Shown here piece by piece: positions 1 to 64,000 of a DNA stretch of 64,000 nucleotides (within the stretch, counting starts at the first letter, position 1; every line of letters starts with the position of its first letter). Where the stretch lies: sequence record NC_049383.1. One strand, 5' to 3'. Made by a program: the position numbers and the translations under genes. Below the pieces are notes generated by a model that was not told the DNA's origin, ran no database searches, and saw nothing but the letters and a program-made list of their open reading frames with translations.

Positions 1-40
1 AAATTTTCATTTTATTTTCAGCTTGTATGTTGATTTTATT

Positions 41-445
41 TTATCTTCTATTGTTTTGTACAGTTTTCTTGTTATTCACAAAACGTTTTCTTATCCGTTC
101 CAAAGATTCATTTGTCAAATCATCTATGAATTGTTGACCAAAATCATCAATAATTTTCTTATTAACGACACTATCTATATACTTTCTGATACGTTCTCTA
201 ATCTTATATGGTGAAACATCTTCGCCAAAATAAAACCTCTTAGAATCGCTATAATTATGATTTTGGAACTCAAACTTAAACTCGATTAGAATACTTCTAG
301 AATTTACCTCTATTTTAGTAAAGTGAGCTTCTGTTTTAAGTTTAAATTTTTGAATCTTGCATGGTAACGACTTATCGTTTGTTTTAAGGTAAACATCTTG
401 TTTATCCCTTTTTAACGTTGTGTAAATAAAATCTGTATATCTCAA
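41..445 (-). CDS. hypothetical protein
   Basis: 134-aa ORF, co-directional with neighbours. Confidence 0.75.
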   Translation of the reverse strand: MRYTDFIYTTLKRDKQDVYLKTNDKSLPCKIQKFKLKTEAHFTKIEVNSRSILIEFKFEFQNHNYSDSKRFYFGEDVSPYKIRERIRKYIDSVVNKKIIDDFGQQFIDDLTNESLERIRKRFVNNKKTVQNNRR

Positions 446-458
446 TAGTTATTATGTT

Positions 459-1865
459 TTAAAATGGTTGTTTTAACTTTAATTTATGGAATCCATCAGA
501 GAAAGCCTTTGCAGACATTTCAGATGTACTAGATGGTAAATTTAATACAGAATTACTTCTAATAACCCTCTCTAATACTATGAATAGATTCACAATAAGC
601 AATAATTCACTTTTACTAAGGTCTGATTTATAGTCACTAAATACATTATTCATATATTCTAAACGTACCTTAAAGAAGTTGATATCATCATCTGTTAGTT
701 TTTGTGCAAACCAACTATACGTCAAGTAATCAGAAATATCATATTTTACATCAGGTATATTCCCGTCACTTAAATACATTGTGAACCACTCCCAAACTTT
801 ATAATCCCTGTCACTCATGAAATCCTTTCTAGATGATAATTGGGTGTTGTATTGTTCAGTTATTGAATTAAATTGAACACCTAGAGTTTCTAAATTCCAA
901 TATGGTATAAAATCTCTATCAGAAATCTCAATTATTTTATTTGCTAAAGTGATATCTAATGAAAGTATATCATTTAACTTAAATCCTTTATCAAACTCTT
1001 TATTCCAATTAATAGCACTATCTAAATTTTGCATATAAAATTCGGTATCAATCTTTTCGAATGTTACAGTATAGTTTGTGATATTATTATCAGATAAAAA
1101 TGTTTCTAAATCTGATTGAGAGTATAAATCTTCAACATCATCTTTAATACCCTCATAAGCAGGTATAAATGTTCCATTAATCCATAAACCAATCATGTTT
1201 TGATAAACATCTTCTGTAGGCACAACAACTGGTGCAGTATCTAAAATAGAAGGTTTTTCAATAATCCTAAAATATGTAAACTTTGTATGGTCTGTTCCAC
1301 CTGCATCAATATTTCGAAACACTTTAAGATATTTATCAGAACCATTATAAAGTTGGTCTAATTCAATTGCTGAAAAATCTGATGAATTTTCCAAAAATAC
1401 AGCATCACCTTCTTGAACATCCCATGTATCTATTACATCAGAACTTGGTTTCGCTAAAGTGCCAACATACAATGAACTAATTAAAGGGCTTATATGAGTA
1501 GGTTCACTAACAATAGCACATTCACCAACAGAGTTTGACGCGCTATTCAAAATAGGTTTACCAACTGAGTAATCCAATGACTCAATCTCATAAACATACG
1601 TTTGTATATCACCACTTTCTGCTGTTACAACTATTGAACCACTTGTTGAATCTGTTGGAATACCTTCTACTTTTGATGTACTAACAACATCAAAAACAAC
1701 ATCATTAATATCTTCGAAACTATAAAGTCCTATAACAATAACATCTGTTGATAAATCAATGAATGATTTGATTCCATTATGTTGTGTATAAGCATTATAA
1801 ATCTTTGTATCAATATTTAATGGTGCTTGTGAAATCTCTTTTTGTTGTTTTATTTTAACTAACAT
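459..1865 (-). CDS. hypothetical protein (possibly virion-associated)
   Basis: 468-aa ORF, acidic and V/S/T-rich N-half; no motif recognised. Confidence 0.8.
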   Translation of the reverse strand: MLVKIKQQKEISQAPLNIDTKIYNAYTQHNGIKSFIDLSTDVIVIGLYSFEDINDVVFDVVSTSKVEGIPTDSTSGSIVVTAESGDIQTYVYEIESLDYSVGKPILNSASNSVGECAIVSEPTHISPLISSLYVGTLAKPSSDVIDTWDVQEGDAVFLENSSDFSAIELDQLYNGSDKYLKVFRNIDAGGTDHTKFTYFRIIEKPSILDTAPVVVPTEDVYQNMIGLWINGTFIPAYEGIKDDVEDLYSQSDLETFLSDNNITNYTVTFEKIDTEFYMQNLDSAINWNKEFDKGFKLNDILSLDITLANKIIEISDRDFIPYWNLETLGVQFNSITEQYNTQLSSRKDFMSDRDYKVWEWFTMYLSDGNIPDVKYDISDYLTYSWFAQKLTDDDINFFKVRLEYMNNVFSDYKSDLSKSELLLIVNLFIVLERVIRSNSVLNLPSSTSEMSAKAFSDGFHKLKLKQPF

Positions 1866-2373
1866 ATTTATAAACGTTTTTATTTATATATCCTTGTAGC
1901 ATACAAATTATATTCAAAATACCTAATGACAATGATTTTTTATCACTAGATGATAAAGTCCATGATTTCCTGAAAATTAGCAAAATTAATAAATACAAAA
2001 CACCTATTGATTTACTATATAGGAACATAAGGTTAATAATAAAAAACTGTGCTAATAACGGTGCTATAGAGACTAAATATCTACCAATATTATTATGAAT
2101 AGGACTCTTTAAATAAAAGTGATGTGATGCAAATGCGTGATATCCATATAAATCAAATTCTCTTTTATTTGGATTATATACAACTCTAACTATATGATTC
2201 CATGTAATTATATAATCTCCGAAAATAGCATAAGCCATTAAAGCGTGTGCATTCTCATGAATAAAAACAAATGGTAATGATATAAAATTTTCAAGAATCC
2301 ACAACCTCAAACTATTTGAAGTTGTAGGATTCTTGAAAATACTATAAACTCTTAAAAGTTGATATTTATTCAT
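1855..2373 (-). CDS. membrane zinc metalloprotease, M50/M50B-like
   Basis: FIHENAHALMAY (HExxH) within a hydrophobic segment, further TM helices, VSIAP motif. Confidence 0.55.
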   Translation of the reverse strand: MNKYQLLRVYSIFKNPTTSNSLRLWILENFISLPFVFIHENAHALMAYAIFGDYIITWNHIVRVVYNPNKREFDLYGYHAFASHHFYLKSPIHNNIGRYLVSIAPLLAQFFIINLMFLYSKSIGVLYLLILLIFRKSWTLSSSDKKSLSLGILNIICMLQGYINKNVYKYVS

Positions 2374-3116
2374 TATTTAGAATATCTTTTGAAAACATAT
2401 CCACAACCTTCCGTATCTTCTTTCTTAAATGTCTCAACTATTTTCATTGAACCGTTTAAAATAGTTTCTTTACGACCTTTATTCGCGGTATCTACTTTTT
2501 GTTGTCTTTCATTTTCTTTATCAGAAACATCAGTTCCAAAAGTTTCAATACGATGTTTGTAGAAACCATCAACTGTTGATTCAATATTTGATAAAACATT
2601 ACCGTTTGATTTTCTATCAGATACACACAATTCTAATGTATCATAGATATAACGACTTTTAATACCTAAGAATCTATCTTGTGTATCTTGCGAAAGAATG
2701 AAATAAAGAGGTGTTTTACGTCTAATTTCATGGTCAATGATATAACTTAAAATACTTCTCTTGTTAATGAATGTGATATATCTTGCAACAGTTCTACTTT
2801 GATTTTCGACAACCTCATCTTTAAATGTTGATGGATTATCACAAAGAACAATTGTTGTTTTTTGTGTTGGTGGTAAAAAGTTATTAGAACGGATAAAGTT
2901 TTCATCAACTATAATTTCACATCCATAAGCCATCATACCAACACGTTCAATAAACTCAGGAATATTAAATGGAAATTTAGCACCGTTTTCTGAACATTTT
3001 AAATATTGTGTATTTCCACTATCAGTAATCGACATGAAAATAAAAGGATTCTTTTTAACAGATTTTAATCGTCTAATTATTTTTTCTGTTTCTAGGTTGT
3101 TATTACTGCGCATCAT
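2373..3116 (-). CDS. hypothetical protein
   Basis: 247-aa ORF coupled to the next gene (TAATG overlap). Confidence 0.8.
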   Translation of the reverse strand: MMRSNNNLETEKIIRRLKSVKKNPFIFMSITDSGNTQYLKCSENGAKFPFNIPEFIERVGMMAYGCEIIVDENFIRSNNFLPPTQKTTIVLCDNPSTFKDEVVENQSRTVARYITFINKRSILSYIIDHEIRRKTPLYFILSQDTQDRFLGIKSRYIYDTLELCVSDRKSNGNVLSNIESTVDGFYKHRIETFGTDVSDKENERQQKVDTANKGRKETILNGSMKIVETFKKEDTEGCGYVFKRYSK

Positions 3117-3765
3117 AAGTATTAATTATTGTTTTAAATTTACTAATATATTCTCTAAATTGAATTTCACTTTCAAAATCTAATGTTAATGTATAAGATT
3201 CATCATCATTAAAAATTATTTCATAAAATACCTCACTAAAACTGTCTTCACAAACTTTTTGTATGAATTGTTTTAAACTATCCTTTTCGTAATCTGTCAT
3301 ATCTTCTACAATGATATTTACATTACAATTATTCGGATATATCATTTCACTAAGTTGACTCAATACCTCAGAAGCGTTTACATCATTAAGATATGAATCA
3401 CCATCAACAAAATCTCTAAAATAGTCAGGTATTCTAACCAAAAATGCTTTATAAGTATAAACTTGGTGTATGATAAAGAGTGTTAATGTAATCAAAAATG
3501 TAGTATTGATAAGATAAACAAATGCGATTGAAATAACACTCGCGACACCAAATAAAAGTGAACCTATCTTATACATTTTAATTCTTTCTGTAAGCTTTCG
3601 ACCAACTATTAATGAACCATTAAACAAAGATAATATAAAACCAATTGTTCCGAAAATAATTAGATTCAAATTAGTAGTATTACTATCTAATGCATAAAGA
3701 ATTGAATTAAATGATGCAACCATCATTATAATTATTAAAATTGTGTAAATAATATTTTTCTTCAT
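3103..3765 (-). CDS. membrane protein (about 4 TM plus soluble C-terminus)
   Basis: Start moved to MKKNIIY (3765) because the ORF-track start lies inside the terminator/promoter at 3787-3835. Confidence 0.75.
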   Translation of the reverse strand: MKKNIIYTILIIIMMVASFNSILYALDSNTTNLNLIIFGTIGFILSLFNGSLIVGRKLTERIKMYKIGSLLFGVASVISIAFVYLINTTFLITLTLFIIHQVYTYKAFLVRIPDYFRDFVDGDSYLNDVNASEVLSQLSEMIYPNNCNVNIIVEDMTDYEKDSLKQFIQKVCEDSFSEVFYEIIFNDDESYTLTLDFESEIQFREYISKFKTIINTYDAQ

Positions 3766-3786
3766 ATAAATGAGTTTTTGTTTTGA

Positions 3787-3835
3787 CAAAGCTAATGAAA
3801 AAATCCGATTCAACAAAATTTTGAATCGGATTTTT
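3787..3835 (-). promoter_or_regulatory. Bacteroidota-type promoter overlapping intrinsic terminator
   Basis: -7 TAGCTTTG (3787-94), 19-nt spacer, -33 TTTG (3814-17) in the loop of a 15-bp hairpin 3799-3835. Confidence 0.75.
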
Positions 3836-3856
3836 GGAATAATTATAAACAATAAT

Positions 3857-5761
3857 CTAGAATTGGTCGTATGATTTAATATCAATTCCCATACTAGTAG
3901 CCTTTTTCATCTTAGAACTTGTACCCTCTAAGTTATCTGTAACCAACAACGTAGCATCTTTAATGTTCTTTACAACGGTATAGTTATCAGGTAATGTCTT
4001 TTGGAACTCTGCCTTTGTAGCAAATCCAAAATTCTTTGGTGAACCAGTCATGATATACTTAACCTCTTCACCACCACTTGTAATTTGTTTTTTCTCACGA
4101 GCAGGTAAAATAACCAATGATGTATCTACACCTTCTTCACTATACTTTTCATAGATGTTCATGATTTTCTCTTTAAGCTCACCTTCTGTACATGATTTAA
4201 CTGTTTCTTTATGTTTTCTAGAAAAATCATAATCAACATCATACTTTTCTGAATCTACACCAATAACCTCTTTTGCTAAATACTTTGCAACTTGTTCACT
4301 TGTACCATCACCACAATTAGGAATAGCCATTGCATGAATAGCTTTATCCAAATCCATAGTTTTCTTTTCATTAACCCTTTGAACAAATTTTTCTGCTGTT
4401 TTCTTACCTAACCCAAGTTCAATAAGACCATCTTTACAAGTAATATGTCTAATGAAAATATTAAAAGGGTCATAATTATAATAAGAAGCTACTTTTCTAT
4501 AGAATGCATCACCGAAATCTTTTAATTCAAATTTCATTGCACCATAAACAAAACGCTCTAATTTAACAGCATCAGCATCATTTGTATAAAGGTGACAACC
4601 TTCAATAAATGAATCTTCGGGTAAATTCCAATCAGTTAATTCACTTCTTTCAATAGTTTCTTGTAAATAAGGAATAATATCACCTGCGATATCTACACGA
4701 ACTTTAGCACCTTTATTAATACCGTTTGTCGTTACAAAACCATGATTGAAACCGTGTGTTTTTGTAATCATTCTACCATCAATTTCAACTGGTTCTAACA
4801 TGATTACTGGTACATATTCACCTGCTTTCTTTAAATTCCAAACAACATCTTTAACAATTGTTTCAGCACCTTTTGGTGGGAACTTAATAGAAATTGAATG
4901 ATAAGGGTATTTTTTACCATCAGTATCATTTACATCAACATTATCAACACAAGATAAAACTAAACCATCATTCGGAACATCTAAGCCTTCACGCATTCTT
5001 AGCATTGATTCATAAATACCTGTGAATTTTTCTATATCTAATAGGTCTTCATATGCAAGTAAGTGTGTTGTTAAACTCATATCTGTTTCTTTTAAAACTG
5101 GGATATGAACACCTGCTAAGAATTTACCATTCTGAACACCATTTAATGGAACTAATCTAAGGTCATATTTTCTTTTATCCATGATATCTTCATCATTTAA
5201 AATACCACCTGCTAAGTTTCTTGGGTGTGAATACTCTTCTGAATACTTTTCATTGAAAACAGACCATAACATTACACACTCATAACGAACCTCTGTGATA
5301 TCACTAGGAATTACTTCGGGAATTAAATGTCTTACCTTATCTGTAACATCACGACCCTCAAAATAATTACCACGAGTAACTGCCTTTGTAAATTCTCCGT
5401 TTTCGAACATTGCATTAATTGCTACTCCATCCGATTTGAAATCCATAGCTAAAGTTTGCCCACTTTTGAATGCTTTTGATTTATTTAAGAATGTAATGAT
5501 TTTATCTAAAAATGTTTGGTTGAAATCACCTTTTATATTCACTTTTTTAAGTGATGGCATTAAAGTTTTATGCTTTGTTGTTTCACCATACTGTGCATTT
5601 TTTAATGTTTTGGTATCAATACCTCTTGATTCCATTTCTTTTTCTAATGCATCAAATTCAGGGTCGGTCATAATTGGTTCACCGATATGATAATACTGAA
5701 TGTTTGCATTTTCATGAAGCGCGATAAGTGCTTCATTTGACATTGATTTGAATTTTTCCAT
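3857..5761 (-). CDS. ligA: NAD-dependent DNA ligase
   Basis: Domain Ia YYHIGEPIMTDPEFDAL, motif I KSDG, TRGNYFEGRDVT, HPRNLAGG, NDGLV, OB fold, HhH, C-terminal BRCT (SSKMKKATSMGI). Confidence 0.95.
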   Translation of the reverse strand: MEKFKSMSNEALIALHENANIQYYHIGEPIMTDPEFDALEKEMESRGIDTKTLKNAQYGETTKHKTLMPSLKKVNIKGDFNQTFLDKIITFLNKSKAFKSGQTLAMDFKSDGVAINAMFENGEFTKAVTRGNYFEGRDVTDKVRHLIPEVIPSDITEVRYECVMLWSVFNEKYSEEYSHPRNLAGGILNDEDIMDKRKYDLRLVPLNGVQNGKFLAGVHIPVLKETDMSLTTHLLAYEDLLDIEKFTGIYESMLRMREGLDVPNDGLVLSCVDNVDVNDTDGKKYPYHSISIKFPPKGAETIVKDVVWNLKKAGEYVPVIMLEPVEIDGRMITKTHGFNHGFVTTNGINKGAKVRVDIAGDIIPYLQETIERSELTDWNLPEDSFIEGCHLYTNDADAVKLERFVYGAMKFELKDFGDAFYRKVASYYNYDPFNIFIRHITCKDGLIELGLGKKTAEKFVQRVNEKKTMDLDKAIHAMAIPNCGDGTSEQVAKYLAKEVIGVDSEKYDVDYDFSRKHKETVKSCTEGELKEKIMNIYEKYSEEGVDTSLVILPAREKKQITSGGEEVKYIMTGSPKNFGFATKAEFQKTLPDNYTVVKNIKDATLLVTDNLEGTSSKMKKATSMGIDIKSYDQF

Positions 5762-6023
5762 TTATATTTGTTTGTTAAAAGTTTTTGATATTTTACTAAT
5801 TGAATCATACTCGACAAATACAATCTCTCCATTAATATTGTCTAAGTTATTTTTTTTCTTTAAAATCATCAGTTACATTAATGACTTTAATTACATCATC
5901 ACCAAATTTAATAGGTTCAATGATTAAGACATCATCATCAGAAACATATTTAATGGCTTTAGTCAACCCTACATGATGTTTTTTACTTTCGGAAGCAGTT
6001 TGTTGTGATAAAAAACCACTCAT
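5762..6023 (-). pseudogene. hypothetical protein interrupted at an A8 run
   Basis: 58-aa ORF 5847-6023 stops right after the A8 run; the +1 frame runs to TAA 5762-64 abutting the ligase ATG. Confidence 0.5.
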
Positions 6024-6248
6024 TTAATCCAACTTTTTAACTTGGGCTTTTGGTATTACACCACCTAACATTGTGATTTCTACTTCATCACCCTCATTTA
6101 ACCCACTTGGATATTCAGAAATGTAACTAACATTTGCCACAGTTCTTTCATCTACTTGAACTTGTACCTTTTCTACTTGAAGGATTTTCTTACCTTTCTT
6201 TTTAGGGTGAGGTACTTCACCGATTACTTTTGTTGTTACTTTATTCAT
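6024..6248 (-). CDS. small beta-rich protein (OB-fold-like)
   Basis: 74 aa, alternating V/K beta pattern; promoter at 6269. Confidence 0.6.
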   Translation of the reverse strand: MNKVTTKVIGEVPHPKKKGKKILQVEKVQVQVDERTVANVSYISEYPSGLNEGDEVEITMLGGVIPKAQVKKLD

Positions 6249-6268
6249 AATTTAATATTTTGTTTACA

Positions 6269-6317
6269 CAAAAGTATAGAAAAAAATCCATTTCACCAAA
6301 TGTGAAATGGATTTTTT
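6269..6317 (-). promoter_or_regulatory. promoter overlapping terminator
   Basis: -7 TACTTTTG (6269-76), 20-nt spacer, -33 TTTG (6297-6300) in the loop of hairpin aaaaaatccatttcac/gtgaaatggatttttt. Confidence 0.75.
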
Positions 6318-6591
6318 ACTTAATATCCAATATTTTTAATATAAGGTCTTTCTTAGAATATTCTCTTATAATCCTATGTGGTAAATAATTAGGAATTTCT
6401 ATAACATCACCTTTATTTATCTTAAAAGGTAATTCATTATCATATTGGAAATACCACCCATCACAACAATCTAAAACCTTAACTATCCTATCATATTCGT
6501 CTGTATGCCAATTAAATAGATATTTAGGACAATTTCGATAAACTATTCTAATTATGTATTTACCAACGATTTCTTGTGTGAAAGCTACCAT
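6316..6591 (-). CDS. cupin-like protein
   Basis: WHTDEYDR ... KGDVIEIPNYLPHRI matches cupin motifs 1 and 2. Confidence 0.6.
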   Translation of the reverse strand: MVAFTQEIVGKYIIRIVYRNCPKYLFNWHTDEYDRIVKVLDCCDGWYFQYDNELPFKINKGDVIEIPNYLPHRIIREYSKKDLILKILDIK

Positions 6592-7178
6592 TTTGCTTTA
6601 CCACCTGATAATTTAAGAACATCACCAAATAACTCAGGTGCTTTACAAGCCCACCATTTAGGTGTATTTCTATCAGAAACTGTTGAACATTTATGTCTTG
6701 CATAGAATGATTTTGAACGCTCTTTATCATCATTTTTAACCATAGTTCTACCATTATCATCATTAAGACCCCAACGAATTATTTTAACAATTGGTAATCC
6801 ATTTTCATGTTTTCGTTCTGTCGGTCTATAAACTTTAAATGATTTTTCTTTTGGTTTTGTTGAATTTCTTGAAGGTAAGTCCATTTTAACCTTTTTATAG
6901 TTACCATCACCAACAGATAACATACCATCATCACCAGTTCTTAGATTTTCCATAATATAAACACATGATTCTGAAACTGGTATGTAAGTTCCGTTGTTAT
7001 AAGATTCTCTAATAAAAGATACAAATTCTGTAAAAGAATCCGAATCTAATCTAAGAAATGATTGTGTAATTTCAATACCTTCTTTTATATGAGTTTCTAT
7101 AATTTGTTTATAACTATAATCTGATTCTTTTAAGTTTTCTAAAATAATTTTCTCGTTTAAGTATTTTGATACCTCCAT
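6585..7178 (-). CDS. conserved phage protein
   Basis: C-terminal KSFKVY...RSKSFYARHKC...WWACK pattern recalled from other large phages. Confidence 0.6.
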   Translation of the reverse strand: MEVSKYLNEKIILENLKESDYSYKQIIETHIKEGIEITQSFLRLDSDSFTEFVSFIRESYNNGTYIPVSESCVYIMENLRTGDDGMLSVGDGNYKKVKMDLPSRNSTKPKEKSFKVYRPTERKHENGLPIVKIIRWGLNDDNGRTMVKNDDKERSKSFYARHKCSTVSDRNTPKWWACKAPELFGDVLKLSGGKAKW

Positions 7179-7195
7179 AATTCTTTTATTTTATT

Positions 7196-7585
7196 TTATT
7201 TATACATATCATCATTATAAAACGATAATTTATAGTTGTTATCTAACTCTTTAGGTTCTAAAAATCCAATTTCATTATATAACCGTTCGGATTCATCATG
7301 TATAAAGTTATTTTCCATAGCACCTAAATAACTTAATTGTGATGTCAACTGGTCTGATAAACCATCAATATTTGAAAGGTATTTTTGACATATGTTAATA
7401 ACACAATCCAAATCAACTACGTACCTATCCATAAATTCAGGATTCATGATTATTTCATAATAACAACTATATTCCATAACCTTATCGAATAGTTCAATAA
7501 GTCTATCAGAAAGTTCATAACTGATTGATTTTATACTTTTTGGGTTTCTTTTTATTTGTCTTATAAGTAATTCTAATTTTGTCAT
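7196..7585 (-). CDS. hypothetical protein
   Basis: 129-aa ORF. Confidence 0.75.
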   Translation of the reverse strand: MTKLELLIRQIKRNPKSIKSISYELSDRLIELFDKVMEYSCYYEIIMNPEFMDRYVVDLDCVINICQKYLSNIDGLSDQLTSQLSYLGAMENNFIHDESERLYNEIGFLEPKELDNNYKLSFYNDDMYK

Positions 7586-7610
7586 ATTTTATTTTGTAAA
7601 GTTAGTGAAA

Positions 7611-7636
7611 AGAAATGACTTATTTAAGTCATTTCT
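7611..7636 (-). terminator. intrinsic terminator
   Basis: agaaatgactta/taagtcatttct inverted repeat at the primase-helicase stop. Confidence 0.65.
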
Positions 7637-10600
7637 AAATTATATCATATTGGAAGTCAGAGAAACTACCACTTTTATTATTTGAAATAGTTTTACTCAT
7701 ATCTTCACCTTTACGGTTTGTTACTTCATCTAAATCAATTTCATCTTCATTATATTCTTTATTAGTGTATGTATCACCCATTAGAAATTTTTCCAACTCT
7801 TCATTTCCTAGGAAACCGTTACTATTATCTTTTTTAATAGGTGGTATCATTCTTCTTGTTAATTTAAAATCCTCACTACCTTTAACTTTTCGCATTTCGA
7901 AAAGTGTTTTTAAAGTTTCTTTAGCATTTTCGTATATCTCAGTTATTTTCTTATTTGATTGGAATGATAATCCATCACCAAGTTTAGAAATAAAGCTATT
8001 ACCATAATTATTGATTTTATTAATAATACCTGAAACAGCAAATTCATTAAATATAAAATTATGCTCATCAATATATTGAATATCATTCATACCATCATTT
8101 AAAAACTCTTCTACTATTTTGAAAATATCATAGTTAGCAACCAGTAATTTATCATCATAAATAAGTCTCTTCAAGAAACCAAATAGTGCCATATCTCTTT
8201 TTGTTTCGGCTTTTTTAACTTTACCATTACTTGAAATACGCTTTTTAAGGAACTCACTAGCAACTTCGGGTGTATATACCCTTAATAACTTTTTCATCCT
8301 TGTATAAGCCTCTTTAAACTGTTTTTCGTATAAAGATGAGTATTTTATTTCATAGTCAAAACCTAATGGATTTTCCTTACCTTTTTTCAATGGGATAATA
8401 TCTATTCTAAATTCTCGTTCATCATATAATTGATAATCAATTTTAGAATCTAATATTTTATCCTTATTTTCTACACAAAAATCAATTACATCTTCATATG
8501 CTTTTGTTCTTTTTAACTCAGTTTCTTTTGATGATTCTTTAGAAATAATTCCTAATCTTTTTGTTACATCTTCATCATCCAAAACGGTGAAATTATATCC
8601 TACCGTGTAATTATAGTATGTTTGTAACATATATTTTGTATAACAGGCACTTGTCGCTATTTGTTCAAAGTCTTTAGCAAAAGATTTAATTAAAAAAGAT
8701 TCCTCATTAAACTCAACACCTTCGGCTGTATTTATATGATATGCTTCATTATGTGTTAAAACCTCTTGTAGTTTATATCTAGCTTTTTCATCATTTCTAG
8801 AAATGTTTCTATTAGCTGTAGCTACTCTTTTATCATCTGATATTTCTTTTTGATAATTATTCTTATCTCTTAAAGAAATCTCATTAGGTGTTGAAAAAAT
8901 CTTTGGTTTAATCTCAACAACACCACTTGAATTTTCTTCTAAAGCACAATAGAAAATAGAACATTCAATAAAAGCTCTTCGAATACGATTATTATACTGC
9001 TCAATATCTTGTGCTGTTGTTTCATCACCATTAATAAATACTTCAAATTTTCTTTCGTTTATGATATCAACACCAACACCTAAATAACGTGTACAGAAAA
9101 TCAATTTAATTTTCTCAGGAACTAACGACTTATCATTAATCATTTTACACATTTCGTCATTATTAGTTTTCTTAGAATAATATCCCCAGTTTTCATCAGT
9201 AAACTCTGTCTTAGTTAAATACTTCAATTGCTCTACCAACGCATTAATATAAGTATCGCCATTATTCGTAGGAACTAATAAAGTCTTTCCCTCATCCAAG
9301 CTTTGAGCCATTTTAATAGCCATAGTTTCCTTTAATGATTTTGATGTCTCACATAAATAAAAATTAGCGTGTTTACCGTATTTATGGTCTGAATTAATTT
9401 TTATGTAATTCAATCTATCTTTACTAGAAAAATATAACAACTCACCAGTAATTGTACCAGTCATTAAAACAACCTTAGTTTTATTAGCATTTTCTAATTT
9501 GTTTAATAAAGGTTCATTATCTATAAAATAATTACTATTATAAAGTGTATTTGAATCAAAATCCAAATCCCTCTTTAATACCTCATCAATCACAAATCTA
9601 TCAACACCACGAACTAAAGCAGATGATGTTTTACCACGGAATCCTTCTGTAAATAATAAATGAGATTCATCAATTGCGATAATATCAAACTTCTTATAAT
9701 CTTCCTCAGTTAAAGTGTTAAATGTATCAAATGTTGTTGCTACAGATTTATTACCCAACTTACTAAAATCAATCTTTTTACCACCATAAAATGTATCAAA
9801 ATATTGACTCGCATCAATATCACCTTCAACCTTATTCTTTAATACAGATTGATAAGGACAAACTAAACAAATACGATACTTTTTAGCCAATTTATTAAAT
9901 AATGTTGTCTTACCAGTACCAGGCGCGGCTTCTATAACATTTATCTTGCTATATGTCAGAGAATCAACTATTTGATTACCAATTTGACCCAAATAAGGGG
10001 TTGCTTTTGGTAACCTAAATGAGTAGTGTGGAATTATTTCTTTTAGTGATACTGTCGAATTTTTAAGACCTTCAATTGAAGCACCCATTTTAGAGTTTTT
10101 AATCTCTTCTATTTTTGAATCATCCAATTCAATCTTAAAACCTGCTTTATTCAAAAATGGTAGAACATTATTAAAAACAGTTGGTTTTTTAACAGCATAA
10201 TTCCATTTACCGTGAAATTCTTTTTCATCACCCCATGTATCTTTACCGTAAACATCAACTTTTAAATAGTGTCTTACTAACTTTCTAGTGTTTTCAGAAC
10301 CATCATATAATGCAACAATAGTACGCATTGCTTTATGTCTAATGAAATCTCTTTGACCCTTATCGATATTAGCATAATCTATAGGTTTTATTTCACTTAT
10401 ACTCGGTAAATTACCAACTTTGAAATCATATTTAACAACATTATCTACACGCTCAACTTTAAATGTATGTTGACTAGAATTTTTACGTCTTCTACTCCTA
10501 GCATCATCTAATGTTTCATTACCTAAAGCCTTCATACTAACAGATGTTAGCATACGTTTAAGGTTGTTTGGTTCTAGAATCCATTCATCTAATTCCATAC

Positions 10601-12074
10601 CCTCTTTTGGTGGAATGTGTAAACCATATGTTAAAGGTAATTCCATGTAAGTATCATTCCATGTTGCTGTAAGGTCTGTATTTAAAACAATACCTTGTGA
10701 AATCTTAGCCATAGATGAATCTATAACTTTATTGATATGCTTTTCAGGAATACCCAATTCATTCAAAAGAATCCATTTTATAATTGTGTATTTATGATAA
10801 TAATTCATCATAAACCAAAACTTATTTATGTTTTTGTTATCTGAATCATCCTTGAAAATATGGTGCATTGGTTTTACCTTAGTAATAACGTGTAAACCTT
10901 TTTCAGAAATAGATGTTTTAGCACATAAATACCAATTATACTTCGATAAAGCCTTATGTAACTTAACTTTCATTTTAGCTACATCTTCTTCATCAAACAT
11001 TTGATTTTCGTAACCGATAACTTTATTTGATTTAGGGTCTTTTATTTCATCAGCACAGAATTTAATATCTAAATCGAACGCTTGTAAACCATTCCAATGT
11101 TCATAATCACCATAATCTTCTGATGGTCTAATACCAGTATATGTAGAGTAAGCAACAGGAATCAAACGAGACTTTAAACCTTTTAGAGTTTTATCTAATT
11201 TTGCTTGATATGCTACGGGGTCTATTTCTTTTAAATCAGCGTTATCACCCCAATTAATAAAGTCATTTTTAGTCTTTTCAAAACGCTCTTTATAAATCTG
11301 TGTAACTAATGGGTTGTTGATAGACTTATAAATATCAAACATCATTTTACGGTTAATACTAGATGTTTCCGATACAATAAAAGTCTTTTCAGTATTTTGT
11401 TGGTTGTTGTCTAATATTGTTACGTTATTTTGTACAGTTGTATCAATAGATAGTAACCTTAAATATAAGTCATTAATATTCTTAGTATAGGCAAATCTAA
11501 AGTTTCTGATGTTTAAAACAGATTTTTCAATCTCTTTTTCAATAATAACTTTTTTAGAAATATCATCATCATTAAGTAAACCTTCCCAATCCTTACGCAA
11601 TGTATAAAGTAGAGTTAAACAATGTTCTTCAACCATTTCATACTTTGTTTTAGAATCTGTAACCCTCTTTAATTCTCGCTCGAATCTAGTCTCATCATTA
11701 ATAAATTCATGGATATTAATACGTTCATAGGTTGCATTAAAATTATCCTTTGGAAATTCGTTAAGCGATGCGTTTAGATTTTTGAAAACACTAGTTATAA
11801 AATCAATGTATTTTTTCTTTGATTTTTCGAAACGTTCACCTTCTTGTTCCGAAAATTGAAGTAACTTTTCTAAAGATAAATCAGAAATATCTTCACTATG
11901 ACCATATTCCTCGCATAAAAGGTCAATATCAATATTCTTATCTAAGTTAATTAAAATATCATTACGCTGTTTGCGTTCTATGAAAAGTTCATCGTTGGTA
12001 TCATAATCTAAATAATATGATGATGTCGGAGAGTATTTTACGGCTTTAGCCTTTTTTGCGAGTTGTTTTAACAT
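7635..12074 (-). CDS. AEP-type primase fused to SF2 helicase
   Basis: Primase motifs FDLDIK and TSISEKGLHV (VirE-N/BT4734-like); helicase AAPGTGKT, DESH, MTGT, CTRYLGVGVDI, QYNNRIR. Confidence 0.8.
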   Translation of the reverse strand: MLKQLAKKAKAVKYSPTSSYYLDYDTNDELFIERKQRNDILINLDKNIDIDLLCEEYGHSEDISDLSLEKLLQFSEQEGERFEKSKKKYIDFITSVFKNLNASLNEFPKDNFNATYERINIHEFINDETRFERELKRVTDSKTKYEMVEEHCLTLLYTLRKDWEGLLNDDDISKKVIIEKEIEKSVLNIRNFRFAYTKNINDLYLRLLSIDTTVQNNVTILDNNQQNTEKTFIVSETSSINRKMMFDIYKSINNPLVTQIYKERFEKTKNDFINWGDNADLKEIDPVAYQAKLDKTLKGLKSRLIPVAYSTYTGIRPSEDYGDYEHWNGLQAFDLDIKFCADEIKDPKSNKVIGYENQMFDEEDVAKMKVKLHKALSKYNWYLCAKTSISEKGLHVITKVKPMHHIFKDDSDNKNINKFWFMMNYYHKYTIIKWILLNELGIPEKHINKVIDSSMAKISQGIVLNTDLTATWNDTYMELPLTYGLHIPPKEGMELDEWILEPNNLKRMLTSVSMKALGNETLDDARSRRRKNSSQHTFKVERVDNVVKYDFKVGNLPSISEIKPIDYANIDKGQRDFIRHKAMRTIVALYDGSENTRKLVRHYLKVDVYGKDTWGDEKEFHGKWNYAVKKPTVFNNVLPFLNKAGFKIELDDSKIEEIKNSKMGASIEGLKNSTVSLKEIIPHYSFRLPKATPYLGQIGNQIVDSLTYSKINVIEAAPGTGKTTLFNKLAKKYRICLVCPYQSVLKNKVEGDIDASQYFDTFYGGKKIDFSKLGNKSVATTFDTFNTLTEEDYKKFDIIAIDESHLLFTEGFRGKTSSALVRGVDRFVIDEVLKRDLDFDSNTLYNSNYFIDNEPLLNKLENANKTKVVLMTGTITGELLYFSSKDRLNYIKINSDHKYGKHANFYLCETSKSLKETMAIKMAQSLDEGKTLLVPTNNGDTYINALVEQLKYLTKTEFTDENWGYYSKKTNNDEMCKMINDKSLVPEKIKLIFCTRYLGVGVDIINERKFEVFINGDETTAQDIEQYNNRIRRAFIECSIFYCALEENSSGVVEIKPKIFSTPNEISLRDKNNYQKEISDDKRVATANRNISRNDEKARYKLQEVLTHNEAYHINTAEGVEFNEESFLIKSFAKDFEQIATSACYTKYMLQTYYNYTVGYNFTVLDDEDVTKRLGIISKESSKETELKRTKAYEDVIDFCVENKDKILDSKIDYQLYDEREFRIDIIPLKKGKENPLGFDYEIKYSSLYEKQFKEAYTRMKKLLRVYTPEVASEFLKKRISSNGKVKKAETKRDMALFGFLKRLIYDDKLLVANYDIFKIVEEFLNDGMNDIQYIDEHNFIFNEFAVSGIINKINNYGNSFISKLGDGLSFQSNKKITEIYENAKETLKTLFEMRKVKGSEDFKLTRRMIPPIKKDNSNGFLGNEELEKFLMGDTYTNKEYNEDEIDLDEVTNRKGEDMSKTISNNKSGSFSDFQYDII

Positions 12075-12247
12075 AGTATGATTAGTATTAAAAATAATAA
12101 AAAGTCGTGGAAATCAAATTTTTCAAGAAAGATAAAAGGAACAGTTTTCAGAAATTTTAGTCATTCCACGACAAATAAATCAAACCGCAATTATAATATA
12201 TATGTTTTGAACAATAAACAAAATTAGTTTATTCTACAAAAATTATA

Positions 12248-12595
12248 CTATAATTGTATTTTTTCCATTTCTTTTTTGAATAAATTAGAGAATTTCTTAG
12301 CTGAATTGCCTGATTTAGAATCAGTTGATACACCATCAAAGAATAATGTTTCACATAATCTATAAAGTTCATTTAATGGTAAACATATCGAAATATCTTC
12401 CATTTTAGTAACTTTTAGTTGTTTTTCTACATCTTCTCTAAGGGTTTCCCCTATTTGAATTGATTTGAAATTTGGTGTTTCAATATCCACATATTCATCA
12501 TATGATAAACCATTCAAACCATTTAATGCAATATCATTACAATTATCAATGTTTTCTGATTGTTTATCATTTATGTAAATTATTTTTTCGCTCAT
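12248..12595 (-). CDS. hypothetical protein
   Basis: 115-aa ORF with promoter at 12609. Confidence 0.75.
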   Translation of the reverse strand: MSEKIIYINDKQSENIDNCNDIALNGLNGLSYDEYVDIETPNFKSIQIGETLREDVEKQLKVTKMEDISICLPLNELYRLCETLFFDGVSTDSKSGNSAKKFSNLFKKEMEKIQL

Positions 12596-12608
12596 ACTTT
12601 ATTTTTTG

Positions 12609-12664
12609 CAAAGGTAATTATTTATTTTTAATTATCCAAGGCAGAAATTAATCTACCTTGGATT
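12609..12664 (-). promoter_or_regulatory. promoter overlapping terminator
   Basis: -7 TACCTTTG (12609-16), 20-nt spacer, TTG in the stem of atccaagg...ccttggat hairpin. Confidence 0.7.
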
Positions 12665-12681
12665 TTAATATAACAATATTT

Positions 12682-13095
12682 TTATTCAAATAACTTACCA
12701 ATTTTGTCTAATGCTCCCGTTAACCCACCTGTGAATGCTAAATTTAAGATATCGGGATTCTTAGAACTTCCATATCTAGTTTCATACAATGACCAGTTTT
12801 TAAAATCTGTACTAGAACCTTTTAAACCATCGCTTTCTAATGATTTAGCATGACCCCAAAGATTCTCATGTTTGAAAATTACTTTTATATCATTGATATT
12901 GATACGCAAATCTGAAATTTTGTTGTTGTTTTTGTTGTTAATTTCTACTTTATTAACATCAGGCAAATTCATCATATGTAATTTAAAACCTTGTAGCATA
13001 GCCTGAACTCGATTTGAATCGATTTCGAATTGTGTTTGGTCTGCTTCATCATAAATTACGATTATTTTACTGATTTCTGAAATGTTTTGCTTCAT
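12682..13095 (-). CDS. hypothetical protein
   Basis: 137-aa ORF. Confidence 0.75.
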   Translation of the reverse strand: MKQNISEISKIIVIYDEADQTQFEIDSNRVQAMLQGFKLHMMNLPDVNKVEINNKNNNKISDLRININDIKVIFKHENLWGHAKSLESDGLKGSSTDFKNWSLYETRYGSSKNPDILNLAFTGGLTGALDKIGKLFE

Positions 13096-13137
13096 AGTAT
13101 AAATATTTTAAGTTTAATGTTTATTATTTTTATTGTT

Positions 13138-13725
13138 ATGCAAAATTTAATTACCAAAACTCATATCGAGCTAGGTAAAACCCCCGAATCTTTCGATGAG
13201 AGAAAAAGAATTATTCTATCATTCCAAGTATTTAACATCCCTGAATCTATTCAAACAGATATTCTAAATGCTTATGATTATTTCAAACTACATCCTGAAC
13301 AATTTGATGGTTCTACAGGTTCACCCGAATCATGGGTGTCACTTTATGAACCACCATCAATGGTTCATGATTTAGACTATATCACATACGGTGGAACGTA
13401 TGAAGGTCGTCTATATGCTGATTTGAAATTTCTTAACTATAAGAAAAGATATATGACTTCTTCTATTTGGCGAAATATTCAATATTTTGCTGTTCGTTGG
13501 GGTGGTTTTTATTACCAAATAAAGAACCGTAGAAAGGGGAATACTAAAAAAGCTCCTAGCGTAAATCTACCTTTTAGAAATAAAAGAACTTTTGTTCAGT
13601 TACTTGTTGAAAGTCTAGGTATAATTACCATAATTCCTTTCTTAATATTCTTTATTGGTGCTTGGATAATTGATTTGAATACCAAACCAACAAAAGAAAT
13701 TAAGAAATTAATGAGAAAGATGTAA
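13138..13725 (+). CDS. DUF1353-like protein with C-terminal TM
   Basis: HDLDY...RLYADLKF and AVRWGG motifs; followed by a plus-strand terminator; start set at ATG 13138. Confidence 0.6.
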   Translation: MQNLITKTHIELGKTPESFDERKRIILSFQVFNIPESIQTDILNAYDYFKLHPEQFDGSTGSPESWVSLYEPPSMVHDLDYITYGGTYEGRLYADLKFLNYKKRYMTSSIWRNIQYFAVRWGGFYYQIKNRRKGNTKKAPSVNLPFRNKRTFVQLLVESLGIITIIPFLIFFIGAWIIDLNTKPTKEIKKLMRKM

Positions 13726-13740
13726 GAGGAACATTTTTGA

Positions 13741-13764
13741 ACCCACCCATTCGGTGGGTTTTTA
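13741..13764 (+). terminator. intrinsic terminator
   Basis: acccacc-cattc-ggtgggt followed by a T-tract on the + strand. Confidence 0.75.
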
Positions 13765-14004
13765 TTTTGTTAAAGAATATGCCTTTCTATGTCTTATTAA
13801 GTTAACATCAATATAACCGCTACTCTTTAACCCTGAAATCATTTTAGGTAAATCATTTTCGAAACCTCTATTAGTTTCCGAAAAAACACTCATCTGTTTT
13901 TCAATACCCTCACTAATCTCTTTTATATTAGAGTTTGGGTTCTCTCTTAAAAAGTCAATAATCAATGCTTGTTGGATTGATACTGGTTGTAAATTGTTAT
14001 TCAT
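13762..14004 (-). CDS. winged-helix-like DNA-binding protein
   Basis: IIDFLRENPNSNIKEISE...ISGLKSSGYI pattern. Confidence 0.55.
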   Translation of the reverse strand: MNNNLQPVSIQQALIIDFLRENPNSNIKEISEGIEKQMSVFSETNRGFENDLPKMISGLKSSGYIDVNLIRHRKAYSLTK

Positions 14005-14038
14005 ATTTATATTGTTTTGTTTTGTTGTTTTACACTTA

Positions 14039-14068
14039 CAAAGTTACGAATTAATATAACTTATACAA
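14039..14068 (-). promoter_or_regulatory. Bacteroidota-type promoter
   Basis: -7 TAACTTTG (14039-46), 19-nt spacer, TTG. Confidence 0.65.
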
Positions 14069-14085
14069 GAACTTTTTTAAACTTT

Positions 14086-14646
14086 TTACGGAAAACCGTA
14101 AATATTTTCACTAACTATCTCTAAACTAGACCAAAAAAAATTATTATAATTTATTAAATAGTATATTACAATACCAAATTGTAATATAACCCATAATCTA
14201 TTCGGTGATTCTAAACCATATCTCTTGAAAAAGTTAGATAATAACAATGTTAAAGGGATATAAACCCAAAAAGCTATATCAATAATACTAAAACAACCAA
14301 GTATTAACCATAATAAACGAGAAAAAGTTATAAGAATCAAAAGAATACCAAATAAAACTGTATATAAACCCTTAATCATTAATTTCTTTGCTATCTTATT
14401 TTTAAACATAGCCTCTTTCCTAATTTCATCAATATCATCAACACTATAATCTTCACTTTTTAATAATTCATTTAACTTTTCAGATGTATTATCAATTTCT
14501 ACCTTTATAGTAGATGATTCTTCACTACATTCCTTAGAATTAATACCGAATCTCTCAAAAGCATATTTAAAAACATTAGGGTAAAATAATTGAATAATTA
14601 ATGAACCTAATGTGAATAGTGTTAAGTAATAAAAAAATGTTTCCAT
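14086..14646 (-). CDS. membrane protein
   Basis: 186 aa, N-terminal and C-terminal hydrophobic helices. Confidence 0.75.
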   Translation of the reverse strand: METFFYYLTLFTLGSLIIQLFYPNVFKYAFERFGINSKECSEESSTIKVEIDNTSEKLNELLKSEDYSVDDIDEIRKEAMFKNKIAKKLMIKGLYTVLFGILLILITFSRLLWLILGCFSIIDIAFWVYIPLTLLLSNFFKRYGLESPNRLWVILQFGIVIYYLINYNNFFWSSLEIVSENIYGFP

Positions 14647-14672
14647 AATAAAAATTAGAACCCATTGTTATA

Positions 14673-14707
14673 AGGGTCGTTTACTGGATTCTTTTATAAA
14701 CGACCCT
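14673..14707 (-). terminator. probable terminator
   Basis: agggtcgttta/taaacgaccct inverted repeat after the Mre11-Rad50 stop. Confidence 0.55.
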
Positions 14708-14712
14708 GTTAA

Positions 14713-17700
14713 TTAAATTTTCTCTACAATCTTACTACCATCATTAGTTGGTATAACCTCTAAAACTCTAGTCTCACCTATATCTTCAATATCATGGTCA
14801 ACAACATATAAGGAAATATCTTGCTTCATCCTAGACATCAAATCAACAAAAACTTTTTCATAGTTATCAGCCTTGTAACTCAAACCTTCACCATTATTCA
14901 ATTGACCCGAAATCTCATCAATAAATAAGAAGTTAGTTTTTAATAACCTATTTAGTGATTTAAGCGATTTTAAGAGACTTAAACCTAAAATAGATGTTTC
15001 CATACCACTAGTTAATAAAACACCACTTATAGCCTCTTTTTTAAGGTCTATCATACGTAATTCTAAAGATTCTTTATCAAAGAATAATCTTAAAGGAACA
15101 TCAGATAATAATTCCGATAAATTCTTATTCAGTAAATCTATAATAGAAATGAAAATGTACTTCTGCAAACCTTTATTACCCAACATGATTTTGTATTGCT
15201 TCAAAATAGAAGTAATCAAATTATATTTCTTTAATGAAACAATATCCTTCTCAATATTAACAATACCTTCTCTTAAAGTAACATTCTTTGTCTTTAAAAT
15301 ACTCTGCTCACTAGTTAATTGAATAACCACCTCATCCTTCTTCTTTAATAATCCCTCGTTAAACTCTATATCCTTGAAAACATCAGATAATCCATTCGAA
15401 ACCAACTTCTCATTTTCTAAAATTGTTAACTGTCCTTTAACAATTTCGATATCCTTTTCAATCAAATCAATAGAACCCTTAGTCGATGTGATAGCATTTT
15501 CAATCCTATTCTTTAAATCTATATTTGACCTTAGTTTAGTAATATCACCATCAATAACATCAATCTCATCTTGTAAAGTTTTGATTGTTAAATCAATAGT
15601 GTTTTTACTTTGAATCTTTTCAACAATTTGATTCTTTCGAGTTTTAATATAATCAACATCTAAATAAGTTTCATCATCTTCAAGTTCTGTTTTCTTTGTT
15701 TCAAGCTCTTTAATCTCTATATCAATAGTCTTGAAGAAAGTACTTATTTCCTTAACTTCTTTGGTTAATTCAGCATCTTCTGTAATCTTATATGTAATTT
15801 CCTTAGATTTTAAAGCGTCATACTCTTTTTGTAATTTGTCCTTTTCTGATAATAAAACTAAAGCCTCATTCGATAACTTAATAACCAACTCATTGTATTT
15901 AGAAATATCTTTAGATTTTTCAATCATTTCATTCTTAGTCAATTGAATAGAACCTTCAATATCCTTATCAACATACGCATTACACTTATGACACTTTGTA
16001 GAATCTTCTAGCGAATGTAATCGCTCTTCCAAAGTATTATATGAACTTTTAGATGATTCTAAATTATTCTTTGCAGTAGAAGATTCTGTACTTTTATTAT
16101 TATACTCAACACTTTTATCATTCAAAAGTTTAGACGATTTTGATAATTCATTGTTATGCAATTCTTTTCGTTCATTTAAACGAGTCTGAACAATATTACC
16201 TATCTCTTTTAAACGCGTGTTTTTAACAGCTTTTTTGGATTTCTTATCGATAATTTTAGCTTCGATATCAGTAATCTTTTTATTATGCTCATTTCGTAAC
16301 ATAGTTTCATGATTCCTAATCTCTGTTTCTATAGTATCAATTACTGGCTGAATGTTATTCTTTTCTGAAACCTTATTTGACTTTTCCTGAATCTTCAATA
16401 ACTTTTCAGCCTCTTTTTCAGTAATTGATTTATTAATACTATCCAAATTCAAATTTTCATTTGCTGTATTAAGCTTATCCAATTCAGTATTCTTTTTAGC
16501 CAAATCATCACTATGTGATTGCATCTTGGTATTTGATTCTGTTATAGACTTCTCAATTTCCGATACTGGTTTAACATTACCAACCTTTTCATTAAGTTCT
16601 TTTAATTTACTATTAAGCTCTTCCTTTTCAATATCAATAGATTTGAAATCCAACTTAATCTCTTCTAAACGTGATTCGTTTTTCTTAATATCATCATCAT
16701 TCTCTGCAATCTTATTGAATAAACCATCGATTGTTCCTTCGGGTTTAGTTAAAGAATTTAATGTTTTGTCCTTGAAATCATCATACCTTTCATTCATTGG
16801 CTCAAAGAAATCTAAACCAACAATTCTAAGAATCTCAAAAATCAGCTTATCTGACTTCATTTTTAATAATTGTGATAATGATGATTGATTAACGAACATT
16901 TGACCAAAGAACTCATTTTGGTTTATTAAACCTGTCATAAATTCATGAACAGATTCATAGTTATCAACAACCTCGCCTGTAGGTTTTGTTAATGTAACTT
17001 CTAATGAAGGAACACCAGTAATAGAATTTTTCCAATCTGCTTTTCTCCAATTTGAAACACCACGTTTCCAATTTCTTGAAATGGTTTTTGTCAATTTATA
17101 AGGCTGACCATTAACTGTAAATGAAAGTACTAAATTAACGACATCATTTGGTCTAGTATAATTGAAAAGTGATAATCTATTATCCTTTTTAGTAGTAACC
17201 TTCATGTTTTGGTCTAAAACATCAGTAAACATATAACCAACCAATGTATATAGCTTTGTTTTTCCAACAGCATTAGAACCCAATACACGAACTATTGAAC
17301 ACTCATCAGAAAATTTAACATTAACACCATCACCGAAAGTTAAAGCATTATCAATATCAAAAGATACTAATCTAATATCTTTTAATTCATTAATGATATC
17401 ACCTTTTTCAGCAAATTCTTTTCTAAACATTCGCATTAAAAGTTCCTTACCTTTTTCCTTCTCGTCAGCAGAAACTGTTGAAGTTTTATCGATAGCGACA
17501 TTAATATACTCTTGTGCTTTTTCTAAAATACTTTCAGTTGTAAATAATTCATCCATGTTCTCAACAGTTGTTTCAACATCATTGAAATCAATACCAACAG
17601 TCTTACCAAAAACAGGGTCTTCAATAATACAATTACACCTTCCTTTTAAGTACTCATAAATCTTATCTTGATGCTCATAAAATAAATCCACATTATCCAA

Positions 17701-18645
17701 TACCTTGAAACGAATCATATTCAATGGTGATGATTGGATATCCAATAATGAATAATCATCATACTTAAACTTCTCATCTAATTCAATAGTATGCCTTGTA
17801 ACTATAGGATTAACACGAATAAATTCAATTTCACTATAACGTGTTCCGTTATAATTCACCATATTGAATCCATGCTTACTATTACCTTTTTGGCGACATA
17901 TACCATTTCTATAATAATTACCCTCACCAAAATTTCTCATAATCGTTGATGAACAATATGTGAATGTGGTTGTTGAGGTTCTTATAATATCAGGATTATG
18001 TATATCTCCCGCTAAAACTAAAGGTGAACGAAAATGTGAAAGTTTTATCTTATATGACGAAAATTGCTCCATTGGTTTATCATCAAACCCCTTACAATTA
18101 GCAATTGGGTCATGGAATAACTCAATATAATCCATAGGATTTTTGTCTTTCGCATCATCCAAATCCCAAGGAGAATATGGTAATCTATCAACTTTATTAT
18201 ACTTTTCATAATGACCCCAGTTTGCAAATTTAACACCATCAACCTCATAGAAACCAGTTCTTTTTAGCAAATGAATGTTAGGTAAATTAATCATTTTGAT
18301 TACATTCTCAACATCATCCGATATAACTTGCATATCATTATTCATTAGAATAGTGTTATTAGTACTCGCTAAATCGTGATTACCTAATGAAATAACTGTT
18401 GTGGCTATATTAGATAATTCTTTTAGAAAATAAGATAATAACATTCTTTCTGCCGATGTTGTCCTACAGAACTCAATCAAGTCACCTGTAATAACATTCA
18501 TTTCGGGTTTTTGTTCTCTAATCCTTTCGAGAATCAAATCAATGGTTTTTATCATTTCATCATAACGATTTCCAGTAGGAGTACTCCTAGCCTCTAATTG
18601 GAAATCAGCTAAATGACAAATCCGTTTAATTGTTTTTAACTCCAT
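14713..18645 (-). CDS. Mre11/SbcD nuclease - Rad50/SbcC ATPase fusion
   Basis: Metallophosphoesterase motifs HLAD, TGDL, GNHD, FHD, GDIH; Walker A GSNAVGKT; coiled coil with CHKC hook; signature TSGME; Walker B FIDE; H-loop VVDH. Confidence 0.9.
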   Translation of the reverse strand: MELKTIKRICHLADFQLEARSTPTGNRYDEMIKTIDLILERIREQKPEMNVITGDLIEFCRTTSAERMLLSYFLKELSNIATTVISLGNHDLASTNNTILMNNDMQVISDDVENVIKMINLPNIHLLKRTGFYEVDGVKFANWGHYEKYNKVDRLPYSPWDLDDAKDKNPMDYIELFHDPIANCKGFDDKPMEQFSSYKIKLSHFRSPLVLAGDIHNPDIIRTSTTTFTYCSSTIMRNFGEGNYYRNGICRQKGNSKHGFNMVNYNGTRYSEIEFIRVNPIVTRHTIELDEKFKYDDYSLLDIQSSPLNMIRFKVLDNVDLFYEHQDKIYEYLKGRCNCIIEDPVFGKTVGIDFNDVETTVENMDELFTTESILEKAQEYINVAIDKTSTVSADEKEKGKELLMRMFRKEFAEKGDIINELKDIRLVSFDIDNALTFGDGVNVKFSDECSIVRVLGSNAVGKTKLYTLVGYMFTDVLDQNMKVTTKKDNRLSLFNYTRPNDVVNLVLSFTVNGQPYKLTKTISRNWKRGVSNWRKADWKNSITGVPSLEVTLTKPTGEVVDNYESVHEFMTGLINQNEFFGQMFVNQSSLSQLLKMKSDKLIFEILRIVGLDFFEPMNERYDDFKDKTLNSLTKPEGTIDGLFNKIAENDDDIKKNESRLEEIKLDFKSIDIEKEELNSKLKELNEKVGNVKPVSEIEKSITESNTKMQSHSDDLAKKNTELDKLNTANENLNLDSINKSITEKEAEKLLKIQEKSNKVSEKNNIQPVIDTIETEIRNHETMLRNEHNKKITDIEAKIIDKKSKKAVKNTRLKEIGNIVQTRLNERKELHNNELSKSSKLLNDKSVEYNNKSTESSTAKNNLESSKSSYNTLEERLHSLEDSTKCHKCNAYVDKDIEGSIQLTKNEMIEKSKDISKYNELVIKLSNEALVLLSEKDKLQKEYDALKSKEITYKITEDAELTKEVKEISTFFKTIDIEIKELETKKTELEDDETYLDVDYIKTRKNQIVEKIQSKNTIDLTIKTLQDEIDVIDGDITKLRSNIDLKNRIENAITSTKGSIDLIEKDIEIVKGQLTILENEKLVSNGLSDVFKDIEFNEGLLKKKDEVVIQLTSEQSILKTKNVTLREGIVNIEKDIVSLKKYNLITSILKQYKIMLGNKGLQKYIFISIIDLLNKNLSELLSDVPLRLFFDKESLELRMIDLKKEAISGVLLTSGMETSILGLSLLKSLKSLNRLLKTNFLFIDEISGQLNNGEGLSYKADNYEKVFVDLMSRMKQDISLYVVDHDIEDIGETRVLEVIPTNDGSKIVEKI

Positions 18646-18655
18646 ATATTAAAAA

Positions 18656-18811
18656 TTAATTTAGTTTACTTAATTCATCTTCATATTTTGAGATTTCAGC
18701 ATTTAGTTCACGCCTTCTTGAAATTTCAAAAAGACTGCAACTTGATAATGCTATTTTCAAGTCTGTAATATTTTGCATAATTGCAACTCTCTTGCTATAA
18801 TTATTTGTCAT
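18656..18811 (-). CDS. small hypothetical protein
   Basis: 51 aa from MTNNYSK; promoter directly upstream. Confidence 0.65.
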   Translation of the reverse strand: MTNNYSKRVAIMQNITDLKIALSSCSLFEISRRRELNAEISKYEDELSKLN

Positions 18812-18832
18812 GTTTTTAAAATTTAGATAGCG

Positions 18833-18863
18833 CAAATATATAATTTTTATTACTAAAAACAAA
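18833..18863 (-). promoter_or_regulatory. Bacteroidota-type promoter
   Basis: -7 TATATTTG (18833-40), 19-nt spacer, TTTG (18860-63). Confidence 0.75.
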
Positions 18864-19100
18864 AAATATCTTAAATAATTTTTGAAATCAAAATAATGCG
18901 TTTTAAGACATTTTAGAGAGTTTTAATAAACTTTTGGTATCAACATATAGATTTGTTATAAAAGTTGCTTAAATATATCTTAAAATACGTTATATTTGAT
19001 ATAGGAGTCTCTTTATTACACATAGATGAAGTTAAAAACAATTGGCTTTTAAAAACCAATTTCATAAAAATGGCTTAAATAAGTCATTTTTAAACATGAT

Positions 19101-19276
19101 TTTATTTATGTTATTTGTATTTATAATATATAAAAGAAAATGCACCTAGGTACATTTTCACTGATTTTCTTTTAATGAAAAATTTGTTTTATTGAGAATC
19201 TTTCAAAGAATTTGTTAAAATATTATAACTACAATAATGTTTGTATATGTCAAAAATTTTTCGGGTGTAAATGTTT
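19101..19276. repeat. dispersed ~176-bp non-coding repeat, copy 1
   Basis: Ungapped match with about 12 substitutions to 60366-60541; near-palindrome gaaaatgcacctaggtacattttc. Confidence 0.95.
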
Positions 19277-19621
19277 AATTTTAAACAATTTGTTATAAAA
19301 TATAAATTTTATTACTTAAAAATCTTATTATTAGGTATTTAACTAGAATTTTTAGATAAGACTAAAAATATTATTAGGTATGTCTAAAAATTCAATTTTT
19401 CAATTATTAATTAAAACTTACAGATTGTAATCAAATTATGTTAAAATACTTACATATTATAAGCAAAATCATACATTAAATTAAACATTAAAATAGTTTT
19501 TGTTGTATAGTTTCGATAACTAATTTATAATCATGTATTTAAAAATGTTAAAATTTTAATAAGTTTCCTTAAAAATGTTAGAAAGTTACAATTTATAACT
19601 TGAAATAACACATTTAATTGC

Positions 19622-19659
19622 AACAAAAAATCCCGCTATTTTTAGCGGGATTTTTTGTT
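19622..19659. terminator. intrinsic terminator (bidirectional type)
   Basis: 17-bp perfect inverted repeat aacaaaaaatcccgcta/tagcgggattttttgtt. Confidence 0.85.
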
Positions 19660-19823
19660 TAAATTTCTTCTGAAATTGATTCAACTTTTTTCTTAATTTT
19701 TGCTAATTTTTTATCCTTTTTAGCAAGCTCTTTTTCCAAAAATAATGTATAATTATTCTTATTATATGGATTGAATTTAGACAATCCTTCTTCTTCTAAA
19801 TACTTCTTTCTATACTTTGACAT
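19659..19823 (-). CDS. small basic protein (not in ORF track)
   Basis: 54 aa MSKYRKKYLEEEGL...SISEEI filling the gap before the terminator. Confidence 0.6.
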   Translation of the reverse strand: MSKYRKKYLEEEGLSKFNPYNKNNYTLFLEKELAKKDKKLAKIKKKVESISEEI

Positions 19824-19824
19824 A

Positions 19825-20577
19825 CTAATTATATTTACGTATTCTTAATATTTCATTATGTTCAGATATATCGATAGAGTGTTCAAACCAATCCAAATAC
19901 TCTTCCTCTGAATACATTTCAAATGCATCTTTTTGTGTAACTAAATCATTGGAAATCATACCCATACGCTTATACAATTTACGATGTGTATTTATTTCTT
20001 TTTGATTCTTACGCATAGATTTATAGAACTGGTCAACCTCATCTTTTTCAATCTTTAAATCAAGAATATCCTTACATAATTTAGTATGGAAATCATCGAT
20101 AAAGTTATGATAATCAACACCTTTAAACATATAAAGTGGGTGTAATTTTTCAATATATCTAGATGTCATTCTACCAAAGATTTGTAAATCCATATCAATA
20201 CCTTCATTAACACCTTTTGCATTAAACTCCCAGTTTTCATCAGTAAAATGATAATCATAACCTAAACGATTTTCTTTAATAAAATCATAATCTTGGTTAA
20301 TATACACGTAGAAGTTTCTTTTTGAACAACCTTTATATGCTTCTTCATAGAAAATATCAATAGATTCAATAACTATTTCTTTACGTTCTTCTCCTAAAAT
20401 ATCAGAAACATTATTATTTTTAAAAACAAATCTATTAATAATATCACCTATCCTAACATACTGATTAAGAAGGAATAATTCATAAGTATCTAAAGTTTCA
20501 GGAATATGACCATAAAACCATCTTGGCGAAACAGTAACTCTTAGTTTTGTTTCAGAATTATTTAGTTGTAACTTCAT
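19825..20577 (-). CDS. hypothetical protein
   Basis: 250-aa ORF. Confidence 0.8.
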   Translation of the reverse strand: MKLQLNNSETKLRVTVSPRWFYGHIPETLDTYELFLLNQYVRIGDIINRFVFKNNNVSDILGEERKEIVIESIDIFYEEAYKGCSKRNFYVYINQDYDFIKENRLGYDYHFTDENWEFNAKGVNEGIDMDLQIFGRMTSRYIEKLHPLYMFKGVDYHNFIDDFHTKLCKDILDLKIEKDEVDQFYKSMRKNQKEINTHRKLYKRMGMISNDLVTQKDAFEMYSEEEYLDWFEHSIDISEHNEILRIRKYN

Positions 20578-20857
20578 CTAATGTAGTTTTAAGTTTAGCT
20601 AAAACACAAATATCTGTGATTTCAATAATGTATTCATTGTTAACCTTTTCAACATAACCAACGATTTCACCTTCGACTATGTTACCAGTTTCCTCACTTA
20701 CGTATTTGTAACGATATGTTGTTTTACCAAAAAGATTAAATTCTAAATGCATTATAGTTTTTGGTGTTGTTACATTACTATTTGAAAGTGTTTTTGGTGA
20801 GGTTTGTGTAAATCCAACCCAAACTTCACCTATATTTAATAATACTGTTTTACTCAT
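20558..20857 (-). CDS. hypothetical protein
   Basis: 99-aa ORF. Confidence 0.7.
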   Translation of the reverse strand: MSKTVLLNIGEVWVGFTQTSPKTLSNSNVTTPKTIMHLEFNLFGKTTYRYKYVSEETGNIVEGEIVGYVEKVNNEYIIEITDICVLAKLKTTLDEVTTK

Positions 20858-21521
20858 TTGTTTTTAAATTTTTAATTTGTTCTTTATTTAATTCACATAT
20901 CTTACTTACAGTTCTAAACATAATTAGTAATTCTATATAACAATCTAAACTAGATGTATCAATATAGTTTAAATCTGTAAGATATGCCTTTTCGCTTAAA
21001 TCAAATTTGGTGAACTCTTTCAAAGTGTCATGTAAATTCAACTTTTGGTTATTAATTGAAAGTCTATTTTTTATTTCAATTAACAACTTTAAGTATTTGT
21101 TTGCATACTTTTTTAAATCTATTGTTTTATAGTTTCGTAGAATCTCTTTGAAAGCTCCTGTTTTCTCATCAACTTTAAAAGGTTGTGATAAGTTATTAGC
21201 CACACTAAGTACTTCAACAAAATATTCAAGTTCATTTAAGTTATAATTTGAAACAAAATTATCACATTCTACTTTCCAATTTAAACCATCTATACAATAA
21301 CACATTACGTTTTTACTACTATCTTCAACATCCTCATATAAGAACATTAACTTTGGTTTCAAGTTTTTAGATATACCAACCGTTACATTATTCTTTTGAT
21401 ATGTTAATGGGAAATCACCAGTATTATTATCTAAATGGATAAGAAATTTTAAAGCATCTTGTAAATCAACTTCGTAATTCTCATGTTTAAATATATCTGA
21501 GTATTTTTGTATTCTTTGCAT
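20850..21521 (-). CDS. hypothetical protein
   Basis: 223-aa ORF after promoter 21537. Confidence 0.8.
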   Translation of the reverse strand: MQRIQKYSDIFKHENYEVDLQDALKFLIHLDNNTGDFPLTYQKNNVTVGISKNLKPKLMFLYEDVEDSSKNVMCYCIDGLNWKVECDNFVSNYNLNELEYFVEVLSVANNLSQPFKVDEKTGAFKEILRNYKTIDLKKYANKYLKLLIEIKNRLSINNQKLNLHDTLKEFTKFDLSEKAYLTDLNYIDTSSLDCYIELLIMFRTVSKICELNKEQIKNLKTNE

Positions 21522-21536
21522 AAATAATATTTTTAG

Positions 21537-21584
21537 TAAATATATACAAAAAAATCGGAACTCCCAAAGGAAATTCCGATTTTT
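21537..21584 (-). promoter_or_regulatory. promoter overlapping terminator
   Basis: -7 variant TATATTTA (21537-44), 20-nt spacer, TTTG (21565-68) inside hairpin aaaatcggaa...ttccgatttt. Confidence 0.65.
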
Positions 21585-21588
21585 ATTT

Positions 21589-22758
21589 TTAAGGATTATT
21601 TCTACAATAATTCACTTCACAAATTTGTTTCAAGCAATCATCATATGCTTTATGTGTTAATAAAGGGTAATGAACTCCATTTGATAAGATTTCACTTACT
21701 ACGCTTTTATCGTTTCTTAACTCCCATTCATCAATGATAGTTCTTATACATCTTGATTTGTTATAAACCATGAAAATATCATAATCAAATGCTGTTAACC
21801 ATTCATTTATAATACGAGTATCAAAATCAGGTGATTTACAATAAATGAAAACATTATATTTTTTACTAAGGTTTTCATAGAACATTTTAAATTCCATTAA
21901 AGCAACTAATAATTCAACATCTGAATCATTATTATCAAGGAATGTCATTGAGTCTTTGTTTTGTTTCATCCACCACATAATAGTGTTCATTTGTGGATAA
22001 ACATCTAAGCCTCTACGCTTATACTTATCATAGCACTCAATATCAATATGTGTTTCGAATATCAAATCATCATCAATTCTAATACCAAAATTATCAAATC
22101 CAATTGCTGAAATAGATGTTATTGGAACTAAACCTTCATGTTCTTTTCCTAAAGTTTCAATATCTAACATTAAATCCAATCTAGGTTTTGATTTATTATC
22201 AATTCCCAAAATATTGTTTATTTGTTCTGTTACAAAATATATATCATCTTCACCATTTATAACATGAGCATTTTGTATATTATTTAAAATAGGTAATGTA
22301 CTTTCTTCATATACTTCCAAACGTTTTTTAATAATACCAACTTCTGAATCTTCAATACGACCGCTTGTTTTACCCCTTTCTAATGAACGTGATATAACAG
22401 TATCATCATTAACATGAATGTATATAACTTCAAATTCTATATTTAATTCGCGACAAATTGTGTTTTTTAGATATTCAAATTGCTCTATCGTTCTACAAAC
22501 ACCATCGAAAATAAAAGGTTTATTATATTGTCGAAGTCTAGTAATCTCATCACGCATGATTTTAAGTATAACATCATTCGGCATTAACTTACCTTCTTTA
22601 TCCAATTCGATTGCTTGTAATCCAATTTCTGTTTTATCCTTTTTATGTCTTCTTAGGATATCACCCATTCCAATATGGATATAACCTATTTTTTTTAGTT
22701 TTTCGGATTGTGTACCCTTTCCGCAAGCAGGTTTACCTATTAAAAGTACTGATTTCAT
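21589..22758 (-). CDS. adenylate/NMP kinase fused to DEDDh 3'-5' exonuclease
   Basis: GKPACGKGTQ, HIGMGDILR, DGVCRTIEQ, GRIED; C-terminal LDIETLG, PDFD, HKAYDDC. Confidence 0.85.
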   Translation of the reverse strand: MKSVLLIGKPACGKGTQSEKLKKIGYIHIGMGDILRRHKKDKTEIGLQAIELDKEGKLMPNDVILKIMRDEITRLRQYNKPFIFDGVCRTIEQFEYLKNTICRELNIEFEVIYIHVNDDTVISRSLERGKTSGRIEDSEVGIIKKRLEVYEESTLPILNNIQNAHVINGEDDIYFVTEQINNILGIDNKSKPRLDLMLDIETLGKEHEGLVPITSISAIGFDNFGIRIDDDLIFETHIDIECYDKYKRRGLDVYPQMNTIMWWMKQNKDSMTFLDNNDSDVELLVALMEFKMFYENLSKKYNVFIYCKSPDFDTRIINEWLTAFDYDIFMVYNKSRCIRTIIDEWELRNDKSVVSEILSNGVHYPLLTHKAYDDCLKQICEVNYCRNNP

Positions 22759-22771
22759 ATATTTGTTTTGT

Positions 22772-23095
22772 TTATGATTTTGCTGATAAATTAAAATAAT
22801 AGTTCCCAGTTATGCTACCGTCTGTATAGCTTAATCTGAACTTATAAATTCCACCACCTTTTTTATTAGCTACCTTATTACCTTCTGCTTTGAAAAATAG
22901 TGAATGTGGTGCTTTTTCGATTAGTGTTATTTCGAAGTTCTCATCCAAATACTCAATATGGTTGAAAACTTTTTTATTGTCGTGTCTTACTTTACCAATT
23001 CTCAAATGTCTGAACTCGTTGAATAGATTATTCAAACCTATTTGAACGAGTTCAGAATTTGTTTTAATTTGGTTTATATCTAACCCATTAAGCAT
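22772..23095 (-). CDS. hypothetical protein
   Basis: 107-aa ORF. Confidence 0.75.
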   Translation of the reverse strand: MLNGLDINQIKTNSELVQIGLNNLFNEFRHLRIGKVRHDNKKVFNHIEYLDENFEITLIEKAPHSLFFKAEGNKVANKKGGGIYKFRLSYTDGSITGNYYFNLSAKS

Positions 23096-23211
23096 TACTC
23101 TTTGATGTCTTCTGTAATCGTTTGCTCTTCATTAACGATTCCATCTTCAACTTGTTTAGTTTGTTCAACATCTTGGCTATCTGTAATCATCTTGTTTTCA
23201 TCTTTAATCAT
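23095..23211 (-). CDS. small acidic peptide (not in ORF track)
   Basis: 38 aa MIKDENKMITDSQDVEQ...EDIKE; TAATG-coupled to the next gene. Confidence 0.5.
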   Translation of the reverse strand: MIKDENKMITDSQDVEQTKQVEDGIVNEEQTITEDIKE

Positions 23212-23216
23212 CGTTT

Positions 23217-23843
23217 TTAAATTTTAGTTATAGACTTTATTCTACCATATATTTTATAATCTCTTGCGTATGGTTCGCCATTATTCTTTACTTTATTGAA
23301 AGTGTATTTGAAACAATTAGCTTCATTTTGACCTTTATACATATCTCCTGATGGATAATGAATTGACTTTATAAAAAGAATTTCTTCTCTGTTTGGGTCT
23401 TTACCCACACCCATAAATTGAGAATAACAAACTTTAACTTTATCACCAACTTTTAGTTTCGAATTGTTAGTATATTCCATTTTTATGTTACGTAATTCAA
23501 TCTGCATTTCTGTAATCTTACTTTCAATATCAATTATATTTTTCATATCATATAATGATTTCAAGTAATTTGAGTAATTTTCTGATAAGAATAACTTAAA
23601 CTCATCAATCAATCCGATAACATCAAATTCAAATCCTTTTATATTTTTCACATAAACCTTTTTGAAAATACCACTTATCTCAATAACTATTGTTTTATCA
23701 CCTGATGTTACATTAGTCATGCAATGACGTAGGATTTTATATTCTTCATTTAATTCGAATATTTTACCCAACTTATTCGATGTAGCACCTTTTTGATTGT
23801 AAATAAGCAGGTTTCTACCCATTTCAGTTAAAATTTTACTCAT
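23217..23843 (-). CDS. hypothetical protein
   Basis: 208-aa ORF. Confidence 0.8.
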   Translation of the reverse strand: MSKILTEMGRNLLIYNQKGATSNKLGKIFELNEEYKILRHCMTNVTSGDKTIVIEISGIFKKVYVKNIKGFEFDVIGLIDEFKLFLSENYSNYLKSLYDMKNIIDIESKITEMQIELRNIKMEYTNNSKLKVGDKVKVCYSQFMGVGKDPNREEILFIKSIHYPSGDMYKGQNEANCFKYTFNKVKNNGEPYARDYKIYGRIKSITKI

Positions 23844-23844
23844 A

Positions 23845-24543
23845 CTATACAGATAGGTTTAAAAGTGCGTTGATTGTCTCAATATTGTTTGAAAGACGAT
23901 TCTTTTCCTTTTTAATAGAATCTAATATTATATATCTAAATTCAGGATTTTCAGAAGTCTCTAAATAATAACCTTCCAAACTATTTAAAATTTCAACATT
24001 GTTATTTTCTATATTTTTAACAAAATCAAATAATGAATCACTTATTAAATCAAAACAGTTGTTTGAACTATGATTATTTAATTTCGAAAAACGAACCATT
24101 ATATCATTTAGTACTTTCTTGTAAAATGTAAGTTGCTCCAAACGCTCATCCTCATACATGATATAATCCTTTACTTTTTGGTATATCTCTATATTTGTGA
24201 GGTCAAAAGGATTTTCACCATCCAAATTATAATTTTTGAACTTACCTCCCAATTTATACTTTTGGATATTATCAACTTTGTTATACTCTTGATACAAACG
24301 ATAAACAACACTTTTTAAAGCTCTTAAATCTGATTCACTTTCACCTTTGAAATATGTATCTAATTCATTATATACTAAATCTTTGATATCGAAAATTTCA
24401 TCATCAACATCATCAATCATAATAGATAAATCATTTATAAATTCCATTGATTTTTCAAAATTAATACTTCTTTCAGATTCCTTATCTTTATCAAAATCTA
24501 GTAGTTCCTTATATGAAACCAAACCTAATATTCGTCTTAACAT
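23845..24543 (-). CDS. hypothetical protein
   Basis: 232-aa helical ORF. Confidence 0.8.
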   Translation of the reverse strand: MLRRILGLVSYKELLDFDKDKESERSINFEKSMEFINDLSIMIDDVDDEIFDIKDLVYNELDTYFKGESESDLRALKSVVYRLYQEYNKVDNIQKYKLGGKFKNYNLDGENPFDLTNIEIYQKVKDYIMYEDERLEQLTFYKKVLNDIMVRFSKLNNHSSNNCFDLISDSLFDFVKNIENNNVEILNSLEGYYLETSENPEFRYIILDSIKKEKNRLSNNIETINALLNLSV

Positions 24544-24546
24544 ATC

Positions 24547-25485
24547 TTAATTTATTTTAGTTAAAAATTCGTTTGCTAATGTATGTGATTTGAACTTTAT
24601 TTTTATCTTTCCGTTCTTAGAAAGTTGATAGTATTCTATAATATCAGTTCCAGTCATTTTCTTATCATAAATACATTTTTCATCATCTAAACTATAATTA
24701 TGATTTATACAGAACTCCTTAATAAAACCTTTATAAGTCAAAACATCTGATACACTAGAATCATACTCTTTGTATAATTCATTTATTACAGTTGATAATG
24801 ATTTTATAAGTTTCAAATTATAGTCTCTAGCATGGTGACTCTTTGGATTATTCAAAATACTAGGAAATGATAAAGAACCATTTTTAGCAATTATCACATC
24901 ACCTCTGTGTGTATCTTCATTATACAATTCGTAAAGGAACTTTTTAGATTCTAAAATTTGATGTTCATTCAAATCTAATCCACCTATTTGTTCAAAAATA
25001 TAATCAATAATAGTATCATAATGTAATTCTAAATCAGAAATAGCACTATATTTTACCTTATCACTCATACCCCAATATGTCGGATAACGAGAGTGATTAT
25101 ACAATTGTTTAACAGCATAACCATCTGAAAATTCCCACTTCTCAATATCTATTTCGATATTGTATTTCTTGCAAATATATTCTGATACAGATTTTATGAA
25201 TCTATGGTGACAGTTTCCTGCATCTTTTTGAGCGACTAATAAAGATTCTTTTGAATCGAAAGACATATACTCAAAAGTGTTATTAAAACTAGTTCCGTTT
25301 ATAACTCTTTGTTTTAATTCAGGTTTTATATTTCTAAGTTGTTCTAAAGATTTAATACACTCTTTATTGTATTGTAATGCTTCTTTATAATCATTTAAAA
25401 GAGCATCTAAATATGATATATCTTCATGCGGTAATCTATTGGTGTTGTCAACTTTTACGTTGCTAAATTTTCCTAGTAAATCCAT
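24547..25485 (-). CDS. hypothetical protein, possibly DUF4942-like
   Basis: C-terminal LSKNGKIKIKFK resembles the DUF4942 terminus; start moved to MDLLGKF, downstream of promoter 25506. Confidence 0.5.
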   Translation of the reverse strand: MDLLGKFSNVKVDNTNRLPHEDISYLDALLNDYKEALQYNKECIKSLEQLRNIKPELKQRVINGTSFNNTFEYMSFDSKESLLVAQKDAGNCHHRFIKSVSEYICKKYNIEIDIEKWEFSDGYAVKQLYNHSRYPTYWGMSDKVKYSAISDLELHYDTIIDYIFEQIGGLDLNEHQILESKKFLYELYNEDTHRGDVIIAKNGSLSFPSILNNPKSHHARDYNLKLIKSLSTVINELYKEYDSSVSDVLTYKGFIKEFCINHNYSLDDEKCIYDKKMTGTDIIEYYQLSKNGKIKIKFKSHTLANEFLTKIN

Positions 25486-25505
25486 TATTAAATTGTTTTG
25501 TTGAG

Positions 25506-25544
25506 CAAAAATAAAAAATCCTTTGGAAGTAACCAAAGGATTTT
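25506..25544 (-). promoter_or_regulatory. promoter overlapping terminator
   Basis: -7 TATTTTTG (25506-13), 20-nt spacer, TTTG (25534-37) in the stem of aaaatcctttgg/ccaaaggatttt. Confidence 0.75.
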
Positions 25545-25548
25545 GTAA

Positions 25549-26070
25549 TTATTTTACTTCAATAAGTAAATCATATTCCAATTTATATCTTGCAACATCA
25601 CCTTCTGAATTAATTAACTCAAATCTAGCATTACTGAAAACATATTTTGTAGAACCTTTAATGTTTAAAGTGTATGATTCCTGTCTAAAAGACCTAAATT
25701 CACCATGCTTCCACGGATATGATGTTGTTTTAACAACAACATGAACTTCGCGCAATTTTTTATCAAAGAAATAATCTAAAGTTTTTGTTTTTGAAACAGC
25801 CCTATAAGAATCAAATGGAATTTCAGGATATGTGTAGATAGTATTGAATGATGTTAAATACAATCTAGTACTAGTCCTATGACTATTTAGTGTTGGTGTA
25901 CTACAATTAATAAACTCACCTTTTGAGTTCTTTTTAATATTCTTTGATGATACTCTATTTGTATGAGCATTATAAACTGTTACATACTTATCGTCTTTAG
26001 AAAGAATGAAAACACCTCTATAGTAAGGACATTTCATTAACATTTCAGTTAAATTATTGAAATTTTTCAT
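25549..26070 (-). CDS. hypothetical protein
   Basis: 173-aa ORF, last gene before the 25515-25544 hairpin. Confidence 0.75.
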   Translation of the reverse strand: MKNFNNLTEMLMKCPYYRGVFILSKDDKYVTVYNAHTNRVSSKNIKKNSKGEFINCSTPTLNSHRTSTRLYLTSFNTIYTYPEIPFDSYRAVSKTKTLDYFFDKKLREVHVVVKTTSYPWKHGEFRSFRQESYTLNIKGSTKYVFSNARFELINSEGDVARYKLEYDLLIEVK

Positions 26071-26072
26071 AT

Positions 26073-26909
26073 TTATAAATTTATTGATTTTACATATTCA
26101 ATGTGTTCACTTGACATAGGTGTTCCATGAAAGTTAACACCTAAAAATACATTTTTAACATCTTGGTCTGTAGCCAAGTCACCTAATTCACCATAAGATA
26201 ATCTACGATAGTCTAAAAACATTCTCTTAGCAACTAAAGATAAATCCTTCCAGTAAATACCATCTTTAGTACAAAATTCATTTCTGAACCATCTAATCAA
26301 AGTAGTTAATCTTTGTTTACCGTCCACAACCTCACACATAGATGCATCACTTGGTTGTTTATGATACATTTCTTTACACCACTCATATGAACGAGTTCTT
26401 AAAATAATCTTACCAATATCAACATTATTGAAAATAGACTCTATTAACAATTGTTGTTGCTCTAAAGTCCAAACAAAATCACGTTGATAACGCTCAATCT
26501 CACCATCTTTGTTAACCATAAAAGGATTGAAATTACAAGCAACTAAATCATAGGTGTATTCAGGTTCTTCACGAAACTTTCCTGACATTGCATCAAATCC
26601 CATGACACTAAAAATACTAGATAAACCATAACTAATATTTCTAAGCTTAGAATCCCAACGGAACTTCGGGAATGGGTTGATACCAATATTTCCAATATAA
26701 ATTTTATATTCGCCATCAGCAACAAATACAGGTTCTTTATATCCAAATTGTTTATAATAAACACCACCATCAGAAATTGAATGAACTTTAGCAGTATTAA
26801 TATATGCATTCTTATTCTTAGTTCCAAGACCTTTAGGTAATATAGTATCACCAACTTGAACTGGTCTTTCTAAATGTTCTTGAATTTTTTGTTCTAAAGA
26901 TTTTTTCAT
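26073..26909 (-). CDS. DUF262 (ParB/Srx-like, GmrS-type) domain protein
   Basis: YQRDFVW, LIESIFNN, VVDGKQRLTT. Confidence 0.85.
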   Translation of the reverse strand: MKKSLEQKIQEHLERPVQVGDTILPKGLGTKNKNAYINTAKVHSISDGGVYYKQFGYKEPVFVADGEYKIYIGNIGINPFPKFRWDSKLRNISYGLSSIFSVMGFDAMSGKFREEPEYTYDLVACNFNPFMVNKDGEIERYQRDFVWTLEQQQLLIESIFNNVDIGKIILRTRSYEWCKEMYHKQPSDASMCEVVDGKQRLTTLIRWFRNEFCTKDGIYWKDLSLVAKRMFLDYRRLSYGELGDLATDQDVKNVFLGVNFHGTPMSSEHIEYVKSINL

Positions 26910-26913
26910 TTTT

Positions 26914-27804
26914 TTAAATTTTATTTTCTATATAATAATCTTCTAGGAACAAATATAACAATTTTTCTTGTAAACTAACAACTTCTAAGCAAAAATAATT
27001 TTCACTTTTTGGGTTTATATTCAAACTAAGGCTTGGTAAAAACGCATGACCCGTTGTATTGTTGAACTCCCTAATAAGAATATCTACTTGATGTCTATTT
27101 GATTTTAAATAGTCTAAACCTTCCATTTCATCAATTTCCGAACGCATTTTCTTATAAGCTATAATACAATCTCTCATTTTAGGTTCTAAAAGAACTTTAT
27201 ATAAATCCATATTAGAATTTACCTTAAATGTATCTTTTGGGTCTGTTGAATTAAGCATTTTATTATAATATTCTACAGATAAATCCCAAAGAAAAATTTG
27301 AGAATTTGATTTAGAAGTAACAACATAACACCCACCATCATGATTATAACGGTTTACTTTAATATTTTCAAATATTTGGAAATAGTTTTGATTAAAATTC
27401 CAAATCAAATTATCGGTATGTTTAATATGATATGAATCATTACTTTTAGCACAGCTTTTAAAAGCATCATAGAATTTAATAAACTTATCAATATACTCAG
27501 TTAACATCATTGATGATGGTACTTGCTCAATCAAATGCATTGAAACCAACAAATGAAATATTAAATCATTTCTTTTCCTGTTGCCAAAATCTTTATATAC
27601 ACTAGTATCATGATTTATAGATATTATCCCTTGATTTTGATATAAATCTAGATGAAGACCTTCTAAAATACCACATGAATTTTTGAATTTTAATAACTCA
27701 AAATCACACGATAACATAAATTCTTTATCAATAACATTACCTCTTTTACTTTCAAGGAATAGTGTTAATTCCTTGAAAGATTTTCTTAATTTTTTACCGT
27801 TCAT
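26914..27804 (-). CDS. hypothetical protein
   Basis: 296-aa ORF within the MTase operon. Confidence 0.8.
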   Translation of the reverse strand: MNGKKLRKSFKELTLFLESKRGNVIDKEFMLSCDFELLKFKNSCGILEGLHLDLYQNQGIISINHDTSVYKDFGNRKRNDLIFHLLVSMHLIEQVPSSMMLTEYIDKFIKFYDAFKSCAKSNDSYHIKHTDNLIWNFNQNYFQIFENIKVNRYNHDGGCYVVTSKSNSQIFLWDLSVEYYNKMLNSTDPKDTFKVNSNMDLYKVLLEPKMRDCIIAYKKMRSEIDEMEGLDYLKSNRHQVDILIREFNNTTGHAFLPSLSLNINPKSENYFCLEVVSLQEKLLYLFLEDYYIENKI

Positions 27805-27815
27805 AATTTATTATT

Positions 27816-30800
27816 TTATTCTACTCTTTTACTTTTTTCACCCCAACTTAAACGCATACCACCTTCTTCATCATAGTGTTTCTGAATCAATGAACCTAAT
27901 ATATCACCATCAACACCAAACTCTTCATTTACATCTTCCTCTGTAGAAACCTCAGTTGTTTTAACAAAATTATTAACCTTTTCTTTGTTCAAAATCAAGT
28001 TTAAAATGTTTAAATCGATTGATTCCGAATAACAGATTAAATGTACTTGTGTTTTATTTTTAGAATCAAACCTAATAGTTCTACAATAAAATTGAGCTAA
28101 TGAACTATTATTCCAAGGAAGACTAGGTATAATAACAGTATTACATTCAGGTATGTTAACAGATGATTTTAAAGATGCTTGATTCGCTACAATAATAGCA
28201 TTATCAGTATTATTGAAATGCTCTATTATTTGACCCCTCTTTTTAAATGAAATTGTGCCATCAACATAAATAACTTCTCTATTCGGGAATGTCTTTTTAA
28301 TGTGATTAAAATAACTCTCTGTAGATTCTATACCTACACAACCAACTAAAATTTGCTCGTTTGGTCTTTCCTCTATCATCTTTATAACTTTAGCATACTT
28401 TGTCGGCAAACCTTCACCAATCCACTCTTTCATTAAATGAGGTGATGTAGTCGATTTAATCAATAAATTAATCATACGTATAATACGTAAATAAGACTCT
28501 TTACGACTATTTCCTGTTGATTGGAAGTAGTTATAACACATTTCATGGAAACGCTCTAAAATATCCTGTTGTAACACCTTTTCGGCATAATTTGGTTGAA
28601 CAAAGTGTGATATCATTTCTTTTTTATCACCCATCAATTCTTCCATTGTTCTAGTGATGATACTTGAATTAATAATATCCGTTAAATCGCTTAAATTATA
28701 TAAATCCTGTAACTCTTTTTGTATTCCAAATACACTAGCTTTTGATGGTGCGAAACAGCTTTTAAAAGTACCGAATCCGTAATAAGCATCGAATGGTTGA
28801 AATCTCTTTTTATTAATATGTGATTTAATTTCCTTTGTCTTTTTATCCTGCTTATAAATTAACTGTACATTACACATCATGTTATATGAATTGTTGTACA
28901 TCAATTCAATATTTGGATAAATCTCGTTTAAGTTATTTCTAGTTGGTGTACCTGTCATTAAAATTGTACGGTGACATCTTCTAAATGCATTCAAAACAGC
29001 TCTAGACCTTTTAGATAAACGGTTCTTAACTTCATCACTTTCATCAAATATTAGAGAAACTTTGTTACTTCTAGACTTAACAAATTCTTTTACCTCATCC
29101 TTTAAGTTTCTCAAACGACCTAATGTAATTAATACAACTTGACCTTCTTTAATCTTGTTTAAATCATCAGCTTTTAAAATCTCAATATAATTAACACCGT
29201 TCGTTTTTAAAGTATTTTTTAAAGTCAAATCTAATGCGATAGCAGGTGCAGTAATAAATACATTCTTTGTTAGATTGTTTTTAGTCAAGTATTTAGATGC
29301 GCATAATAAAGCAACTGATTTACCACCACCCATAACCCAACTTAAAAGGGTATGTTTTCTAGTTAATACCTTCTTAACATCTTCTTTTTGAATTTCATTA
29401 AGTTTATGACGTTGACCTTTTGAAATAAATGAGAATCTGTTAACATATGAGTTTACTTTTTTATCAATTTGTAAATCTGTAAGTTTACAATTATGTAATA
29501 AATAATCCTTAATTTTTCTATTTACAACTTTTTTTAACTCTGTAGTATCTAAGTTTAAAGACTTACAAACATTCAAATACTTTTCATATTCACCCGACAT
29601 TGTTACAAGTTGATAAATAGAAACAATAGTTGAGTCGTTAACTTTTTTAGAAAGTAATTGTTTAGACTTGTTAGAATATGCCTTAATCTCGAAGCTATGA
29701 CCTTTTTTAATGACTCTAATAACATCTTTTTGAACTTTGGCTGAATTACTCATAACTCTTTTAAAAGTGGCTAAAACCTTATTTTTTGTAAGTTTAATTT
29801 TATCCCACTCTTCCCATTCCATACCATCAGGACGCTTTTGAGTATTAAATTTTTCAATCAATGCTTGCGCCTTTGCATAATAGTATTGTAAGTTTTTATG
29901 TGTTCTAAACTCATATAGATACTTTCGAACTTTATATTCAAATTCACTATCATCAGACTTAATCTCTGTCATAGTTTTAGCTCTTAAAGATGATTTAATC
30001 TTTCTAAGAACTTCTATTTTATTTTTTATATCATCCTTTGTTGTAAATTCGTTAACAAAAGAAACATCCGATACGTGTTCACTTTTACGTTGGAAAAACA
30101 TAACTTTAGTAGCGAAATTATCAACACCCATTTGTTTAAATTCATTATTAGATAACGGATATTGACCAATGAAGTTAAAAAACTCATTCATTCTCTCGAT
30201 ATCCTGCTTATTCATCATTTCATCATTTAAGAATGACTTAGGAACAATTAAAGCCATGATTGCTAAAGGCTTCATTAATTCTGCTGACTTTTGACAAACA
30301 TACATCTGTGAAGACATACCACCAAAATCTAAATTAAAAGGTGGATTCAATACCAATGTATCAAACTTTAATTTAGGTTCATATGCTCTAATATCACAAT
30401 TCTTAATACTTGCTTCGGGATATAAGAAACGAGCAACACGAGTCGCTTTAGAATCAATATCACAACCATATGCATTATGTAAATTTGGTAAGAAGTTGAA
30501 AAATGAACCTGAACCACAAGTAAGGTCTGCAACTAAATCATTTTTATCAATGTTTAAAATATCAACAACATCAATAGACGTACTATGTGGTGTGAAAAAT
30601 TGACCCGCTTCTAAATCCTTCTTTGCTTCTGTATAACTATGGAATGACGAAAAATCTTTGAAGTTAAGACCATGCAAACCACCATCACCAGTATATGCAT
30701 TATAAATATCTTCATGACTAAGACCCTGTAAATCACCAGTTTCAATAAGATGTAGGATTTTATTGTTTATATCTTTTCTTGCTTCTTGTGGTATTGCTTG

Positions 30801-30821
30801 ATTTTTATAATGATATTTCAT
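27816..30821 (-). CDS. amino (N6-A/N4-C) DNA methyltransferase - SNF2-type helicase fusion
   Basis: GQFFTP, DLTCGSGSFF, LNPPF; helicase MGGGKS, DESDE, MTGTP, QFYCRTIR; start moved to MKYHY, downstream of promoter 30846. Confidence 0.85.
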   Translation of the reverse strand: MKYHYKNQAIPQEARKDINNKILHLIETGDLQGLSHEDIYNAYTGDGGLHGLNFKDFSSFHSYTEAKKDLEAGQFFTPHSTSIDVVDILNIDKNDLVADLTCGSGSFFNFLPNLHNAYGCDIDSKATRVARFLYPEASIKNCDIRAYEPKLKFDTLVLNPPFNLDFGGMSSQMYVCQKSAELMKPLAIMALIVPKSFLNDEMMNKQDIERMNEFFNFIGQYPLSNNEFKQMGVDNFATKVMFFQRKSEHVSDVSFVNEFTTKDDIKNKIEVLRKIKSSLRAKTMTEIKSDDSEFEYKVRKYLYEFRTHKNLQYYYAKAQALIEKFNTQKRPDGMEWEEWDKIKLTKNKVLATFKRVMSNSAKVQKDVIRVIKKGHSFEIKAYSNKSKQLLSKKVNDSTIVSIYQLVTMSGEYEKYLNVCKSLNLDTTELKKVVNRKIKDYLLHNCKLTDLQIDKKVNSYVNRFSFISKGQRHKLNEIQKEDVKKVLTRKHTLLSWVMGGGKSVALLCASKYLTKNNLTKNVFITAPAIALDLTLKNTLKTNGVNYIEILKADDLNKIKEGQVVLITLGRLRNLKDEVKEFVKSRSNKVSLIFDESDEVKNRLSKRSRAVLNAFRRCHRTILMTGTPTRNNLNEIYPNIELMYNNSYNMMCNVQLIYKQDKKTKEIKSHINKKRFQPFDAYYGFGTFKSCFAPSKASVFGIQKELQDLYNLSDLTDIINSSIITRTMEELMGDKKEMISHFVQPNYAEKVLQQDILERFHEMCYNYFQSTGNSRKESYLRIIRMINLLIKSTTSPHLMKEWIGEGLPTKYAKVIKMIEERPNEQILVGCVGIESTESYFNHIKKTFPNREVIYVDGTISFKKRGQIIEHFNNTDNAIIVANQASLKSSVNIPECNTVIIPSLPWNNSSLAQFYCRTIRFDSKNKTQVHLICYSESIDLNILNLILNKEKVNNFVKTTEVSTEEDVNEEFGVDGDILGSLIQKHYDEEGGMRLSWGEKSKRVE

Positions 30822-30845
30822 TTCTTTAAGTTGATTTTGATAATA

Positions 30846-30910
30846 CAAATATATCACTTTTTCCGTTTATACCAAAAGAAAAAACGGAAATTTTTAAAAA
30901 TTTCCGTTTA
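30846..30910 (-). promoter_or_regulatory. promoter plus adjacent terminator palindrome
   Basis: -7 TATATTTG (30846-53), 19-nt spacer, TTTG; 28-bp palindrome aaacggaaatttttaaaaatttccgttt (30883-30910). Confidence 0.7.
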
Positions 30911-31068
30911 ATTTCCGAATAAAAAATAAAAAGGTTACTTTATTACACACACGGGCGCGCACCGCGCTACTGATTGGTCTTTTCACATATGATATATGAT
31001 ATGCTTTTGGATTTCGATTTAATAGTTAGCTATTCTATAAACCATCACAATCATTTCACTTTTTATTT

Positions 31069-31509
31069 CTATTTTCTTTCAGGCATACCGTATTTCATAC
31101 CCATTTTAATACAAATTGCACCAACCTTTCTTATATAGTTCATTGCACTTTTATAAGGCTCGTGTTCGTTATACCATTCTCTATTTGCTTTATCCAAGTT
31201 GTAACGAATAGCTTCCATACCTGATGATAAAGGGAAATTTTCAACAATATGTGAATCATTTTTAGGTTCATGATTTTTAATATAGTCTAATTCAGTATTT
31301 ACAACATCATAAATCTTTTGTCTTTGAGCATTTTCAATACTGAAAATTTCACTTTCTTTAACTACGCCAGTTTTACTCTCATCAATCGCTTGAATCATTG
31401 CTCTAATATATACATCATCAGGTATATCACAACAATCAACATTAGGATTTTCATTTAAAAATCCACTAATATGAGACGTTAAAATCTCCTTTAATCTAGT
31501 TTGTTTCAT
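31069..31509 (-). CDS. hypothetical protein, possible MazG-like helical fold
   Basis: C-terminal AMNYIRKVGAICIKMGMKYGMPER pattern. Confidence 0.4.
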   Translation of the reverse strand: MKQTRLKEILTSHISGFLNENPNVDCCDIPDDVYIRAMIQAIDESKTGVVKESEIFSIENAQRQKIYDVVNTELDYIKNHEPKNDSHIVENFPLSSGMEAIRYNLDKANREWYNEHEPYKSAMNYIRKVGAICIKMGMKYGMPERK

Positions 31510-31867
31510 CTATTTTAGTTTTAGTTGTTTCAATATTTTCACATTCATCTTTATATACAAAATCCATTGACATACTATCAATATTATTAACATCAGGTGG
31601 TGATAATGGTTTAATTACAATAAGTTCAGAATCAATACTTTTCAAACTTTCTTTTATAATCTCGTTTGAATCCATAGCTTTAGCAAAAGGACATTCTTTC
31701 ATATTTTCAATGAACTTATTATCAACAACACTCCATGTTATGTTTGGATTTACATCATGTGTAATAAATCTTAAAGGTTCTTGTGATTCATTTATATATG
31801 AATCTAATATTTGTAAACCCTTTTTACCTTCTTCTGTTATCTTTTCTGACTTTTCTTTTGAGAACAT
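31496..31867 (-). CDS. hypothetical protein
   Basis: 123-aa ORF. Confidence 0.7.
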   Translation of the reverse strand: MFSKEKSEKITEEGKKGLQILDSYINESQEPLRFITHDVNPNITWSVVDNKFIENMKECPFAKAMDSNEIIKESLKSIDSELIVIKPLSPPDVNNIDSMSMDFVYKDECENIETTKTKIDETN

Positions 31868-31938
31868 ATATTTTATATTTTTGTATTAAATTCTATGTAA
31901 AGATAACACTTTTTTCTGATATACAAAAAATATTTTTA

Positions 31939-32030
31939 CAAAAAAGACCCACCGATGTCCGAAGTCGTGGGTCTTATTGTAGTTACTATGAATAACTTTG
32001 TCAAAAATGACTAAAAAGAAAAATTTGTTT
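31939..32030 (-). ncRNA. candidate small RNA
   Basis: ATG-free ~90 nt between promoter 32036-66 and the terminator; two small hairpins. Confidence 0.35.
31940..31975 (-). terminator. intrinsic terminator with cUUCGg loop
   Basis: minus strand AAGACCCAC-GACUUCGGACAUCG-GUGGGUCUU followed by a U-tract. Confidence 0.8.
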
Positions 32031-32035
32031 CTATG

Positions 32036-32065
32036 CAAATATATAACTTTAAATCTATACCACAA
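32036..32065 (-). promoter_or_regulatory. Bacteroidota-type promoter
   Basis: -7 TATATTTG (32036-43), 19-nt spacer, TTG. Confidence 0.65.
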
Positions 32066-33238
32066 CTATTTTTGTAATTTTTCTCGATTTTTCTTATCCT
32101 TTCTCATTTCACTAATAGGTTTTATAAGCTCTCCATAGCCATGAACCTCTTTACCAATATACTCATGACAATAAGAAATTCTAGAATTATGCGCCCAATG
32201 ACTCTCATAAGGTCTTGGTGCGTTTCTCTTTTTACGAACCTTACCATTATCTCCTGTAGGTTTCCAATCATCAACATTTTTGTTTCTAGATTCACCCAAA
32301 GCAGGATGTACTGTTTTTGTATAGTAGCGTCTTCCATCTGCTTTATAAATAGCACCTGTAAAGTTACTAATCTGATATCCTAAACCTAAACCTTGAAAAT
32401 CAGGCAAAACAACTATTCTACTTTCACGGAATGCTCTTTTAATAAACGGTGATGGTAGTGGTGATATTACATTAATTCAAACAGGAACACCATTCCAAGT
32501 AAATAGGTAATGCGCATATGATTTATTGTTTAGTTCGGTTAGATAATGATGTTTTTTGAACAAATCCCAAGTACCATACTCGACTCTACTAACTTGTAAT
32601 TCGATTTTTGGTCTGCTTCCGAGCCGATGTTCGCCTATCTCTAGTGCGCCCCCTTTTTGTGGTGAACACGTCCAATCAGGTGTTAACCATTCCATTATAT
32701 CATAGTGACAACAAGCCAAAATGATTTTCTTATTATATTTTCTGATATACTTTTGAAGTGCGAAACTCATCGATTTAGCAACATTTCTATCTACTACAGA
32801 TGTGTACTCATCAACTAATATAATTTCACCTTCATTAGAATTTGCAACTAAATAAGCTAATTTTGCTCTATATTGTTCACCATTGCTAAGTGTTTTATAT
32901 GGTCTTAACCATGACGGTACAGAAGAAAGACCCATAGATGAAAGTAGTTTACAGGCTTCTCTAGGTTCTATGAAGTCAAAGTTTTGGATTAAAGGTTTAT
33001 TCTCATCGAAATTTACATCTTTAAGAGTTCCATAATCTTTAAGTATTGATGTTTTACCCGAACCACTTGCTCCATAAATTACACCAATATTCCAATTGAA
33101 GTTTTCGTCTTCAAGTTTAGAAAGGTCGTAATTAATTTCAGTTACTGTTTGTTCTCTATTTTGGATATCATAAGTTTCATAAATATAATCTGTATATTCA
33201 CTATTAATGATATCGTGTTTAAGTTCTATTTTATTCAT
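32066..33238 (-). pseudogene. ABC-type ATPase - GNAT acetyltransferase fusion with one in-frame TGA (32477-79)
   Basis: GASGSGKT, LSNGEQ, VDEY; after WNGVPV*, INVISPLPS...SRIVVLPDFQGLGLG (acetyl-CoA motif A) continues in frame to TAG 32066. Confidence 0.85.
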
Positions 33239-33998
33239 TCTTTAAAATTTGAAAATTTTCTACACTAATTAATCCACAAGATTCTTTCATTTCACCAATC
33301 TTTATACGTAATGTCTTGTTTTTTATTCTTTTTGGTTTTGAATTTAACATTGGTAATGCATATTCGAATCCTTTATAATCATATACCTTATAATCACTAA
33401 ATTCAAAACGTATTTTAGTACCTTTTATATCGAACCATTGATACGCAATCTCTTCACTATTCAAAAAGCTAGTATCTATTTTTAGATTCCTGTCAATCTC
33501 TACATCTATGTAATCACCAACTGTTAAAGTTCTGAAAGGTGATAATTCCTTTAAATCCATTATCTCCTTGGCTTTTTCTTTATGAATATAAACACCATCC
33601 ATTTCAACATAACCATTTGATTCAAGTACTTTAGATGCCACTATTGAACCAGTTTTTTCGAAATACCAACATAAGTATTCCATATCGAGACATTCGAATA
33701 TATTTTTGTCGCGATACTTCCCGAACATGAAAAATGGTGAAATTTTATCAGGTAATTCACACCACCCTTTTTTGCGCTCAGTCCATGAATTAAATTTACC
33801 TTTTAGATGAAAGTCAACATCTAATTTTGTACAACCCATTTCTTTAGCCTTCTGCTTTGCTTTGTTTTCACACATTGAAAGGTTTTGTATAAACGCATAA
33901 TGAGTAACTATATATGGTAAATTAATTCTACTAAATTCTGTTGTTGTTTTCACATCCCAAAGAGTGTAATAAACGCTTGTAAATCCTATATGTAACAT
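33231..33998 (-). CDS. hypothetical protein with FGKY motif
   Basis: FMFGKYRDKNI...YLCWY (DUF3820-like motif). Confidence 0.65.
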   Translation of the reverse strand: MLHIGFTSVYYTLWDVKTTTEFSRINLPYIVTHYAFIQNLSMCENKAKQKAKEMGCTKLDVDFHLKGKFNSWTERKKGWCELPDKISPFFMFGKYRDKNIFECLDMEYLCWYFEKTGSIVASKVLESNGYVEMDGVYIHKEKAKEIMDLKELSPFRTLTVGDYIDVEIDRNLKIDTSFLNSEEIAYQWFDIKGTKIRFEFSDYKVYDYKGFEYALPMLNSKPKRIKNKTLRIKIGEMKESCGLISVENFQILKNE

Positions 33999-34000
33999 TG

Positions 34001-34246
34001 TTATATGAATTTAATTTCTTTAGTTTTACTTCTCTCAATATCGTTTTCAATCTTACAAACTTTATTTGCAAACATTAAAACTAATAAACCACGGTTTTCA
34101 TTCCATTGTTTAGGAGTTATACCAACTTCTTTAGCGATTTCAGCACATTTTTTGACAAACTCTTTATCATTAACCAACTCTTCACGTCTTTTTAGCTCGT
34201 TAGATATCATTTGTTGTGCTTTATTTATTTCTATTGCAGTATTCAT
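34001..34246 (-). CDS. hypothetical protein
   Basis: 81 aa after promoter 34265. Confidence 0.75.
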   Translation of the reverse strand: MNTAIEINKAQQMISNELKRREELVNDKEFVKKCAEIAKEVGITPKQWNENRGLLVLMFANKVCKIENDIERSKTKEIKFI

Positions 34247-34264
34247 TTTTAATTATTTATACAA

Positions 34265-34295
34265 CAAATATAAAATATTTAAAGTTATTGACCAA
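34265..34295 (-). promoter_or_regulatory. Bacteroidota-type promoter
   Basis: -7 TATATTTG (34265-72), 20-nt spacer, TTG. Confidence 0.7.
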
Positions 34296-34710
34296 GAACA
34301 TTTTTAGATTTTTCGAAAATGTCATTAAAAAGAAACTCTTTTGTTATTATAATAGGTTCTAACGAATATACTTTTTCATGACTTATAGACACGCTAGTAT
34401 TGATGTTATTCAACGATGATAGCTTTTTAAAAAGTTCTTTAGGTTTTATACAAAGCTTTGCGGGAATATTAGAACCATAAGAATTTGTATATTGTTCAAC
34501 AATCGCATAATTTGAATTTGGTCTAGTTAATATTTTTGTTTTAGAAAAGTTACCTTCACCACCACTAAGATGGTAAAGATATGACATCTTATCTTTTTCT
34601 AACATTTCTAAAAACTTTATACTTTCGATATCATTATCAAATGGTATCAATGCTTCTAAAATAACATTATTGAAGTATTTTAAAATAATCTTTATAACTA
34701 TAGCTTCCAT
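34285..34710 (-). CDS. hypothetical protein
   Basis: 141-aa ORF. Confidence 0.75.
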   Translation of the reverse strand: MEAIVIKIILKYFNNVILEALIPFDNDIESIKFLEMLEKDKMSYLYHLSGGEGNFSKTKILTRPNSNYAIVEQYTNSYGSNIPAKLCIKPKELFKKLSSLNNINTSVSISHEKVYSLEPIIITKEFLFNDIFEKSKNVLGQ

Positions 34711-34713
34711 ATT

Positions 34714-35226
34714 TTATAATTTTTCGATTAATTTAATGTTTGATTGCTTCTTAGATATTTTGATATGACGAACCCATTCAGCATCAGAACAACCATAAGT
34801 AACTTCTAAACCTAATTTTTCACAAGCTTTACCAACAGACTCCATTAATTCGAAGTTATCTTTTCTAGAACCGAAAATAGTCTCAACACCTAAACCATAA
34901 TTACAAGCTCTAACATTAGGTAATGATTTATCAGCGTTTATAATATCAGCAACCTTTTTAAAATCACTAGTATAATTTCTGTAAGTAACGTTTTGTTTCT
35001 TAGATATACGCTCTAAAACGTACTCTGTTGTATAAGCCTTAACCTTTGGTATTTTAATAGTGAAATTTTCGAAAAATGAATCAGGAGTATATACTATTAA
35101 TTCAATAACGTCTTTTGTTAAAGTATCTTTGCAAAATTCTTTTTCAGAAGTGAATCTAGTTGTATATCCTAAAGAGTTTAATTCCTTAACTGTTTCTTTT
35201 ACGTTTTTTAATTGAGTATTTGTCAT
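34714..35226 (-). CDS. hypothetical protein
   Basis: 170 aa after promoter 35250. Confidence 0.8.
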   Translation of the reverse strand: MTNTQLKNVKETVKELNSLGYTTRFTSEKEFCKDTLTKDVIELIVYTPDSFFENFTIKIPKVKAYTTEYVLERISKKQNVTYRNYTSDFKKVADIINADKSLPNVRACNYGLGVETIFGSRKDNFELMESVGKACEKLGLEVTYGCSDAEWVRHIKISKKQSNIKLIEKL

Positions 35227-35249
35227 TTTATCTATTATTAAATTCTATA

Positions 35250-35289
35250 CAAATATAAAAAACCTTTTGGAAACTACCAAAAGGTTTTT
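35250..35289 (-). promoter_or_regulatory. promoter overlapping terminator
   Basis: -7 TATATTTG (35250-57), 20-nt spacer, TTTG (35278-81) in the stem of 13-bp hairpin 35258-89. Confidence 0.8.
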
Positions 35290-35292
35290 CAA

Positions 35293-35529
35293 TTATTTTA
35301 TTCCACTATATATTAAAACTATGATAATCATATAAATGAATGCTAGAAAAAATGTACACAAGAAGTGAAATATAAATAACGGAATGTTATCTAAATACGA
35401 TTTTTTAAGTTCATCATAACCACCAACAAACCAACTACCAGTTAAAATCATAGTAGCTAATGAAAGTATTATACTAATTATCAGGAATACAATTCCCAAT
35501 AAGATATTATTATTTAAAAGTGATTCCAT
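35293..35529 (-). CDS. small 2-TM membrane protein
   Basis: 78 aa, two hydrophobic helices. Confidence 0.7.
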   Translation of the reverse strand: MESLLNNNILLGIVFLIISIILSLATMILTGSWFVGGYDELKKSYLDNIPLFIFHFLCTFFLAFIYMIIIVLIYSGIK

Positions 35530-36086
35530 GACACACCGATACTATAACTTAACATATTAGGATTGTATTTGATAGTAGGTGAAAAAATCCAGTTATTATC
35601 CAATTTCCAGTAATACTTTATACCAAAATCTATCAATGTTTCTCTAAACTTTGAAGCTTCATTATTATTTATATTAAGCACATTTAGATATGATGTTACA
35701 CCAGTTAAAAGAAAAAAGTTATCAGTAACCTCAACACCAAAATTTAATGAAACGCCTCGAACCCAATTCCTAGTTACATAATTACCTTCATTGAAACCTA
35801 TTTCATCATAGGTACAATCATCACAAGCTGATGAGGTTGGATTACCATTCTTAAAATATTGCTTATCAGAGACAAATCCCGAATGCTCCATGCCTAATAT
35901 AATACGATTTGCCCAAACCCTTGTTGAATCTCTTTGATTCATATCAAATATAAAGTTAAATCCTGCATTATAACCAAACGTGTACTTACTATCTTTATGG
36001 TCGGCATAACCTGCATAAAGTTCATATCTTTGAGCATAAGCTCCTAAAGATAAAACTAGTATTAAAATTGTTAAAAGTTTTTTCAT
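35514..36086 (-). CDS. outer-membrane beta-barrel protein
   Basis: Sec signal MKKLLTILILVLSLGAYA|Q; alternating amphipathic strands; aromatic C-terminus YSIGVSWNHF. Confidence 0.75.
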   Translation of the reverse strand: MKKLLTILILVLSLGAYAQRYELYAGYADHKDSKYTFGYNAGFNFIFDMNQRDSTRVWANRIILGMEHSGFVSDKQYFKNGNPTSSACDDCTYDEIGFNEGNYVTRNWVRGVSLNFGVEVTDNFFLLTGVTSYLNVLNINNNEASKFRETLIDFGIKYYWKLDNNWIFSPTIKYNPNMLSYSIGVSWNHF

Positions 36087-36110
36087 AATATTTAATTTAG
36101 TTTTTATTAA

Positions 36111-36137
36111 AAAAGCCGTAACAATGTCACGGCTTTT
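36111..36137 (-). terminator. intrinsic terminator
   Basis: aaaagccgt/acggctttt between the lipoprotein and barrel genes. Confidence 0.65.
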
Positions 36138-36164
36138 GTCTTATTTTCTATTCTTTATTCTTTA

Positions 36165-37058
36165 TTAGTTTCCACCTAAATCAGTAGGACAATCAGGACA
36201 GTAAGTTTCAATCCAATCTTGGAAATTTAAAGTAATTCCTTGGATATCTTCGAACAAACCCGTATCTGTAACCTCATAAACACAAGTGATTGATGTAGAA
36301 GCTGTAATCTCTAATACCTTGTTATACACTTTAATGATTTGACCAGTAGATTTACTATAAATATTGAATCTTAATGTAATAGTGTTTCCAACTAATGCTG
36401 TCTCATCAGACCAATAAGAAATTAATGATTCATTTTTCTTTAATTCTTTTGTATCTACTACAACACCGTCCTGTAAAACATCCACAATACATAATGTATT
36501 ATTTTTCACCCAAGAACCCGATTTATAACGTAATACTGATAATCTACGACCATGTTGAGTACGCATATCTAAGTTTACAACATTTGTTCCTTGTACAATT
36601 TCTTTAGTTTGTGGTGTAGCTTCATATAAAACGTATGGTAAAACCGACTTATAACTATTGATATTACCATTGAATTTAGTTAAATTATTGTAACCTATTG
36701 CTGATGTTGTAGTCCATGCTGTAATTTCATTTGAACCAATTGCAACATCGTCCATTTCAAAGTTATCTAATGCACCAGTTGTAGAGTTAGGAACTAAAGT
36801 AAATGTTTCTTGTGCTGTGTGATTTAAACCAGTATTATCAAAATTAATTGTCACATCTTTAACCCAGTCATAAATTCCATTTCTCTTAACGTCTTTTGAT
36901 GCCTTTGTTTCTTCTGAACTTTTTGCTGACGATTGTTGATTGAAAATTGATACTACTTTTGTGGTTTGAATACCATCATTTGGTAATTCGTCATGGGATG
37001 AGCATGATGTAAATCCGATTGTTAACACCGCTACTAATAAATAAATGATTTTTTTCAT
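36165..37058 (-). CDS. Bacteroidota-type lipoprotein, beta-rich
   Basis: MKKIIYLLVAVLTIGFTS|C lipobox followed by SSHDELPND; T/V/N-rich beta content. Confidence 0.8.
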   Translation of the reverse strand: MKKIIYLLVAVLTIGFTSCSSHDELPNDGIQTTKVVSIFNQQSSAKSSEETKASKDVKRNGIYDWVKDVTINFDNTGLNHTAQETFTLVPNSTTGALDNFEMDDVAIGSNEITAWTTTSAIGYNNLTKFNGNINSYKSVLPYVLYEATPQTKEIVQGTNVVNLDMRTQHGRRLSVLRYKSGSWVKNNTLCIVDVLQDGVVVDTKELKKNESLISYWSDETALVGNTITLRFNIYSKSTGQIIKVYNKVLEITASTSITCVYEVTDTGLFEDIQGITLNFQDWIETYCPDCPTDLGGN

Positions 37059-37120
37059 AAAATTTAAAATTTAAAATTAATAATTATTTTTATTTTTAAT
37101 GTTACCCCCGTAACACGTTG

Positions 37121-37153
37121 CAAATATAAAACCTTTTTCTAATATAATCCAAA
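37121..37153 (-). promoter_or_regulatory. Bacteroidota-type promoter
   Basis: -7 TATATTTG (37121-28), 21-nt spacer, TTTG; gttac-cccc-gtaac hairpin at the predicted 5' end. Confidence 0.75.
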
Positions 37154-37200
37154 TATTTTTTGAATTTTTGAAATTATTTTTTAAAGTGTTGACTTTCAAC

Positions 37201-37683
37201 CTAATGTTTACAAAATAATTCATACTTGAAAGATGTTAATATTTCGCTTTGTTCGATAAAGTTTGCTATAAATACAACCGTAGATGATTCCTTATCATTT
37301 TTAACAACATCTACCATCGATGTAAAGTTTTCTTCATTAATGATATATGTATTTATATTACGACCATAATACCCACTCAAATCAATTTCATTAACTTGTA
37401 TATCACCAAAAATTAAAACTTGAACATCATTACCTTTTGTTTCGAATGGGTGACAAAATGTGTACTCCTGTGTAAAGTAATTAACTTTACCAACAATAGG
37501 AATCATTGGTGTTTGTGGTATAATATCTTGTGCTATTGTTATACATCTTTGTTCTATCACCGAACCAGTTAAGAAAAGTTTTTCTTTAATTTCTTCCATA
37601 GAATTTTTTGAGTTTTTGATTTCTTCTTCTGATGGAATATTTATCGGGTCTATACTAGCATTAGATAATTTTACTTCTTTCAT
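37201..37683 (-). CDS. hypothetical protein
   Basis: 160 aa, ATGA-coupled to the upstream gene. Confidence 0.75.
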   Translation of the reverse strand: MKEVKLSNASIDPINIPSEEEIKNSKNSMEEIKEKLFLTGSVIEQRCITIAQDIIPQTPMIPIVGKVNYFTQEYTFCHPFETKGNDVQVLIFGDIQVNEIDLSGYYGRNINTYIINEENFTSMVDVVKNDKESSTVVFIANFIEQSEILTSFKYELFCKH

Positions 37684-38102
37684 AAATCTTTCAGTTTTGT
37701 TATATTGTGTGTTTTACATAGTACTTTTAGAAAAGGCTTAACCAGTAAATTTTGGTCGTCTTTCAAAAGTATCGTTTTATCCTTAGACCATATCTCGAAA
37801 ATTCTACAGTCTTTCAATAAAACTGGTTCATCAACAGGCGTATCATGCTCCGCATATATAATCCAAGCAAGACCACCATCACGAACCCACTTAACAGCAA
37901 TTCTTTCGAGTGCTAATTTTTGTCCGAATGGTGGTCTATTTCCTTTAACCTTTAACTCAAAGATAAACAGATACTTACCTTCAATTTCTATGAGTGCGTC
38001 GATATCTGTAGGGTGTATCTTTTTAGATTTAATACCAACAAAGTCGATAGGTTGTTTTGCTCGATTAATAGAGTGTATAAGACCTTTAGGTTTTTGCTCC
38101 AC
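37680..38102 (-). CDS. PD-(D/E)XK nuclease-like protein
   Basis: TDIDALIEIEGKYLFIFELK...PFGQ motif. Confidence 0.55.
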   Translation of the reverse strand: MEQKPKGLIHSINRAKQPIDFVGIKSKKIHPTDIDALIEIEGKYLFIFELKVKGNRPPFGQKLALERIAVKWVRDGGLAWIIYAEHDTPVDEPVLLKDCRIFEIWSKDKTILLKDDQNLLVKPFLKVLCKTHNITKLKDL

Positions 38103-38406
38103 CTTTTATAATTTTTGGCTTTCCGATAGTATTTTCATCTTCACTTACTAAAGGAACTATTGCTTCTTCTGAACTAGCTATAGTTTCTAATTCAGCACTT
38201 TTAGCTTGTTGTTCTGCTTGTCTTTGTTCAGCCCTTTCATCTAAGATTTCTTGAATTTCTTCTTCATATCTTTGTTGAAATTCTTTTTCAAGTCTTTCAA
38301 TTTGCTTTTTTTGTTTCAAATCTGATGAAAAACGTTGTTGTTTGATTTGTCTTCTGTTGTGTGCTGATTTTCTTTTTTGGTTCTTTCTGTGTTTACTCTT
38401 TGGCAT
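38086..38406 (-). CDS. protein with Arg/Lys-rich N-terminus and acidic coiled coil
   Basis: MPKSKHRKNQKRKSAHNRRQIK... Confidence 0.75.
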   Translation of the reverse strand: MPKSKHRKNQKRKSAHNRRQIKQQRFSSDLKQKKQIERLEKEFQQRYEEEIQEILDERAEQRQAEQQAKSAELETIASSEEAIVPLVSEDENTIGKPKIIKGGAKT

Positions 38407-38444
38407 ACTTATTTAAAAATTAAAATTGTTAAAAAATAAAATAG

Positions 38445-38515
38445 TGGCGAATATCACCATTTGAAGGACGAATCCTAAAGAAGCCCAAAAACCCTCACGA
38501 GTTTTATATGGGCTT
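38445..38515 (-). ncRNA. structured RNA leader (three hairpins)
   Basis: Bulged GNRA hairpin, AGGA-UUCG-UCCU, and UGGUGA-UAU-UCGCCA followed by a U-rich tract. Confidence 0.55.
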
Positions 38516-38545
38516 TTAACTAGAGAATATAATACTTTATGTAAG

Positions 38546-38707
38546 TTATTCATCTTTTATACGTTTAAGTTCCGAAATAAATGTTTTATAACATGATTTC
38601 TTTGTCTCCAACCTATTTTTTTGACTATTACTATCTGTTGAATCCAAAAGTTTATTACAATTTTCAATTCTTCTTTCGTAATCTTCAATTAATTGCTCTA
38701 CTGTCAT
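38546..38707 (-). CDS. small hypothetical protein (not in ORF track)
   Basis: 53 aa MTVEQLIEDYERRIENC...RIKDE. Confidence 0.65.
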   Translation of the reverse strand: MTVEQLIEDYERRIENCNKLLDSTDSNSQKNRLETKKSCYKTFISELKRIKDE

Positions 38708-38709
38708 GA

Positions 38710-39252
38710 TTATAAATTTGGCATATATTCTTCAATAAATCTAATCACTCGTTTTGTATATTTCAACTTATCCTTTGTGCTTTCAAAAGATAGGTCGTAA
38801 TCATACTTTTCTACATTTTCATCAGCATGGTTTGAAACACTTTCATCAAAATCTCGCCAATCCGAATCAACCAAAACAGTAAGAACATTGATAGAATCTT
38901 TTTTACATATATTTACCAACCATTCAATGTTTTCAGGCTCTCTACTATGTAAGAAACCATAATTAACACCTAAACGTTCCATTTCTTCATTAACGTGCTT
39001 GTAAGCACTTCTTAATGTGATATTATCAAGGTGTTTATCCAATGAATCCTTTGAGTCTGATAAAACAGGTCTAAAAGCATCTTTTATTTCAGGTACATCT
39101 TCTTTATAACCAAAAACTTCAAATGCTTTTTTAACCAATGTTACTGTCGAAACATTTGGAATCTCAATGTCTTTTAAATCACAAATCGTGTCTATTAAAT
39201 AATCCTTCCCAACTCTAGGATAACCATTTAAAATTATAATTGTTTTTTCCAT
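38710..39252 (-). CDS. P-loop kinase, dNMP-kinase-like
   Basis: ILNGYPRVGKD, HSREPENI; start moved to MEKT, downstream of promoter 39271. Confidence 0.6.
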   Translation of the reverse strand: MEKTIIILNGYPRVGKDYLIDTICDLKDIEIPNVSTVTLVKKAFEVFGYKEDVPEIKDAFRPVLSDSKDSLDKHLDNITLRSAYKHVNEEMERLGVNYGFLHSREPENIEWLVNICKKDSINVLTVLVDSDWRDFDESVSNHADENVEKYDYDLSFESTKDKLKYTKRVIRFIEEYMPNL

Positions 39253-39270
39253 ATTTATTATTGTTTTTTG

Positions 39271-39302
39271 CAAAGATAGTTAATTATTATTTAATCTACA
39301 AA
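39271..39302 (-). promoter_or_regulatory. Bacteroidota-type promoter
   Basis: -7 TATCTTTG (39271-78), 20-nt spacer, TTTG. Confidence 0.75.
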
Positions 39303-39401
39303 CAACTTTCGACCAAAAGGAAAATCACGTTTAATACGAACCTTTTCTTTATATTGATTAACTTTCTTTTTATGTTTCTTTCTATGTTTACTTTTTGGCA
39401 T
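39291..39401 (-). CDS. 36-aa basic peptide, paralog of 38086-38406 (not in ORF track)
   Basis: MPKSKHRKKHKKKVNQY...RDFPFGRKLFVD*; starts 1 nt after the upstream stop. Confidence 0.7.
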   Translation of the reverse strand: MPKSKHRKKHKKKVNQYKEKVRIKRDFPFGRKLFVD

Positions 39402-39402
39402 T

Positions 39403-40518
39403 TTATCTATTAATTATGTTACCATTTTCATCATTCTCAAACTCATTAACAACACCGTAAATCAATAATCCAAATGAAACAATGAAAACAATAATCGCTA
39501 TTATGAATAAGTGTTTTGTTTTCAATGGAACTATGATATAATCGAAGTCTGAAAAATGCTTTCTTTTCCAATTTTTCTCAACTTCTTTTATCATCAAATC
39601 AATCTTTGATTTCATGTCAATATCTCTCATGAAAATGTTATCAACATTTACTTCAATATGTTTATCATCACACCATGAGAATGTTTTTACCCAACGACCA
39701 TTTTTATCAACACATACAACCAATTCGTTCTTATTACCACCTTTCCAATACTCTTGTTGAAGTTCACCTAAGTTACCATCATTATCATCAAAAACAAGTA
39801 TAAACATTTTAATTTCATACTTATATCCATAGTAAGCATTCCAAATATTTAGTAATTTATTATCTTCATCAGAACATCCTAAACATGATTCCTGCTCATA
39901 GTTATCAACATCGGGATAATCGTATAAACCTTTAACATCTAATGAATCTAATTCACGGAACTTCATAACTGAGTTAACTGATTGAACTTTATTTTCATAA
40001 GAGTGTTTTGTAACATACGGTTGAATGTCTTCAAATTTCTTATTCCAAACAGATTTATACATATCACCATCATTATAATGATAATCACGATGCATATTAA
40101 CAAATGTTTTACCAGTTCCCCATAATTTCAAGAGGAAATTGTAATATGTTTTAGAAATATATTTTGTACTACCATCATTCATAATCATAACCCAATACTC
40201 AGGGTGGTAATCAACATAAGAACAATCATAAGTTTGTGTTGTTGTACAACCTTTACCACATGAAACGGTTCTTGTACAAGTTTGTTTAATATACTCATCC
40301 CAATCCTCGTAGTATCTAGCTTCTATAGGAAAATTAGTCCAATACTCTGTATCATTTGTTAATCCATTAATCATAATACTTTTACAAACAAATATGATAA
40401 TAAGACCAACAATTGTAGGCGCAATAAGTTCTACCCAAACTAATTTATGCTTATAAATTAGAAATGCTAACACCGACATAAAAATCGGTATTAGCAATAA
40501 AAACCATTCTATACCCAT
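39403..40518 (-). CDS. membrane protein with TPM-like soluble domain
   Basis: 2 N-terminal TM, 1 C-terminal TM, GGNKNELVVCV segment. Confidence 0.55.
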   Translation of the reverse strand: MGIEWFLLLIPIFMSVLAFLIYKHKLVWVELIAPTIVGLIIIFVCKSIMINGLTNDTEYWTNFPIEARYYEDWDEYIKQTCTRTVSCGKGCTTTQTYDCSYVDYHPEYWVMIMNDGSTKYISKTYYNFLLKLWGTGKTFVNMHRDYHYNDGDMYKSVWNKKFEDIQPYVTKHSYENKVQSVNSVMKFRELDSLDVKGLYDYPDVDNYEQESCLGCSDEDNKLLNIWNAYYGYKYEIKMFILVFDDNDGNLGELQQEYWKGGNKNELVVCVDKNGRWVKTFSWCDDKHIEVNVDNIFMRDIDMKSKIDLMIKEVEKNWKRKHFSDFDYIIVPLKTKHLFIIAIIVFIVSFGLLIYGVVNEFENDENGNIINR

Positions 40519-41054
40519 TAGAATAACTTTTCTCTTTTCTCAACACCAGTTTTGAAAGTCTCTTCTGCATTTTCATTTAAAATTACAGGTAAATCAATCT
40601 TAGTGTTATTTGAAATAAACCACTTACTAGGAATAGTTGTAATAAGGTTATCATGTTGTCTTCCTAAATCAATCAATTGCTTTTGTTGTGTTAAGAATGT
40701 TCTACGTTCTGATTTGATATCAGCTTGAACTTGCTTCAATAATTCAGGAGAGTAATTAGGATTTGATTCTTTAACCCATTGCATGATTTGACCTTGATTT
40801 TCAGAATAACGACCCGCGATTAACTTCGGATATATTTCTTTAAAATCATCAGCATACTTTTTAGCTACAGACGCTGAACCAAATATAATTTCCTGCATTG
40901 TTGAAAATGAAGCCTTGTTAGCATCAACTTTTGAATTGATTGAATTTCGTAACTCTACCTCAGTATTGTTGTAATCAACATACATAAAACCACAAATTGA
41001 TACGCTTATTAAAAGTGTGAATAGTAATAAAATTGAAATAATTTTTGTTCTCAT
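40518..41054 (-). CDS. LemA-like membrane-anchored helical protein
   Basis: N-terminal TM, YNNTEVELRN, ERRTF...HDNLITTIPSKWF pattern. Confidence 0.5.
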   Translation of the reverse strand: MRTKIISILLLFTLLISVSICGFMYVDYNNTEVELRNSINSKVDANKASFSTMQEIIFGSASVAKKYADDFKEIYPKLIAGRYSENQGQIMQWVKESNPNYSPELLKQVQADIKSERRTFLTQQKQLIDLGRQHDNLITTIPSKWFISNNTKIDLPVILNENAEETFKTGVEKREKLF

Positions 41055-41085
41055 TGAATATAAAATTTAAGTTAATAATTTTTTA

Positions 41086-41116
41086 CAAATATAATGATTA
41101 TTATAGAATAACCAAA
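41086..41116 (-). promoter_or_regulatory. Bacteroidota-type promoter
   Basis: -7 TATATTTG (41086-93), 19-nt spacer, TTTG. Confidence 0.75.
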
Positions 41117-41128
41117 ACTTTTTATGTT

Positions 41129-41473
41129 TTATTTAAAAACTCCTTTAGCTTCTTGCTTTTCCAACTGTTCCATGATTAAATCATATCTACATTCGAACTT
41201 ATCAACCATTGAATGCTTTATTCTAATTTGAATCTTATGCTTGAATCCAAATCTAATTAAAAAAGCTTTATCTTCTCCTATAATAGACGAAACAACATTA
41301 GAATAACCACACTTCATATTATCGAATGAGAATATGTACATGAATTTTCTGAACTCAATACCACTACCTAACTTATGAATCTCGACACCTAAAAGGCTTG
41401 ATTCATCATTTAAAAGCTCTTCATACTTTTTATAGAACTCTTCTCTTAATTCTAAATATCTAGATTTTTCCAT
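41129..41473 (-). CDS. hypothetical protein
   Basis: 114-aa ORF. Confidence 0.75.
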   Translation of the reverse strand: MEKSRYLELREEFYKKYEELLNDESSLLGVEIHKLGSGIEFRKFMYIFSFDNMKCGYSNVVSSIIGEDKAFLIRFGFKHKIQIRIKHSMVDKFECRYDLIMEQLEKQEAKGVFK

Positions 41474-41858
41474 ATATTCGTTTTTTGTGAAATCTATACA
41501 AATGGTTTATTGGATAAGGCATATATGTGATATATTGTTTATGTTTTCTATGCATTTTATTATTGTTCATTTCATGTGTATTTACCAATTTGCGTAAATC
41601 TAAATCGATTGTAACACCATCCATAAATAATAAAGTCCAAAGAACATTATTTTTTACATCAATAGATATCAAGTGTGAATCTTTTGTATAAAATTTAAAA
41701 TCTTTTCTGCTATCCATTTCAGAAATATCAACATATCTAGTTTCATTAGGAATTGATGTTTCATATATAACAAAAATTCGACCTGTATTCCAAACAATAC
41801 TAACACCATTAACGTGTACAAATTTATTGTTTTTACTGAAAATTATCCTGTCTTTCAT
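41460..41858 (-). CDS. hypothetical protein
   Basis: 132-aa ORF. Confidence 0.7.
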   Translation of the reverse strand: MKDRIIFSKNNKFVHVNGVSIVWNTGRIFVIYETSIPNETRYVDISEMDSRKDFKFYTKDSHLISIDVKNNVLWTLLFMDGVTIDLDLRKLVNTHEMNNNKMHRKHKQYITYMPYPINHLYRFHKKRIYGKI

Positions 41859-42330
41859 AAATATGTTTTAATGTTTGTAAATCAACCTCAAAAAATATTT
41901 TAACCATATTCATTGAATGTTCAGACCAACGAATTTTATTATGCTCCGTATGTAAATCCAAATCAGCTAAAAGAACATTATTTGCTTGATGGAACAACAT
42001 AACATCATACCAACCCTTATTATCATTGTATGTGATAACATAATTCATCAATTCATCTAAGGCATCAACTAAATTTGATGTTTGACTAAACCAATAGAAT
42101 ACATCACCATCCTTATTATACATAGTGTGTACAAAATCATTTTCATCAAATCCGATAGCATTTGCTTTTGCCTCTATTGTATAAAAATTATCACTCAAAT
42201 ATGAATCTTTCGCAAATTCTTCTATTTGATTGTGATATTGTTCACGTTGTTCATCATATTCATCAACACGCATTACTGTGAATCGTGTGTTTTCATTATT
42301 CCTAACTAAATCTAAAATATTACTTTCCAT
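41833..42330 (-). CDS. hypothetical protein
   Basis: 165-aa acidic ORF. Confidence 0.75.
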   Translation of the reverse strand: MESNILDLVRNNENTRFTVMRVDEYDEQREQYHNQIEEFAKDSYLSDNFYTIEAKANAIGFDENDFVHTMYNKDGDVFYWFSQTSNLVDALDELMNYVITYNDNKGWYDVMLFHQANNVLLADLDLHTEHNKIRWSEHSMNMVKIFFEVDLQTLKHIYERQDNFQ

Positions 42331-42333
42331 TGT

Positions 42334-42450
42334 TTAATTTTTTAATACTGGTAATTTTGAAAGTGGAATGTATAAAAGAATTGCTGTGATAGCTATTACA
42401 ATTAAAGCTTCAATAATTAATTTTTTCTTATTTTCTTTAAAGTAGCTCAT
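42334..42450 (-). CDS. small single-TM protein
   Basis: 38 aa from MSYFKENKK. Confidence 0.5.
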   Translation of the reverse strand: MSYFKENKKKLIIEALIVIAITAILLYIPLSKLPVLKN

Positions 42451-42994
42451 TACTAGCGTGTATATTATTAATAACTTCACTAATATCACTATGTCTATGG
42501 TCTTGATTTGTTTCATATCTGAAATAAGGCATCCCAGTAGCTAAGAAAGCATTATCCAACTCATCATAATTAAGAACATCATCATTACCACCAATATAAA
42601 CATAAGTATTTGTATTACTAGGTTTAACTATTTTGTTTTTGAAACCATCGGCATACTCTTTTGTAACTTCTAACTTAACACCAGTAACAAAATTTTCATA
42701 TGTGTTACCGATTCTTTTAACCATGTTAGTATATGGGTTATAACTTGGATTTATTAAATGAAAATCAACATCTTTATTTTTATCAGCAATTTGAAGACAG
42801 AACCAACCACCTAAACTACAACCAACAACTACTTCAATATCGAATTTATCAATGAATTTTTGCAATCTATCTAAATCAGAATCAACATCATTACTATAAT
42901 TGAAATGATAAACTGTATTGAAAGTATTTCTCAAAGTTCCATATTTAGAACCTTTACCACCATTGAATCCGTTTAAAAATAGTATATTCTTCAT
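42437..42994 (-). CDS. alpha/beta hydrolase, YqiA/UPF0227-like esterase
   Basis: LNGFNG, nucleophile elbow GCSLGG, INPS, NDDVL, DHRH. Confidence 0.8.
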   Translation of the reverse strand: MKNILFLNGFNGGKGSKYGTLRNTFNTVYHFNYSNDVDSDLDRLQKFIDKFDIEVVVGCSLGGWFCLQIADKNKDVDFHLINPSYNPYTNMVKRIGNTYENFVTGVKLEVTKEYADGFKNKIVKPSNTNTYVYIGGNDDVLNYDELDNAFLATGMPYFRYETNQDHRHSDISEVINNIHASNELL

Positions 42995-43017
42995 AATTGT
43001 TATTGTTTTTAACACTA

Positions 43018-43077
43018 CAAATATAGTGAATTATATTTATATAAAACAAAAAATCGAGATAAAAAATCTCGATTTTA
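43018..43077 (-). promoter_or_regulatory. promoter abutting terminator
   Basis: -7 TATATTTG (43018-25), 21-nt spacer, TTTG; hairpin aaaatcgagat/atctcgatttt. Confidence 0.7.
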
Positions 43078-43623
43078 TTTCTTAGGATTTCCTAAGATAA
43101 TTTTTTCATGAGGTTCACCACCGATTTCTCGTGTATAATGAAAACCATCATCATTATAAGATAAAATTTCCTTTCCTAAAATATCTTTTGCATACTTTGA
43201 TGGTATTGGAACAGCTCCTTTCTTTATTTGATATCCCGCAGAAGCACCACTAAATTCACCCCATGCTCTACCTAATTTAATATCTTCCATGTAAATATCC
43301 TTAACACCCTTCTTCCCCAAATCTGTTCCATCAGAACCTTTAGCTATAGCTTTACGACCTTTTTTATCTTTATATAGCGCGACTGCTACTATTCTACCTT
43401 CTCTTCTTACCATTTTTATAAAATCGGTTTTGTTGATGAGGTCTTCTTTTGTCTTTGCTGTAAGAAAACCACCAATAGGTGCATAAGTTCTTTGCAAAAT
43501 ATCCCAAATAACATCGATATTTTCTCTCATTTGCTCCTTTGATGTCAAATTAACATAACGCTCATTTATAATCGTTTCCTGTTCATTGATTTTTTCTTCT
43601 AAATATTCACTTATATTAACCAT
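43075..43623 (-). CDS. conserved phage hypothetical protein
   Basis: ERYVNL...WDILQRTYAPIGG pattern recalled from large phages. Confidence 0.6.
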   Translation of the reverse strand: MVNISEYLEEKINEQETIINERYVNLTSKEQMRENIDVIWDILQRTYAPIGGFLTAKTKEDLINKTDFIKMVRREGRIVAVALYKDKKGRKAIAKGSDGTDLGKKGVKDIYMEDIKLGRAWGEFSGASAGYQIKKGAVPIPSKYAKDILGKEILSYNDDGFHYTREIGGEPHEKIILGNPKK

Positions 43624-43648
43624 AATTTCTTGTTTAAAATATTTATGG

Positions 43649-44020
43649 TTAAGATGTTAATATTTGCATCCAAGTGTCATACTCTTTATCATAATACCAA
43701 TTAGTGTTATCTTCAAAAATATGAACAATATAACCATGATGTAATAATGATTTATCTAAATTTATTCTATCATCATGAGTATAAAGATTATAAGTGTATT
43801 TTGGTAACTCATTCTTTTCAAACAAAATTGTTAAAAATAAACTGAAACACACTATAAATATCGATGTCGAAATTATTAAAATAATGAATAATAAGTCTTT
43901 ATACAACATCATTTCATCAACTTTAATCATAAAAAATATATTTAAAGCTGATACAAAACCGCTTACAATTGAAATTAAAGCTGATAAAATTAAGAATTGT
44001 TTTCTGTGTTTTCTAAACAT
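43649..44020 (-). CDS. 2-TM membrane protein
   Basis: 123 aa with two hydrophobic helices. Confidence 0.7.
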   Translation of the reverse strand: MFRKHRKQFLILSALISIVSGFVSALNIFFMIKVDEMMLYKDLLFIILIISTSIFIVCFSLFLTILFEKNELPKYTYNLYTHDDRINLDKSLLHHGYIVHIFEDNTNWYYDKEYDTWMQILTS

Positions 44021-44023
44021 AAT

Positions 44024-44194
44024 CTATAGTCCTTTAAAATATTCATCAAATTTTTCTTTACCCCAACAATCACTACCACCTAGATTGTCCTTAATCCAAA
44101 TACAATCATCATCTTTTTCCCACCTATAAACTGAATAGGTTTCCCCTTTATCATAGTGTTCTAAATCATCTGTTATACAAGTTACTTCAATCAT
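44024..44194 (-). CDS. small hypothetical protein (not in ORF track)
   Basis: 56 aa MIEVTCITDDLEHYDKGETY...FKGL. Confidence 0.65.
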   Translation of the reverse strand: MIEVTCITDDLEHYDKGETYSVYRWEKDDDCIWIKDNLGGSDCWGKEKFDEYFKGL

Positions 44195-44198
44195 AATA

Positions 44199-44324
44199 TT
44201 AATAAGGTCTATTTAATAATATGATTGCGAATAATCCAGTAAATAACATTGTTAACAAAATCATTAAACCTATCCAAAGTTTAAAATCTTCTTTATTATA
44301 TTTCTGTTTAATACTATTTTTCAT
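44199..44324 (-). CDS. single-TM peptide (not in ORF track)
   Basis: 41 aa MKNSIKQKYNKEDFKLWIGLMILL... Confidence 0.55.
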   Translation of the reverse strand: MKNSIKQKYNKEDFKLWIGLMILLTMLFTGLFAIILLNRPY

Positions 44325-45192
44325 TTTGTAAAACTGTTAATATCTCTTTTTTCCAATCGTTTTTAGTGCTATAATGTATAGCTATCACTTTTGGATTATA
44401 CTTCGGAAAAAGCACTATTTCATGCTCACAATCATCTAAAAGACATTTAACATTCACTTTGTTTTTCAATAAGAAGTGTGCCTTATCTTCATGCTCTGTA
44501 AAATAAATATCTTTAGTTGGTATTCCTAATCTTTTTGAAACAACGAATAAATCATTATTACCTGTAAATTCAACATTACGAACTTGAACAGGATTTTTAC
44601 TCCTAGTTGTACAAATACCGATTTTAAAACCCGATTTCTGCAATTCTTTTGCAAATTCTTCAACTAAGCTCACGTTTAATGTAGAATCAAAGTCGAAAAG
44701 CACATCATATTGAGTTTTTAAACTTTTATTTTTTGGCATTTCACATGGGTATAACTTACCGTCTCGTCTAAGTGTCATTAGTCTATGGCAAAATTCTTGT
44801 TCTGTGAGAACTGTTTCGTTTATATTTCTACGACCCATTGAATGAGTTAGCTTTCCCGATGTACTATGCAAAGCTTTTCTGAACTTTTCCGATTGTTCAT
44901 ACATTGCATTATAAGCACGATTTAAAAGAACTTGATATTCTTTAGAATCTCTTTTCATTGGTTTACCTTGCCAATATAATGTTTGTGTTCTATACCACTT
45001 CTTTTTCTTACCTTTGAACTTAGCTTTCTTACCAAAATATGTACATACTTCCTTCTGTATTTCGATACCTGAAAACTTCAATGACTGTAAAAAACCTTCC
45101 ATGAAGCAATCATAACCATCCAATTTAAAGGCGTTTGCTGAGAAGTTAGATAAAACATTTGATGGATAATTCCCATTACTACCTATATCCAT
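44314..45192 (-). CDS. NADAR (T4 gp30.3-like) - HAD hydrolase fusion
   Basis: SNVLSNF, MEGFLQSLKF, TLYWQG, FRKAL, VLTEQEF; C-terminal VLFDFDSTL (DxD) and LLDD. Confidence 0.75.
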   Translation of the reverse strand: MDIGSNGNYPSNVLSNFSANAFKLDGYDCFMEGFLQSLKFSGIEIQKEVCTYFGKKAKFKGKKKKWYRTQTLYWQGKPMKRDSKEYQVLLNRAYNAMYEQSEKFRKALHSTSGKLTHSMGRRNINETVLTEQEFCHRLMTLRRDGKLYPCEMPKNKSLKTQYDVLFDFDSTLNVSLVEEFAKELQKSGFKIGICTTRSKNPVQVRNVEFTGNNDLFVVSKRLGIPTKDIYFTEHEDKAHFLLKNKVNVKCLLDDCEHEIVLFPKYNPKVIAIHYSTKNDWKKEILTVLQNEK

Positions 45193-45208
45193 AATATAAA
45201 AATTTTGG

Positions 45209-45248
45209 TAAAAATAAAAAATCCTTTGGAAAACACCAAAGGATTTTT
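45209..45248 (-). promoter_or_regulatory. promoter overlapping terminator
   Basis: -7 variant TATTTTTA (45209-16), 20-nt spacer, TTTG (45237-40) in the stem of aaaaatcctttgg/ccaaaggattttt. Confidence 0.65.
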
Positions 45249-45257
45249 GTAATTAAT

Positions 45258-45971
45258 TTAACAATTGTATTTTGCTCTAACTCTATCAACTTCTGCTATA
45301 AGTTTTTTAGTCTCTTCAAAACAGAAATATAAGTACCCCAAACAATCACCTTTCTTATCGATAGAAATAGAACAAGTTAATTCACGAACATCATCAGCAC
45401 TTAACTTAGCCAAGTGTTCATAAATTTCTTTAACCGAAACGTTACTCATATCTAACTCTTTACTTCTTGAATCGTAATCATCTGATATCCTTTCAATATT
45501 ACTTTTAGTCTTATAAATATAAGTTGTGTTAATTATTTTTGCTTTTTCTACGATTTCTAAAATTTCATCATTGTAATATTTTGATAAAATAGTTTCTTTA
45601 ATATCCTGTAACTCTTTTTCCCATGTATTGAATAACCTAGAAATTTTATTAATGTATTTTAATTCCAAATTTTTATTACTGTTTTCAGAATCATAATAAT
45701 ACCAATCTTCGATAACATCTAAGTCCTCATTTAATCTCATTCCGAAATATGAAGTTTCACCTAATTCAAATTTAACAAATAATTCGGTTTTACCACTAAT
45801 TGATGTAAATACAGACATTTTTGCATCATGTTGTAAATCAATTATATTATTCAAGTACTTGAATGAATTTTTTGATTCATCGATGAACTTATAAACTTCA
45901 CTTACTTTATTATAATCTAATACAATATCCTCTGCTTTTCTTAACTGTGATAATTTTGTAATTCTAGTCAT
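45258..45971 (-). CDS. hypothetical protein
   Basis: 237 aa after promoter 46008. Confidence 0.8.
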   Translation of the reverse strand: MTRITKLSQLRKAEDIVLDYNKVSEVYKFIDESKNSFKYLNNIIDLQHDAKMSVFTSISGKTELFVKFELGETSYFGMRLNEDLDVIEDWYYYDSENSNKNLELKYINKISRLFNTWEKELQDIKETILSKYYNDEILEIVEKAKIINTTYIYKTKSNIERISDDYDSRSKELDMSNVSVKEIYEHLAKLSADDVRELTCSISIDKKGDCLGYLYFCFEETKKLIAEVDRVRAKYNC

Positions 45972-46007
45972 TTTGTTTTATTTTTTAATTATTAAATATC
46001 TACACGT

Positions 46008-46039
46008 CAAATATACAACATTATCTTTTAACCACCAAA
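46008..46039 (-). promoter_or_regulatory. Bacteroidota-type promoter
   Basis: -7 TATATTTG (46008-15), 20-nt spacer, TTTG. Confidence 0.75.
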
Positions 46040-46100
46040 TTTTTAACACATTTTTGTCACAAATATATACTAAATTTGTGACAAAAACGTGTTAAAAATT
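46038..46100. repeat. 27-bp inverted repeat
   Basis: 46038-64 vs 46074-46100, one mismatch, 9-nt spacer. Confidence 0.85.
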
Positions 46101-46220
46101 TTCTTTAACTATCTGATTTTTAATTTCTTATATAAAAAAATCACTTTCTATAAAAATTTTTTTATACTACATAATATATAAGTGCTATTTTGGTATTAAA
46201 AATAATAATAATTAATAGTA

Positions 46221-47180
46221 CTAAATATTAGCTCCATTTTTCATTCTATATTCTAAAGATTCTTCCAAACCTGTTGTTAATAATTCAACTAATTCATTAA
46301 GTTTGTTCATGAAACCTTTAAATGCAAATTCTGTTTGGAACTCTAGGACACCGATTTCACCTTCTTCATCTTGGTATAAGTCAATTGATAACCAAGGGTA
46401 ATTGAATTTATTTAAAACTTCTTGTACTTTAATAATAGTATCATTTATTTTTACCAATAATTTTTCTTCCAATTCAGGTAAAGAATTTACATCAAAATCT
46501 TCTTGAATATTTGACTTTTTAAGACCATTCTTTGATGTTGATGAAGAAACCCTTTCATAAATCATGAAACCACTATTTGTTACGATTGCTCTAAATTCCC
46601 TCTTTATATTAACCTTTTCCTGAATAGCAAAATCAAAATCTCTTAAAACCTGTTGAGAATATGAAATCTCTTCCCTAATCATTGGGTCTTGCTTTTCAGA
46701 TATACTTTCTAATTCACTAATGAATGATGTATTATACGAGTTATCTAATGCTTTTTGTAATGATAAATTGTCATACAATTCAACACCCCAACCTTTAGCA
46801 CCGTTTAAAGGTTTTATGACAAATTCATCCATATCTTTCGTACCTGATAGAATCTCACCAAATGTCTTGTATGGTTTATTAGTTTTTTCATTATAGAATG
46901 TATTTGGAGTTTTGATATTGAATGAATTTAAAACAATATGTTGTTGAATCTTATTCAAACGCGCCTGTCTTCCAACAATAGGTGCATTGTGTATAAACTC
47001 TATTATGTCATTCTCTAGTGAACCACCATCTTTAGATTCTAAATCATGAAAACAGTTTTCAGGAATGTATAAAATACCATCCAAATCATCACTAAATTCA
47101 TGTACGAAATCGAAATTACTACTAATCAATCCAATCATCGGATATTTCTTAACCTGTTCTGTTATATAAATTTTCTTCAT
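46221..47180 (-). CDS. RimK-like ATP-grasp ligase
   Basis: VIKPLNGAKGWGV, IQEKV, EFRAIV, SIDL...VLEFQ; start set at MKKIYI. Confidence 0.75.
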   Translation of the reverse strand: MKKIYITEQVKKYPMIGLISSNFDFVHEFSDDLDGILYIPENCFHDLESKDGGSLENDIIEFIHNAPIVGRQARLNKIQQHIVLNSFNIKTPNTFYNEKTNKPYKTFGEILSGTKDMDEFVIKPLNGAKGWGVELYDNLSLQKALDNSYNTSFISELESISEKQDPMIREEISYSQQVLRDFDFAIQEKVNIKREFRAIVTNSGFMIYERVSSSTSKNGLKKSNIQEDFDVNSLPELEEKLLVKINDTIIKVQEVLNKFNYPWLSIDLYQDEEGEIGVLEFQTEFAFKGFMNKLNELVELLTTGLEESLEYRMKNGANI

Positions 47181-47292
47181 AATAATTAAAAATAGAACCT
47201 CTAAAAACATTACTGTGAAACTTGGCTCTAATTAGTTTACTTTAATCGTGTTTCCACCCATTTAAGGGAATTGTACTGATTTCTTTTATTAC

Positions 47293-47577
47293 TTATGTTC
47301 TTAGTGGAAAACCACTATCATTTACTTCAATTTTTGTTTTTAAACCTAAAGGTTTTGAACCTCTTCTTATAACATAATCCGCACAAGCAATATACTTATT
47401 ACCTTTGTAAATAACAATATACTCTTTTGGAACTTTTGTATGACCTATAAGTTTTATTTCATCAACCTTACCACTCATTAAAACACCATTTAATGAAACG
47501 AATGTTATTAAATCACCTTCCTTAATGTCTGTGATTTCACCTTGATTATAAAAATCTATCGATAATGCGTATCTCAT
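47293..47577 (-). CDS. hypothetical protein
   Basis: 94 aa, SH3-like beta pattern. Confidence 0.7.
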   Translation of the reverse strand: MRYALSIDFYNQGEITDIKEGDLITFVSLNGVLMSGKVDEIKLIGHTKVPKEYIVIYKGNKYIACADYVIRRGSKPLGLKTKIEVNDSGFPLRT

Positions 47578-47579
47578 AA

Positions 47580-47909
47580 TTATTCTTTATAAAACGATTT
47601 ATTATTATTTGGGTTTATTAACTCCACTTTGTATTTTCCATCTGTACACTCAATTTCCATAATATCTTCGGGAACATCTTCACCAAAGAAAATACTCCTA
47701 TTACAGTCACAAGCATAATTTCCATCAGACCATTGATATGTAGAAACTCCACCATCATTTAGAAAACATGACATATCATGTTCTATAGTTTTAGTCTTTC
47801 CGTCAAATACTCTTGTTATAATAACAGTTGATTCAACACGTTCGTTATTATTTATATTGAAATCTTTATGTTCTAATTTAGAACCGTCTAAGTATTTTTT
47901 AACTACCAT
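47580..47909 (-). CDS. hypothetical protein (CDC motif)
   Basis: WSDGNYACDCNRS. Confidence 0.7.
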   Translation of the reverse strand: MVVKKYLDGSKLEHKDFNINNNERVESTVIITRVFDGKTKTIEHDMSCFLNDGGVSTYQWSDGNYACDCNRSIFFGEDVPEDIMEIECTDGKYKVELINPNNNKSFYKE

Positions 47910-47912
47910 AAT

Positions 47913-48239
47913 TTAAAAGCATTTAAAATTATTACAATCATCATTCGAGCATTTAATACCACTCATTTTTTCAACCATGTAATGACCACATTCATTACAT
48001 TTCTCTGCATCATTTATTGGCTCTTTTTCAATATACTCATCCCAATGGTCGTTTTCAGTATTATCCCATTCCTCAACTAAAGCAGAATTACCAGTAGCAA
48101 CTTTTACATCACCATTTTTCAAATCTTCTAGAGATTTCAAAGAAGCGTCTTTCATGAAGTCTAAAGTTTCATCAGGAATACTTTGATTATTTTTTCTTAG
48201 GAAAACATATGCTTCCATAATTGATTCTTTTGTTACCAT
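47913..48239 (-). CDS. protein with C-terminal Zn ribbon
   Basis: CNEC...CSNDDC; start set at MVTKES. Confidence 0.7.
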   Translation of the reverse strand: MVTKESIMEAYVFLRKNNQSIPDETLDFMKDASLKSLEDLKNGDVKVATGNSALVEEWDNTENDHWDEYIEKEPINDAEKCNECGHYMVEKMSGIKCSNDDCNNFKCF

Positions 48240-48249
48240 AATCACAATA

Positions 48250-48426
48250 TTATATTTCAACATCCCACATATTAGGATAGTTTTTATTATTTGAAAATTC
48301 AATTTCATTACCACACTTAGGACATTTAAAGCCTAAATTTATCAAGTCTTTCCATTTACCATCTATTAAAACAAACGGTTCTGCTATACCATCGGTAGCA
48401 ACTATATGTTTACATTCACAATTCAT
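48250..48426 (-). CDS. small Zn-ribbon protein
   Basis: CECKH...CPKCG. Confidence 0.6.
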   Translation of the reverse strand: MNCECKHIVATDGIAEPFVLIDGKWKDLINLGFKCPKCGNEIEFSNNKNYPNMWDVEI

Positions 48427-48637
48427 ATTCTTTAAATTTACCATTTGTGTAAACTTTAACTTTTTTGAATCCCTTTGATTTTAGATATGATTTTGCCTGT
48501 CTTAATGGACTTTTAAATTCATTATTACCTTCCCAAAAAACAGGACAATCATTAGGTATTCTAAAATCTTTAGGGTATTCATATAAATAATACCTTGTGT
48601 AATTAACACTACTATCTTTTAAAATAGAACACTCCAT
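48416..48637 (-). CDS. hypothetical protein
   Basis: 73-aa ORF. Confidence 0.65.
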   Translation of the reverse strand: MECSILKDSSVNYTRYYLYEYPKDFRIPNDCPVFWEGNNEFKSPLRQAKSYLKSKGFKKVKVYTNGKFKEYEL

Positions 48638-48640
48638 ATC

Positions 48641-48910
48641 TTATGCGTGTAAATATTCATCATTATTGAAAAACCCAGTAGTACTAGTTCTATAAGTATC
48701 GAAATCCTTTTCATTAGCTAATCTATAATTTATTTTATGAATATCAATGTCGTAGAATCCAACATTCTCACACATTGTAGAACCTCTCAAAACACTTGCA
48801 CTTAATACATTAAAAATATTAGGTTTTTGTGGGAAAATATACCCTAAAGTATTTTCATTTCCTACTACTAATAATATTTTGTTATCAGGGTTTTGAATTT
48901 GATTTTTCAT
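48641..48910 (-). CDS. hypothetical protein
   Basis: 89 aa after promoter 48935. Confidence 0.75.
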   Translation of the reverse strand: MKNQIQNPDNKILLVVGNENTLGYIFPQKPNIFNVLSASVLRGSTMCENVGFYDIDIHKINYRLANEKDFDTYRTSTTGFFNNDEYLHA

Positions 48911-48934
48911 GTTTATTTGTTTTTAAATATATAA

Positions 48935-49002
48935 CAAATATAAAACTATTTTTTAGTTACACAATGAAAAAATCCAAAAACTTTAAAAGTTTTTGGATTT
49001 TT
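48935..49002 (-). promoter_or_regulatory. promoter abutting terminator
   Basis: -7 TATATTTG (48935-42), 19-nt spacer, TTG; 16-bp hairpin 48968-49002. Confidence 0.7.
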
Positions 49003-49003
49003 A

Positions 49004-49351
49004 TTACTTTTTATCTGAAAAATAAGGATTTTCTAAAAACCTAGGGTCTTCAAAAAGTTCATTAAACTTTTCACCTAATTCACCTCTAAATTTTAAAAGA
49101 TGTTCAATAATGGTATCAACTTTACCAACAAACTCTTTTCTTTCATCTTCTGTATCACAGAAGTTCCAAAGTCTCATAGCTACGTTACAATCTGTTATTC
49201 TCAATTGACATTTAGGACGGTCTTTTTGTTGCTTATACATCTTTGAATGAATCGCGGCAGTTGAGTTAACAGATTCGGGTGCGATAAATTCTTTAGCGTT
49301 TATAAAAGTTGCTGTTCCTAATTCTAATGTGTTGATTAAATTGTTTGACAT
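49004..49351 (-). CDS. hypothetical protein
   Basis: 115 aa after promoter 49388. Confidence 0.75.
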   Translation of the reverse strand: MSNNLINTLELGTATFINAKEFIAPESVNSTAAIHSKMYKQQKDRPKCQLRITDCNVAMRLWNFCDTEDERKEFVGKVDTIIEHLLKFRGELGEKFNELFEDPRFLENPYFSDKK

Positions 49352-49387
49352 AATTATAAATTTTTGTTATTAAATTGATTTCTGACA

Positions 49388-49419
49388 CAAATATAAATTG
49401 TTATTTTTTATTACGCAAT
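49388..49419 (-). promoter_or_regulatory. Bacteroidota-type promoter
   Basis: -7 TATATTTG (49388-95), 21-nt spacer, TTG. Confidence 0.65.
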
Positions 49420-49426
49420 AAAAATT

Positions 49427-50305
49427 TTAAATTTTTTCATAATAAACCGTACTAGTCAAACCTTGGAATAAAATAGGTCTTTTATCTTCAATACGAATAA
49501 CATTAGTTAACCAAGTCCAATCACCTGATGCTTTTAAAGGAAACCAAGCATAAAAAACACTTCTATGTATAAAATCCCTATCAATTGCTTTAGGATTTAA
49601 CTTCTTTAGTGAATCGATAATCTCTAAAATAGAAGGATAAAATAAGTTTCTATGTGGCTCAGTATTTCTAACAGAGTAAACATCTAAACTCTTATAAGAA
49701 TCTATATTATCAGCCAAATATCTAAATGATTCGTTGTACAATTCCTTTTCAAGCTCTTCATAGTTAATAAAAACATCTTTTGTGTGTTTATCTATAATAG
49801 ATTTGAAATCAAAGCCATCCATTAAACCCATACCCAAAAACAATATTTTAAAATCTTTCTTAAAATCATACTCATAAACGCGTAAGCTCAACTTATATCT
49901 TGCATCATCATTTTCAGTATCGAAACCATAATCTGAATTTATCCTTTCATTAGAATTTGGAAGTAATACTGAAATACAATAATTAACGAATTTAACAATT
50001 TCTGTATTCAATGGATTCTTATATGGTGTTGTTTCAATAACTTGTAATAGCATTCTACCACCATCAATTCTCTCACCACCATTAAGAACATGAGTTAAAA
50101 TCCATAAATCATGATAAAACTCTTCATGATTGAATGTGATGTTATTTTCTTCTTTATTAACTAATTGGACTCTATTATTTAACATTTTCTCAATGTCTTC
50201 TTTTGATGGGAATTTAAGTCCACTTTTATTTGATGGTATCACAAATTCTAATTCCCTACCATGTATTTTTAATTTCATACTAGTTGATATTATTTTAATG
50301 TTCAT
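49427..50305 (-). CDS. hypothetical protein
   Basis: 292-aa ORF. Confidence 0.8.
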   Translation of the reverse strand: MNIKIISTSMKLKIHGRELEFVIPSNKSGLKFPSKEDIEKMLNNRVQLVNKEENNITFNHEEFYHDLWILTHVLNGGERIDGGRMLLQVIETTPYKNPLNTEIVKFVNYCISVLLPNSNERINSDYGFDTENDDARYKLSLRVYEYDFKKDFKILFLGMGLMDGFDFKSIIDKHTKDVFINYEELEKELYNESFRYLADNIDSYKSLDVYSVRNTEPHRNLFYPSILEIIDSLKKLNPKAIDRDFIHRSVFYAWFPLKASGDWTWLTNVIRIEDKRPILFQGLTSTVYYEKI

Positions 50306-50307
50306 GA

Positions 50308-50658
50308 TTAATTATAAATTAAATAACAAAAGTAAATGAAAGTACCCGATGTTAGTTTATCAACATCCTCTTCACTATCATAACCTTTTGAAATCAACGA
50401 TTTCTTAAACGTTTCTAAATTAGCAGTATCGCTTTTTGTGAATGAAAACTTTTCTGATATAATAAATGCCTCCATTCTTTTTTTAGCACTATTAACACAC
50501 TTCAAATACTTAACTGTTTGTGTTTCAGCACATGATTGACAAACTGGTGAGTTTGTTGGTTCATGCCAATATTGTGTTTCTTTAGAGCATAAAGTACAAC
50601 GTTCATTAACCCCGAAGTTTTCAAATAATTCAGGGTCTTCTTTAACTACCTTAATCAT
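50308..50658 (-). CDS. Zn-finger protein
   Basis: CTLC...CQSC. Confidence 0.7.
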   Translation of the reverse strand: MIKVVKEDPELFENFGVNERCTLCSKETQYWHEPTNSPVCQSCAETQTVKYLKCVNSAKKRMEAFIISEKFSFTKSDTANLETFKKSLISKGYDSEEDVDKLTSGTFIYFCYLIYN

Positions 50659-50878
50659 CTTTTGGCTTCTTTTTATATAACCTTACAAGTCTATCATAGT
50701 AAGCCTCATCAACCTCTAAAATCTCGCCTTTATATTCAACCCAAAACTTGAAACCATTATGTGTTCTCCAAAATTTACGACCGTCTTTTAACTCACGTTC
50801 GTTAATTCGTCTTTCACTAACAGGTGTTTCAACATTAACTTCTTCCTCTTTATTAATAAATTTAAAAAATACTCCCAT
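50651..50878 (-). CDS. hypothetical protein
   Basis: 75 aa; TATATTTG at 50901-08 upstream. Confidence 0.7.
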   Translation of the reverse strand: MGVFFKFINKEEEVNVETPVSERRINERELKDGRKFWRTHNGFKFWVEYKGEILEVDEAYYDRLVRLYKKKPKDD

Positions 50879-50914
50879 AATTTATAATTTTTTGTTTCAC
50901 CAAATATAGTGAAA

Positions 50915-51505
50915 TTATTTTAATTTATCCAATTCTTCTAAGAATTTTTTACTACCACCAACAAATGTTTGTAGTTCTGAAATTCTTTTATTGGTATTTT
51001 CTATAGACTTAATAATTCTTTTCTTCTCAGATTCCAAATAACGCTCTAAAACGTCTTGCTCATCATACCCAACAGTCATAGATGAATGCGAAGACCATGA
51101 AGCAAATTCGTTTAATAAGAATGTATATAAATGTTGAGAATCAGGTCTATAAGTGTCTCTAAATGTTTTGATAGTTCTATCTACTTGCTTTGTGTAACAA
51201 AAGTAAACATCTTTAGTAATAAGAGCTTTAAGAATTGAAATATCGAAAGCTTTTTCATCATATCTTTCGCCAATTTCTAAAGGAATCCCACTTTCAGGAA
51301 TTTTCTCATCATCGAATAAAATGTGAAATTCTAAAACCAAACCATCAAATTTTAAATCCTTCCTGAACTGATAAGGTATCGAATAACTACAAGTTTGAAA
51401 AACCCTTTTAGAAACCTTTTTAGCAGATTTCTTTTTGATTATGTTTACTAGCTTGTTCATCGAATCCGCTTTTGCTCTTGGTATTTGTGTATAAAATATT
51501 TTCAT
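50915..51505 (-). CDS. hypothetical protein
   Basis: 196-aa ORF. Confidence 0.8.
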   Translation of the reverse strand: MKIFYTQIPRAKADSMNKLVNIIKKKSAKKVSKRVFQTCSYSIPYQFRKDLKFDGLVLEFHILFDDEKIPESGIPLEIGERYDEKAFDISILKALITKDVYFCYTKQVDRTIKTFRDTYRPDSQHLYTFLLNEFASWSSHSSMTVGYDEQDVLERYLESEKKRIIKSIENTNKRISELQTFVGGSKKFLEELDKLK

Positions 51506-51506
51506 A

Positions 51507-52076
51507 TTAATATTTTTTTAAATGTTGAAGTTGTAAATAATTAACATTCATTACTTTACAATATTTCTTTAAATAGTATTCCATATCATAATCGTTATCT
51601 TCAATTAAATCGAAACTCTTAATCATTTCAGCATCATCGCCTTTTCTATATACTCTTAAAAAGTAAATACTTCCATCAATGTGATTTAAATCATGTTTCC
51701 TTGAACATATCGAAAGTAAAAGATTATTAATTGGGTCATAGAATGTTGTATATGAATATCTATCAACCAAAGATGTATCTATCCTGAAAACTGGTTGTTT
51801 CCAAAATATATAATCATACCATGTTTTCCAGTAGTAATTATATCCATCTTCTAAACCCCTAGCATAACCACTTATTAAAAATTCTTTAAAAACGAAATTT
51901 GAATTTTGTGGAAACTCTCCATCATTAATAATTAATTTATAAGCTTTCTTTGGATTTAAGTACCACAATGTTAAAATAGTAAATGTGATAACCCATAAAA
52001 TACTAATACTTAAAAGTACAAACATCGACTTTAGGAAAAATAAAGCTTTAATAATTGGTAAAATAATATATCTCAT
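51507..52076 (-). CDS. membrane-anchored protein, paralog A
   Basis: N-terminal TM; shares motifs with 52078-52671. Confidence 0.75.
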   Translation of the reverse strand: MRYIILPIIKALFFLKSMFVLLSISILWVITFTILTLWYLNPKKAYKLIINDGEFPQNSNFVFKEFLISGYARGLEDGYNYYWKTWYDYIFWKQPVFRIDTSLVDRYSYTTFYDPINNLLLSICSRKHDLNHIDGSIYFLRVYRKGDDAEMIKSFDLIEDNDYDMEYYLKKYCKVMNVNYLQLQHLKKY

Positions 52077-52077
52077 T

Positions 52078-52671
52078 TTAGTTAGTTTTAATATGTTTTG
52101 ATTTAATTTTTATAATACGTTTAATCGACTCTTCCCACCATTGACCATAAAGGTCTTTACAAAAAAGTTCAATATAATACTTTGAAGGATTTATTCTACA
52201 TTCATCATTATCATGTGTGGTTATCAAACCTTTTTTAAATTCATAACTAACAGGAACATAAACCTGCATTGATTTACTAAATCCAGTATCTGATTTATAT
52301 GGTAAATTATCAAAAACACTTATGAAATAATTTGACTTATAATCGTAGTATAAATAATTTTCTTTCAATAAGTGATTTTCTATAATATAATCATGCCTTA
52401 ATCCCAAATAATATCTAAGGTTATTTTTCCAAATATAGGTATAATCATCATTATAATTCTTTATACTAGAGATATATGAATTAGTAAAGTTTCTCAAATA
52501 TGGTGGAGATAAAAATACATCTTCGAAAAAAATTCGTCCTCTTCCTAAATCAAAATACCAAATCATTATTAAAATAGAAGATAAGCCGAAAATAAATAAC
52601 GAAAGTAGTGCAATTAATAAGTTTACTGCTTTGGTTAAATTGTAGTAAATGAATAAAAATAAGTATTTCAT
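52078..52671 (-). CDS. membrane-anchored protein, paralog B
   Basis: N-terminal TM; DDYTYIWK vs DGYNYYWK. Confidence 0.75.
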   Translation of the reverse strand: MKYLFLFIYYNLTKAVNLLIALLSLFIFGLSSILIMIWYFDLGRGRIFFEDVFLSPPYLRNFTNSYISSIKNYNDDYTYIWKNNLRYYLGLRHDYIIENHLLKENYLYYDYKSNYFISVFDNLPYKSDTGFSKSMQVYVPVSYEFKKGLITTHDNDECRINPSKYYIELFCKDLYGQWWEESIKRIIKIKSKHIKTN

Positions 52672-52675
52672 AGTT

Positions 52676-52974
52676 TTATATGTTAAAGATTATATACAAG
52701 ACCAACAATAGGAACAAAAATAAATATTTACCAATATAAATTATTCCAACTAAAGCCAAAATCAAACCAATCCATGTATTTGATAGCTTAACTAATAAGT
52801 TTTTAATTAATTTAATTATCGTAAAAATATCATAAAAATTAATGCAAAAATACAAACAACAACGAATATAAACTTGAATAATTTATCAAGTAACCATTTA
52901 AATAAATATACGAAACCTATAAGTGATATAGCTAGTATAAAAAATTTAGCAATATAATTAAAAATTTTTTTCAT
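52676..52974 (-). pseudogene. hydrophobic membrane protein split at a T5 run
   Basis: 52-aa ORF 52816-52974; the -1 frame continues with TM segments to TAA 52676-78. Confidence 0.45.
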
Positions 52975-52999
52975 TTTTGTTTATATTTAATTTATGAAG

Positions 53000-53044
53000 C
53001 AAATCTACAAACAAAAAATGGATTTCCAAAGGAAAATCCATTTT
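53000..53044 (-). promoter_or_regulatory. promoter overlapping terminator
   Basis: -7 TAGATTTG (53000-07), 19-nt spacer, TTTG (53027-30) at the hairpin loop. Confidence 0.75.
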
Positions 53045-53048
53045 ATTT

Positions 53049-53351
53049 TTATTTACGACACTTATCATGCCACTTTTTCAATTTTTCATACTGTATTTGA
53101 TTCAACTCGTCTGCCGTTATGTCAGGTTTGTTTAACAAAATTATGTCTAAAAGACAGTTTATTGCATCAATAGCCTCACCAACCACGCCATCTTTACCCG
53201 CTTCTTTATAACTCATACCTAAATCAATAGCTATTTCTGTTGAAAGTTCACCAACTTCCTCATTAAGTTTTAAAGCAACTCCTGCTATATGTCGGTCTTT
53301 AATATCATTACTAAATGATTTAAAGTTTTCTAAAATATCACCTATCATCAT
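53049..53351 (-). CDS. MazG-like NTP pyrophosphohydrolase
   Basis: KLNEEVGELSTE...GEAID (ExxE/ExxD). Confidence 0.8.
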   Translation of the reverse strand: MMIGDILENFKSFSNDIKDRHIAGVALKLNEEVGELSTEIAIDLGMSYKEAGKDGVVGEAIDAINCLLDIILLNKPDITADELNQIQYEKLKKWHDKCRK

Positions 53352-53352
53352 A

Positions 53353-53901
53353 TTAATTTGATTTTATATTTAGTGTTAAAAACCTAAGATATGCTATTGA
53401 CCAAAGTGGGTCAACAACCTCTGTTAAAGCGTTAATATCAAATGTACTAACCCAACGATTTGATGAAATGTTTTCGTTCATATCATTTTCATTATCGGGT
53501 TTAGGTTTTGTTTGAATAGCATTTGTACAATCTACAGCAAATAAGTGATAAATAGTATCTGTGCTTTTTGTACCATAACAAGTTCCTAATGGTGAAATAT
53601 CTGAGTATTTTATTAAATAACCAGTCTCTTCCATCATTTCCTGTTTTACTGTCTCTTTCGGATGTTGACCTTTTTCAACACCACCAGTAACTGATGAAGG
53701 ATTTTTGCCCATATTCCAACATGGTGTATATTCGTCACGTATCATGACTTCCAATTCACCATCCACAAATCTAAAAGGTATAATTGCAACAATATTACCA
53801 TCACATCTAACCTCGCGCGTGTATGTGTACTTTCCTGTAGGAAACTCTTCTTCAATAAGCTCTATCCATTTGTTAGAGCCTAAAATTGTCTTTTTATTCA
53901 T
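53353..53901 (-). CDS. Nudix hydrolase
   Basis: Nudix box GGVEKGQHPKETVKQEMMEETGY. Confidence 0.85.
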   Translation of the reverse strand: MNKKTILGSNKWIELIEEEFPTGKYTYTREVRCDGNIVAIIPFRFVDGELEVMIRDEYTPCWNMGKNPSSVTGGVEKGQHPKETVKQEMMEETGYLIKYSDISPLGTCYGTKSTDTIYHLFAVDCTNAIQTKPKPDNENDMNENISSNRWVSTFDINALTEVVDPLWSIAYLRFLTLNIKSN

Positions 53902-53902
53902 T

Positions 53903-54190
53903 TTAATAAGTTGTTGATGTTACCCAACTTTGTCTAGGATGATTCGACATCCTAGATTCATCTTTTTCGGTAACGGTTAATACTTCTTTTTCTACGGTCA
54001 TTATTTTTTCATCAACAATAATATTATCAATACTATGCCTTGAACATACTTTATAATTCTGATATAATTCTAATACCTCACTAAATACAAATTGTGGAAT
54101 TTCACCTGCCACTAGTGTTATTGTTTTAGAATGATTATCAATCTGAATTATATAGTCTTTGGTTTTAATTAATGATTTTATTTCTTTCAT
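53903..54190 (-). CDS. hypothetical protein
   Basis: 95-aa ORF. Confidence 0.7.
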   Translation of the reverse strand: MKEIKSLIKTKDYIIQIDNHSKTITLVAGEIPQFVFSEVLELYQNYKVCSRHSIDNIIVDEKIMTVEKEVLTVTEKDESRMSNHPRQSWVTSTTY

Positions 54191-54204
54191 AATATCTATA
54201 TTTT

Positions 54205-54927
54205 TTAACCAAAAATTAAGAAACCAGTCAAAACAGTAATAACAACACCCATTAAGAATATAATACCTCTTTTACGTTGGTTTGATTTAACAGAATCTTT
54301 AATAATATTTTCCTTAATCACAATAGATGTTTTGTGAGATTCTTTATGTTCTTTCAACTCTTTTTCCAACTCATAGTTTCTATTACGCAAATAACCTAGT
54401 TCAGAATCAACATCACCTTTCAATGATATAACACCATTTGAATGTAAATTACCATTTTCAAAAATAAAACCTAATAATTTTATTTTCAAAAATATATCCA
54501 CTAAAAACCTTTCATCTTCGTTTGTCGCAGTATAAAATCCGTGATGTCTTTGTATAAATTCTACAAATCTACTATAGTTTTCTGTTTTATAAACTTTTGA
54601 AAATTGTAATATTTTATCAAACTTATAAAAAGATAAATTAGAATCATCAAGACATAATACGTTATAACCACCTTTCAATAATTCAAACTCATCAAGTTTA
54701 TTGAAAAGTTCGTTATTTTTCAAGTCGTCTAACATTTCTTTTCTTAGTTCTAATGACATTTCAGCATTTAACATTTCATTCCTAAGACTATCAATAGATT
54801 TTGCTAATTTATACTTCTCACAAATATTTTCTATTTCATCAACCTTCTGCATTTTCTCATATGCATCTTTTAGAATTTCGTATTCTTTATTAGGTACAAT
54901 CCTATCGTGTTTAATTATCAAATCCAT
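54205..54927 (-). CDS. coiled-coil protein with C-terminal TM anchor
   Basis: Ends RGIIFLMGVVITVLTGFLIFG; start set at the TAATG overlap 54927. Confidence 0.75.
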   Translation of the reverse strand: MDLIIKHDRIVPNKEYEILKDAYEKMQKVDEIENICEKYKLAKSIDSLRNEMLNAEMSLELRKEMLDDLKNNELFNKLDEFELLKGGYNVLCLDDSNLSFYKFDKILQFSKVYKTENYSRFVEFIQRHHGFYTATNEDERFLVDIFLKIKLLGFIFENGNLHSNGVISLKGDVDSELGYLRNRNYELEKELKEHKESHKTSIVIKENIIKDSVKSNQRKRGIIFLMGVVITVLTGFLIFG

Positions 54928-55691
54928 TACATAAAAATATTTAAAGCGATTGAACCAATTGTAATACCTAATCCTAAGTAAAACATCCATCTATTAGCAT
55001 AGTATTTACCATAGTATTTTTGAAGCTCTTTTTGACTATCTTCATAATTTGATGTAATACCTTTAATACTATCTTCTAAAGTTTTATTTGTATTTTTAGT
55101 ATCAACACTATTATAAATTATTGTATAAATAGCTGATTCTAAATCAATTCTATCAGATTTTGTTAATCCTGACAAATCGAATGATTTCATTAGTGATTTG
55201 AACGCATCACAAACATAAGAAGTCTCATCTTCAATACTATTACCGAAGTATGGGTTATTTTTATTTTTAACACCCATATCATATATTTTTACATTATCAC
55301 CTAAAAACATACTTAAAAACTTAGTCAAACCTTTAATATTAAACTCAGATTCATCAGGCATATTTTCAAAATAACCATTGAATGTTTTATACAAATTAAC
55401 CGATAATACATTACCTTTTTGAATCTCTTTTTTCAAAAAATCAAAATGTTCTTTAGTAAGATTCTTAACTTGCTCCAATTCTTCTTCTGCAACAATTTTA
55501 TCATGTTCCAATGCTGTGATTTCACATTGAATTTCATGAGAATAAGCCATCGAATTTATAATTGGTTGTGAATAATTTTCACATAAATTATTTTTTAAAA
55601 CCGTCTCACAGTTTAAAAGTTGTTGTAATCGGTCACCTTTTACAATAACCGATTCAACATTGTTTTCATTAGTAATATCTAATCTCTTCAT
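54927..55691 (-). CDS. coiled-coil protein with C-terminal TM anchor
   Basis: Ends RWMFYLGLGITIGSIALNIFM. Confidence 0.75.
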   Translation of the reverse strand: MKRLDITNENNVESVIVKGDRLQQLLNCETVLKNNLCENYSQPIINSMAYSHEIQCEITALEHDKIVAEEELEQVKNLTKEHFDFLKKEIQKGNVLSVNLYKTFNGYFENMPDESEFNIKGLTKFLSMFLGDNVKIYDMGVKNKNNPYFGNSIEDETSYVCDAFKSLMKSFDLSGLTKSDRIDLESAIYTIIYNSVDTKNTNKTLEDSIKGITSNYEDSQKELQKYYGKYYANRWMFYLGLGITIGSIALNIFM

Positions 55692-55692
55692 A

Positions 55693-56709
55693 TTATTGTT
55701 GTTTTTGTTTCTTAACTAAGAACTGAACCTCGGAACACATAGCCATTAAACTAGTTAATTGGTCGGGTTTATTCAAAGATTCGTTTTTATACTTATGAGC
55801 CATTACATACAAATACTCTAAAATATTCGTGTTAATATTATTCTCATACATCCATGTAATCATTTTATCACCCATAGCAATAATTAGGTTATAATATTGA
55901 TTAGGGAAATTCTCTAAAATATACTTCTTAATTGTTGTTATAGATGTAGGTTTAGTAAATAACTTAAAATAATCAACAAAATCAGCAGACATTTCACGTA
56001 AAATAAGTTCCTTTGTAATCGTTCTTTCACCCTTCTCATAACACGTTTGTAAAGCCTCAATAATATCTCTAACATCAGAATATGATGATAATAAAGACAT
56101 AACAGCATCCTTCTCTATTGTTAAACCTTCCTCATTACAAATAAACATAATTCTTTTAGCTTTTTGCATAAGAACTTCTCTAGCTCTATCACCACGAAAG
56201 TTGAAATCAATCTTACAACCAAATCTTGATAAAATTGCTTTATTTAAGTTTTCATAGTAGTTACAAGTAGCAATGTAACGAACATTATTTGAATCCTTTT
56301 CCATTACACCACGGAAAGCTAAGTTGGCATCGTTGGTGAAATTATCAATCTCATCAATCATCATTAGCTTAACTTTTGATGATGATGAACTTACATTACC
56401 AAAAGGTTCGATAATATTTCTAACAGTATCTATACCATTTTGTGATGAACCATTTATTAATTTATTGTTGGGGAACAATTTACCCAAAATAAACATAACT
56501 GTTGTTTTACCTAATCCAGTATCACCATACATTAAAATGTTTCTTGTAACACCATTATCAATAAAATACTGAATCTGTGTCCTAACATCGTTTGGTAACG
56601 CAACATCATCAAGATTTTTAGGTCTATACTTTTCAACCCATAGTGATTTTTTACGTGTTTTTTGTTGCTCCTTAGATAAAGGATTCTTTTCTTTACGTAC
56701 TATACTCAT
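55693..56709 (-). CDS. sliding-clamp loader ATPase subunit (RFC/T4 gp44-like)
   Basis: WVEKYRP, GDTGLGKT, IDEIDN, SRF arginine-finger motif. Confidence 0.92.
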   Translation of the reverse strand: MSIVRKEKNPLSKEQQKTRKKSLWVEKYRPKNLDDVALPNDVRTQIQYFIDNGVTRNILMYGDTGLGKTTVMFILGKLFPNNKLINGSSQNGIDTVRNIIEPFGNVSSSSSKVKLMMIDEIDNFTNDANLAFRGVMEKDSNNVRYIATCNYYENLNKAILSRFGCKIDFNFRGDRAREVLMQKAKRIMFICNEEGLTIEKDAVMSLLSSYSDVRDIIEALQTCYEKGERTITKELILREMSADFVDYFKLFTKPTSITTIKKYILENFPNQYYNLIIAMGDKMITWMYENNINTNILEYLYVMAHKYKNESLNKPDQLTSLMAMCSEVQFLVKKQKQQ

Positions 56710-56730
56710 AAATATATTTTTGTTTTAGTT

Positions 56731-58197
<1,467 letters not shown>

Positions 58198-58212
58198 TAA
58201 AAAATATGTTTT

Positions 58213-59859
58213 TTATTTTAATTCTACAAATCCTTGCTTTCCAAGGGTGTTTATTTTTACTAATTCTACACCTTCTAAATCGAAATCCTTCCCAACACCA
58301 TAAATTGATGGTATATTCAAAGACTTTGAAAGTGCTAATATGTGCGAAAATACAACATTTTCTCTTACTATCAAAATTTCTTTGTCGATTAATTCCTTAG
58401 ATTCACATTCAGAGTCTATTACAAGAACCTTTTCGGGTATAGCCATGTTACTACCTCTACAATGAGAAGTACCTAAAATTGCATCACTAGGCACTTTTAC
58501 ATCCTTAATTGATTGCGTACTCGTAACTCTCAATTGTAAAATATGAATATTAAAACCATCAAAACAAAACTCAATTTGTACATCAGATTCAAAATCCTTA
58601 GATAATTCCATAATCAACCTCTCAATATAATCAGAAACCAACTTGGAAACCTTTATTTCACTAACTTTACCACCAACAATATCATCACGCTTGTCTGATA
58701 TCGCAATATCAAATTTACCATCATAAACATTAGCAACACCAATATAACCTTCAACCTCTCTTTGATAAAAATAATGAAATTCATTTTGTGGTCGCAAATC
58801 TTTATACTTTTCATATTCAGATTCCATAGTTTTTATAGTTTCTTCACATTTTTCAGTAGAAATACCAAAGTATGAAGTTAAAATACCACCCATAGACTTA
58901 TTTGGAGACGTTCTAAGAGCATATTTACCATCTAAAGGTGTCTTACTATACTCAGGAATAGAAACGTCCTTAAAACGGCTTAAAAATGCTAATGAGCCAA
59001 ATTTAGCACCACACTTCTCTTCTTCGATAACATAATCCAATAAAGCCTTTGATGTTGTCCTTCCACAAGCGTAAAATTCATTAAAATGATTTCTCATGTG
59101 ATATAACATCTTTAGTTGCTCTTCTGTTGGTTTATGTTTCTTTTTATCCATCATCCAGTTTCTCTCCAATACATTTCCCAAATAGTTGCATTTAACTTGA
59201 CCACTTGAAATATGTAAAACCTTTCGTTCATTAGAATCGAACCAACTATCCGTACTACTCAAACCAGTTGCGTGTAAAAGTGGGTATAAATCAACATGAC
59301 CTTCAAATCCACATTCAATAAATAAACCACATTGAGTTATTACACCGTTTCTTAATTTTTGCTCTTGTGTTAACGGATATTCATTAACATTATCCATCGA
59401 ATACACACCAAAATTATTATCTATGAAAATAGAATCACGGAATATTGTTCCTAATGTCTCAGCTTTAAAAACTTTTTTCAATGCAGTAACATCCCTATCA
59501 TCGAAATCATTATCTAAAACATATTCAATTTGATATGTCTCATAGGAAACTCTATAATCTCTATTTAAACGACTTAATAAAGTTCTCCAACCAGTATAAA
59601 GCATTTCGTTTGCTGTCTCTAATTCAGATATATCATGTTGAGGTGTTATATAAATACCTTCTTCGGTTCTTGTATCACCTGCTAAAATAAAAGCCTTTCT
59701 AAAGAAGCCCAAAATATAAACCATATGTTTTTCATCATTGATATCCAAACCACCCGATAAAATAATTTCCAATGCTATGTGAAATTCTCCTGATGATATA
59801 TTATCTTGAATCTGTCTTGTTAAATCTTCACCTAATGCGTAAAATGATAAACTTGCCAT
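58213..59859 (-). CDS. PEP synthase/PPDK-like dikinase-fold protein with phospho-His swivel domain
   Basis: ALRTSPNKSMGGILTS, VQIEFCFDGFNIHILQLR, FSHILALSKSLNIPSIYG. Confidence 0.7.
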   Translation of the reverse strand: MASLSFYALGEDLTRQIQDNISSGEFHIALEIILSGGLDINDEKHMVYILGFFRKAFILAGDTRTEEGIYITPQHDISELETANEMLYTGWRTLLSRLNRDYRVSYETYQIEYVLDNDFDDRDVTALKKVFKAETLGTIFRDSIFIDNNFGVYSMDNVNEYPLTQEQKLRNGVITQCGLFIECGFEGHVDLYPLLHATGLSSTDSWFDSNERKVLHISSGQVKCNYLGNVLERNWMMDKKKHKPTEEQLKMLYHMRNHFNEFYACGRTTSKALLDYVIEEEKCGAKFGSLAFLSRFKDVSIPEYSKTPLDGKYALRTSPNKSMGGILTSYFGISTEKCEETIKTMESEYEKYKDLRPQNEFHYFYQREVEGYIGVANVYDGKFDIAISDKRDDIVGGKVSEIKVSKLVSDYIERLIMELSKDFESDVQIEFCFDGFNIHILQLRVTSTQSIKDVKVPSDAILGTSHCRGSNMAIPEKVLVIDSECESKELIDKEILIVRENVVFSHILALSKSLNIPSIYGVGKDFDLEGVELVKINTLGKQGFVELK

Positions 59860-59861
59860 AA

Positions 59862-60257
59862 TTAAATAAATGTTGCTAATGATAAATCTTTGTTAATACT
59901 AGTACCACAGTTTGTTGCCTTGTTTATTTTAAAAACCTTACCAATACAACCATTTTTAAAATTAATCAAATCTTTGTCATTTTGACCATTGAACTGTTTT
60001 AATTTATTAATCTCACCAAATGGTGTATCAATGAAGTGTGGAAACCAAATATTAATAACTTCCAAACTCAAAAAGTTTTTTGATTCATGTATAACTCTAC
60101 AAGTTCGACCAAATCCAGTAATTCTACTTGGTTTTAGTAAAACCAATTCACCAACTTTTATTTCCGATGAATTTATTTTAAAAATTCTAGTTGCGTCAAT
60201 TGATACAACTTCACCAATCGGAAACGCTTCTTTTAAATTTTGTTGAATAGTATTCAT
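59862..60257 (-). CDS. hypothetical protein
   Basis: Start set at MNTIQQ, downstream of promoter 60295. Confidence 0.75.
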   Translation of the reverse strand: MNTIQQNLKEAFPIGEVVSIDATRIFKINSSEIKVGELVLLKPSRITGFGRTCRVIHESKNFLSLEVINIWFPHFIDTPFGEINKLKQFNGQNDKDLINFKNGCIGKVFKINKATNCGTSINKDLSLATFI

Positions 60258-60294
60258 AATTTTATGTTTTATTTTTAATGAATTTTTGATACAA

Positions 60295-60325
60295 CAAATG
60301 TAAAAACAATTATCCATTAAAACAA
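60295..60325 (-). promoter_or_regulatory. Bacteroidota-type promoter
   Basis: -7 TACATTTG (60295-302), 20-nt spacer, TTG. Confidence 0.7.
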
Positions 60326-60365
60326 GAATTTTTATAAGAATTTTTTAAACCTCTCTCCGCGCGCT

Positions 60366-60541
60366 TTTATTTATGTTATTTGTATTTATAATATATAAAA
60401 GAAAATGCACCTAGGTGCATTTTCACTGATTTTCTTTCAATGAAAAATTCGTTTTATTAAGAATCTTTCAAAGAATTTGTTAAAATATTATCGCTACAGC
60501 AAGGTTTGTATATGTCGAAAATTTTTCGGGTGTAATTGTTT
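60366..60541. repeat. dispersed ~176-bp non-coding repeat, copy 2
   Basis: Matches 19101-19276; contains perfect 24-bp palindrome gaaaatgcacctaggtgcattttc (60401-24). Confidence 0.95.
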
Positions 60542-60772
60542 AAAATTTAACAAAATTCATAAATTTGTTAAATTCTTATAAAACGTTGTAAATCAGTTAC
60601 TTAAAATTGTAATCGAAAATGTTAAAAATTTTGTCATGTCGAATATTTTAAGTATGTTATTTTAACAATTTTAACAAATTTTTAACATTTATTTTTTTAA
60701 TGACAAAATAAAAAGTGTATAATATTGAAAACTAATACTTTACACTTAAATTTGTAGTGAGTTAAAAATAAA

Positions 60773-60813
60773 AAAATATGGCTCAGAATTAGCTAAATTC
60801 TGAGCCATATTTT
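60773..60813 (-). terminator. intrinsic terminator
   Basis: 18-bp perfect inverted repeat aaaatatggctcagaatt/aattctgagccatatttt. Confidence 0.85.
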
Positions 60814-61261
60814 ATAAATCGTTATTATAAATTGTGTTGTTATTATGCTTTATATTTCGATAACCTATTGTTTCCATAATACTTTCTGATTCATCAACTT
60901 CATTAACTTGAAAATCCTTCATCTTACCATTCACCATTCCATTATGAAAAATTCTTAAAGGGTTGTTATACCACCAAAAGTTGTGCATAGCTTCATAAAT
61001 CATTTGTTGACTTATGAATTTAGGTAGTTCATCATCTGATGTTATATTTGTTTTTTGGAATCCGTTTAATGGTCTATAATATTGATGTCCTTTTTGACGA
61101 ACATAAACATCATATTTGAAAATAAGCGTGTGATTAAGTCTCCAATCAACTATTTTATCGTTGTAAACAGCAATCATTAAAATATCACCGCTTTCTAGTT
61201 TGTATTCAGTACAAACCTTTCCTGCCCAATCATAAGGCTTACTTTGTTGTGTATTTCCCAT
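60812..61261 (-). CDS. hypothetical protein
   Basis: 149-aa ORF. Confidence 0.75.
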   Translation of the reverse strand: MGNTQQSKPYDWAGKVCTEYKLESGDILMIAVYNDKIVDWRLNHTLIFKYDVYVRQKGHQYYRPLNGFQKTNITSDDELPKFISQQMIYEAMHNFWWYNNPLRIFHNGMVNGKMKDFQVNEVDESESIMETIGYRNIKHNNNTIYNNDL

Positions 61262-61895
61262 TTATGTAAATTTTGTTTTTGTCAGTAAATTTAATATTAG
61301 AAATTTTTAATAATTTGTTATCATATTCGATATTAACAACCTTTATTATTTCACCTGAACCAAATGTATATTCAGCAACTATTTTTTTATCATCAAATGT
61401 TACTTGAACAGGTCTTAGTTCTGTATGAAAATCAATTTTTATAAGTACTAATTTTGATTGAACAAATTTACAAACATCGAATGATGTTTTATTATCAGCC
61501 AACCTTTTACTGGAAAAGAAATCTTTAAATGCAAATCCAAATTCACTTATCACCTTTATACTTCTAGCTTTTCTTTCCAATAAATATAAATCATCATTAG
61601 AAATTATACAATTATCACCAATTGTCGATTTACCATTTAGGAATAGACTAAGAGTACGCTGTAGCTTCTTTAAATAAAGTTTATTCTCTATATTGAAGTC
61701 TCGTTGGTGACTGAAATACTTTAATTTACCTTGATTCCTTACTATTTTTTGTTGGATTTTTATAACTCTAAGTAATCTAGCCCATTTTATGAATAGTTCT
61801 GATTTACCGAAACTTTTCTCATTTATACTTTTGATTAGCCTTCTAGTTAAAAACTCATCCATATCATTATATTTTTTAAAGTTCTTCATAAACAA
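61239..61895 (-). CDS. hypothetical protein
   Basis: 218-aa basic ORF. Confidence 0.75.
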   Translation of the reverse strand: MFMKNFKKYNDMDEFLTRRLIKSINEKSFGKSELFIKWARLLRVIKIQQKIVRNQGKLKYFSHQRDFNIENKLYLKKLQRTLSLFLNGKSTIGDNCIISNDDLYLLERKARSIKVISEFGFAFKDFFSSKRLADNKTSFDVCKFVQSKLVLIKIDFHTELRPVQVTFDDKKIVAEYTFGSGEIIKVVNIEYDNKLLKISNIKFTDKNKIYINGKYTTK

Positions 61896-62163
61896 TTTCT
61901 TTAGTTACTTTTAAAATTTTAAACACTCCTTCAAAATGTCTTTTACTATTTCTAATAGATATTTTACTATTGAAGTTTTTAATTTCTTCAATATGTTCCT
62001 TTGCTTGTTCTAAACCATATATTTCTTCCTTGGTTATCTCTCCACGCTTAAACATACCGATTCTTTCAACATATTTAGAATAAGACCCCATTTCAAAAGT
62101 AGTCCACTTATTATGTTCAGGGTACTTATACATTACTCTGTATTCAGTATCTTGTTTACTCAT
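61876..62163 (-). CDS. hypothetical protein
   Basis: 95-aa ORF. Confidence 0.7.
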   Translation of the reverse strand: MSKQDTEYRVMYKYPEHNKWTTFEMGSYSKYVERIGMFKRGEITKEEIYGLEQAKEHIEEIKNFNSKISIRNSKRHFEGVFKILKVTKEIVYEEL

Positions 62164-62164
62164 T

Positions 62165-62785
62165 TTAAATCTTTTCTCTAATTGTTAGTATATTCTTATT
62201 TTCATTCAAAGAAAATTCCATATCTTTTTTATGGAATATATTGCTTCTACCACCTTTAAAGTAAAGATAATGGAATAACTTACCACACTTGAATCTGAAA
62301 CCACCAAAACCATCCGTATCATACTCTACATAATCGAATTTTAGACCTCTAAGTTCTAATCTAAGTTCATGTTTACCATTATCACCTCTATATCGTTTAT
62401 TAAATCTAATTAAATCACTATTTATAAGAACACCCATAACACAATCATCACCCATAAAAGAAATATCGAAAAAATCAATAATCTCAATTGAATTTTTAAT
62501 ATTCATTATTGATATAATATATTGTGAATTTGGAATTTCATCTATCAATCTACCATTAAGATAGTCTGTATAAATTCTATTCCATTTCTTTAGGTCTTGT
62601 TTATATATTTTATTGAATTTTTGTGATATCCTATCACCTTGTTTACGACATATATAACTAAGTGTTGATATAGCTTTAGAAAATATACACATTGTGTCAT
62701 AGATACCCCTAACTGGTTTATCATGCGCTTTATGTCTTTCTATTTCATCGAAGAAAAAATCTTCCTTACTTGTGTTTTTTACCAT
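62165..62785 (-). CDS. hypothetical protein
   Basis: 206-aa ORF. Confidence 0.75.
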   Translation of the reverse strand: MVKNTSKEDFFFDEIERHKAHDKPVRGIYDTMCIFSKAISTLSYICRKQGDRISQKFNKIYKQDLKKWNRIYTDYLNGRLIDEIPNSQYIISIMNIKNSIEIIDFFDISFMGDDCVMGVLINSDLIRFNKRYRGDNGKHELRLELRGLKFDYVEYDTDGFGGFRFKCGKLFHYLYFKGGRSNIFHKKDMEFSLNENKNILTIREKI

Positions 62786-62788
62786 GAT

Positions 62789-62944
62789 TTATAAATTTTG
62801 ATTATATGAACCTTTTTCTAATCTTTCTAAGTTTGATGTATCTAATGAAATAACATATTCTATTGACTCTTCCCAACCATTTAATAATACATTTTTTACA
62901 CCTTCATTTTTTAATTGTAGTAATTCTGATTTAATTGATTTCAT
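62789..62944 (-). CDS. small hypothetical protein (not in ORF track)
   Basis: 51 aa MKSIKSELLQLKNEG... after promoter 62969. Confidence 0.65.
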   Translation of the reverse strand: MKSIKSELLQLKNEGVKNVLLNGWEESIEYVISLDTSNLERLEKGSYNQNL

Positions 62945-62968
62945 TTTTAATTATTTTTAAATATTATT

Positions 62969-63016
62969 CAAATATATAACAAAAAATCCGTTCCACAAAA
63001 CGCGGAACGGATTTTT
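62969..63016 (-). promoter_or_regulatory. promoter overlapping terminator
   Basis: -7 TATATTTG (62969-76), 19-nt spacer, TTTG (62996-99) in the loop of aaaaaatccgttcc/ggaacggatttttt. Confidence 0.8.
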
Positions 63017-63017
63017 T

Positions 63018-63968
63018 TTAAATAAAATATGCCTTTAGGAATTTAGTTGCATCTTCCCTAATACGGTTTTTCTCAACCTTTAGTGTATATTCTAAATATA
63101 AATACTCACCTTTTTGGGCGTATATATTCATATCACAATGCCTTCTATTTTTGTTTACACCATCTAGTTCAATATATCTTTTAAATCCTTTAAAGCTACT
63201 TAAAAAAGTCTTACTAGATGTATTCTGTTTAGATATCTGAGCTTTTAAAAGTTTATCGGTTACAGAATCAACACATTCACCTAAATTTTTTTGTAGTGTT
63301 GTATCATTTGAGTTAACCTTTTCAATCTTTTTAACGAATTTTCTATATTGATTCATAATAGTTATATATCTAGCAACAAAACCACTTTGTGTATTTGCTA
63401 GTTTATATGCTATTTCCATCAATATTGTTCTTGATTTAAGTTCATCACCATGAAGGTCTTTTACAGCGTCTAAATCGAAGCTTATACCTAAATTATGCGA
63501 GAAACAACCATCAATAGTGTGTAACTTTTCCATATCATCAATATACTGAATACTGAAATATGTTCTTTGATTTACTGTATCACCGACACTAATATTTATT
63601 CTAGAATCATCAACATAAGATATTTCGGGTTTTATGTTGTGGATTATGTTTTCATATAAGCTAGAAAGGTTTGCTTTCATAGTACTTATACTTGTTTTGA
63701 TATTATTATGTTCTGATTCTGAAACACTTACACTAATATTAACTTTTGAGTGTAATTGTTTTCTATAAATTATGTAATTAAGGAGTTTATCGATTGAATC
63801 GAATCTCTTTTGGAATTTTACAGCATTTATATATTCGTTAATCGAAACATATCTTTTTGATGTTTTTTCAATCTCTAACACATACCCATTTTTAGAGAAG
63901 TTAACATTTGTTATGAAGTCAATATTGCATGACATACATGACTTAACAACTTCAATTAACTCATCCAT
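63018..63968 (-). CDS. hypothetical protein
   Basis: 316-aa ORF. Confidence 0.8.
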   Translation of the reverse strand: MDELIEVVKSCMSCNIDFITNVNFSKNGYVLEIEKTSKRYVSINEYINAVKFQKRFDSIDKLLNYIIYRKQLHSKVNISVSVSESEHNNIKTSISTMKANLSSLYENIIHNIKPEISYVDDSRINISVGDTVNQRTYFSIQYIDDMEKLHTIDGCFSHNLGISFDLDAVKDLHGDELKSRTILMEIAYKLANTQSGFVARYITIMNQYRKFVKKIEKVNSNDTTLQKNLGECVDSVTDKLLKAQISKQNTSSKTFLSSFKGFKRYIELDGVNKNRRHCDMNIYAQKGEYLYLEYTLKVEKNRIREDATKFLKAYFI

Positions 63969-64000
63969 TTCAATATTTTTATCGATTGATTCATTTACTG

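Follow-up and report, generated by a model that had tools for sequence, protein, structure and literature searches.

What are the two near-identical non-coding repeats, each built around a 24-bp palindrome, that lie 41.3 kb apart in this stretch of DNA? The window, meaning the whole stretch of 64,000 nt that was analysed, corresponds to bases 1-64000 of the genome of Tenacibaculum phage pT24, a jumbo myovirus of 234,670 bp. TerL matches and T4-like gene names place pT24 in the T4 superfamily in the broad sense, with T4 itself a distant relative. A sequence-only reading had described a gap-free repeat pair in the same orientation, and positions 19100-19288 and 60365-60553 are indeed 92.6% identical over 189 nt. 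The palindrome is likewise as claimed, perfect at 60401-60424 and with one mismatch at 19136-19159; a search allowing up to 3 mismatches returns 2 matches with 0.00 expected (100 shuffles).

The repeat pair belongs to a family of seven modules dispersed around the pT24 genome. BLAST and nhmmer searches of the full genome identified seven copies and no degenerate extras, with palindromes starting at positions 19136, 60401, 79594, 119019, 139195, 182108 and 211607 (copies 1 to 7). Both copies reported earlier are real, their count was too low, and the refuting alternative named at the time, only two copies from a recent duplication, does not describe the family. A 150-nt core (152 nt in copy 2) is common to all seven copies with 88-100% identity according to nhmmer and pairwise identities, whereas the neighbouring flanks diverge; gene conversion instead of selection could be the cause of this uniformity. 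Self-BLAST groups copy 2 and the copies at 79.5, 139.0 and 182.0 kb into an A-type with 89-95% identity. Module length ranges from 190 to 450 nt across the seven copies, and the extent of ~176 bp first proposed falls short for copy 2, which, judged from its relatives, spans ~415 nt. The main parts of the two window copies are:

19100-19288, minus strand: copy 1, consisting of the core plus ~40 nt common to the A-type only (BLAST, nhmmer); TGTTAA cluster absent
60327-60742, minus strand: copy 2, full A-type module of ~415 nt (self-BLAST and alignment)
60365-60516, minus strand: copy 2 core, 152 nt (nhmmer, pairwise identities)
60350-60364, minus strand: G+C-rich box, GCGCGCGGAGAGAGG in the gene sense, right after the A+T-rich tail (alignments; the four A-type copies only)

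The modules share their position and direction relative to the genes and are evenly spaced. All seven sit in large intergenic gaps, and the window copies occupy its two largest non-coding gaps (18812-19658 and 60258-60811), as had been noted. The setting described for them, between a terminator and a fresh promoter, is also correct: each comes after a strong bidirectional terminator that ends the preceding gene and before the next gene's host-type promoter. The elements that frame the two copies are:

19622-19659, both strands: terminator hairpin with a 17-bp stem, bidirectional, ending the gene at 19659-19823 (minus strand) and preceding copy 1 in the gene sense
18833-18862, minus strand: promoter of the unit that follows copy 1, Bacteroidota host type (TTG, N20, TATATTTG), with 21 nt between it and the ATG at 18811
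60773-60813, both strands: terminator hairpin with an 18-bp stem, belonging to the gene that precedes copy 2 (60812-61261, minus strand)
60295-60325, minus strand: host-type promoter (TTG, N20, TACATTTG) that adjoins the A-type module at its end and serves the next gene

Every copy (7/7) points the same way as the genes beside it (binomial two-sided P = 1/64); one arm holds four copies and the other three. Since orientation tracks the neighbouring genes, the functional reading of the module is the reverse complement of the strand originally considered. On the circular map the copies are separated by 41.3, 19.2, 39.4, 20.2, 42.9, 29.5 and 42.2 kb. This spacing is more even than chance in a test picked post hoc, after the data had been inspected (minimum gap at least as large as observed, P = 0.006; maximum gap no larger than observed, P = 0.0004; CV no larger than observed, P = 0.002), and the P values are unchanged when random sites are restricted to intergenic midpoints.

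Read in the gene sense, the palindrome has the shape of an intrinsic terminator. A terminator scan flags the hairpin in both window copies. As in rho-independent terminators, a 10-bp stem with G-C pairs closes a tetraloop on the gene-sense strand, and a T-run follows:

19136-19159, minus strand: copy 1 palindrome, 10-bp stem, CTAG loop, -10.3 kcal/mol, followed by a T-run
60401-60424, minus strand: copy 2 palindrome, perfect over 24 bp, -12.3 kcal/mol on either strand, with a T-run directly after it on the minus strand only

On the plus strand a C.A mismatch limits the copy 1 hairpin to -5.6 kcal/mol. Such asymmetry is common in the family: the gene-sense hairpin is 4-5 kcal/mol stronger than its opposite-strand counterpart in 5/7 copies. 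Its stability lies between -8.1 and -12.3 kcal/mol in six of the seven copies, where it is followed by TTTTATATAT, and is merely -1.6 kcal/mol in copy 5. Only one copy has a perfect palindrome, those of the other six being imperfect, and all hairpin substitutions are confined to the 5' arm, while the 3' arm and the following tail form one unvarying block of ~50 nt. This invariant block suggests sequence-specific recognition. A plain terminator needs ~40 nt and fails to explain the 150-nt core, the unvarying sequence after the T-run, the TGTTAA platform described below or the pairing of an invariant 3' arm with a variable 5' arm. The palindrome noticed in the sequence-only reading is thus present, but its terminator form on the gene-sense strand and the orientation rule had been missed.

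The hairpin is followed by an easily melted tail and, in most copies, preceded at a distance by a dense cluster of short sites. The A+T-rich tail comprises 33-36 nt and does not vary between copies. It falls into the 99.93-99.99th percentile of instability among 30-40-bp windows, and 33-bp windows that melt as easily make up 0.04% of those in the genome and 0.2% of other intergenic ones. Upstream of the core, a platform of ~240 bp carries 6-7 TGTTAA/TTAACA sites in 6/7 copies. Individual sites measure 6-8 bp and are found in either orientation. In the window, tails and platform are located as follows:

19100-19135, minus strand: copy 1 tail, containing TATAAATA, downstream of the hairpin in the gene sense (alignment, duplex stability)
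60365-60400, minus strand: copy 2 tail, mean nearest-neighbour stability -0.91 kcal/mol per step
60517-60742, minus strand: copy 2 platform with 6 sites, at 60547, 60566, 60620, 60662, 60671 and 60682

Three of the TGTTAA/TTAACA sites in the copy 2 platform are direct repeats 9-11 nt apart, and a seventh, invariant site lies inside the core at 60478. Throughout the 234.7 kb, 238-nt windows with at least six such sites are found exclusively in six modules (Poisson P 2e-6 to 3e-5 each). Octamers of the form TGTTAAAA show the same concentration, 29 of the 103 genome-wide falling within the 3 kb of the modules. An overall 10-11-bp AA/TT periodicity was not seen in the platforms. Identity between A-type and B-type platforms amounts to 56-60%, compared with 55 +/- 2% for a shuffled null, so that the TGTTAA cluster recurs on flanks that share no detectable homology.

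Taken as a spaced cis-site family, the interpretation first offered for the repeats, the modules fit well: there are seven copies, evenly spaced, polar and in 6/7 cases equipped with a site cluster unique in the genome. We tentatively read the modules as protein-bound cis-acting sites that serve domains of 20-40 kb, with replication-initiation sites containing a built-in terminator as the likeliest form. A sequence-specific protein would bind the TGTTAA platform, and the bound module would act on the surrounding 20-40 kb. Replication would start at the protein platform beside the putative unwinding tail, and the hairpin may function as an intrinsic terminator that shields the module and the next promoter from incoming transcription. 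Against an origin function count the GC skew, which simply tracks gene direction and does not inflect at any copy, and copy 1, the sole module without a TGTTAA cluster. Relatives, too, offer no parallel: PTm1 lacks a repeat family of this kind, and the first 50 kb of PAU contain no large intergenic gap. No initiator gene lies next to the element, and Pfam detects no domain in the flanking proteins. The trans partners suggested earlier, the primase-SF2 helicase and the DUF262 protein, gained no support, a weak ResIII helicase match being all that Pfam detects in the 1479-aa helicase.

The strongest alternative, which we nevertheless consider unlikely, is that the modules mark transcription-unit boundaries as regulatory hubs. 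The hairpin would end upstream transcription, and the TGTTAA platform would gather the operators through which a phage regulator controls either the adjoining downstream host-type promoter or one internal to the module, the whole being an enlarged relative of T4-type PeSLs. A terminator shape restricted to the gene-sense strand accounts for the orientation rule, and directly after each of the seven copies a new transcription unit begins with a host-type promoter, the A-type module stopping at the -33 TTG of that promoter. Outside the modules there is a single TTTAACA array, and its overlap with the -33 region of a host-type promoter speaks for a transcription factor and not an initiator. Short PeSL-like hairpin-plus-promoter cassettes occur in pT24 and PTm1, and the module hairpin together with TATATATT resembles a decayed one. 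Copy 5, which has no co-directional upstream gene, possesses the weakest hairpin of the family. On the other hand, 5/7 upstream genes already have a strong terminator of their own, dozens of pT24 promoters and terminators function without a 400-nt module, and over 300 nt as well as one terminator separate the platform from the downstream promoter. The invariant tail compares poorly with all three classes of upstream motif in the phage: it is not among the 50 best late-like sites, scores 9.1 against the class-2 motif (best class-2 sites at least 17.8) and has no match in the host-type promoter scan. Even spacing, moreover, is not predicted by regulatory hubs.

It is improbable that the modules encode seven sibling sRNAs of ~85-250 nt, which a phage-specific internal promoter would express in the gene direction as far as the hairpin, or, as a variant, an antisense RNA starting near the hairpin. 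Sibling sRNAs in multiple copies are known in bacteria, the module stands isolated between a terminator and the next promoter, and a terminator-like hairpin marks its end. In copies 5 and 7, which lack a co-directional upstream gene, this terminator could serve only an internal transcript. A position weight matrix built from 45 pT24 host-type promoters nonetheless finds no conserved match inside the module on either strand; good matches lie downstream, outside the shared core. The best-kept block extends past the terminator, ~35 nt beyond the part that would be transcribed. Folds beyond the hairpin differ between copies, with z-scores of -0.2 to -3.9 (sense) and +1.1 to -2.2 (antisense), RNAalifold breaks many pairs and returns a covariation term of +0.29, and Rfam contains no match to the element. 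A structured ncRNA or sRNA gene is not supported by these results, and neither is the duplicated ncRNA among the options originally listed. Neither the even spacing nor the TGTTAA cluster would be explained by an sRNA family.

Selfish or neutral repeats without function for the phage, whether a MITE-like mobile cassette, one that a homing endonuclease has spread or an outcome of ectopic recombination, appear very improbable. No homologue of the element was found outside pT24 in any collection searched. Subfamilies with distinct flanks suggest multiple duplication events, and a T5orf172-domain gene on the opposite strand adjoins copy 7. A mobile element is however not supported, since there is no transposase, target-site duplication or terminal inverted repeat at the module ends, and the single open frame is not conserved as coding (variable columns 10/8/6 at codon positions 1/2/3; stops in 4/7 copies). 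Even spacing and strict orientation would be unexpected for such repeats, as would a core much better kept than its flanks and TGTTAA clusters recurring on non-homologous flanks.

Equally hard to credit are architectural or loading sites, either parS-like sites for condensation or segregation or sites for strand-specific loading of a late-transcription sliding clamp, for example at a nick in the hairpin strand. Polar, evenly spaced copies with a palindrome and short repeats would suit both versions. The T4 late-transcription enhancer is a clamp-loading nick required on the non-transcribed strand, and a strand rule of this kind would agree with modules that switch strand whenever the genes do. 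Against these versions, CCTAGG is not exclusive to the modules, which hold 7 of its 9 genome sites, and a Pfam search of ten window proteins found no ParA or ParB and no DNA-binding or partition domain in the proteins flanking the element. We know of no need for segregation in a lytic headful-packaging phage. Nothing was found that points to packaging sites, also proposed at first.

T4 offers a comparison for the replication-initiation reading. At least five T4 origins fire at once, a minimal origin consists of a promoter and an A+T-rich unwinding element, leading-strand synthesis starts one way, and oriE contains short direct repeats at even intervals (PMC3016281). Concurrent origins, an unwinding element beside a promoter, a one-way start and the oriE repeats together make a polar multi-site origin system plausible in this lineage. 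The T4 origins have no sequence motif in common (PMC3016281); unlike these oriF/oriG R-loop and oriE iteron origins, the pT24 modules are one homologous family. In contrast to a T4 R-loop origin, the pT24 tail has no recognisable upstream promoter and a terminator-like hairpin lies in between, a feature without counterpart in T4 origin descriptions (PMC3016281). The site density of six to seven per 238 nt in 6/7 copies may recall an iteron-type origin, with both binding and unwinding putative, whereas the distance of ~240 bp between platform and meltable tail exceeds that in classical iteron origins.

PeSLs of T4-type phages are small cassettes of a strong early promoter and a stem-loop, are found in hyperplastic regions by non-essential genes and act as recombination substrates (PMC2839356, PMC4122927). 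Like PeSLs, the pT24 modules are repeated intergenic cassettes with a terminator-like stem-loop, oriented with transcription. Identity with PeSLs was rejected, as the conserved part contains no host-type promoter and the seven copies are 190-450 nt long, evenly spaced and equipped with a unique site cluster. Separately, pT24 carries short PeSL-like cassettes of its own, built on the Bacteroidota promoter.

The baculovirus SpltNPV-II possesses seven hrs with 24-bp imperfect palindromes that serve as origin and enhancer (PMC4535591). Similar to hrs, the pT24 modules are homologous non-coding intergenic regions scattered over the large A+T-rich genome of a dsDNA virus, contain a ~24-bp imperfect palindrome with a central restriction-type hexamer and would be bound by protein and act at a distance. 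In hrs, units of 60-70 bp are arrayed in tandem and every unit has a palindrome, while a pT24 module combines a single palindrome with a separate cluster of 6-bp sites and has no tandem units. In addition, hrs function in a eukaryotic host with IE-1 as binding protein, have not been reported to track gene direction and show no sequence relationship to pT24. The resemblance is one of analogy only, extending to the dispersed palindromic regions and not to the tandem arrays. It is conceivable, though on balance doubtful, that seven hr-like polar modules, recognised by a TGTTAA-specific phage protein, organise the 235-kb pT24 genome as replication-initiation sites, long-range enhancer sites or both. 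Evenly spaced modules of putative control sites are hitherto undescribed for such phages; if this reading is true, they would represent the first sequence-defined multi-origin system in the T4 superfamily and a bacteriophage counterpart of the hrs in baculoviruses and other large eukaryotic DNA viruses.

The repeated element belongs to a family of seven non-coding intergenic modules in Tenacibaculum phage pT24. A BLAST search of INPHARED matched the element at 100% to pT24 (LC168164 / NC_049383, 234,670 bp) with coordinates identical to those of the window, which corresponds to bases 1-64000 of that record. pT24 is a lytic giant myovirus of 28.85% G+C in which 41 of 296 genes are annotated and 255 of 296 lack an assigned function, and its genome announcement does not mention repeats (PMC5502841). 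The two repeats described in the sequence-only reading (19101-19276 and 60366-60541) align without gaps at 92.6% identity over 189 nt. Their 24-nt palindrome lies where it had been placed, with a chance expectation of no matches, and the two copies sit in the window's largest gaps between genes; each copy is flanked by a terminator of the preceding gene and a promoter of the following gene, as that reading held. The element is real, but it is larger in extent than the two copies first described: a search of the whole record using BLAST, a fuzzy palindrome search and an nhmmer core profile gave a total of seven, without any degenerate extra copies. All seven share a core of 150-152 nt at 88-100% identity. 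Four copies (type A; 60.4, 79.6, 139.2 and 182.1 kb) have 400-450 nt in common at 89-95% identity, two (type B; 119.0 and 211.6 kb) have 395 nt in common at 95% identity, and copy 1 has about 190 nt in common with type A.

Palindrome starts of the seven modules, and terminators beside the two window copies
19136: copy 1
60401: copy 2, type A
79594: copy 3, type A
119019: copy 4, type B
139195: copy 5, type A
182108: copy 6, type A
211607: copy 7, type B
19622-19659, bidirectional: strong preceding-gene terminator at copy 1, 17-bp stem
60773-60813, bidirectional: strong preceding-gene terminator at copy 2, 18-bp stem

The modules are locked in orientation and evenly placed. In the left arm of the genome, where genes lie on the minus strand, four copies carry the originally read orientation on the plus strand; in the right arm, with plus-strand genes, three copies carry it on the minus strand. 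Because the copies flip with gene strand from arm to arm, modules always face the same way with respect to the genes beside them, which makes the gene-sense reading the reverse complement of the one first reported. From a simple binomial we infer a two-sided P of 1/64 for the co-orientation of all seven copies. Gaps between modules on the circular map are 41.3, 19.2, 39.4, 20.2, 42.9, 29.5 and 42.2 kb, and the base farthest from any module is about 21.5 kb away. Across 100,000 random placements, the probability of a minimum gap of at least 19.2 kb was 0.006, that of a maximum gap of at most 42.9 kb 0.0004 and that of a coefficient of variation of at most 0.29 0.002, in a test picked after the data were seen and for an effect that we judge not to be marginal. 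These values were unchanged when random sites were confined to intergenic regions with a minimum length of 35, 100 or 200 nt. GC skew shows no inflection at any copy; it tracks gene direction and has one minimum near 123 kb.

In gene-sense, the palindrome, which lies within the core, forms a 10-bp stem with a CTAG loop, followed by TTTTATATAT. A terminator scan called the gene-sense strand terminator-like in both window copies; the opposite strand received this call solely in copy 2, whose palindrome is perfect. Stem substitutions produce G.U pairs on the gene-sense strand versus C.A mismatches on the opposite strand. In gene-sense, six copies have hairpins of -8.1 to -12.3 kcal/mol, versus -4.0 to -5.6 for five copies on the other strand. 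Substitutions in the palindrome are confined to its 5' arm. From the loop through the 3' arm and a further 33-36 nt the seven copies hardly differ, and this nearly invariant block of about 50 nt is not explained by a terminator alone. Under nearest-neighbour parameters, the A+T-rich tail within this block falls in the 99.93-99.99th percentile of instability among 30-40-bp windows genome-wide, and among the other intergenic 33-bp windows just 0.2% melt as easily. Type A copies have a G+C-rich box after the tail, and their modules stop at the next promoter's -33 TTG. Partial hairpin-tail blocks elsewhere in the genome amounted only to A+T-rich noise.

Two promoter-like motifs of pT24 were considered for the tail and rejected, and the tail does not represent a standard promoter of pT24. 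It contains TATAAATA, the T4 late-promoter core, a sequence without genome-wide enrichment; the tail does not rank among the top 50 matches to the phage's own late-like motif AAAC(A/T)ATAAATA and is without the AAC that precedes the core in that motif. Its match to AATTGTTATATTAAT is weak as well, scoring 9.1 against at least 17.8 for the best sites. The late-like motif itself lies upstream of structural genes, which suggests that pT24 may have a gp55-type late sigma system as a distant relative of T4. The motif AATTGTTATATTAAT(ATAACAA), partly palindromic and well defined, stands 20-36 nt ahead of the start codon in about 14 genes, the majority of them structural or of unknown function, and may represent a second class of promoter or operator.

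Promoter-like motif sites
13091-13113, plus: AAAC(A/T)ATAAATA site in the window
153185, 201084, 203855, 89898, 172873, 160906: best AAAC(A/T)ATAAATA sites in the genome
about 12662-12690, minus: AATTGTTATATTAAT(ATAACAA) site in the window, with about 13 more genome-wide

The six A and B copies carry a cluster of TGTTAA sites upstream of the core, in a region of about 240 bp that we term the platform. Counted on either strand, 5-7 sites occur in the 238 nt before the core of these copies versus 0.55 expected (Poisson P = 2e-6 to 3e-5 per copy), and the only windows of the genome with at least six sites are in these six modules; copy 1 is without the cluster. One extra site, 59 nt ahead of the palindrome, is shared without change by the seven copies. 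The genome holds 103 occurrences of the octamer TGTTAAAA and its complement, 29 of them within the modules' 3 kb. The sites are partly direct repeats, 9-11 nt apart, and A and B platforms both have direct sites at around -290 to -240, with inverted ones at around -220 to -200. The two platform types show no detectable homology; a homology of about 60%, suspected at first, was withdrawn, as their 56-60% identity equals the shuffled null of 55 +/- 2%. Helical AA/TT periodicity of the platforms showed no excess over background. Of the sequence evidence, the strongest for a putative protein-binding platform is that the motif cluster recurs on flanks unrelated to each other.

Secure among these features are the polarity of the module, with a gene-sense hairpin of intrinsic-terminator shape, the genome-unique cluster of short sites upstream of it, the invariant and very unstable A+T block downstream, and the even placement of the seven copies. 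A protein-bound, cis-acting DNA site working at the 20-40 kb scale would explain more of them than any other reading. Among such sites, replication initiation is the best fit, a reading that we hold tentatively. The platform would serve for binding and the tail as an unwinding element, and the polarity of the module would resemble the one-directional start of T4. T4 replication starts in one direction, at least five of its origins fire at once, and oriE carries short, evenly spaced repeats (PMC3016281).

Somewhat less probable is that the modules act as regulatory hubs at the boundaries of transcription units. The sole other TGTTAA-type array of the genome, four tandem 11-nt units of TTTAACATTTA at 114379-114420, outside the window, favours this. 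It has a terminator on one side and a host-type -7 box directly downstream, and lies upstream of a prohead-scaffold gene block. Its position directly upstream of a -7 box suggests that the motif may be recognized by a transcription regulator. A hub is also favoured by copy 5, the sole A-type copy without a co-directional gene upstream, whose hairpin is weak.

A plain terminator or terminator-promoter cassette would account for the polarity of the modules and their position at unit boundaries; their size, the site cluster, the invariance past the T-run and the spacing are left over. A Bacteroidota-type promoter (TTG, N19-20, TAnnTTTG) lies 20-40 nt ahead of the ATG of the following gene at copies 1 and 2, and this class precedes about 45-49 pT24 genes. 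Within the module, no conserved host-type promoter was found on either strand. Copy 2 contains a good opposite-strand match (60536-60567, plus; TTG, N21, TAAATTTG) that could give a short antisense transcript toward the preceding gene's terminator; this promoter is good in copies 2 and 6 only, degenerate in 3 and 5 and absent in 1, 4 and 7. Between the copy 1 tail and the next promoter are two more small hairpins, and the copy-1-only part of the 847-nt gap holds a 48-nt imperfect palindrome (19346-19393, 79% self-complementary). pT24 also has short composite cassettes, in which a terminator hairpin, its stem including the -33 TTG, is followed by a T-run and the next gene's -7 box (TAnnTTTG).

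Short composite cassettes in the window
25507-25544, minus
35251-35288, minus
45210-45247, minus
62944-63023

These cassettes, and not the modules, are the true counterparts, in Bacteroidota version, of the promoter-stem-loop cassettes (PeSLs) of T4-type phages (PMC2839356, PMC4122927).

A family of small RNAs, which would account for the isolated unit and its terminator, leaves the other features over and is unlikely. Rfam at gathering and permissive thresholds and ARAGORN found no known RNA family or tRNA. The 350-nt module folds better than shuffles on both strands (z = -3.7 and -3.2), as expected because the DNA is rich in inverted repeats. Folds of the 116-nt core vary between copies except for the terminal hairpin, with scattered z-scores, and RNAalifold detected no net covariation. 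A structured RNA thus has no support. A coding function was also rejected: the frame from the palindrome ATG runs open over 50-58 codons in copies 4, 6 and 7 and is closed at codon 13 by a stop in the four remaining copies, and there is no third-position excess (10/8/6 variable columns at codon positions 1/2/3).

Selfish repeats are improbable, and no visible criterion marks the module as mobile, as terminal repeats, target duplications and a transposase are all absent; architectural or loading sites are given equally little weight. The sequence-only reading had named candidate trans partners, and nothing was found in support of them: the 1479-aa protein matches ResIII only below threshold, and Pfam domains are absent from the four proteins that flank copies 1 and 2. 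Pfam likewise gave no match for the protein of a 488-codon ORF (56731-58197, minus), in which a long (ATC)n run at 56943-57081 probably encodes a low-complexity acidic tract.

CCTAGG was rejected as a module-unique restriction-type site, with 9 sites in the genome. Many other 6-bp palindromes are missing from pT24. ACATGT, CTTAAG and CCATGG do not occur, versus about 28, 39 and 21 expected from shorter-word frequencies, and CAGCTG, CTGCAG and CACGTG are also absent, which looks like strong restriction-site avoidance. A 1001-aa 'helicase' (27816-30821, minus) combines an N-terminal N6-adenine methyltransferase with a SNF2/DEAD helicase core, and such fusions are typical of proteins that act in restriction-modification or anti-restriction.

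The nearest sequenced relatives of pT24 are distant as judged by the large terminase, with 40% identity to Tenacibaculum phages PTm1 and PTm5, 31% to Sphingomonas phage PAU and less than 30% to classical T4-like phages. PTm1 has no family comparable to the modules, only short PeSL-like hairpin-promoter cassettes, its own composite family numbering at least six members. The first 50 kb of PAU are tightly packed and contain no large intergenic gaps. INPHARED BLAST, three IMG/VR pattern scans, one JGI metagenome scan, one GTDB genome scan and a DNA-polymerase-anchored locus search returned no module homologues outside pT24; the remaining pattern-scan matches were rejected as chance matches to a 19-20-nt pattern without similarity beyond it.

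The modules are unexplained by existing annotation or literature. How replication and transcription are started and coordinated over more than 200 kb in jumbo phages is largely obscure outside T4, and even in T4 the origins, which share no motif, are understood only in part. A directly testable sequence handle on this problem would come from a site family that is homologous, evenly spaced and orientation-locked. Even as elaborate terminators only, the modules would mark transcription-unit boundaries in an almost unannotated phage. Their nearest analogy in form, and an analogy only, is the homologous regions (hrs) of baculoviruses, in one case seven hrs that carry imperfect palindromes of 24 bp and act as origins and enhancers (PMC4535591). 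The unit structure of hrs is different and there is no sequence relationship to the modules. By their sequence features, the modules are best filed as a probable variant of known viral cis-elements, either origin/enhancer-like or a boundary cassette, and if they are origins or enhancers they would represent a convergence of a phage with large eukaryotic DNA viruses.
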